A DNA stretch of 46,392 bases from Kipferlia bialata (Eukaryota). The notes below the pieces were generated by a model that saw only the letters and a list, made by a program, of their open reading frames with translations, was not told where the DNA came from and searched no databases. Shown piece by piece: positions 1-46,392 of this stretch; position 1 is the stretch's first letter, and each line of letters opens with the position of its first letter. Location: NCBI GenBank assembly GCA_003568945.1, contig BDIP01000018.1:1-46392 (forward strand), given 5' to 3'. The translations under genes were made by a program, and so were the position numbers.

Positions 1-49
<49 letters not shown>
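1..49. repeat. poly-G homopolymer at window start
   Basis: 49 consecutive G. Confidence 0.95.
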
Positions 50-50
<1 letters not shown>

Positions 51-123
51 ATGTGAGGTTATGCATGTACACCCAACACCACTCTGTATGAGGATAGACA
101 GATGAGTATATATCTGACCATAC

Positions 124-1347
124 CTGTCTGTATGAGGGAGTGTCTGAGTCATGGTTGACCTCAGTGGCGTCTCTGTCGGCCACAGAGACAGAGGTGTCGT
201 CATACCTAGGATGAGGGATAGACATAGATGTATATATGTGAAGCACTATATATAATGTTAGACATAGAGACAGAGGTGTCGTCATACCTGGGGGGTAAGA
301 GAGATGAACATACAACAATATATATATACAGACTGGTGCCGATACTCCACACTACCTACCGGGATATCAGTATCTGTAGGACGCATACACTTTGTCACTG
401 GGAGTACATAGGGATCGAGACACATAGATGCATATGTGTGCAATGGAAACAGATGCATTCAGGTGACATATCTATATATAGTAACAATGTAGCCGTACCC
501 GTCCATGGCTTCGGCATAGTCTGCAAATGCCACGCTCTGCATACCCACACCAGACATGGGGGCAGGGGGAGCAGGGTGGGTGGGGTGGGTGGGGTGTGTG
601 GGGTGTGTGGGGTGGGTCCCCTGGGGTCCCATACCCATGGCCATACCCTGTGGGGGGAGGTAGCTGACCTTGGCGGGCAGTCTCTGTCCACTCACACCAG
701 ATGATACTGGGTTGCTGTGTGCTGGGTTGCCTCCCATAGCACCATACCCCTCAGAGGCAGTGTGACCATCGGTGTGCAGGGGGTTGAGGGTGGAGGTGGG
801 GGACTGGTGGGTATCAGCCTGGAAGGCATTCACCCCACCCTGCTCCATCCACATGTCGGCCCTGGGGTGAGGATAGAAGAGGGGGAGCAAGGGGTGAGGG
901 GATACAGCATGGGGGACATTGATGGTCAGCATCACTGAATGGACGAAACCAAAACTGAAATGGTCAACACATACTATCAAGGACCAGATCGGTATAGAAA
1001 CACTGTATCTCACATAGGGAGTGTGTGTAAGGGAATGGGTACCTGAAGGGACTGTATGGCTCGACAGCAGTAGAGGCGCTCCCAGACGGTTGAAATGATG
1101 ATGGTCCAGAAATACGGTCCCCGAATGAGTTCTGAGACAGGATGCCCATGCTTCCCGGCATTGCAGAGACGCCAGAGTGCAAGTCCTCGCCAGAAGGCTT
1201 CTCACCGGCCTGTTCATTGGCTACAGAAGTCCCAAAAAGGGAACCCTGTGCTCCAAGGTCCAGAAGCTCTCCATCCTGTACAGAACTAGGTCCTAGATCC
1301 CCTCCGAGGAAGCTCTCTCCCTCTCCGCTAAACCAGAGGTCTCCCAT
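124..1347 (-). CDS. hypothetical low-complexity (G/S/P/H-rich) protein, multi-exon, 3' end runs out of the window
   Basis: Exon 1347-1043 (MGDLWFSGEG...PF) splices in phase (AG|GTACCC ... CCCCAG|G) to an exon starting at 861 (RADMWMEQ...THPTHPTHPTHP...). A further exon at 205-124 is flanked by TAG and GTATG. No recognisable domain; start codon uncertain. Confidence 0.55.
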
Positions 1348-2525
1348 CTTCCCTCTGTTGCATAAAACAGCGACAGATCGCATGTTCATAGATCGCTTGG
1401 TCAACTTGAGCTATTTCGGATAGTTGTTTTGTTTTTGTTTCAGGCTCAAGTGCAGTTCAATCAATAAGAACTGTACCACTTCAAATACCATGTATATGGA
1501 TAAATGTGTACTGGTCATCAATTTACTGGTCTGCTGGCGTTGGATACCACCTGTGTGCAGCTGTATGGCCGAAAGTACATATAGTTGGAATAGATATGAT
1601 CGTCATAAGGGTTTAATGAAAATATGTGAATATATTGAACCCGCGACAGATCACAAGACAATCAGTCGATATGAGACAGATACAGAAATGACAAGTGGGG
1701 CAATTAGGGCAATGCGATACATATCGCTCCCACCACATAGACACCTATAGATAGAACGCTGGAATATTCAGCAGAGTCATGAATTCGGCGCTGTAGCGGC
1801 TCCATACGACCCTCAACCTACTCAGACGAAGGGTTCAGCTTGTGGAGGCAAAAACTCATGATGACAGAAAGCTGAAGTAGATCAACTCTCTAAGGCACAG
1901 TTGATTTCTAGGGTCAATAGGTCGGTACGGGCTGCCTGCACATTCCGCGGTATGCGCGTATCCTCCTTTGGTCTAAGAGTCATGCTGTGGCACATCGACA
2001 CATGATCCACTGAGAGCACACCTACTTGTCTCTGTGGTTGACTGTCATTTTCTGCGCTGTAGGCTCTGTTCTGCTGTGCATTGAGGTGTCGCTGGGAGTA
2101 ACACCCTGTTCTTGGGAAACTGGGGGCAGGGACGTGTATAAAAGGGACCCCTCACACTTGGGATGGTCTTAAAGCTGCACGGTACATACACTTGTTTATT
2201 GAAGACCAAAGGCCCTTGAGGCTGCTCCCCCAGGAAGACAGCATAAATACCGTTAACATACTTGCGCCTCCAGGCAGCGGAACGCAGAGGCCCTGCATTG
2301 TAGTATGGTTTCTGTCGGAGGGAAATGAGTTCAGATTTCATCCAGAGACTCAATGTCTTCTCTACCGACTCGAGGCATTGCCTCATACCACACCCCTTCC
2401 ACTACCAAGCACACCCTACACCCTACTACAGGGTCAGGGTCACACTCTGATCTGGGGCATAGGGGAGCCAGTAGCTAGTAGCTAGTGTAGAGATACAGCT
2501 GTGAGTGGCTGAGACATACATACCC

Positions 2526-5500
2526 ATGTCCCTGGACTCCAACCCTCTCTTCAAATACAGGGTGGCGTCTAGGTGGATAGATAACCCAAGGTACGCGTGT
2601 GGTGTGGTGTGTGTATGTGTATTATCCCTAGTGGCACATATTCCTAGGCTCAGAGAAATCCCACTCTATTTTTGGTTTATCATGTATACACGCCCCATAC
2701 CGACCCTGGCTATGCTCTCTTTCTCTCTCTCTCTTATACACTTACCCCATAGGCTATGTCGTAGTGTTGAGTCCACATCTGCCCCCCAGGCCATACCCAG
2801 GTTCACCTCTACATGTTCAATCACCTACACTATGTACCTAACAATCACCGATGCATTCCTATAGACCCCACTTGTATGTGTATGTATATGCCAGACACCT
2901 TCACTGCCCGTGTGTGCTGCCCTCCCCCTGAATCATATCCAGATATGTACTCATATATACTTATGCTCTTCAATCACCTACACTGTGTTCTCTTCTATTC
3001 TGATACCAACCAGCACACCAGACGATACCCATATATGTACCCTATAGTACATCGCCTACCCCCCCCTTACCTGACCCCAGGGCAAGACCGATACACACTT
3101 ATATGTATTAACTATCTCAGGTATTAATATCGTCCTTGTTCACCACCTTCCCATGTGTATCTGACCCCAGGCTGTCTGCCCCCAGGGCTAGACTGGGGCC
3201 ACCCCCACTGGACGCAAGGTATGTGTGTGTGTATATGCCAGCTGATAATGCCTTTATCCCTGATGATATACCCCCACTGGAGTCAAGGTATGTATATGCA
3301 AGTGGAACCTATATACCCCTGCTATAGGGCCCCCCTAACCCACCAGACTGCCTTGGGACAGAGTGTGTGCAGTATCAGTACATATATTACACCTCTCACT
3401 GGCAGACTACCTGGTGAGACTGACTGTGTGCAGGCCATAGCGCAGGGACACATGGCGCCCACCCCTCTACTACCACCGGCACTGCTCACGGCACAGGTAT
3501 ATGTATATGATATATACTATATATATACTATATATATATATTGAGTATGCAGTGAATGTAGTGTACCCACACCCTTACTACCACCGGCACTGCTCACAGC
3601 ACAGGTATATACTTATACACACACATATATATGTATACTATATATATACTATATGACTATGTGGAGTATATAGTATAACCACACCCTTACTACCACCGGC
3701 ACTGCTCACAGCACAGGTGTGTGTGTATGTATATAAGGATCAATCTTTGGGATATGTTGTGTCTAGTGTACCCACTCTGGCCTACCCATTTCCTATTTGT
3801 ATCCTAACCCCGAGGACGCCCCTGCCAGGGTATGAGTATATATGTATCTGTACGATTATATTATATATATCATTTATATACATGTATATACATGCTAACC
3901 CCCAGGACGCCCCTGCCAGGGGAAAGGGTGCACGGCAGGTGGTAGTGGGGGCTAGCAGGTACATATATAACAGCGGTGTATATATATATGAATATATATA
4001 TATCTCAATATCACTATTAGTGTATATGCAGGTGGTGGTGGGGGCTAGTTGGTTCTGGGTTCTGGTACATATATATGTGTGTGGGAATGCATATGTAGGT
4101 CGGGGGATAGGGCTAGTAGGTACAGGGCTAGGAGTATATACATCTGGCGCTTGTGAGGTACCTGTCATTGGTATCATGTCTCACCCATAGGAACTTGAAG
4201 GCATTTAGAAAGGCCGCTTTGGCCGAGCATCCACTTACGGATTGGCAGGTGGGGGATCAGTGGCAGTCACTTCTCTCTGTGGATGTGAACCGTAGTTCTC
4301 TCTGTCTCTATGGATAGCATCCTTACCCTTCAGTCCATCGAGCACCTGAACCCCAGTCCCCGTCTCCATCTCCATCTCTCTCTCTATTCTATACATATTC
4401 TAACTCTAGTCTCTCTCACCATATATATATAGATGTGTGTGTGTGTATATATGTTTATATATATCTACGGATAACATACTTACCCCCAGTCCATCTAGCA
4501 CATGAACCTCCGACCAGCTCTCTCTCTTTTCTCTATACTCTACATATTCTCACCCTTCAGTCTATCGAGCATCTGAACCTGAGTCACCAGGACCTGGGCG
4601 ATGCATACCAGGCCACATACCTGCAGCACATACTAGGTGGGTATATAGTGTATATATGTGACGGTGAGAGATAAAGAATCGTTTATGGGCTACTGCACCG
4701 GTATGTCTAGTATATGTATATATATGTATGCATGTGTGTCTGACCCCAGGTGTGCAGTGCCAGCCCAAGACGGCACCCCAGCTACTCAGCATAGACCTAG
4801 GGCATAACAGGTGGGATGTGTATGTGTGTATATATGCAGAGTATAACATGTACCAAGGATAGGCTCTGTGTCCAAGATAGTATGTTTGTATTCCACTACA
4901 GTATATATATATCGATACAATATTTATGCATGGTAATGACTTGAGACTATTCGCCCTAATCTCAGGATTGAGTCTCTGTCCAACATGTATCTGCCCCACA
5001 TCCAGAAGCTGTACATGCAGGGTGGGTATATCCTATATTACGTATATATCATATATAGTGTACATGTATAAATATACATATATACTTGTATCTGCCCCAC
5101 ATCCAGAAGCTGTACATACAGGGTGGGTGCACATGGATACAATAGTATGTATATTTGTAAATATAGTTATGTGTGTGTGATTGAATGTCTAGTCCTTCTC
5201 TCTCACTCCCTCACTCTCTCTCACTCACTCCCGATATATATGTATCCCAACCCAGGCAAAAACAGACTTGAGTCTTTCTCTCTGCTCCTCTCTCTCTGTA
5301 TATCAGTACATGCATATATATATATACTTACCCCTTAGGCAACAGCCTCGAGTCCTTCAAGGCCCTGCCCCTCTGTCCCAGACTGGAGGTGCTTTCCATA
5401 GACAGTAACCAGGTACATAGTAGTATATTCTGTATATACTCTTACCACACATATTCTTCATCCAGACAGACAGCTTCCAGGGAAATACTTCGTATAGGGT

Positions 5501-6277
5501 GACAGAGGGAGTATATGTACCCCGATCTCTCTCTCCCTTGTCTCTTACCCCTAGATAGAGACCCTGCAGGGTCTAGAGCGCTTCCCCCTCCTCAGAGTGC
5601 TGAGTGTCAGGGACAACCCAGTGGCCACATCTTTCAGATTCCTAGAGAGGTATGCATTATGCATTCATATTTGTATGGGTGTGGGTGTGTGTGTTGATAA
5701 CAGTCATATATATATATATATTTATATGGGTGTGATTATATGTGCGTGTATCCATATCCTCACCCCATTGGTGTGTCGTGATGTGTCCTGTCCTTGCATG
5801 CATTTGTATATAAATATTTATATATGAATGCAAATATATGTGTATTAGAGAGGTATCAACCTATATTAACCCCAGGTGTGTAGTGATGTGCCCTGTCCTT
5901 GATGTATGCAATGGCATACCCTGTCAGGCACTGCAGCAGGCAGCAAATGCACACGCCATACTCAGGAAACTCAACCCTAGGTATACAGTTTATAGTGTAT
6001 AGTATATAGTATATGTATAATGTGCGTGTTGGTCTCTCACCCTAGACGCCTTGCCTCCCGCATGGCCCAGATGAGTTTGACCAACAAGGACCTGTTGACC
6101 GAGGAAGACATAGGGAAGGAGGGGAAGAGTAAGAGGAGAGGGAGGGGGAGAGAGGCTGATATTGAGAGGGGTGAGGGTACCAGACACGTCCAGATTGATA
6201 ATAGGGAGGTGGATGTAGGGGAGAGAGCGGGGGAGAGAGAGAGAGGAGGGGAGGGTGGAGACTGGGGGGAAGGGTGA
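2526..6277 (+). CDS. leucine-rich repeat protein, about 13 exons
   Basis: Phase-consistent exons give SIEHLNLSHQDLG, LLSIDLGHNRIESLSNMYLPHIQKLYMQGNSLESFKALPLCPRLEVLSIDSNQIETLQGLERFPLLRVLSVRDNPV (LxxLxLxxNxI repeats), then an LRR-cap-like CPVLDVCNG and a charged tail ending at TGA 6277. Start at ATG 2526 is tentative. Confidence 0.75.
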
Positions 6278-6599
6278 CACAATAGACCGATAGCCAGTGG
6301 TGCAAGTGTTGCTTCTATTGTGGTATACTATTAACAGTGTCAGTGTATGTATATGTACTCAGTCGGATACTCCCTTCATTTGTATCTACAGAGACCCAGA
6401 AAGAGAGGGACTGTTTGACACACAATTCCATACACAACACACAACCAAAAACACTAATTCGTCTATTTGAAGCCAGTCCTAAAGACCAGCATGCAATAAA
6501 TACACTCTAAGATGCAATATGCAATCACACACATTGCGTTAATCAACAATCAATTATCTACACTACACCGACACACACTACCACAGCCTCCCCTGCTGC

Positions 6600-8533
6600 T
6601 TACCAGGCCTCAATCACAACGAGGCCCTTGTCGCACAGCTCGTCGTACCTCTTCTGGGCACCGTCTGCTGTGAGGCCTCCTGCTGTCACCATGGAGTCCT
6701 TGATGATGGAGACAATGTCCTCGGGAGTGCGGCCGGCAGGGCCACAGTAGCCGAAGAACCCGTCGACGGCACCGAGGCTGTTCCAGACCCTCTCCGGGTT
6801 CTCCCTCATCCTGTGGGTCACGTACACCTTCTTGGCCTGCTCCCTCGAGAAGGCAGTCACGTAGTCGCACAGACCCATCTTCTCCCACTTCTCAAACTCG
6901 TCGATGCAGAGGGCGTCCTCGTTCCTGCGCCTGCAGCCAAAGTAGATGGTGCACTTGCCCTGCATGATGCCTCTGTTGTACAGGGCCTCGCGGTGCTGCA
7001 TGAAGGAGCGGAAGGGGGCAATGCCGGAGCCAAGGCCCACGCAGGTGATGGGGACCATGGGATCCGAGGGGGGCTGGAGGGGGGAGGACTTGATCTGGAC
7101 AGCCACCATGGGGTTCTCAAAGACGTTGAGGTCCTTGAGGTACCGGGTGCACTGGCCGTACCTCATGGTGCCCTTGGCTGTCTTCCAGTCAACGATGCCG
7201 ATGACGAGCTGGATCTGCTCGGGGTGCATCATGTGGCTGGAGGCAATGGAGTAGAGACGGGGGTTGTTGCCGGGGATCATCTCGATCAGGTAGTCCAGAG
7301 AGACAGACACAGACTTGAACATGTCAAACACCTCGTGGTAGCGCACAGACTCGGCCACAAACTGCTCGGCAAACTCGTCCTTGCCCTCCTTGGCGGTCAG
7401 GTGCAGCAGCCTCTCCCTCTCGGACCTGTCGGTAGTGAAGGGGATCAGCGACTTGAGGAAGGACTTGGTGATGGGGCCGCAGACGTCCAGGTAGAGGCCG
7501 AACACCTCACGGACAGTCAGGGAACGGGACAGGCCGGGGGGGACCTCGGTGTCGCCGTTGCCGCGGACAGTGATGACCATCTCGGGGTCGATGGAGAGCC
7601 TCTTGCAGAGGGTGTCCACGACATCGGTGGGAGCCCTGGCCAGAATGGAGATGTGGAAGCCAGTCTCGTAGGTGAGGGTGGTGTTCTCAAGCTCGAAGTG
7701 GAACTTGTAGGCGTCCCTGGGCACTCCGTTGGGGGTGATCTTCTCGGAGTGGGAGAGCCTGACGTACTGGAACTTGGGAGGGGGGGGAGGGGGCATCTGC
7801 ATGGAGGCAGTACGCACACAGGTGAACTTGGGCTCGGGGATCTGGCAGCCACCGGCGTCAGCGGCACCGAGGGCGTCCCAGAGCTGCTCCATCCAGGGGC
7901 CGAGGGCGCCCTCGTACTTCTCGGGGTGGAGCTCGTCTCCCATGCCGAGGGGCACGAGGGACTTGGCGCCGAGGGCCTTCATCCTGTCGTCGACCTCAAT
8001 AGCAGCCTGGCAGAACATGGGGTAGGAGGAGGAACCAATGCCAAAGACACCCACGCGGGTGTTCTCAAAGAGGTTCTCGGCGTGGTCGGAGGACTCGAGC
8101 CACTCCCAGAAGTTGGCTGCGTTGTCGGGGTGCTCACCCATGCCGAAGGTGGAGGTGACGTAGACCAGGAGGCCGGACTTGATGAGGGTCTCGGGGTTGA
8201 TCTTCTCGATCGGCTTGAGGGTCACGGCAAACTCGACGTCCTTGTTCTTGGCCTCGGAGGCAATGCGCTTGGCAATCTCCTTGGAGTTACCGGTCTGGGT
8301 GGCGTACACGATGGTCAGGGGGGTGCCCTCGACGTTGGTGGAGGGGGAGTCGTCCTCCTCGTCCTCAGTGGGCCTGAACACAATGCCGGACCTGTCGGAG
8401 TAGTGGGTGTGGAGCAGCTCGTGGGACTTGTGGGACAGGGGCTTCTCGAGGAACTCCTTGTAGAGCTGGGCAATGTCGGGGTTCTCGTGAGACCTCCTGG
8501 GGGGTGAGAATGGAGAGAGAGCGGGGGACACAT

Positions 8534-8564
<31 letters not shown>

Positions 8565-9351
8565 CCTGAGAGTGGACCTCTCGTCGATGTTGTAGATGGC
8601 CTCAGTCCTCTTCTGGAGGATGTTGGGGTTGAGGGAGCGGGGCTGTCCGCCTCCTCCGATGCAGCCACCGGGGCAGGCCATGACCTCGACAAAGTGGTAC
8701 TCCTTCTCGCCGGCCCTGATGCCGTCGAGCAGCTTCTGGGCGTACTTGATGCCAGAGGCAACGGCGATGCGGAGGGTCTTCTTCTCACCGGTGGGGAGGG
8801 GAACCTCAACCATGGCCTCCTGGATGTCAGTGTCAGAATCTATACATATGGATATACTCATATATACATTTGTGTATCAGTATGCATACCTTGATGCCGT
8901 CAAAGCCACGCACGGGGGCGTAGTTGAGGACGGGGAGGGGGGTGCCAGAGGCCAGCTCGTAGGCAGTGCGCAGGGCGGCCTCCATAACACCTCCAGTGGC
9001 ACCGAAGATGATGGCGGCACCTGGGGGTGAGGGGAGAGAGGGGGGGGGGGGGTATGTATCATATATATATATATACTAGTATATGTACACACCTGTGCCG
9101 GATCCGAGGGGGCAGTCGAACTTGGACTCGGGCAGCTGGTTGAACACAATGTGGTGCTTACGCACGAGCTTTCCGAGCTCGCGGGTGGTGATCACTGCGT
9201 CGATGTCGGCGACACCGTCGGTGGAGAGCTGGGCACGGGCGATCTCCTGCTTCTTGGCGGTACAGGGCATCACGGAGCAGGAGAAGATCTGGGAGGGGGC
9301 GACGCCGAGCTTCTTGGCGTAGTAGGACTTGATGAGAGCTCCCATCATTCC
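6600..9351 (-). CDS. hydA: [FeFe]-hydrogenase (H-cluster domain C-terminal part plus small-subunit domain) fused to a flavodoxin/FAD/NADPH diflavin reductase (CPR/CysJ-like); 5'-partial
   Basis: Exons 9351-9093, 9020-8890, 8819-8566, 8496-6600. H-cluster motifs MPCTAKKQE (P2), IFGATGGVMEAALRTA and EVMACPGGCIGGGGQP (P3); small-subunit motif RSHENP...HELLHTHY; FMN motifs YATQTGNS and TSTFGMGEHPDNA; FAD motif RLYSIASS; NADPH motifs GLGSGIAPFRSF, YFGCR, AFSREQAKKVYV and YCGP; terminal Trp before TAA. The P1 motif (TSCCP) and N-terminal FeS domains are not in the window. Confidence 0.93.
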
Positions 9352-9376
9352 CTGGTGTAAGTGAGAGAGAGATAAT

Positions 9377-9452
9377 GGGGGGGGGGGGGACGGGAGGGGG
9401 GGGGGGGGGGGGGGAGGGGGGGAGGTGGGGGGGGGGGGGGGGGGGGGGGGGG
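9377..9452. repeat. interrupted poly-G tract; probable assembly junction
   Basis: About 76 nt of nearly pure G lying between exons of two unrelated genes. Confidence 0.85.
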
Positions 9453-9633
9453 AGATATACATATCACCATATATGTAGGGGAGGGGGTATGTGACATCCA
9501 TACTCACTTTGCCCTGTAGTACCCTGCCTCCATCAGCACTAACACATACTTGTATCAAATATATACCATGTACATGCACTCTTATATACATAGATACATA
9601 CAGTATATATTCATATATAGTATATACACTCAC

Positions 9634-10338
9634 TTTGCCCTGTAGTACCCTGCCTCCATCAGCACCTCCACAATGCGGTCATAGGCTGCAGCCTGGAGAG
9701 TTAGGTATATAGCCAAGAGATAGCAAGATCCATATATAGTGTGCGGTCACAGGCTGCAGCCTAAAGAGTTAGATATATAACCAAGAGATAGAAATATCCA
9801 TATAGGGTAGTGTGCGGACATATGCTGCGGCCTGTGGGGTGAGTCAGGGAGTAATACACAGTTATGTAACTAAGCGCAGAGTATGTATATAGCGATGTAT
9901 ACCTCTCTGGAGTCGAAGCAGTCCCTGCCTCTCCGGTCAGGACGGTCAGTCAGGTCAAACCCTGGGGTGAAGGGAAGGTGTATGATAGTGGTGTGTGAAA
10001 GGAGCGGGGTTGGGGGAGGGGGGGGGGGTAACTACAACACGTCCAATCATAGTCAATGATACAACTGCAACATACGGAATAGAATGGGACATAAAACAAA
10101 ACACATACATGAACAACACTCCCACGGGATAACCACCTTAACACTTAATTGTGAGTAACGAGTGTGTATGCACTGACCATAATCAACCAAAACGAGGTAC
10201 CCACTCGTGAAGTGAAGGAATACACTATATACCCAGTTACTCATACAGTAGAGTGGAAGCATACACATCTAACACACTCTAACACACACTCTAACACACA
10301 CATACACACTATGTACCTGGTGGGAGGGGTCGGGGCAT
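9634..10338 (-). CDS. CCDC93: N-terminal fragment of a CCDC93-like protein (CCC/Commander complex subunit), 3 exons, 3'-partial
   Basis: Exons 10338-10317, 9961-9903 and 9692-9634 splice in phase to MPRPLPPGFDLTDRPDRRGRDCFDSREAAAYDRIVEVLMEAGYYRAK, resembling the CCDC93 N-terminal motif (I.ELL..AGYFRAR) as I recall it. Only about 47 aa are visible. Confidence 0.6.
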
Positions 10339-10976
10339 CCTAGAGACCAGTCTATGGAGAGTGGGGCACAGTCAGTCTGCATGCTGTCAAATAAACCCTT
10401 TTCTCGTATTTGATTTCTCACCGAATCGACAACTCCACACAGCTCTCTCTCGCTCCCCACTGGTTGTGCCCCTGTGGAGTGTACACTCAGTCACACGCAG
10501 GTACAGTTAGTTATGTGTTAGAGAGGGACTAGTACTGTGATAATTGAGGGGAGGACAGCCCGTTGACGCAGAATTAGTCCCCGAGGGAATGTGTGTATAT
10601 GTCATTGAGTGTGTTGGTACGTTCTTGACACTTATTCAACACTCATCCTGCAGGTGACAGCCCTGGAAGACAAGAGTATAGAAGAGAGGGAGAGAGAGAT
10701 ACGATGGCCAAGCTGACCGAGGTGGACCTCACAAGGCACGATTGGTATAGTGTAGAATAGAAAGTGTATGTATTAGCGGTGAGCATTACTTATGGCCGCA
10801 TATGTTACTTACTAAGGCTACTTATGAGATGCATCCCTCCCCCCATCTCCATCGACGTTTGGCTCTTCTCTCTCCTACTGTTACTGACCCTCAAACTTGA
10901 TACCAATTATTTCCCTATAGGTATCTCTCTATAGCGTATAGTAGTACTATTCTTACCACCCATTCCGATTGTGTGG

Positions 10977-10977
<1 letters not shown>

Positions 10978-11023
<46 letters not shown>
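10978..11023. repeat. poly-C homopolymer
   Basis: 46 consecutive C. Confidence 0.95.
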
Positions 11024-11159
11024 TTCTCTTCACAACTGTGTCTTTCCGACGAGTGTCTTTCCCAGTCAACGTCTCTGTATTGTGAGCTGACTGTTCACCC
11101 TCTGCGTAAATCATCTATCCCTCTCAGTCATTATCCCACCATATAATACAACCCTTTAG

Positions 11160-12569
11160 GTGAGTCCCCGTTCTGGCACCCTACACATGCCATGCTGTAC
11201 TGGGTGGACATCCCAGCATGTAAGGTATATATATATATAGTATATATATATATGCTGTACTGGGTGGACATTCCAGCATGTAAGGTATATATATATATAG
11301 TGTATATATATATATATATATGCTGTACTGGGTGGACATTCCAGCATGTAAGGTATCAGTGTGTTGTCGCTATCGAAAGACCATGTCTATGTATATTATA
11401 TCTTTTGACCCACAGGTGTGTCGGTGTGCCCCCGGCTCCCCTGTGGAGGTGTGGCCTGTCCGCCAGGAGTGTGGGTGCATTGCCCCTCAGGAGGGTGGGG
11501 GACTGGTGCTGGGCATGAGGGACGGGGTCTACACGGCACGTGAGTGGGGAGGGGACCTTGCACTGGTGGCACCATTCCCAGGTGGGAACTCTCTCTCATC
11601 CTAAATCCACATCAATAGCTACGTTGTCACTACTTCATCCCCCCCTTCTCATCGTTGTCTGATCCCAGGTGACACCTCCCGTGTCAGATGCAATGATGGG
11701 AAGGCAGACCCCGCAGGGAGGTTAGTACCCAGCAGATGAGTGTGGCCAACATAGACGCATCCATGATACTGACACTGTAGGTTCTGGGCTGGCACCTACT
11801 GCGAGGTCAAGGATGTCCCATGCGCTGCTCTCTACTCTCTGGGAGTGGGTGAGAGCAGTCTCAAGGTAGTGTCCCTATATATAGAGAGAGAGTGCCAGCA
11901 GTCACCCACTGATGATAAGTATAACTAATCTTAAGGTACATCACAGTGGGTTCTTCACATCCAATGGTCTGGCATGGTCTCCCGATGGAAACACGGTCTA
12001 CTGGGCAGACACGAGGTACTGGAGCATCTCGTGTGTGACCTAGTTTTAGCTAGGATTCGTCTGTCATAACCCCAGTAACCACCGAGTTGTAGCCTGGGAC
12101 TGGGATAGTGAGACTAACACCCTGGGTACACAACGGGTCTTGCGTCAGTTTGAAGGTGGGTGGCGGCCAACACATCTCTATTCACCATAATGCGAGACGG
12201 ATGTGTCCCTCACCCCTAGGCAAGCCCCAATGGTGGGTCCCTGGGATGCCTGGGTATGGTGGGAGACCAGACGGTGCAGTGGTCGACACCGATGGTCACT
12301 ACTGGGTGGCCATGTACGAGGGAGGGTGTGTGCTGAAGCTCTGTCCTATCACAGGACAGACCCTCGAGACTCATTCTGTCCCAGCACTGTGCCCTACTAT
12401 GCCGTGTCTTGGTCCTGCTGATGCGGACGGACACTCCACCCTCTATGTCACCACAGTCAGCAAGGGTAGGAGTCAAGACGAGAGACTGGTCCTGCCTCTC
12501 TCGGGGTGTGTGCTGGCCAAGCAGGTTAAGGCCCGAGGACTCCCGGTCAACTTCTGTTCGGGTCTCTAG
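11160..12569 (+). CDS. SMP-30/gluconolactonase/LRE family protein (sugar lactonase-like beta-propeller), at least 7 exons; 5' end uncertain (candidate ATG at 10704 beyond the poly-C tract)
   Basis: Spliced translation contains GESPFWHP...LYWVDIP, RCNDGKADPAGRFWAGT, SNGLAWSPDGNTVYWADT, GRPDGAVVDTDGHYWVAMYEGG and PTMPCLG...LYVTT: the E/N/N/D metal-ligand motifs of the family. Confidence 0.9.
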
Positions 12570-12902
12570 CCTCTCTCAACTGGCAATCAGGATAGTAGTA
12601 GTTACCACCGCAAGTGTTGGTACTGAATTACTGTACTTTCGATGGATAGTGTCACAAGCACAGTATCACAGACTCTCTAGTACATTGTCTGTAGTTAGCT
12701 CGGAGGTCTTGTGGTTGAAGGCTCCCGTCGGTCTCTCTGGCCAGCAGCTATGCCATGGGACTATAACGCACCATATCACCATATCACCACAGTCTGTGGC
12801 ACAGAGTGCCTCTGACATAAACCCTCATATTTGTCTTTTTGCTGTAGACAGATATGACACTAACCTTGACCTCGAACGACCTATTTGGGCTATTCAGAGC
12901 AT

Positions 12903-15900
12903 ATGAGTGGCCTGAGGTTCAACTGGGTGCTTCTGGCACTACTACTGGGCTGTGTGGTGGCGTCACTCTCCGAATCCGAGGAGAGTATGGTCTTTTGGCC
13001 TCCTACCGCCTCCAACAGCCCTTCTTTCACGGATACCGAGGCTGACGAGATACTTGCTCATGGAACGCGGCTATTTCCTCCTTTTCTCGGTGAAGACACA
13101 GCCGCTGGTGCCAAACTGTGTGTAGATGGGTCATTCATGGCCATGTCTGCTTATGGGGGGGACCAACGCGATTCGGTACATGTATACCGGCTCTCCGGTG
13201 GGACTTGGGTGCCTCTCCAGACCATCTCATTCGACTATGCCGCCTACGATTGCTCTGTGCCTGAATTTGGGAAGGAGATGTCGCTCAAGGGTGATATGCT
13301 GGCTGTAATGGCTAGGGAGGCTGGCTTCGCCTTCATCTACCAGTTCGATGCCTCTGCTGATCAGTTTGAACCCTTTGCACAGTTGCCTGTCAGTTGGGTA
13401 TACGACGGAGAGACACATATGGCTATAGAGGGTAGTCTCTGTGTCATCTCGGGCGAGAATGCCAACTTCCAGGCATGGGACTTGTCTGTTTCACCCCCAG
13501 TTATGGACTATGTCAGGTCAGAGACCGGCCAACCATACCAATGGGGTCGCATTGTCGATCTTGCCCTGGACGGTGGGACCCTGATCACCGTCACTGCGAG
13601 TCGTATCTTCAGCACCGACACTGGGCTGCCTGGATGGACTGACAACGTATGTGACAACGACGAGGCCCCAGGTTTCTACAATTCCATCATCAACAGTGTG
13701 GCGTATGACGCTCAGTCCGATGTCCTGGCCATTGGAGAGCCACAGTGTGTACATCCCATCTCTGACACGGAGATAGGGTGTGTTCACGTGTACAGGCACA
13801 GTACAGGGGCCCTCCTAGACACTGTGTATGCTCCGATCCCTATGAATGACTCATTTGGCCAGACAGTGGAGGTCAAGGGTAGGATGCTGACGGTAGGTAG
13901 GAGCCTTGGCCCCACTACCCTCTGGAGACTAGGAGATGATGACAAGATGCACCACTTGTCTGACCTCGTCCTCCCTGACGACATGTCCTCCCACTCACTC
14001 GGTATCTCCGACACCTACGTCTTTATCGGCTCCACGGATCTTCAGTACTCCCCACTAGGATCCCCAGTCGACATTGGGGGGGCGTATGTGTATCAGTTCC
14101 ATGTCTCTCCGGTCCCACCCATCACAGTGACGGCCTCGCTCTCAGGCATAGAGGCATGCTGCCTAGAGACTCGGGTCACAGTGACAGTGCTAGGCCAGGA
14201 CTCACAACCCTACACGGAGCAGGACTTGTCCTCACCCCTGGCTGCCTTTACAGCCTTGTGGGAGGGTGTCACTACCTCTGTGTTTGTGGCCACAGAGGGC
14301 TCGGGTGATGGCGTATACACCTTTGATGTCACCGCTCCAAGCACAACCGGCACCCACACTCTTGTCTTCACCCTCAACGGCAGCGTGGTTGGTACTGCTG
14401 ACACCTCCCTCGTCCCCACCCTCTCCTCTGCACACTCGGAGGTGCTGGCTGCCGGTTCTGTGGGTGTACCTGCTGCGCTTATGGCAAGACCTCGTGACCA
14501 CTGCGGTAGGCTGCTTGGGGGACTGGAGGTCACAGTGGACATTCACGGCCCCGACGGCACCCTCGTCACGTCTGCGGCACTGCTTTCTTCCTCAGACTCT
14601 GTCACCACATTTGTTCCCAGCAGCGATGGTGTACATTCGGTGTCGGCTACGACAGGGGGTGTAACATGGGAATCAGAGTTGACAATTGAGAGTGGCGAGG
14701 GCCAGCCGCTTGTGCTGCCTGAAGGTGGGATAGAGATGCGTGATATGAGCGCTACTGACGAGTGGCTTGTTCAGTCTAGAGTCAAGAGTTACGTAGACAC
14801 CGATAGTGCCGTGCATGTATACCGCAAGGTAGCTGGAATATGGGTCCTGCACTCAACTCTGTTCACTTCACCTGCTCTTAACGCATTAGTGGGAACTGAG
14901 GAAGGACGCAACTATAGTTATGGACACTATACGGCGATAGATGAAGCAACACTTGTTGTGTCCTCTCCAGATGAAGCACTACCAGCCGCGTACACTGGAA
15001 GTGGATCTGTACATGTGTACGAGTATGACTCTGTCACTGACGTGTGGGTCAACACCGAGTTCTTGAGGTCCCCAGACTGGTACTGGGATGATCAGTTTGG
15101 GAGTTCTCTTGCAATTAGTGGAGACCTGTTAGTGGTTGGCGGTGACGACTCAACTTATGTCTATGAGAGAGATGGGTCCGGAAACTGGGTCTTGCTGGCC
15201 GAGCTTCTGGATGGCGACACCTCTCTCGGGGCCTCATCCGTGGACATCATTGGCACCACCGTGGCAGTGGCGCTACCATACTGTTGGGTCGGTGACATCA
15301 GCAAGGCAGGCAGCGTCCTCACGTATGACCTCTCCTCCTTCCCATCGGGGTGGAACACCACTCCTGCCATCATCGTTAGTCCCACGTTGGTACCAAACAT
15401 CAAGTTTGCTTCTGCTATGTCTTTGTCCAGTGTTGGAGGGGTCATTCGGGCTATTGTTGCTGAGGAAGGGTCAAGCGCTGTTCACACATACGTGCTTGAC
15501 AATTCGTGGGAGCATGAGAGCACTGTAATGGCTCCAGACGGCAACTACAATTTTGGTGGGTACCTTGCCCTGTTCGGAGACGTCGCACTAGCAAGCCTCA
15601 GCAATTCCCAGGTATTGGTACTTCACCACTCTGATGGTGAGTGGACAGTCAGTGACACACTGTTGCCTGTTGGAGGAGATGCCCGTACGCTGGCTGTGAC
15701 CGCCACCCAGCTATTCGTTCAAATATCAAGGCTAGGCTGCTACACGTATGAGAATCCGTTTGCGCCTCCTCACCCCTTGTTGCACACTACGCTATCCATG
15801 GACATCACTGGCACGTGCGAGGTCCCGGTCCTAACCTTCTCCTTACTCACAGATGAGGACGTGGTGTATACCCATGACCTGTCCCCATGGATGGTGGCGG

Positions 15901-18900
15901 GATGGGGCCAGAGCCAGGACTTGAGAGTCACTCACCTTGGGAGTGGAGAGTACACCCTCACAGCTGCTGCCCCGTCTATTGCAGGCGAGCATACTCTCTT
16001 CCTCTATCTGGATGGCACTGAGGTCGGTCGCACAGAACCAGCGATGCTAGCAGACGTGACCTCTCTGTCTCTGTCGACGGTATCCGTGCCCGAACAGGCC
16101 CAATTGCAGAATAGGGTCGACGTGACGGTATCCATCGTGAGTACGTGCTCTCTTTTGATGTCTGATGCTGACGTCAATGTCGTGGTTGTTGGGCCATCTG
16201 CACTTGAGGTGCTGAATTCTGCTGCATCCCTTACCCTTGACAACACCTACTCGGTGTCCTTCACTCCCGATGCCGAGGGCACATACACCGTCACTGCCAC
16301 AGTCGATGGAGCTCCTCTAGCTAACTCTGCACAGATGCATGTGTCTGCCACACGAGTGGAACACGATGGGGTGACGTACTTCTTCTCATCTTCGTCTGTG
16401 TTTGATGGATGTCCTACATACACAGCCCCCAGTGGCATATTTACCACTAGCGTTACTCTTCTAGATGCCGCAGGAGTACCAGTGTGTGAGGAGTTGCCCC
16501 TTGAGTGGGATTGGGGTGATTCGTCTGGAAATAGTCCTGTCTTCAGTGAGCAGGATTGTGTTTACGCGATCAGTCCGATTGTTCCTAATGACCTGGCCAC
16601 TCCACCTGCCAGTATCATAGTATCCCTTGGAAATACAGTTCTCCTCACGTCTCCTGTCATCACTGTCGGGGTCCCTGTATCAGACACTCTCTCTGGGGAC
16701 ACAGTCTGGGTGACAGGGGCAGTCATCGCATCGGAGATCGATGACTCAACGTGTGCCTCTGGACTACTTGAATTCACACTTGAGGGACCAGAAGGTAGCA
16801 TTGACGACACCTACGATGTGAGTCATGCCCTCTCTGTCCGCTGGGACTCTGCCTCAGTCATCGCAGTGAGCGTGTCAGCCACACCACGGACGTATACAGC
16901 GTCCTACGCCTCTCCTGGTTCTGAGGGGGAGCACACGCTCTCTGTCTGTATCGGCGATGTTGTGCTTGCCAGTCAGACAATAGCGCTGGTGGGACAAGTG
17001 TCAGCGGCCAGTCCTGTAACCGCTGCTAGCTATGGCAGGGTTGGTGACGCGTTTGACATCTCTGTGCAGGTGCAAGACGAATGTGGATTACCAAGAGCAG
17101 GGGATACCGTCGAGTATTCAGTAGGCTACCGTGCTTACGGTGCAACTGAGGACGAGGTGGTGTTGGTCGAGCCTGTCACTGTTACCGAGAGCACAGGTCT
17201 TGTCCAACTTAGCTACACGCCTGGTGCCGAGGGCATCTACATGGTGTCTGCAGTAGTTAATGATGTGATTCTGACGCAAGTGGCAACCACTAAGATCGGT
17301 ATCAAGGTGATGGACGGCACTCAGTCTGTCTATCTCTCCTCTAACCTATCCACGGTGTCCACCGTACCATCCGCACTACCCGCGGGTACTCCTTTCGATG
17401 TCTCTGTGAGTCTTCGCTCCCTTGATGGGGAGCTTGTGCTCTCTGAATCACTCTATGTTACTGTTGCGTTTGGGGCTAGCTCTGTTGCAATGACGTTAGT
17501 CGGAGACACGTATACCGGTACAGTCACAACCCCGTCTCTCTTAGGGTCCCAACAGCTCTCTGTTCTGGTTGAGGGGGTGACAGTGTCACAAGAACCGGAC
17601 GTTCATGTTGTGATGCCTCTGAAGGATGGAAGTGGTGACGAGGTCTTCGTATCTGAGGTTGTGTTCCTACACACTGATGAAGACATGGGCACTTGCCAGG
17701 AGATGATGTGGTCCTTCGAGATTCACGGATTGGGCGGCCCAGTCACTGTGGACTTGTGTGACAGCTTGACAGCGGGATGGGGGTCTGCAACTGATGCTGA
17801 AATCCAGTGGGAAGAGGGCATCTACTCTCTAACCTATGACACCCCGTCTCAACCAGGGACACACACCCTGACAGTACAAGCAGAGGGCACAGTGCTCGGG
17901 TCTGTGTCTGTTGAAGTCTCTACTCGTGTCTCAGTCGCTCTTTCGGTACTGGGTGTCCCGACTCAGGGTGTGGTCGGTGACGTTCACACCATATCATTAT
18001 CACTGCTTGACACCTGCGGCACTCCTGTGGCTGTTGCCGATGATATCCTACACACGATAGGTGTATCAGTCGCGTTTGTTGACGGTATTGCGATTGACGT
18101 CAACCCCCTTAGCACGGTGGAAGAAGGTGTATACACTGCCCACTGGACTCCACGTCGGTGTGGAGCCTACACTTGGTCTGCAGCGGTAGACGGAGTACTA
18201 CTTGGGGACACACCGACATCGTATGTGGGGGTGGCTGGTCTGTCTTACGACGCGATGGAGTATGTGGTCTCTGACTCTCCCATCCAAGGCTTGCCAACCC
18301 AAGTCGAGCTAGGGGCAGATCTGTCCCCCTCAATTGTGCTCCATGATGCTGCTGGGGAGATTATTCGTCACCGGTTGCCTCTAGAGTACGCTTGGATTCC
18401 AGATGGGCCTGTTCTAGAGGCCGACCTTGACACTGACACGTGGGCATACCACATGGCCTCTATGGCTCCGGATACACTCACTGGGAGTCCCGTTGCTCTC
18501 GTGGCATGGGTAGATGGGGTAAGGGTAGCGAGTGCCTGGACCAGCACCGTTGCATCCGTGTCAGCCACCACCACTGGGTCTGCTGTATTGATAGCCAATG
18601 CAGAGGTCGGGGCAGTGTCTGTCGACAGTGATGATGGAACATGCGTCCTAGTAGCCACTCTCTATGAGACAGGTGGCGCTGTTTGGCCAGAGGATCTCTC
18701 TTCCACACTGCGGGGTGGGTGGGAATACCCATTCACAGACGCTCCAAGGCACGACAGGGAGACTGGGACATACACATTTGCCGCCGAGGTGCCCGACGTG
18801 GGCGTCAACTACTACTCGGTGGTCTCTGGATCTCATGTTCTTGTCACAAGAGAGTACATTGTTTCCACCTCGGTTGAGGCTGATGATGTGTCCCCTACTT

Positions 18901-19244
18901 GGGACTACATACTTGCAGGCGGTGGGTTTGCAGTTGGAGTTGTCCTAGGTGCTCTCATGTGCATTCCATGCTGCTGCTGCTGCCGTGCCAAGGGACGGCA
19001 GGCGGCACATGCCGAGCACTCCATGTACAGCCGGGAGGATGATGCGAAGCTGGAGTCACAGACAACGCCCCACGGGATGACAGAGCAGTACCCCCCTGTC
19101 TGCACCCCTCTGGAGCCAGTGGCCCCTATGCCCATGCTCTCAGAGATGCCAGGTGGGCCCATGCCTTTCGGGGGAGTGAGTGGCCACAGCACGGCCAAAC
19201 TCATCAATGGAGAGGGGTCATCAGACTATACCGAGGGTCGATAG
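12903..19244 (+). CDS. large intronless type-I membrane protein: signal peptide, two FG-GAP-like beta-propeller regions, multiple Ig/filamin-like repeats, TM helix, Cys-rich juxtamembrane tail
   Basis: Uninterrupted ~2113-codon ORF. Hydrophobic N-terminus WVLLALLLGCVVA; propeller motifs such as DDQFGSSLAISGDLLVVG, GSGSVHVYEYD, FGQTVEV and GGAYVY; Ig-like motifs YSVSFTPDAEGTYTVTATVDG and LSYTPGAEGIYMVSAVVN; TM YILAGGGFAVGVVLGALMCI followed by PCCCCCRAKGR. Confidence 0.85.
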   Translation: MSGLRFNWVLLALLLGCVVASLSESEESMVFWPPTASNSPSFTDTEADEILAHGTRLFPPFLGEDTAAGAKLCVDGSFMAMSAYGGDQRDSVHVYRLSGGTWVPLQTISFDYAAYDCSVPEFGKEMSLKGDMLAVMAREAGFAFIYQFDASADQFEPFAQLPVSWVYDGETHMAIEGSLCVISGENANFQAWDLSVSPPVMDYVRSETGQPYQWGRIVDLALDGGTLITVTASRIFSTDTGLPGWTDNVCDNDEAPGFYNSIINSVAYDAQSDVLAIGEPQCVHPISDTEIGCVHVYRHSTGALLDTVYAPIPMNDSFGQTVEVKGRMLTVGRSLGPTTLWRLGDDDKMHHLSDLVLPDDMSSHSLGISDTYVFIGSTDLQYSPLGSPVDIGGAYVYQFHVSPVPPITVTASLSGIEACCLETRVTVTVLGQDSQPYTEQDLSSPLAAFTALWEGVTTSVFVATEGSGDGVYTFDVTAPSTTGTHTLVFTLNGSVVGTADTSLVPTLSSAHSEVLAAGSVGVPAALMARPRDHCGRLLGGLEVTVDIHGPDGTLVTSAALLSSSDSVTTFVPSSDGVHSVSATTGGVTWESELTIESGEGQPLVLPEGGIEMRDMSATDEWLVQSRVKSYVDTDSAVHVYRKVAGIWVLHSTLFTSPALNALVGTEEGRNYSYGHYTAIDEATLVVSSPDEALPAAYTGSGSVHVYEYDSVTDVWVNTEFLRSPDWYWDDQFGSSLAISGDLLVVGGDDSTYVYERDGSGNWVLLAELLDGDTSLGASSVDIIGTTVAVALPYCWVGDISKAGSVLTYDLSSFPSGWNTTPAIIVSPTLVPNIKFASAMSLSSVGGVIRAIVAEEGSSAVHTYVLDNSWEHESTVMAPDGNYNFGGYLALFGDVALASLSNSQVLVLHHSDGEWTVSDTLLPVGGDARTLAVTATQLFVQISRLGCYTYENPFAPPHPLLHTTLSMDITGTCEVPVLTFSLLTDEDVVYTHDLSPWMVAGWGQSQDLRVTHLGSGEYTLTAAAPSIAGEHTLFLYLDGTEVGRTEPAMLADVTSLSLSTVSVPEQAQLQNRVDVTVSIVSTCSLLMSDADVNVVVVGPSALEVLNSAASLTLDNTYSVSFTPDAEGTYTVTATVDGAPLANSAQMHVSATRVEHDGVTYFFSSSSVFDGCPTYTAPSGIFTTSVTLLDAAGVPVCEELPLEWDWGDSSGNSPVFSEQDCVYAISPIVPNDLATPPASIIVSLGNTVLLTSPVITVGVPVSDTLSGDTVWVTGAVIASEIDDSTCASGLLEFTLEGPEGSIDDTYDVSHALSVRWDSASVIAVSVSATPRTYTASYASPGSEGEHTLSVCIGDVVLASQTIALVGQVSAASPVTAASYGRVGDAFDISVQVQDECGLPRAGDTVEYSVGYRAYGATEDEVVLVEPVTVTESTGLVQLSYTPGAEGIYMVSAVVNDVILTQVATTKIGIKVMDGTQSVYLSSNLSTVSTVPSALPAGTPFDVSVSLRSLDGELVLSESLYVTVAFGASSVAMTLVGDTYTGTVTTPSLLGSQQLSVLVEGVTVSQEPDVHVVMPLKDGSGDEVFVSEVVFLHTDEDMGTCQEMMWSFEIHGLGGPVTVDLCDSLTAGWGSATDAEIQWEEGIYSLTYDTPSQPGTHTLTVQAEGTVLGSVSVEVSTRVSVALSVLGVPTQGVVGDVHTISLSLLDTCGTPVAVADDILHTIGVSVAFVDGIAIDVNPLSTVEEGVYTAHWTPRRCGAYTWSAAVDGVLLGDTPTSYVGVAGLSYDAMEYVVSDSPIQGLPTQVELGADLSPSIVLHDAAGEIIRHRLPLEYAWIPDGPVLEADLDTDTWAYHMASMAPDTLTGSPVALVAWVDGVRVASAWTSTVASVSATTTGSAVLIANAEVGAVSVDSDDGTCVLVATLYETGGAVWPEDLSSTLRGGWEYPFTDAPRHDRETGTYTFAAEVPDVGVNYYSVVSGSHVLVTREYIVSTSVEADDVSPTWDYILAGGGFAVGVVLGALMCIPCCCCCRAKGRQAAHAEHSMYSREDDAKLESQTTPHGMTEQYPPVCTPLEPVAPMPMLSEMPGGPMPFGGVSGHSTAKLINGEGSSDYTEGR

Positions 19245-20080
19245 GTGTCATACCTTAAGGTGTATTTTTTGCTGAAGAAAGCAATGTTAGCAAGAGAAAT
19301 AGATTGAGAAACAAGAGGTTCTCATCATTTCTCTCTTCCTCCTGATATGGAGCGAGTCACTAACAATCTCAGACATCTAGTGGTTAGACTTGACACTGTC
19401 TATCAATTATATAGTTCTAGAACTTCTAGGAATCTGGACCTCAGCGGAAGCCACAATACCACCATGGCCCCTGGCACTATACTTTATCGTAGTGGAGAAG
19501 TTCTCCGAGAACTCTAGTCTGACCTGAATATTGACTCTCCAACGGAGAGTCTCCATCCTATAATATTCATCTTGAGTATTCAAGAGCGGTACACAGTCTG
19601 ATTTGAATATGAAGCGGCGACTACAGACCTATATTCTAATATAGACTCTATATCCAAGAGGTTTACAGCGTTTGGAAGATCACTATTCACAATGTCATAC
19701 TCTGTGCGTCGTATGGATGCTGGGTCTCAGCTTCAGATTTCTGGAAATGAAAGGAATTTTGAACGGATACAACTCACTCTCGAGTAGAGTATCGACATGA
19801 GCATTGCGTCCTGGTACTGCTAGAAGTAGGAGGCTTTACATACCATGGTATTGCGGTACATTGTCTTTGATTACAACACTTGTCTTTGGTGTGTGAATAG
19901 GGCGACGGAATACCATTTGAAAGTGGCAGCAGAGTCGATAGGGATATGGAACGTGAGTCACTAATACGTGACTGAGGAGTCTCAAACAAAAGGTTCCATT
20001 TGCAATATCAAACTATTGGAGGAGAATCCCACTCATGCTTCAATTACGTACATACATTGTATATTGACATTCCAACGATA

Positions 20081-23000
20081 TCACTTCTGGTACAGTGGCA
20101 GCAGTGCACCCTGCACAATGTCTGCCATACCCACGTCATTGACGGCAGCTATCTCCTCCACCTCGTCTGCATCGCACTCCATGCCTGTCTCCTGGTAGGT
20201 GGGTGTGGCCTTGAGTGCTGCACCCCTCCTGGCCTTGTCCAGCACAAACATGACCCCAGACAGGGTATCGGTCACCTTCTTAGCGACTGAGGCCACGTTG
20301 GGACCCACAAACACCAGTCCACAGCTGGGCACACTATCCTCTGTATGCCCTGTGACAAGCTCAACATCAAACACTGCACCCTGGGTATTGTCCTCATTGT
20401 ACAGAGACCTCTTGCCAAAGCCCCTCAGCACCTTGGTGACTGTGAGTAAGGGCAGAGACTCATGCCGCAGCATGGGTATCGAGAGGAAGGTACGTGCTGG
20501 TATGCCGTCCCCTATCCTGAAGGGGAGGGCATCGGACCAGGGGGTGTTGCAGCCAGTGAAGTCGGGGGGGATTGGGAGAGACTCCTTGTCCACAGCTGTG
20601 GAGCGGGAGATGAGGAGGCCGGATGTGTTGTCGTACTCGGTGTGTGACAGGCCGGACATGGAGAGAAAGTGGCTCACCCTAGGGGTGATACCCGGTGTGA
20701 TACCACTCACATACAGCCACACACCGGCTGGTGCATCATCTCCCACTTCCTCCTCCTCCTCCTCCTCTCCCTCTGCACCCTCTGTACTAGAGCTGGGTCT
20801 AGTGGACACCAGGTGGACAGTGAACACACCACTTCTCCCCTCCTTGGCCAGTGCAGCACCTACCCCCCTAGCAGCCACTGTGGCGGCATAGGGGGGTATC
20901 AGCAGCATGGGACTGACTGTACCCACTGACACGTAGGGCATTCCAACATGGGGGGACCGGTTCCAGGCACTGACCTCGTCATGTGTTGCAAACACAGTGA
21001 CATAGGGGGGGACAGTGAGGGATGTGCCGGGCCTGGCGTCACCGGCACAGGGGGACACGAATATGGACACAGACCCACTGGCCTGTACACTCCTCCCAGG
21101 GGGCAGGGAGGTGAGGCGCAGGAGGTCGTGGGGCGGGTCCTCCTCCTCGCCTGTCCCGTAGACTGCACTGAAGGTCTCCTCAGACCTAGGCACCAGCGGC
21201 ATGAGAGAGACCCCGTCTGCCTCTCCATATGACCCCCCCTCCCTCATGACAAAGGGGGACGGGTGTCTGGGCCTGGCCTCTCCCTTAGGGCCAACGCCAT
21301 AGAGAGGCACGTCCACACAGCTGAACAAGGGTCCAGACATGGTGGGTGGGGTCACAAACACGTCCTCTGTCTGCTCCCTAAACACCCTGCATGCCCTGAG
21401 AACAGCGTCCTTGCCGAGGTTGGACAGGTGGTATGTGTTGGGACTGACAAGGGAGGGTCTGGGGCCGGTGGATACTGCGGCCGGGACCGAGTCCGACTTG
21501 CCTAGGCCGAACCCACTCATATAGTCGTCACTCTCCTCCCTCTCACTGATGTCACTGTCAGAGCCTGACGCCGCAAAGGCAGCCTCTGCAGCCTCTCTCT
21601 CTGCCTCTGCCCTCTCCTTGTCCAGCTGGCTCCCTGCCCGTATCAGCTCTCCCTCCCTAAAGACTCCTAGGAAGTCTGGGTACGACTCAGCCTGCAGCAC
21701 TGTGCATGCCTCACCCACGAGGTGCCCAAGGTCAGGGCCCACAATGCACAGCTGGCTGGTGAAGTCAGTGTTCTGCATCACCCTGGAGCTGCCGCTGAGC
21801 AGCATGTGTCTGCGGACAGTGTCTGCGAGGCCTGAGTACCCTAAGACAGGGACACCCAGGGTGTGGACCAGTCTTTGGCAGGAGGTGTCAGGGTAGCACT
21901 CACCCTGGGGTGGTAGGAGGAAGGGTGTGTGCTGCGGGTGCTTAGCCAGGACGTCCTTGATGGCCTGCACACACACCCTGTCAGCCATAAGGGCCACGGG
22001 AAGGGGCACCCTCCCCCCTCTACACACCTTGGCCAGACTGCTGATAACACTCTGGCCCATATCAAGCACACTGACCCTGTCCTTCACATCCCCAAAGGGC
22101 TCTAGCACTCTAGCTATCAGCCCAGGGGGTATGGGGTCTCTGGTCACCACCAGCAGCTGTGAGTGCAGGTCAAACAGCCAGCACAGACTCTGCAGCAGAG
22201 TGGCGGCACGGGCCTGCTCAGAGGCACTGTCCAGCAGCACTATCACCAGCGTGTGGTAGCTGCCTTGGTCGAGTGTGCCGCAGTTGAAGGGCGGGCACAG
22301 GCCAACGTCGCTGAAGGTGTGCCGCATCTGTGACTGCAGCACATTCACACCCGCATTGCGTATCAGGAGCGCACTCTCCCGCTGCCTCTGCGCTATCCGG
22401 CGCTTCCCAGCTGCCCTAACTAACCTACGCACAAGGTCGGCCGATGCATTCTCTCTGCGTCTCAGCTGCGCCTTCCTGAGGGCTAGTAGCTGTCGGTACC
22501 TGCTCTGCAACAGCACAGCTGCACCCCAGGTGGTGTACCGGACAGGCCCCTTCCTGACCCACACAGCAGGGGCGGCACCCTTGCCAGGCTCGTCCCCGTC
22601 CTCATACACGTATGGGGTGATGTCCCTGGTCTGTATGAGGGTGGACGCACATACGGCCAGGTGGTCGAGATTGAGGGTGCCTATGAGAGCACCCTTGAGA
22701 GAGAGACTGTGCACGAGGAGAGAGAGGGCGGGGAGGACGGCAGTGGCTGTGTGCGGCATGTGCTTGGAGACAGCCTGCATGGCCTGGGTCAGCACCTCCT
22801 GCTCGTCGCATAGGGGTATGGAGGGGTCCTTGGCGGCGCTGAGATTGATGTCCACCTCCCTCACCCCGTAGAGCATCTCGAGGAAGGAGGCCGATCTGAC
22901 AGGGATGGGTATCTCTAGCAGGGGGACAGTACCGGCAGAGGAGGCAGCGTCATCACCACCAGTCTCATCGTCAGCGGCATCTGAGGTCTCCGTCTCCCTC

Positions 23001-24801
23001 TCATCTCCCTCCCCTTGACCTGACCCCTCCCCAGGTACATCCTCACCCATGTCCTCCCCCTCCATCCCACTGGGGGCCCTGCTACCCGTGTCTGCCAGAG
23101 AGTGAGAGACGGCAGGGTGCACCCACGTGCTGATCATGTGGGGCTTGACCTGGGAATAAGGGTGTAGAGAGAGAGAAAGAAGGGGGAGACAGCAAGAACG
23201 GTGCATTACTTTACTCTCATGTAATCCCACGGTCTCTTCCTACCTGCTGCAGTGGTCTCAGTCTACGCTCCAGCATAGAGGAGCCAAGGGGACCTGGCAT
23301 TAGGATATATATAGGGAAATATGAGCCTTTGCACACTCTCAGTATACATTACCACTAACTATACCCACCTCTCACCGTCCTCGTGCTGGGGTGGGCATCG
23401 TATGTCCCCACGTACTGGGGGTCCAGCTTCAGGTGCTGCAGTGCAGGGGGCAGCGAGGCAGGGTAGTACCCAGCCGCACTGGACTGGTCCCTACCCCCGT
23501 GCACTATGGCAGGTGCCTGGGTCCTGGGGACATACGTCTCCCGCTGCCTCTCCTCGTGGGTGGGTAGAGAGGCAATGGTGTCCTGCAGCCGCACTGCCTC
23601 CGCACCCTCTCCCTCTCCCTCCACCCTCGAGTGTCTCCCCTCCTCCACATCCTCCCTACCAGTAGGGGGCCCAGCACTGACGTGCTGTCTGAGGCCTGGG
23701 GGTAAGGTGGTGCCCCCTGCCCCTGCCCCACCCTCTGGGTCGTTGTGCACAGACTGTGCAGACATGCCCCTTCTCCTGCCTACACCCTTGTGCATCGTGG
23801 CTATGGACTCGACAGACAGCACGGGCTGGAAGTCACCTGCGGCATAAGCAGGGGGGAGGGGAGGTATGGTAATACCATAGAAGGGATAGAGAGAGAGAGA
23901 GCAGGGCGTACCTGGGTGCTGGAAGAAGGCAGGTCCCACATCTGCAGCTGGGTCAATGAGACCGGCCTGGGGGTGAGGGCATGTCACAGATGATTGAGAC
24001 AATTGGAGAGATACCCACCTTGAGCAGTGTGTCTATGCCGTGCTTGTCGATGTCGTCCACCTCCACCTCTGCAGTGGGGGGTGCATAGGGGCCTGTGATC
24101 TTGGGCAGACGCGTCAGGGGGGGCCGCACCACGTCTCTCCTCCTGCCCTCCTTGCCAACACCTGCATTCCTCCTGCCTACCCTGGTGCTCATCCTGAGGG
24201 TGAGGGGAGGAAGCGTATCATAACCACTACTGCTACTCTTGGGTACTCTTTATGTATTACTCTAAACATGTATGTATAGAGACTGCTCTCACCTAGCAGC
24301 CGTGACGTCTAGCTGGGCCCTCTTCTGAATAGCAACCTCTCTCCTGGCCGTATCCTCTCTAGACATCACCGGCCTGCCCCCTAGGGTCTTCCCTGCCCTA
24401 TTCACCCTGGCCCTCTCCCGCCTGTCTCTGTTTCTCTCTGCCTCACTCTTCCGCACAGGCCTGGCCCTGGGAGCTGCAACCGTCCCCCTCTCATTGAACC
24501 TATAGGTCCCCCTACCTGCGTCCTCCCTAGTATGAGTATATATATATACACACTATAGATACTGATACCGATACCTAGTGCCCATGGCCCTCTGGTAGTA
24601 CTGCTTGTCTAAGGGTCTCACATCCATCCTCACGTCTTCAGATACTAGGGGGCGGAGCTCAGGGCGGCGCAGCATGCCTAAGGGTGAGGGAGTCACTGTA
24701 AGAACTGTCAAAAGGGTTTTAGGCATACTCAGATGTGTCCCACCTGGCATTGCCAGTCTGACTGCACTGGAGGACAGGTCCACTTGGGTGTCATGGGCAG
24801 C
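20081..24801 (-). CDS. IQCH: IQ-motif-containing protein H-like, multi-exon with a 3-kb last exon; possible additional 5' exons up to ATG 25528
   Basis: Last exon 23149-20081 has an IQ-like motif (AAVLLQSRYRQLLALRK) and C-terminal segments resembling IQCH as recalled (SVSIFVSP, GTVSP, GVFTVHLV, MLRHESL...YNEDNTQGAVF...GLVFVG). Upstream exons near 23244-23293, 23370-23967, 24019-24194, 24293-24527 and 24574-24801. I could not close the reading phase across the poly-G at 24876-24940. Confidence 0.7.
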
Positions 24802-24875
24802 CTGGCGGGAGAGATAGATAATAGGCATATAAAAATGTATATATGAATATGCCGAGATTTGTGGGAAGGGAGAAT

Positions 24876-25050
24876 GGGGGGGGGGGGGGGACGTTTTGAA
24901 AAAAAAAAAAGAAAAAGAGGGGGGGGGGGGGGGGGGGGGGAGCACTTCCTTCTGGTTTGGGTATATATATATATATACATATATATACACACACACACAC
25001 ATATATATATGTGTGTGTATGTATGTGTGTGTGTGTGTGTGCGTGTGTGT
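24876..25050. repeat. poly-G / poly-A / (TA)(CA)(TG) microsatellite cluster in an intron
   Basis: G runs at 24876-24890 and 24919-24940, an A run near 24899-24910, and dinucleotide repeats to about 25050. Confidence 0.85.
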
Positions 25051-25710
25051 ACATGTATATGTATACCTATGTATACATATGTGGTATGGGTATCAGAGAC
25101 AGTGTGAGAAGCTGAGGAAAAGAAGGAAAGAACAGTATGTAACAGAATCAATGATTTGGGAAAGAGAATTGAATACGCCCCAAGGAAAGAGAATGCCATA
25201 CTCACAAATACCTCTCAACTATCGCTTTCTCCATCCTATACACATCTGGGTCTCCCCCCTCACTGGGATGGCGCCTGTCTGGGTATTTAGCCCGGAAGCT
25301 GTGTAGGTGAGCGACTTTATGATGACACATCTATGTAACTTTCCAATCATTATATGCTCTGTATTTAGAATTCACCATATGATGACATATATATGTGAAT
25401 AGATACATACATACAGAGACTCTAAACGTGGATTGCCAAACAGGAACGCACCTCTCTAGAAACTCTGTGACCAAGCGATACTCCTCACGCAGCCTCAGAG
25501 CACGGCCGTAAAGAAGGAATGGCTCCATCTCTTTCACTATCTCTCCATGCTACTGGAAAAGATGTGTATCATCTACTTATTGAACAGGTCTTTTGTGCCT
25601 TAAAGTGGGATAAAGGTATGGACCCTTTTTCACTCATTGTTTGGTACTCGATCATCTTGACCGTGACCAATTCCCTCTCTTCTTCTCTTTAAGCGCCAAG
25701 TATAGCACAT

Positions 25711-27750
25711 ATGCCCGCTGTGTCTGACACCCATGAGTGCGGCCCCATCAGACAGCACCCAGACGCATACTGCAACGGACACTTCAGTACATGCAAGAGG
25801 TACACATATACTGTATATGTGACATATACATATACGCAATGGTATGCTTCACACTTACTGATTTCTATTTCTTCGCTCTTGCAGTTGGTGAGCTCAACCT
25901 GCATATATGTGTATTGTATACTAACATCAGGTGCGGTCTGAAGAAGCAGTATGGAAAGGTGTTTGGCAGCAACAAGTACCCAGGGTTTGAGAGAGTTAAC
26001 CCTGTGTGTCCCATGGCCAGCAAGGAGGAGGAGGTATATTATAAATGCACTTATATATATATATATATACTATATATATTTATATATACACAGTGTGCCT
26101 AACGCTGTGTATCCCATGGCCATTGCCAAGGGGGACGAGGTATACACTAATAGTAACCTATACATGCACTATACATACCCTATATATGCATATACAACTA
26201 TATACTATATACACTATTATATTTAGTATCATAAGTGACTGTATACTATAACTAAACTATACTATATACACTATATACTATAACACTATATACTATATAT
26301 ACAGCCCAAGTGCAGGGCATATACAACTACATGCATACATGCATAAGTATAAACATACATGTATACACACACACATATATATTTATTGTATATGTCTGTA
26401 TTTGTATACACCCATGTATACTGACCCCAGTCACAGGGTAGTTGGGTGGAGACCGCCCCCTTGAGCAGACCTCGGTATTCTGGGGTGGATGACGATTCCG
26501 ATGAGTGGCGTGAGTATCGTGCCATGACCCTGCAGCAGAGTGGGAGGGAGAGAGAGAAGGAGGAGTCAGACCAAGACGACTCACTAGAGGAGGAGGGAGA
26601 GGGGGATACTACCCACCAGTGGAGCCCTCAGTACCAGACCCCCAACGGCCTCTTCACTCGTTGCAAGAGATGCGGCATCACCAGAGGTATGTCTATTTCT
26701 CTCCTTCTCTCTCTCTCTCTCTCTCTGACTCAATTTCTAGTACACTCTATATATAGGCTCCGACAAGGCCTATGTTAGCCTATCTTTATCTATGTACATG
26801 TGGTGACAGTAGTCTCTCTCTCTGTCTCTCTCTCTCTTTCTTTCTCTCTCTCTGATTGTATTTAACCTTATCCTCAAGGCTATGGCCATGCCTATGGCAA
26901 TGTCTCTCCCCCCCTCTCTCTCTCTACATAGATATATATATGTATATCTATATACTTCTATACTAATCTCTATACCCTTACCCTCCAGGCTATGGCCATG
27001 CCTATGGCAGTCTCAAGTATCCTGAGTATGAGCGAGTCAACCCAGTCTGCAGAAAGACACCGGTATGTCCCGATGTGTCCACCGACATTAGTATAGAGTA
27101 TATACATATGCTATAAACATACTTGTATGTACATATACCAACATTCGACACCCAGTCTGCAGGAAGACACCGGTATGTACTGATATATCCACATGGGTGT
27201 ATATATATAGTATATACATATGCACATAATTACTCACGAGCATTCCTCTCTCTCTCTATACATATATATAAATATCTATGACTATATGTGTATATATGTG
27301 TATATATCAGTGTTCTCATGCCAGGATTACACCTGTGCACCTGTGCCCCGCTTCAACCCACTCTCAGTGAGTGTGTCTGCTACCCTTCCCCTGTCAGAGA
27401 CACTACCAACCACAGTGCCTAGTGCTGCACCCCCTGTTGTGGCAGATACACTACCCATCCCTGCTCCACCTCTAGCAGCACCCACTGCTAGTAGCACACA
27501 CCCCAATGCTGGCACCTCTGCAGGTGTTGAGAGAGAGGCAGAGGGTGATGCAGAGACAGTCACTGAGAATGACACTGTCAATGTGACAGAGGGAGAGAGA
27601 GAGTCTGACAAGGCAGGACTGGATATGGGAGAGGAGTTTGCCCTTGGGTCAGTGTATCTATCCCCCACCCAGGGTCTCATCGTACCCCATGCCTCCCTGG
27701 CATCCATAGGCAGACTGGTGCAGAGACTCATGGAGACACAGCAGGACTAG
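25711..27750 (+). CDS. hypothetical protein with two copies of a ~48-aa H...CxxC-x24-C module and a low-complexity C-terminus, 5 exons
   Basis: Exons ~25711-25799, 25930-26033, 26431-26687, 26989-27062 and 27325-27750 splice in phase. Repeats are NGHFSTCKRCGLKKQYGKVFGSNKYPGFERVNPVC and NGLFTRCKRCGITRGYGHAYGSLKYPEYERVNPVC. Confidence 0.75.
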
Positions 27751-28287
27751 GGGTGACTCAGCATGACTAGCCGGGACTAAATAATTCTAGCTGACTAATG
27801 GGAAGATAGAACAGAAGGGACTGACGGTAACGTAGACCAAGTGTGATTGCTAACATATTGGGGTGACCCGGTAATGAGAGGAGTCCAGTCATACTCTGTC
27901 ATACCTATGGTTGCAGAGTGCAGATGTGAGGTGGATGAAGTTGTAGAGTACAACATGTATCAGTAGTGTAAGAATAGAAAGAGAATACCGAGTTTACTTG
28001 CTCATATTTCACTTTAGTCATAAGATAATGAGCTACGGCTTGGTGATAAGTATATCAATACAGCATAACATCTAGAGTATTAGCATAGGTAACACTGACT
28101 GGTCCTAACCATCTACCACGACACACACATCTACTCTTACAGTTTCGTACTCATTGATACACACTCTCCGTGGAACTTGGGATCACACACCCTTTCTCTC
28201 TCTTACACTCTCTCTCCAAAGGGGGTACTTCTCAGAACCGGAACACAAGAACACAAATAACACACACTGGAACCCGACACACTCTCT

Positions 28288-31200
28288 CTACACCGACATG
28301 ACGTCTCTCCCCACCCCCCTCAGCTCCTGTTGTTGGTTAGGTCTGGATGCATATGGAAATACAAATAGTCATATGTATACATGTTACATATAGTCATACG
28401 TATACATATCACACAGGAGGAGACATCCCTGTATAGTCATATATATATGTATGTGTATATACTCATTGAGTATATACCACATGTACCTTCTGCTGGGTGG
28501 GTCTGGATGCATATGTAAGTACATATAGTCATATGCATATATGTAACATATACTAAATATTCATAATATATATACCTTCTGCTGCGTAGGTCTGGATGCC
28601 CTCCAGAGCACTGTCTGGTATATGAACAGACCCAGTAGCCACAGGGCCACTATGCTGTAGCCAAGCACGGCCCAGAAGGCAACCTAAGAGTTAGATCATA
28701 CCATTATCAGTGTACACACTATGAATTGGTATATATTGGTATATACTATGCAGCCACGAAGTACGACCCAGAACGCCCCCTCAGAGAAGAGATCCCATAC
28801 CGTATGGGACCCATACGTGTTTGTGAAAACAGACTCAAACAAATACATATACTCTCATAGAAAATACTATGACGTAGCATCACATTAAACTCATATAGTT
28901 GTATGAGCTATAGTCACCTTGGATGATATTCCGTCTGTGTCCTCTGCTGATGCATACACGTAGCAATCTTTAGAGTATTGTAATAGTCATACGAATGTAC
29001 TGAATATCTGAATACACTTTACATGTACCTTGGATGATATTCCATCTGTGTCCTCTGCTGACACTATCCACTCGGCCTCCATGACAGCCAACCTGTGGGT
29101 CAGCAGAGAATGTGTATGTATATAGTCCTGGTGACTCAGAAAGGAGTATAAGGCAGTCTCCTTTTGATACACTAATGTAATACTCGGTGCCTTCCATCTT
29201 CATAGAATCCAAAGAGTAGAGAGCGGTATACATACACACCTTCGTATTCATACACAATTGATAAAAGCATATACTGTTGTTCAATAATCATTACCTTCCA
29301 TCCTCCTTCATATCCACAAGAGACACATTCATGGCGTCTAGTAGATCCATCTGGTCCTCATTGACAAGGCTGAAGATGGGGTCGATGTGGGCTACCTATA
29401 GTATCAGTGGTGCACAAAGGAATATGGGTGTATGACAGAAATACTCCAGCGATGTCAGACGTATAACATGAGTAACGAAGTAATTAATGACGAAATGCCT
29501 ACCTCTGAGTACACGCACACATCCCCGGCATACTCATCCACCAACCCGTTGATATAGGCCCGGTCACCGGCACAGGCCACAATAGGGGGATCTGGAGTTA
29601 CTAACTTGTCACAAACTATCACAGGTCGGTGAGTTACCGAGTAGGCGTTTAGTTAATGTAACATACCGTCTACAAAGAGGTCCTCGAAGCATGTCGTGAA
29701 TGTTGCCACGTCGTACTTGACGTTGTGTACACCCTGTGTCTCTAACCAGTCCCAGAAGGTGTTGTTGGCGGTCTTTCCTTGTATTAGACACCTTAGTATT
29801 TACACAGATGTATGTATATTATATAAGAGAGAGAGAGTACTTCTAACCAGCCCCAGAAGGTGATGTTAGCTGTCTTGCCTAGTATAAGAGGCCTTAATAT
29901 GAATATAGATGTATGTCAATTACATAAGAGAGAGAGTGTGTCTCCAGCCAGTCCCAGAAGGTGTTATTCGCTGTCTTGCCTAGTGTGATACTCCCAAATA
30001 CTAATATATATCTATAACTCATGAAAGAGGGTAAGTCTCAGAAGGTGTCGTTGGCGGTTTTGCCTGATATAAGAAACCTAAATACGGGTACAAACATGTA
30101 GGCACGTCAATTACATGAGTGGTGTGTGTCCCGAGAAAGTCTTGCTTTCTATCCTTTTCAGTGTCCAACACAAGTATGCTCACCTATACTGAGCCCTGAC
30201 AGATTGTCCACGCCGAACCCTTCAGCGCTCCTGAGGGGTTAGTAACAGTATTGAACATGTAAGTAGAGACACACGCTAGAACTGTAGCGGCATGCGTGTG
30301 CTTGATGAGTATGCAATACCTTGTCTCGCTATCGACTGCACTACACACATACATATATTCACTGATATACATGCTTGTATACAATAGTGTGCAAGTACAT
30401 ACAGACACTACCTTGTCACACTATCTACAGCATATATATATATATGCATGCATCCAGCATATATATACATATATATACCTTGTCACACTATCTACAGTGA
30501 CTGCAGACAGGTACAGTGCCATTAGCACAGCTGCAACCTTGGGTTAGAAGGATCTAGAGAGATGAGTTAAGCATCAGCAAGTATCATTCATGTTGTGGTA
30601 TCAAAACAATCGCCAACCATTGTGTTCGACTCATACTTCTTGATATCAATGAAACACACACATCCATAAATGTGTATATATACAATATATATGAGAGTGT
30701 GAACATACCATTGCGTCTATGAATGCTAGGAGTCTGGCCCCCGCTGTCCTGATGCCATCAGGACTCCAGCCTACAGGTAAGGGAGTGTACACTCAACTTA
30801 GAATGATATATACATACTNNNNNNNNNNNNNNNNNNNNNNNNNNNNNNNNNNNNNNNNNNNNNNNNNNNNNNNNNNNNNNNNNNNNNNNNTAGTGCATTA
30901 GATACAGCTGTCCTGATGCCATCGGGGCTCCAGCCTACAGGTAAGATACATACATACTTTCACATATCTATATTGCCATCGGGGCTCCAGCCTAGAGATG
31001 AGAATATACTTGGCTGATAGGCCAATCTATATGAGTATATGCACTGAGCCACAACACCAGGTGGTTTGACGTGTATCTCTAACAGCAACTGATATTCCTG
31101 TATGATTAGTATACACATATTTAATGTATATATGTATATGTATCTATATATCCATACCCAGGACACTGAGCCACAGTAGTACCAGGGCCTTAGACGTGTA

Positions 31201-32204
31201 TGCCTCCTTCCTGGCAGTTCTACTACCCAGGTACTCACAGACATACCTTAGCATAAGTGGGGTATATATGTGTATATGTGCATGCATGTGTGTGTGTGTT
31301 GGTGTCTATGGATATGTTTGCAAGAAACTCACACATACCTGCCATTATTGCATGTATCTCGGCAATAGAGAAAGAGTAGATAAGAGTCTTATGATAAGAC
31401 AGTGTGGACAGAAAACCCTAGGTACTCCAAGACATGTACACATACATAAATATAGAGTACTAGAGTGACACACAGCTGTATCGCACATGAAGCTTGCCAA
31501 ATACGAAGACGTAGGTGCCTCATACATATAAACAGACATTACATCGGGTAACAGAGGTAGAGCGAGAGACTCACATGAGGTTGGCCAGGACCAAGTGGGA
31601 CAGCAGGATCAGAGAGAGGATGTTAACGGCTGGAGGTGAGGGATAAGACGTAAATGAAGGAGTGTCAAATATATACAGGTGTCTTATATAGATCTGTGAT
31701 AGAGAGCAGGGAGGGACAGAGAAAGAGAGAGGGAGGGAGAGACGAACTCACCATCTGTTCTCTTGAGAGACTGAGAGTAGGGTTGTATCCTGTGGAGATT
31801 ACATATACATGGCGGTACTGATATATGTATATATATATATATACTCACCCACTGCACTCTTGAGAGGCTCCAGCAGAGCCCAGTCACCAGCAATGTCTAG
31901 AGGTGAGTGGAAATGAGATGGTACATACCGAGAGCAATCTCGGGATATACAAATACATATTCTTGTACTGCACAGGGGAGACTTCGCAGAGAACTGCCAA
32001 TATGAAGCTGTGGCCACCGCGTGCGATATATAGGTACATATCACATATGTACCTTCGCAGGGTACAGCGAATGCGATGGCTGTCTCGTACCATGGTACAG
32101 TGTATGTGATATCCTGCACAATCCTATCTTTCGAAACAGAGACACTGCCTTGAGTAAGTATAGTATGTATAATCTCTCTCTATATATACAGATCGTCCAG
32201 TATG

Positions 32205-32243
<39 letters not shown>

Positions 32244-33925
32244 ACATATATATATCTTAATACTGGACGATCCTCTCTTTACACACAGACACACTGCCTG
32301 GGGTTAGATTGAAAGGTCTATATGCACAAACGGGGTTGTCAAGGATTGAAAGAGGTAATGGTGAGAGCAACGCAACGTATAAATACATTTGTATATATAT
32401 AGCATTGTTGACGCTGTAAAGAGCTCCAGGTACTCTGTGTTGGATACAGGCTGAATTGCATCGGAGTATACCTACATACACACATATATGTATATGTGTA
32501 TGTAGAGTATACATATGCACCTATCCATACATTCATATACAATTTCATACACCCATGTATACATATACATTCAGCACTCACTTAAGAACCCTTGGTACTC
32601 TGCGTTGGATACTGCCTGCACTGCATCTGAGTAGGAGAACTCGGGGCGGCACTCACAGGTATAATCTGTGAAGTGTGAGAGAGAAAGGGAGATATAGGGG
32701 GGGGAGGGGGAGTATGAGAACTCAGAGAGGCACACACATGAATTTTCTAGGGGTGAGATAGAGAGAGAGAGAGGGAGAGAGTAAGAGAGAATGGGAGATG
32801 AGTCGAAAGAGTGAGAGAGAGAGTAAGAAAGAGTTGGCGGTATACCGAATGGGGGGGGGGGGGGGAGAGAGAGGGCGAGGGGGGGAGTACTCAGAGTTGT
32901 ATTAGACAATCTAACATGCACCTAGATTATACACATATATGAGTGTCCTGGTAGGTGAGTCGGAGACATAGGACAAGACGGAGTGATCGTGAGGCAATTG
33001 TACACACAATTCAGAACGATCAATAGAGTGCAGTGTGGTATTGTACCATGCCTGCAAATGCAGGGATAACATATAGCTCAATATATATTTGTACATAATT
33101 GGCATACCTGTCCCCATGTCAATTGTACACACAACATAGTATTGTACTATGCCTACAAATACAGGGATCACATATGGTTATATATTTATATGTCTTCACG
33201 GCTAAGACATACCTGTCCCCATGTCAGTGTTGAGCTGGTCCAGCAGATGACAGTTCAATACTAAATACTATATTATCATGTACACCCATGGATATAGTAT
33301 ACACCATGTACTTACCTGTCCCCATGTCAAGGTTGAGCTGGTCCAGCAGATGAATATAAATATCACACAACATATACATGGGTATATGTATAATAGTATA
33401 CACTTGCTATATTATAGTATATATACATATATATACACTATGTACTTACCTGTCCCCATGTCAATGTTGAGCTGGTCCAGTAAATCATACACTAGTCCAG
33501 CTGGATGTCAGTGTATGTGTACATGTAGGCTGATATATATTGGGTATATGAAGCAGATCATACACCAGTCCCGCTGGGGGTGAGCAGTGAAAGAGAGAGA
33601 AGTGGGTTTGGAACGGAACGTTGTATGGAATAGTACAGTGTATGTGTTTGCACTCACTTGGGTCCTCATTCTCTGGGCAGTCTGCAAAGGGCATGCCCAG
33701 CACAGTCACAAAGGTGGTGGGTGGGGCGTCAGCCCCATCTGTCTCACTGAGAGAGAGGGTACCCTCTATCCGAGTGGGGGGTGGGGTGGAAGCAGCTCTT
33801 GGTGCGTGAGGCGTACTCTCTAAGGCACTACTGTCAGCTGATGCTTGCGTGTAGGCACTACCACATAGCACCAGGTCCAATAGGGAGAACACCGCTACTA
33901 GGAAGATAACACCCGCATACGGCAT
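28288..33925 (-). CDS. ionotropic glutamate receptor-like ligand-gated channel, paralog A (SP-S1-M1-P-M3-S2-M4, no ATD), about 16 exons
   Basis: Signal peptide MPYAGVIFLVAVFSLLDLVLC; S1 FVTVLGMPF, GLVYDLLDQL, SVSVSKDRIVQDITYTVPWYETAIAFAV; M1 WALLEPL...NILSLILLSHLVLANLMYVCE; pore LWLSVLGW; IRTAGARLL; M3 VLMALYLSAVTV; S2 AMNVSLVDMKEDGRL...EW; M4 WAVLGYSIVALWLLGLFIY. Last exon (28326-28288) is tentative. Confidence 0.8.
30819..30890. other. assembly gap (N run) inside an intron
   Basis: Run of N. Confidence 0.99.
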
Positions 33926-34099
33926 CACCCAGGTACGCTGCAACACACAAGCAACACCAGTGCACGAGCTAGAGTGACTGAAGGAAGAGAGTGTCATGAA
34001 AACTGCCCAAACTTGTCAAACAGTCCATTTTTGGCTTTCGGTTCTCAACAGGGTGAACTTGTCTCTCTCTACCGCTACTGCCGAAGCGCATCAGCAGGA
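33926..34099. promoter_or_regulatory. putative bidirectional promoter between the two iGluR-like genes
   Basis: 174 bp separates the divergent ATGs at 33925 (-) and 34100 (+). No specific motif assigned. Confidence 0.55.
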
Positions 34100-37000
34100 A
34101 TGCGGCTCTGGCGTGCATTGCACCTGTTGCTGTTAGTACTTGCTGTGTGTGATGTTGTGTGTGGTGTGGATCAGGGGGAGGGGGCAGTTGTGACTAGTAC
34201 CCTCAGTACCGACACTGACACACACATACTGACAGACACACCTGCGTTGCCAGAGTCCTTCGTGACTGTGCTGCTGCCACCCTATGCATACTGTGATGCG
34301 ACTGGAGAGACAGAGCCATGTGAGTGCGATACACACTGTGTATATGTACTTCATTGCATACTCTTATACTCTGTATATGCTGTATCAAGCCCACTCTCCC
34401 ACTTCATCGTTATCTTCCCATTCCCTCACTCCACCAGGTAGCTTTGCCATTTACTTGTCTTCTCTGTCACGCCCCCCCTCTGAAACATGTAGCTCTCCCG
34501 ATATCCAGTCTCTCTTACCCCCCCTCCTCTCCCTCTTGCGTCACTCCAGGTCTGCTAGGTCCTAAACATTCAGCCTCTCTCTCTCTTGCCCTCTTTCTCT
34601 TATCAATAGATGGCGTTGTTATTGACCTTCGCTCCCCCTCCCTCTTTCTCTCTCTCTCTCTTTCTCTCTCATCAATAGATGGCTTTGTCTTTGACCTCCT
34701 TGACCAGCTCAACGATGCCATGAGGACAGGTGAGGATGCGATATATTGCATATATATACTCACAGTACATACACTCTTGAATATACTAGACACTATATAT
34801 ACTATATATATATGTACATAACGATGCCATGCGGACAGGTGAGTCTTAGTATGCATAGTGCATGTATATTACACTCAAACCATTCCGAGTATATACTCTA
34901 TATACTCTATATGTACTATACTTACTATATATACTATATATACTATATATGTATCCGGCATGTAGAAGCTCATCACTGACCTCACTCCACTATCGCTCCC
35001 CCCCCTCACGAAAGACTGAACATTGCATGGTTATCTCTCTCCCTCTCCCTCCCTTGCCCCACACTAACAGTAGACTACACGATAGAGTGCCGTGACATGT
35101 CGTTTGACCAGGCCGTGGCTGCTGTGTCTGACAACGAGTACGCAGTATTCCTAAGTGAGTGAGGCCAACTGTCCCGATGCTACAACAGTCTCCAATATAT
35201 CTTCAACACCAGTATATTCTTAAATTCCTAAAGTATTATATATTTCTTTCACGTTGTATCTTCCTAACCCTAGACTACCTCGGCCAAGAGAGTGTGGTCC
35301 AGGTCATCATACACTCATATGTATATATATATATATACATGTAAATATGTCCTGTACATATTCCTTATAACATGCCTAACCCCCAGACTCCGTCTCTCTC
35401 AACCAGGACAGAGTGGTCCAGAACATCAGATACAGTGTGCCATACCATGAGTCAGGGATAGCGTTTGCAGTCCCATGCGACAGTACGTGTACCACTATCT
35501 CTCTCCCTTTGTCTATCTTGACCTTCTTTGACATATCTTGACATATCTTGACCCCCAGAGGCCAGCAGCGACTGGGCCATGATAGAGCCAATCAGTAGCC
35601 CGGTAGGTACAAGCAATGATGTCTCTCTCTTATAGGTCTCTATATCTGTCTGCATACATCCCTTACCACTAGCTGTCAACGTGCTCTCCCTGATCCTGCT
35701 GTCCCACTTGGTCCTGGCAAACCTCATGTGCGTCTCCCTCTCACCCTGTCTAATGTGTTGCAAAGTGATTAGTGAGCGTCAGCCTATGATATCTCTATGT
35801 CTCAGTCACTGGTGTGTTAGTGTAGGGTGTAGTAGATCCAGCATCTTTATGAATATACTGTGACGAGTATTATAGAGTCAGGTATATTGTGTATTCAGTA
35901 TCCATATTGCCCCTCATCCCAGGTATGTGAGTGGGTGCGCAGGAGGACCAGTATCTATATACACATATTATGAATACACATATATTCATGCAGACATACC
36001 TATATATATATATACTGCTCTAACATCCCAGGTATGTCTGTGAGTGGCTGGGCAGTAGGACCAGTAGAAGAGAGGCATACAGCTCCAAGGCACTTCTGTT
36101 GCTGTGGCTCAGTGTCCTAGGTATGTACATATCTACAATTTGTGACTATACACAAGGGTATGGCTCGCTTCACGATATATACACGACACGAGACACTATG
36201 CTTTGGCTACTGTATAGATCTACCATAACCTCCAGGCTGGGACCTAGTTGGTATCAAGACTGCTGGGGCCAGACTGGTCCATATTACTATATTACTATTG
36301 TTACTTTTCTTAATTTCTGCCCTACGCAGGTCGTACTGTAGAGTCTCTGACCCCTAGGCTGGGACCTAGTGGGTATCAAGACTGCTGGGGCCAGACTATT
36401 AGCATTCTTGGACACACTGGTATGTATGTATCCCTCTATCTGTTTTGTTGTGTAGTTCCTGCTCTGGCAGCACTCCATGCCAGTTGTCACACGGCAATTG
36501 CCGCTATCCACTGATTCACATTTGTACACATAGACTATTACAATAACCCTGATCATGAGGTTGTTCCTGTTAATATGGCCTTGTACCTCTCGGTCTCTCT
36601 CTCTCTATCCCTCTCGCTCTAACTGTAAATCCCTCACTCTCTCTACCTCTAGATGGCGACTATCCACATGGTTCTGTGTTACCCTAATCTCCAGATAGCT
36701 ACTATCCTCATGGCCCTGTGCCTCTCTCTCTCTCTAACTATCTAACTCTCTGTCCCTCCCTCCCTCACCTAAGATTGCTGCTATCCTCATGGCCCTGTAC
36801 CTGTCTGCTGTTACTGTGGAGAGTGTGTCCAACACTTCTCTATCCTTCGACACATCTGACCTGGAGGGGGTGTCAATAGGTACGCATATTCCCTGTCACA
36901 CATTGTCACCTCATCGAGTTACTTCCACCAACTCTCTTCCTTGATATTTGTCACGCTTTGTCACACAGTCCTAACGTGTAGGAATTGAACCAGACAACGC

Positions 37001-38836
37001 TTTCTGGGTATGGATGGCTGAGACCGGTGCCGACAATGTGGAGTATGAGGCAGATGTGTTTGAAACATGCCTCGATGACCTTTTGATATCAAGTGAGTAT
37101 TCTGTAACCGAATTTACTATTAGTTTCATGTATTTATCGCAATTTCCTGTCTGGCCACCTTGTAACTCACCCAGACTCCTCAATATCTAACACCTTATTG
37201 TTGGCTGTTTCGTGACAAGTTATGACATGTATCCAACTCCAGACTCCCCTATATCTGCCTGTGCTGGTGACAAGGACCTCATCAACCACATGGTCAAGGA
37301 GCACTCGGGGGATGTGTGTGTACTGCCACAGGTATACACTGTATACTATACAGCCATTCATGTAGTATTAGGGACACACAATAGTATCAGACTGTCTGAG
37401 ATACCATTATATAAATAGTATTTTGCAGAGGGTTGTACACATGTACACTTACTACAGGTAGCTAATATCCAAGGTGTCTATAGCATAGTGTATATAGCAT
37501 ACATTATATAATACATGTGTATGTAGTTTAACCTAAACACGTGTAATGCTTACCTCAGGTTGCCAACATCCAAGGTGTCTACAGCGTTGTGTCCAAGGAC
37601 CTGCCTGGCCTGACAAAAGATATCAACGTGGCACTGGTCACACTCATGAATGATGGAAGGTATATAGTATATATTATATACACTATATACTATACTGAGG
37701 TATGTCCTATACACTATAGCTATCCATGTCGATATATGTATATATATATATATATGTGTGTGTGTATATGATGTAATGTGGCACTGGTCACACTCATGAA
37801 AGATGGAAGGTATTCACTCTCTCTTTCACTCTCTCTCTATATATATGTGTATATGACTACTGTTCTTCAATGGTGGCACTGGTCTCACTCATGATTGATG
37901 GGAGGTATATAGCTCTAAGCCTTCCACGTGTACATATATACATACATATATAGCATGTGTATATGCTATATAGCTATGGATATAGTCTGACCCCCAGGAT
38001 GGACTACCTCGTCAACACGTTGATTGATAAGGAGTGCATATTTCTACACAAAGTATATCCTCGCAGATATGTATACACACACGTATTTAGATATATATGA
38101 GTGACCCCCAGGATGGACTATCTCATCAGCAAGTGGTTGAGTGATGCCCCGACAACAGCAGGATATAGCTATGAGGTACAGTATATAATTAATATATATG
38201 GATACAGCTATGAGGTATGATATACTAGCTCATAAGGCTGATATTCTGTTGCTCAGTAACTGTGATATCTAAAAGATAGTCATTATCTCTAGTACACTCT
38301 ATATAGATACGCCACAGGGTTTGCTATCATAGGACTTGATGTGCACTCACATACAGCCTAGAGTATCATGATATCGTATATCAATATGTGTTCATTTTCC
38401 ATATGACTATAAGCTTACCCTCAGGTCACCAAGTGGGCTATCATAGGCTTCGCAGCGGTTGCCATATGGCTTATTGTAATGTTCTACTGTCAGGTATTGG
38501 TGTCTGGTATACATATAGATGACAACTGACTGAGACATGTATATATATATGGCTATATGTTTTTACGATGATGCAAGTATATGTCAGGTACCCAAATTGC
38601 TAGTCTTCCACTTGTAAGTACCCTGCCATTCTACCATCGCTATATTATTGTGTTCTTAGAGTCATTTTAGTCTTACATGTATTGTAAGAGTGAACAATCT
38701 CAAAGCTACCACTGCCTCGCTCTCTTATTATTTATTATCATTGCTATTCTATTGTTCAGTGTACTCTGTCTTTAACTCTCAGGCGTCCCTCAAGACTGCG
38801 TCTTCCAGAGACATACCAAAGAGAGCAGTCCCATAG
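34100..38836 (+). CDS. ionotropic glutamate receptor-like ligand-gated channel, paralog B, about 15 exons; frame of last exon uncertain (stop at 38836, 38902 or 39001)
   Basis: Signal peptide MRLWRALHLLLLVLAVC; S1 FVTVLLPPY, YGFVFDLLDQL, SVSLNQDRVVQNIRYSVPYHESGIAFAV; M1 NVLSLILLSHLVLANLMYVCE; pore LWLSVLGW; IKTAGARLL; M3 ILMALYLSAVTV; S2 DINVALVTLMNDGRMDYLISKW; M4 WAIIGFAAVAIWLIVMFY. Collinear with paralog A. Confidence 0.8.
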
Positions 38837-39406
38837 AAGGGACAGCGAGGGGGAGAGAGAGAGAGACAGAGAGAGAAGAGAGAGACATTCCAAAGAGAGT
38901 AGTCGCCTAGCAGAGACAGAGGAGTCTTATGGAACGAGACGAGGTATGGGTGTAAAGAAGAGAGAGAGAAAGAGTGTTGGTCAACGCGTTTTCAAGACTA
39001 GAGACCTTCTGGGACTCTTGGGGCCACACTTCCTCAGTGGAATACGTGTCGACTACCCTCTTCAGCAGAGAATATGTCCTACAAATGTAATATAGATGTA
39101 TCATACTATTCTAAGTGACTATAGCGGCTAGAATTTCGCCAGGCAATGTTACAGTGACACAGTAGGATGGAGTTTTACTAACACTATTAGCACAGCAATT
39201 ATTGATGCACATTCTAACAGGTGTAAGAAATGGAAAGAGAGGGGGAGAGAGAGAGTACATACAACAGATTAAGACTCTTCAGTGCGACTCTACACCTCCC
39301 TGCAGAGTCTGAAAAGCTGAGGTTCTAAAGCATATGTCTACTTTCGGTATCATGTATCTATGCTTAAGATGAGTAGATATGAGTATATGGTCTCTTCACA
39401 TATCTC

Positions 39407-40968
39407 CTAGGCCTGGCTCTGCACCTCCCTGCACAGTCTGACAAGCTTGTTAAGGGTGGAGTAGGGATCGGAGAACACGCGCTTTGTCTGGGCGATAACC
39501 TGCCCTAAGGAGTCGACAGGAGCACACGTATCAGAGAGTCCAGAGGTGTGGTGCAGCTCTATCCACACAAAGTCGACGGCGTCCAGTCCAATAGTGCGCT
39601 CAGCCTATGGGTTGGAGTATACAATGAAATGATATAGGTACATATCTATATGCAGAGAGGACACATAGAGTGTGAGAGTGATACATACCTCTGCAAGGAT
39701 GCGTCTCTGGGCCAGTGTAGGACGGGGAGCACTGCTATCAAGGACAGCTTCTGTGAGAATCTCAGCGGCGGTCAAGACCTCTCCATAACTCAGTCCGTAC
39801 TTTCGGCAGAGGGGGACGACGCTTCCACTGACGAGCTCAGTCACTAGGCGCCTGCCCCTACTTCTCCATTGCCGTCGGTCGTTGGCCGAAACACCAGGCA
39901 TGTAACTCGCATCTCCCAGCAGCAACAGGGGCGTATAGTCAAAGTGGCTGACGCCAAGTGGGTCGAGGGGGACAAGGTCTTCAACGTGAACCGGAGGCCT
40001 ACCCCTATCCTCTCCCTCTCTCTGGGTCTCAGAAGCACTCGATCTTTCAAGGTGAAGGTCTGGCATTGACTCCTATCTAAATGAGGGAGCTACAGGTAAC
40101 TGGGCTTTGGGTGAGAGGGAGAGGGGGGGGGGGCGAAGTCAAGATATGCATGCATGCATGTATGTGAAGGGAAGATATGTGGTGGGAGTATGTATCAATA
40201 GTATACGTGGTGTATATAGTATATCACAATGTGATTGAGGGATAAATATATAATTTATGATAGTATCGCCGCTTCCACCCCATGCGTGTGATGATAAATT
40301 GAGAGAGAGAGATGTCTCAACAAGTAACCAAAAGATGAGGGGGGACGGGGGNNNNNNNNNNNNNNNNNNNNNNNNNNNNNNNNNNNNNNNNNNNNNNNNN
40401 NNNNNNNNNNNNNNNNNNNNNNNNNNNNNNNNNNNNNNNNNNNNNNNNNNNNNNNNNNNNNNNNNNNNNNNNNNNNNNNNNNNNNNNNNNNNNNNNNNNN
40501 NNNNNNNNNNNNNNNNNNNNNNNNNNNNNNNNNNNNNNNNNNNNCCCCCTCTACACCCTTATTCTCTCTTATCAGGGATAACAACTCTAAGGGACAGACA
40601 AACATATTCGTGTAATGTATTGATCTCTACCTGCTTCTCCCTCTCGGCCTCTTTCTCCTTCAGGCGTCTGATCTCAGCTCTCAACTCGGCCACGTGTGCC
40701 CTTTCAGGCTGTGTGTCAGAGACGTATTCATGTGAGAATAGCCGAGATTATCAGTATCTACAGTGTGCATTAGCAGCATGAGAGAGGAGTATGAGCTATG
40801 GAATCCCATAGCACCATTTCAAGCCTCTACATGGGATCATATACCAATAGGGTACCATGGTAGCTATATGGTACAATATTGGGGATGTGTGGCTGTATAT
40901 AGTAACTTGACATGTTGCACTCAGTTCTCACTCACCACGGCTTCAGCCTTCTCAGCGGCACTTGTCAT
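39407..40968 (-). CDS. hypothetical protein (short N-terminal coiled coil), multi-exon, spans an N gap
   Basis: Exons near 40968-40936 (MTSAAEKAEAV), 40709-40632 (PERAHVAELRAEIRRLKEKE), ~40073-39689 and ~39604-39407 (AERTIGLDAVDFVW...QSQA*), with GT-AG borders. Linkage across the gap is unverified. Confidence 0.55.
40352..40544. other. assembly gap (N run)
   Basis: Run of N flanked by G and C runs. Confidence 0.99.
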
Positions 40969-41365
40969 TTGTTGGGCACTTGCAGACAACCACGGTCCGT
41001 CCTATAAGGCACTAAGGCTGCTGTGGACCAGTACCCTGTCGCTATGGGTGGTGGAGAGGACCGTACACGACAAAACAAGATGCTCAAGTGTATAGTCAAA
41101 AACAACAAAGGGGTTCATTTAGACAAACACAAGGGGTGTAGTATCAATGAGGGTACTCAATTAAATTGGCCGAATACTGGACAAATGCCTTTGAATATAT
41201 GGTTCTTTTGTTGTGTGTGATAATCTAGAAGAAGACTAGACGTGAAACTGAGGGTATTTCACCAAAGGTATGATGACTTCATTACAGTATATTCAGCGTT
41301 TAGGTAAATATTAATTAAATATTAATACTTAATATTGTAGGTATATACTTAATATTGTATACGGA

Positions 41366-44300
41366 TTACAATAATGCCAGTGGGTCAAACTCCACCTCCT
41401 CGCCCTCCTCCTCAACCGCACCCCAATCATCACCGCCCAGGGGGTTGTTGTCCTTGGACTCCTCCTCATTAGACCACTCGTCCTCACTGACCTGGGCAGG
41501 AGCAGGGGCACTCGTCAGACTCCTCGAAGTCAGACTCAGACGCCTCAGCAGGGGGAACCACCTCAGTCTCCTGGAACCTGAGTGCCTTAGCAAGGGGGTC
41601 GACAACCTCAGCCTCAACCTCTGGCTCTAGGGCCTCATCTATGAAGGAGAGAGGGTCAACCTCCTTCACCTCTACCTCAGCCACTGGCTCTCCAACAACT
41701 ACCCGCCTCTCCATCCTGAGACCATCAGCCTTGACCATCATGCCCACCCCACTCACTGGCAGCATATCCTCAACAGCCTCTGAAGGGAGAGCTGCGACAC
41801 CTACTCTTAGCACCTTAGCCACCTGGGGAAGGTGTGCATAGCGAGAGAGGCTGTGGACTACTCTGGCACGCTCAGCCTAGAGGTGAGTGGGCAATACACT
41901 ATATGATTATACACTATGTAAGCACTCTATGTATATACTATATCACAATACCTACGAAGAATATCAGCTGAGTATAGAAGAGTAACAGTGGAGTAAAGGG
42001 AGTACCTGTGCAGTGCGTAGAGTCGCTACTCTCTGCCTGATGGTCCTGGCCTGGTTGAGGATAGCCTGTCTCTCCACAGAGCTGAGGGTGCGCTTCTTGG
42101 CCTGGACCTAGGTTAGCACAAGTGGTGGTTGATGTACTAATAGTGCAATGAAGTGAGTGGACTCACTTCGCATTCTCAATACGCATACTGATAACACTCA
42201 CAACATGTAGCTACTGTATATACTGCGTGTTAGTCACATACTTTCTGCAGCTCTGCCTCGTACTCCTCGTCCCGGCCTCTCATACATGGACGTAGCGCCG
42301 TTTGGTATCACATATAGTAGAAACATAATTTTAGATACCAATATCGAGTATTCTTCCCCTGTAACAATAGTGTTGTATATATGCAGTACAGTGCACAAAC
42401 TCTCACCTCCTGCACCTCTGCCTCGTACTCCTCGTCCTGGATGGTGTCATCAGAGACTACCTCTAAGGTACTGAGGGTGGCCAGTAGTGCCTGGGATTAG
42501 ACACACACAAATGTTTCACTTCCCAGTATAGAAGCTACATGGAACTCCATGTGCTCCTGAGCAACCTCTAATGTATATCATCACCTCACAAGTCGAATAT
42601 AGCTAATTGCAGTACGTATACCCAGTGTAGAGTTACTGCATGTATCATCTAATCGTTAGTATGTCTGGTGATACCTGGGACTCCCTGTGCTCCTGTGCCA
42701 GAGAGGCAAGGACGGGAATGAGGGCCTCACACCTAGAGTAAGTCGCTATTTATCCACACACCCATTTGCAAACACAAACGGCTACTCATATGCATTCTCT
42801 GCTCTAATCCATATATATACATGTATGTATCTATGGATTTATTAACACATATTTATCCGTACCTCTTGATAAGGTCAGCACACTCCTGCATATCTGGTGT
42901 CACAAGGTCCTCAAGCTGCTTCTTGCATGCCTCTATCGCAGACTGGGTAAGACGGAGATACTCTAATACTCGTCGTGTTACGTATATTGAATTTTGTATG
43001 AGAACAAACACCACATACCACTTTTGGATAGAAACGTATTATATTCTAAGAGTCTGGAAAGATCATTGTAAATACACACCTGGCAATCTATGACACCTCC
43101 TGCACTCTGGAACAGAGTCCTCACTGAGTCATTGTGACTGGAAGGTGAGTGAATAACTACATGTATACACGCTAGAACTCTAACAACATAAATGTAAAAT
43201 GAACACAACATATATGATTCATTAGGCTTACAGCAGCTAGCGTCAAAAGATGATTCAAGGAGATGACAAGACTGCCCAAGGAACTATGCTTGAACTATCA
43301 TATGGACACCAATTTCATTGTGAAGACACACACAACGTTCACATACCCCTCTAGCTGACAGTACTTTCTCTTGTTGGAGAGGGTCAGAGTAGCCATGTTC
43401 CCAGGAAGAGGTATGACAAAGGCAGAGTTAACACCTGGGATCAGTACATATGTATATGGATACACTAGTTTCAACTTGCTGGGATTGTCCATATTCATAC
43501 TAATATACTATTATGTTACTGTTGTGTGTGTGATACAAGAAGGGAAATATCCAAGGCAGTGCTAACACGTAGTATTCAAGCAGATCCATCTGGAGAGTAT
43601 CCAGTGGATACCACACACTTCAACTGCTAAGACTGAGAATGGAACCATAACATACACTACTTTCCATCAGCTTGACTGCTCCATATACAGGACATTATTA
43701 GTATAGTATGGATGACTATGTAAGAATGAATCTGTTACACACAATGCTCACACTCGTAAGTATATACTCCGTACCTTCCATCAGCTCCACTGCATCCTCT
43801 AGCATGGCCTTGCTCTCTGCGACACTGAATATGGGGGTGTCCTGCTGTTAGTAGTGAAAGAGGTAAGAAGAACAAATACAGACAAACTTTCTAACTGACA
43901 ACGATACTGGTAGACATACTATGTGTTAGTACTATGCCGGAGTGAGAAACAGTGATAACAGGTTATTAGTAAAAGATATACATGTGTACCTTCCCAACCT
44001 TGGGCTCGACAACCTCAACTTCACACTCAGCCTCGGGCTCCTCATCCACGAAGCAGAGAGGGTCAGCAACCTCGGGCTCGGCCTCAGCCTCAGGCTCCTC
44101 ATCCACGAAGGAGAGAGGGTCAGCCTCCTCTACCTCNNNNNNNNNNNNGCTCCTCATCCACGAAGGAGAGAGGGTCAGCCTCCTCTACCTCAGGCTCTAC
44201 CTCCGCCTCTACCTCAGCCTCTGGGGCCTCATCCACGAAGGAGAGAGGGTCAGTCTCCACAGTCGCTGTAGAGACCGGTGCAGGAGTGGGCTTGGGGGTA

Positions 44301-46203
44301 ACCAGGTCTGTAAGACTGGTGTGAGGGGAAATAGAATATATATATACAATATATAATTAGAGACTGAATACTAATGTCATACAATATGTGTGAGGAGAAG
44401 TATAGCACTTCCACATATTCACTGTTAGATATATATAGTACTAGTGTCAAACAGGGGCCTCAAGGGAAACGTAAGGGTAACTTGGTATGAAGGAGAGAGA
44501 GAGAGCATCAGAAAGAGAGAGGCACCGGAGAACGTCATACCATGTGTATGCAGCTTGAAACTCCTGGAGGAGAGAGGTCAGGGTGGCACCAAGAGCGGCA
44601 CAGTCCTCAGAAATGAACTTGTGTTAACGGGAGAAAATATACTGAAACCTGGAAGTAACAAGAAAGAAATAGATGTAGGGGTAGCACCAAGAGCGGCACA
44701 GTCCTCAGAGACAAACTGGTATAAGAGAGAGAAGAACATATATATATTGAATACTATCTACCTTCTCTCTGGGGTGCTGTCTCAGGAACTCTTCCAACTG
44801 GACCTTACCCTCTGCCACTCTCTTGGCAAGGGGTATGTACTCCTCTATCCTGGTGATGTGGATGGATAGGGACTCAGCGTCAAAGGACCTAAGGTTAGGA
44901 TATACTTTACGAGAGATTTTCTAATGGGAGAGTAGAGGGAGAGAGAGTAGAGGGGGAGAGAGAGAGAAAATATGGATGGACAGGGACTCATTTTTAAACG
45001 CCCTGGAGTGAGAACTATGAAGTAAACACTGTATATGATATATATATATAATATGTATATATATTCATATACATGGTGATGTGAATGGAGAGAGCATCAG
45101 CGTCAAATGCCTTGATGTCAGAGTACATCAAGAAAGCATAAAGACGAAAGAGTGAGAGGAAGCAAGTATGTGGGACACAACAATAGGGTCAAACATGACA
45201 CAGTGCTACAAGCGACTATGAAGGAAGACCGGAATAGAAGTGAATAGTGTATAGGTTATGGACATGAAAACATAGGTATACTAAGCTTACCCCACCCTCT
45301 TCAGTGTCTCCTAAATCCGAGAGACTTGAATCTAAATGACCATTGTGGATATAATGAAAGACATGGGTATGGTAGATGTATATATATATATATGATGAAT
45401 GTATGTTACCTGACTCTCTCCGTCAGCTGCTGTGTACACACATACACATATATATACATATGTGTGTGTGGGGGGGGGGTGTTGGTGTGCTACCTGGCTC
45501 TCTCTATCAGCTTCTGGGTCTGCACTGTGTCCGAGGGAGTGTATGCCTCGAACTGGGCCTTGGCTACAAGGGCCTATGGTTAGAATGATGTGTAATACAT
45601 ATATGTTTATGAGTAGTCATTATTGGACATGATAAACACTAACAGAGAGAGAGAAACAAGAGTCTATGTTCAAGTGTCATGTCAGATATATACACTGTAA
45701 AGTATATAATCTATTGTGAATACACAGAGAGAGAGAGAGTAGTGATTATGTTGGGGGTTGCTAAATACTCAAGCACCACACTGTATGTATATATACACAA
45801 GCAATACCTGTCTCTGCCTCTCTACTATATATACTATATACTATATACTATATACAAAATACAATATATACTATATATACTAAACCATTTATATTATACG
45901 TATACAGACAATACATGTCTCTGCTTCTCTCTCTCTCTCTCTCTTTCTCTCTATGGATATATACATAGAGGTATATATATACAATACCTCTCTCTGCCTC
46001 TCTGCCTCTAGGTCCAGCACCCTCTCTCTCTAACTATATATATATACTATACATATTGGTGTTTCCTGTCTCTGTCTCTCTCTCTCTCTCTCTATATATA
46101 TACACTATATATATATATGCAATACCTCTCTCTGTCTCTCTGCCTCCAGATCAAGAACCCTCTCCAGATCAGCCCTCATGGCATCCACAGCAGCTTCCGC
46201 GGC
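41366..46203 (-). CDS. hypothetical helical/coiled-coil protein with acidic DPL-motif repeats, many exons, 5'-partial
   Basis: A series of GT-AG-bounded exons (e.g. AAEAAVDAMRADLERVL, SFDAESLSIHITRIEEY, SAIEACKKQLEDL, VQAKKRTLSSVERQAILNQAR), repeats DPLSFVDE, and an acidic tail ending EFDPLALL*. Apparent 1-nt frameshift near 41510 and an N gap at 44137-44148. Confidence 0.65.
44030..44255 (-). repeat. coding tandem repeat (DPL[S/C]FVDE plus acidic spacer), at least 4 copies, interrupted by N gap
   Basis: Repeated + strand unit ctcatccacgaaggagagagggtcagc. Confidence 0.8.
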
Positions 46204-46350
46204 CTATCATTAGAGCTATGATGTATATGATTATATATATATATATATTAATATATATATATAGTGTGAGTATATAGAGAGACCAGCCCTCATGACATCC
46301 ACAGCGGCATATGCATCCTGGTGTCAGGTGTATACTGAGAAAGTGGATAA

Positions 46351-46374
46351 GGGGGGGGGGGGGGGGGGGGGGGG
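46351..46374. repeat. poly-G homopolymer near window end
   Basis: 24 consecutive G. Confidence 0.95.
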
Positions 46375-46392
46375 TGCTCCAAAAAAAGGGAA

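Follow-up and report, generated by a model that had tools for sequence, protein, structure and literature searches.

Tandem copies that span an exon–intron boundary have been described in amphioxus as 'mirages', in Adh3, troponin C, the globins BflGb6 and BflGb9 and PGBD5 (PMC3087553, PMC3902484). Mirages occur at either boundary, many carry AG/GT, and in the globins and PGBD5 the units measure 60–160 bp; splicing is reportedly undisturbed, and unequal crossing-over and intron gain have been proposed. In intron 7 of human F7, a 37-bp VNTR repeats the donor site downstream of the real one, and the most upstream donor alone is reported to be used, though others are functional (PMC1557585). Intron gain by tandem genomic duplication (the Rogers model, Hellsten 2011, Gao and Lynch 2009) is reviewed in PMC3443670. 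In Daphnia, newly gained introns hold internal repeats, and repeated break repair has been proposed to lengthen introns passively (PMC4202315). A preliminary description of the DNA analysed here had stated that no named class covers the intronic copies it pointed out, yet the mirages and the F7 VNTR are described precedents.

The window, i.e. the whole stretch analysed, is 46392 nt of contig BDIP01000018.1 (assembly GCA_003568945.1) from the free-living protist Kipferlia bialata, for whose genome 124,912 introns have been reported (PMC5874029). Exon models were drawn up on the evidence of open frames, agreement between paralogues and a single public model (KIPB_000172), and the introns are therefore predicted. 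Twelve of 14 junction peptides are common to the models and KIPB_000172; comparison was confined to that one public model, and a protein search with exon 1 of gene G2 gave no match, which is weak evidence. Of 80 introns 79 were analysed, leaving aside intron 1 of the SMP-30 gene, which has an unresolved frame and adjoins a poly-C run. Significance was judged by comparing introns with swapped exon probes (cut-off p ≤ 0.02), and 60 of 64 detected echoes were retained, the other 4 being low-complexity or off-junction.

Echoes, brief intronic copies of the adjoining exon end and its splice signal, are confirmed as pervasive in the window, as had been claimed for it. Donor echoes, which copy the upstream exon's 3′ end, are present in 25/79 introns and acceptor echoes, which copy the 5′ start of the downstream exon, in 29/79, against about 1–2 expected for each from swapped probes; 42/79 introns, about half, carry one or the other. 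The opposite exon ends match in 0/61 and 0/61 introns. This polarity is genuine, yet it is the expected outcome of selection for an intact frame. Duplication and decay of whole exons was rejected as a source because wrong-polarity copies number 0. Where an intron holds both kinds, the donor echoes come first in 10/10 cases. Echo-bearing introns occur in 8/11 gene models, with an uneven spread among genes (permutation p=0.0014). The exon part of an echo has a median length of 32 nt (donor) or 30 nt (acceptor), and stop codons lie inside only 2/60 echoes. All 25 places named in the preliminary description are accounted for, 22 of them overlapping echoes found blind by the detector; where a place had been given as a single number, the end coordinate was supplied here. 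Among these places, 3461-3500 is a real exon end and so the source copy, while 4480-4510 and 9505-9541 are echoes by separate alignment, one scoring below the cut-off and the other lying outside the 79 introns.

As in mirages, tandem copies cross the exon–intron boundary, and the splice signal is retained (GT in 25/27, AG in 22/25). Whole-unit, minisatellite-like likeness is confined to a few arrays, and homology reaches at least 16 nt into the intron in only 8/52 echoes. Mirages are known as arrays of minisatellite type at a few loci in animals, with globin units 81–100 % identical (PMC3087553, PMC3902484), whereas the Kipferlia echoes occupy 42 introns of one protist window in 1–3 copies, with homology mostly in the exon half and with a synonymous skew that the accessible parts of the mirage papers do not mention. 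The F7 VNTR consists of identical repeats of donors only, at one experimentally tested locus (PMC1557585); the echoes are degenerate and occur at both intron ends in many genes. Tandem-duplication intron gain likewise begins with local duplication of splice-like sequence, and one intron described below fits it, but that model makes a new intron from exon sequence (PMC3443670), whereas the Kipferlia copies enlarge existing introns. Compared with Daphnia, what is repeated here is the exon end and its splice site, and the introns concerned are for the most part common to two paralogues. A literature search, whose coverage took in few subscription papers, returned no paper reporting echoes from Kipferlia or across the genome of a protist, and the stem 'duplicat' has 0 matches in the main text of the genome paper (PMC5874029). 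What is new here is the prevalence, the homology that mostly halts at the splice motif, and a synonymous skew beyond duplication and neutral decay.

Table 1. Gene models, echoes and echo-free contrasts in the window
Feature	Position	Strand	Remarks
Gene A, protein of no known kind	124..1389	-	3 exons modelled; acceptor echo 256-287
Gene B, leucine-rich-repeat-like by eye	2526..6281	+	13 exons
Gene B donor echoes	3270-3287, 3566-3604, 3679-3716, 4028-4048, 5084-5122	+	
Gene B acceptor echoes	3347-3372, 3815-3830, 4334-4361, about 4490-4505, 5261-5294, 5771-5803	+	
Gene B donor array	3459..3718	+	exon end and two echoes, period ~112
Echo-free contrast, hydrogenase-flavodoxin-FAD/NAD fusion	6600..9351	-	0/3 introns (69-72 nt)
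Gene broken off at poly-G run	9502..10338	-	three exons
Echoes of poly-G-run gene	donor 9502-9539; acceptor 9742-9760, 9813-9831	-	acceptor echoes with period 68, their spacer copied too
SMP-30/gluconolactonase gene	11160..12569	+	donor echoes 11252-11284, 11320-11352
Echo-free contrast, gene G0	20081..24801	-	0/7 introns (48-99 nt)
Gene G1	25711..27750	+	5 exons; donor echoes 26100-26139, 27150-27172; acceptor echo 26879-26904
Gene G2, solute-binding/glutamate-receptor-like, paralogue of G3	28288..33997	-	16 exons
G2 donor echoes	33316-33351, 33213-33248, 33108-33123, 32419-32468, 31982-32011, 31042-31076, 30412-30430, 30320-30349, 28918-28950, 28487-28510	-	
G2 acceptor echoes	33552-33571, 32710-32743, 32260-32297, 30974-30991, 30907-30934, 28745-28776	-	
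G2 exon 11, three acceptor echoes	29842..30061	-	period ~101; inside contig-matched stretch
G2 intron 15, copy of exon 15 end	28327..28350	-	also supplies this intron's branch point and acceptor
Gene G3 = KIPB_000172 (SBP_bac_3)	34100..38836	+	15 exons
G3 donor echoes	34820-34838, 37775-37809, 37873-37904, 38200-38214	+	
G3 acceptor echoes	34610-34628, 35279-35314, 35923-35953, 36236-36275, 36575-36591, 36653-36677, 36695-36727, 37458-37491, 37998-38027	+	
Gene G4, protein of no known kind	41484..46203	-	two model parts flanking N gap
G4 donor echoes	45988-46026, 45410-45435, 43662-43679, 42540-42562, 42245-42275	-	
G4 acceptor echoes	45058-45107, 44970-44990, 44671-44709, 43536-43568	-	

Intron length fits a base of 138 nt plus 105 nt for each echo (r=0.75), and echoes are carried by 0/20 introns under 100 nt and by 20/21 over 300 nt. 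The proposal that introns grow through junction-spanning copies is thus borne out, at ~105 nt added per echo. The further suggestion that introns arise by duplication of the junction fares poorly; the intron end clearly repeats the end of the upstream exon in only 1/78 introns, and a general origin by duplication was rejected because the new-intron signature, such a repeat at the intron 3′ end with an AG|G site, is at chance level (3/78 at p ≤ 0.05). The sole strong case among the 78 is intron 15 of G2, at a position where the paralogue is intronless; judged by its sequence, it is a candidate intron gain by duplication.

Ungapped homology extends into the intron for a median of 4 nt (donor) or 3 nt (acceptor), with a null of about 3. 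In young echoes the exon part is ~90–94 % identical to its source, and mismatch in the next 6 intron bases is 40–42 %, against a baseline of 56–62 % for unrelated introns. After innermost donor echoes, likeness to the spacer is at chance (0.56 vs 0.50; 0/21), even at 97–100 % exon-part identity. Innermost acceptor echoes retain weak intron homology (4/20, Fisher p=0.004), and some young units copy the spacer as well (44 and 58 nt). The far ends of echoes adjoin a dinucleotide run in 42/60 cases, against a 43 % background (p=1.6e-5).

Differences between echo and exon are skewed towards synonymous sites. Over all echoes, mismatches occur at 93/981 0-fold and 72/257 4-fold sites (ratio 0.34; p=0.0085 against a floor of 0.5, the minimum 0-fold/4-fold ratio predicted by plain duplication and neutral decay); with one echo per exon end the counts are 77/776 and 56/201 (ratio 0.36, p=0.034). 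Wrong reading frames give ratios of 1.5–2.2. Individual units illustrate the pattern: the two echoes of the gene B array are alike over the exon part and show 4 differences from the exon, all synonymous; the middle echo of G2 exon 11 has 5 aligned differences, again all synonymous; and both echoes of the SMP-30 gene, set on (TA)n spacers, carry the same single synonymous change. Young echoes show the strongest skew (ratio 0.25), young and old being split by observed divergence; the ratio is not significantly below the floor for old echoes (p=0.081) or for non-receptor genes counted with a single echo per end (p=0.2). Mismatch at 0-fold sites climbs with distance from the junction (0.063, 0.089, 0.112, 0.153; near vs far p=0.029), a gradient that may partly be an alignment-edge effect. 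The third-position share alone is 0.54, not significantly above 0.5 (p=0.15). Weighting transitions by 4 removes the significance of the all-echo synonymous test (p=0.17); 4-fold sites imply a weight of ~1.5 (28/65 transitions). Echo-vs-echo differences (0-fold 12/157, 2-fold 10/42, 4-fold 8/45) are skewed too, but are unpolarisable and were left out of the skew evidence. The excess beyond the floor is modest (p 0.009–0.034) and comes from one window.

Plain tandem duplication on the same chromatid, by slippage or through staggered breaks that Pol-theta joins with TA-rich filler, followed by neutral decay, is a rival account. Microsatellite slippage would quickly scramble the intron half, and the skew would reflect selection on the real exon together with sampling noise. 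Array periods of 68–112 nt, the spacer homology of some young units, the dinucleotide runs at far ends, the presence of PolQ and absence of Ku, and the attribution of direct repeats in young Daphnia introns to staggered breaks (PMC4202315) all agree with it, as does GT/AG retention, which equals the neutral expectation (25 vs 24.0; 22 vs 20.7) and so reveals no selection for or against the echo sites. Yet simulated duplication and decay, passed through the same detector, gave a ratio of 0.59±0.12 with 0/60 runs at or below 0.36, and sequence after donor echoes is no nearer the spacer than chance even in the most similar copies. Plain local duplication does not explain the usual stop of homology at the splice motif or the synonymous skew, and it is rather unlikely.

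Echo splice sites score at least as high as the real site in 9/27 donor and 13/25 acceptor echoes. The outermost sites are probably the main ones, as had been proposed for these near-perfect decoys, because hypothetical use of echo sites would yield an in-frame, stop-free product in just 6/50 cases and would break the frame or add a stop in 44/50; outer-site use is inferred from reading frames, paralogues and the public model. In short-intron protists, intron definition is the usual expectation. K. bialata is reported to retain 87/174 surveyed spliceosomal proteins (PMC6679479). The KIPB_000172 model takes the acceptor echo 37998..38052 (+) as exon 13 in place of 38112-38175, and this echo lacks a tryptophan found in 4/5 other paralogues and in G2. 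Echoes appear to mislead gene annotation in this case.

That public exon is one of several points in favour of echoes being kept by function, as pieces of alternative or mutually exclusive exons, recursive splice points or decoys that tune splicing. The skew resembles coding constraint, stops are rare, echo sites remain strong, and 60/79 exons end in AG, a potential second-step acceptor. Alternative coding use, which had also been suggested, finds little room, since only 1/47 echoes could serve as a substitute exon that is in phase, free of stops and matched by a credible partner site, a trivial 17-nt case. Against function there are also the frame-breaking outcome of most echo-site use, GT/AG retention no higher than neutral, and the missing tryptophan; a decoy role gives no preference for synonymous change. 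Retention by function is improbable.

The combination of a direct repeat and an unrelated spacer has the shape of an insertion, and echoes might be target-site duplications of an introner-like mobile element or copies from close paralogues elsewhere in the genome, a template that would likewise yield synonymous differences. However, 183 cross-intron matches (14–81 nt) are nearly all low-complexity and contain no common element, and no spacer or intron sequence family recurs across genes within the window. A search with KIPB_000172 found no close paralogue, the next family members being 26–36 % identical; the in-window paralogue is 52 % identical, and echoes span 8 gene models. Either source is highly improbable.

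An assembly artefact, by stutter or by heterozygous alleles joined in tandem, is barely credible. The assembly derives from short reads (PMC5874029), an apparent mis-join lies at the poly-G run, and stitched alleles would produce synonymous differences. On the other hand, 0.98 of sampled 31-mers of 24000-30700 are found in contigs of DNA run X1, and a single 3548-nt X1 contig (depth 476) covers 28585-30345, a stretch with four echo clusters, and crosses the spacer–echo joins with 0 differing letters and 0 gaps. This comparison covered 1761/46392 bases; X1, not a long-read run, may be where this DNA came from, and the match leaves the exact copy number of near-identical units unfixed. Stutter was rejected, the copies being degenerate and the contig exact, and stitched bubbles predict acceptor before donor copies, the reverse of the observed order. 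No second allele at 85 % likeness was present among the contigs over 28585-30345; the culture therefore shows no heterozygosity there. A possible RNA run, X2, contributed 0 contigs to 28585-30345, a result that carries no weight on expression or on the use of splice sites.

The reading preferred here, with a probability of about 0.5, is that recombination out of register, or break repair, between a gene's diverged alleles both creates the echoes and renews them. Where an end breaks or stalls in a TA/CT-rich intron, it would be joined to sequence copied from slightly inside the exon, by alternative end joining or by homologous invasion terminated by end joining. The echo would then mis-pair with the real exon end of the sister or of another allele, exon ends being the sole homology for pairing because allelic introns would be unalignable. 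Unequal exchange would make arrays of 2–3 units and swap the echo for sequence coding until then. Survival would be limited to copies landing on the intron side; the spliceosome would mostly use the outermost sites, and the protein would therefore be unchanged while the intron gains ~100 nt per event. Polarity and order, the homology stop, the synonymous skew and the dinucleotide runs at far ends support diverged-allele recombination. Metamonads are reported to lack Ku/DNA-PKcs, and fornicates to lack Rad51A and rely on Dmc1; for K. bialata the supplement gives PolQ, Spo11 and four entries of Dmc1 (PMC8516963). Against the allelic reading, the required diversity, ~15 % at silent sites by a back-of-envelope estimate, is unobserved, with one haplotype at 28585-30345; moreover, young units that copy the spacer and the weak intron homology of innermost acceptor echoes fit plain duplication.

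How introns lengthen and how the spliceosome selects one of several duplicated sites are old questions, studied mostly at single loci or in constructs. Because of the echoes, the splicing machinery would have to pass over look-alike sites in most of the window's genes. If the window is typical, tens of thousands of introns hold real sites paired with decoys, over a gradation of ages and strengths, and existing RNA-seq could test outermost-site choice at scale for donors and acceptors. Through the synonymous skew, allelic diversity and recombination could be read from a single haploid-like assembly, in an organism without Ku and Rad51A. It is tentatively suggested that a genome-wide ratchet of intron growth operates, in which recombination between highly diverged alleles keeps adding coding-derived exon ends, complete with working splice sites, to about half of introns. 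If so, intron length would count such events, any single haplotype would hold in its introns a legible fossil record of alleles other than its own, and the outermost sites would be selected through exon definition by a reduced protist spliceosome, with tens of thousands of natural tests on duplicated sites.

The echoes, intronic copies of a neighbouring exon end together with its splice site, are real. Exon-only probes were aligned to each intron at a cut-off of p≤0.02, the null being supplied by probes of other genes. The 3′ terminus of the upstream exon was matched within 25/79 introns and the 5′ start of the downstream exon within 29/79, with either type of copy in 42/79; for the opposite ends of these exons, the alignments yielded 0/61 and 0/61 matches. 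Similarity across junctions is thus above the swapped-probe control and of one polarity, as the preliminary description had held, and all 25 echo places named there were accounted for. Echo-bearing introns number 0/20 below 100 nt, 8/20 at 100–199 nt, 14/18 at 200–299 nt and 20/21 at ≥300 nt. An iterative search returned 64 copies, of which 60 were kept across 36 introns: 29 donor echoes (upstream exon end plus GT) and 31 acceptor echoes (AG plus downstream exon start). Intron length follows 138 + 105 nt per echo (r=0.75), which bears out the proposal that introns grow by these copies. Where one intron holds both kinds, donor echoes precede acceptor echoes (10/10 introns). Exact, complex 13-mers repeated within 450 nt form 42 clusters; a listed echo takes part in 30 of them, and 7 are intron–intron, several of these also being junction pieces.

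All echo and intron counts cover the window. Kipferlia bialata, a free-living fornicate, has a 51 Mb short-read assembly in which 124,912 GU-AG introns are annotated (PMC5874029). Our exon models are predictions, built by coordinates from the sequence and acceptor motifs with open frames and GT-AG ends checked; 79 of the 80 predicted introns were analysed. The models of the paralogues G2 and G3, encoding solute-binding proteins, support each other, since the exon lengths agree over most of the two genes. Their intron positions are mostly shared, except that G2 has an additional intron, sited at AG|G, and its last intron lies elsewhere, and the family has at least five further members in K. bialata. 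The first exon of G3 retrieved a single protein match, K. bialata KIPB_000172, and 12/14 junction peptides agree with that public model. One difference is an acceptor shifted by 3 nt; the other is exon 13, for which an echo is taken in the public model. The family alignment favours our exon, whose tryptophan is present in 4/5 other paralogues and in G2.

Echo load is uneven from gene to gene (p=0.0014). G2 has echoes in 12/15 introns, while the hydrogenase fusion (0/3 introns) and the minus-strand gene at 20081–24801 (0/7) have none. The three introns of the fusion are short and its GC3 is 0.87; its expression is possibly high. Two genes seem to be mis-joined at a poly-G run (9377–9452): the exons upstream end in a peptide that we take to resemble the CCDC93 N-terminus, and the hydrogenase downstream is without its N-terminal part, its Pfam match beginning at profile position 104. 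Further long G/C runs (1–49, 10978–11023, about 24870–24940) may be similar weak joins. The 2124-codon frame stands in an otherwise intron-dense region; its product is likely a surface protein, perhaps of recent acquisition or retroposition. Within G2, the pseudo-exon connects an acceptor-like start with a donor echo through a short word that they share, and is related to an intron-internal repeat near 33000–33050; the inverted repeat is a possible cruciform or fragile site.

Further features of the window
Feature	Position (nt)	Strand
Fusion of the C-terminal part of [FeFe]-hydrogenase with small subunit, flavodoxin, FAD- and NAD-binding domains	6600–9351	−
Intronless frame, 2124 codons; filamin/Ig-like and weak FG-GAP matches	12870–19241	+
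G2/G3 head-to-head pair, glutamate-receptor-like solute-binding membrane proteins, 52% identical	28288–38836	
Imperfect inverted repeat flanking a (TA)27 run, G2 intron 3	32175–32289	
Pseudo-exon, 45 nt, G2 intron 2	33105–33151	−

Echoes were compared with contigs, not long reads, of X1, a DNA sequencing run that is possibly the assembly's own source data. Sampled words of 24000–30700 are present at 0.98, and a single contig (3548 nt, depth 476) spans 28585–30345, including a triple acceptor array and other echoes, with zero differing letters or gaps. Even so, assembly stutter, raised in the preliminary description, is unlikely, as there are reads with spacer–echo joins and the copies themselves are degenerate.

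Echo homology is mostly limited to the exon half, a feature beyond that description. Ungapped homology extends into the intron by a median of 4 nt for donors and 3 nt for acceptors (null near 3), reaching ≥16 nt in 8/52 echoes, and the following 40 intron bases are 54–57% identical against 88–92% for the exon parts. For innermost echoes intron-side identity is 0.56 and 0.55 (null 0.50), significant in 0/21 donors and 4/20 acceptors. The six bases adjoining GT/AG mismatch at 40–42% in young echoes and at 56–62% between unrelated introns. Far ends adjoin dinucleotide runs in 42/60 cases (background 43%).

Intact signals (GT 25/27, AG 22/25) are at the neutral expectation, and by a matrix trained on the window 9/27 donor and 13/25 acceptor echoes score at least as high as the real site. 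Strong inner sites are therefore not purged, and reading-frame logic suggests that they are little used. The outermost sites would be chosen, as established for the donor array of human F7 (intron 7 37-bp VNTR; PMC1557585) and reported for amphioxus mirages (PMC3087553, PMC3902484).

Differences between echo and exon look coding-like. Of 208 unique differences 99 are synonymous, and the 0-fold/4-fold divergence ratio is 0.34 for all 60 echoes (p=0.0085) and 0.36 for one echo per exon end (n=46, p=0.034), below the floor of 0.5 that we derived for neutral echo decay and an exon accepting silent change only. Young echoes give 0.25 and old echoes 0.38 (p=0.081); wrong reading frames give 1.5–2.2. 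On the other side, third-position share by itself does not exceed one half significantly, and the all-echo synonymous test loses significance at high transition weight. The skew is not accounted for by coding use at the present day: only 1/47 echoes would be able to serve as a substitute exon, and 6/50 echo-site uses stay in frame and stop-free. Plain duplication, simulated through the same detector, gave 0.59±0.12, with 0/60 runs at ≤0.36, and 0.74 under relaxed exon selection.

Exon-confined homology and coding-like differences are both most simply accounted for if the template was the coding exon of a different allele and the intron of that allele had diverged beforehand. We give this reading, in which every mechanistic step is inferred, a probability of about 0.5, and hold plain duplication with fast intron decay to be less probable; the reading is weakened by the finding of no second allele among the X1 contigs over 28585–30345. 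A break in the intron might be mended by copying from the homologue, with end-joining afterwards; such one-sided invasion is known from the general repair literature, and Dmc1 tolerates mismatches. Alternatively, a founding duplication could later mis-pair with the other allele's exon end, building arrays and refreshing junction-side echo sequence. The 0-fold mismatch climbs away from the junction (0.063 to 0.153), which fits such refreshing, though alignment edges could contribute to the climb. According to PMC8516963, metamonads are without Ku and DNA-PKcs, fornicates have Dmc1 instead of Rad51A, and supplement entries for K. bialata list PolQ, Spo11 and four Dmc1.

Introns ending in an upstream-exon-end copy at p≤0.05 number 3/78, the chance level, so growth rather than birth is the general process, and the suggestion that introns also arise in this way is reduced to one clear case. 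G2 intron 15 finishes in a copy of its upstream exon end that has been reshaped to provide branch point and acceptor, and the paralogue is intronless there; this case agrees with the model of intron gain by duplication (PMC3443670). Copies of last exon ends also lie past or across stop codons (39288–39318, 27735–27778), and the duplication process is therefore not confined to splice junctions.

The preliminary description knew of no named class, but mirages, tandem copies spanning the exon–intron boundary, already provide one (PMC3087553, PMC3902484). Kipferlia echoes share their core features, copies across the boundary that keep AG/GT, although similarity over whole units is usually lacking. 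A literature search, with most subscription papers outside its reach, returned no report for Kipferlia and none of such prevalence in a protist. Tentatively, recombination between highly diverged alleles may keep writing coding-derived exon ends into introns throughout the K. bialata genome.
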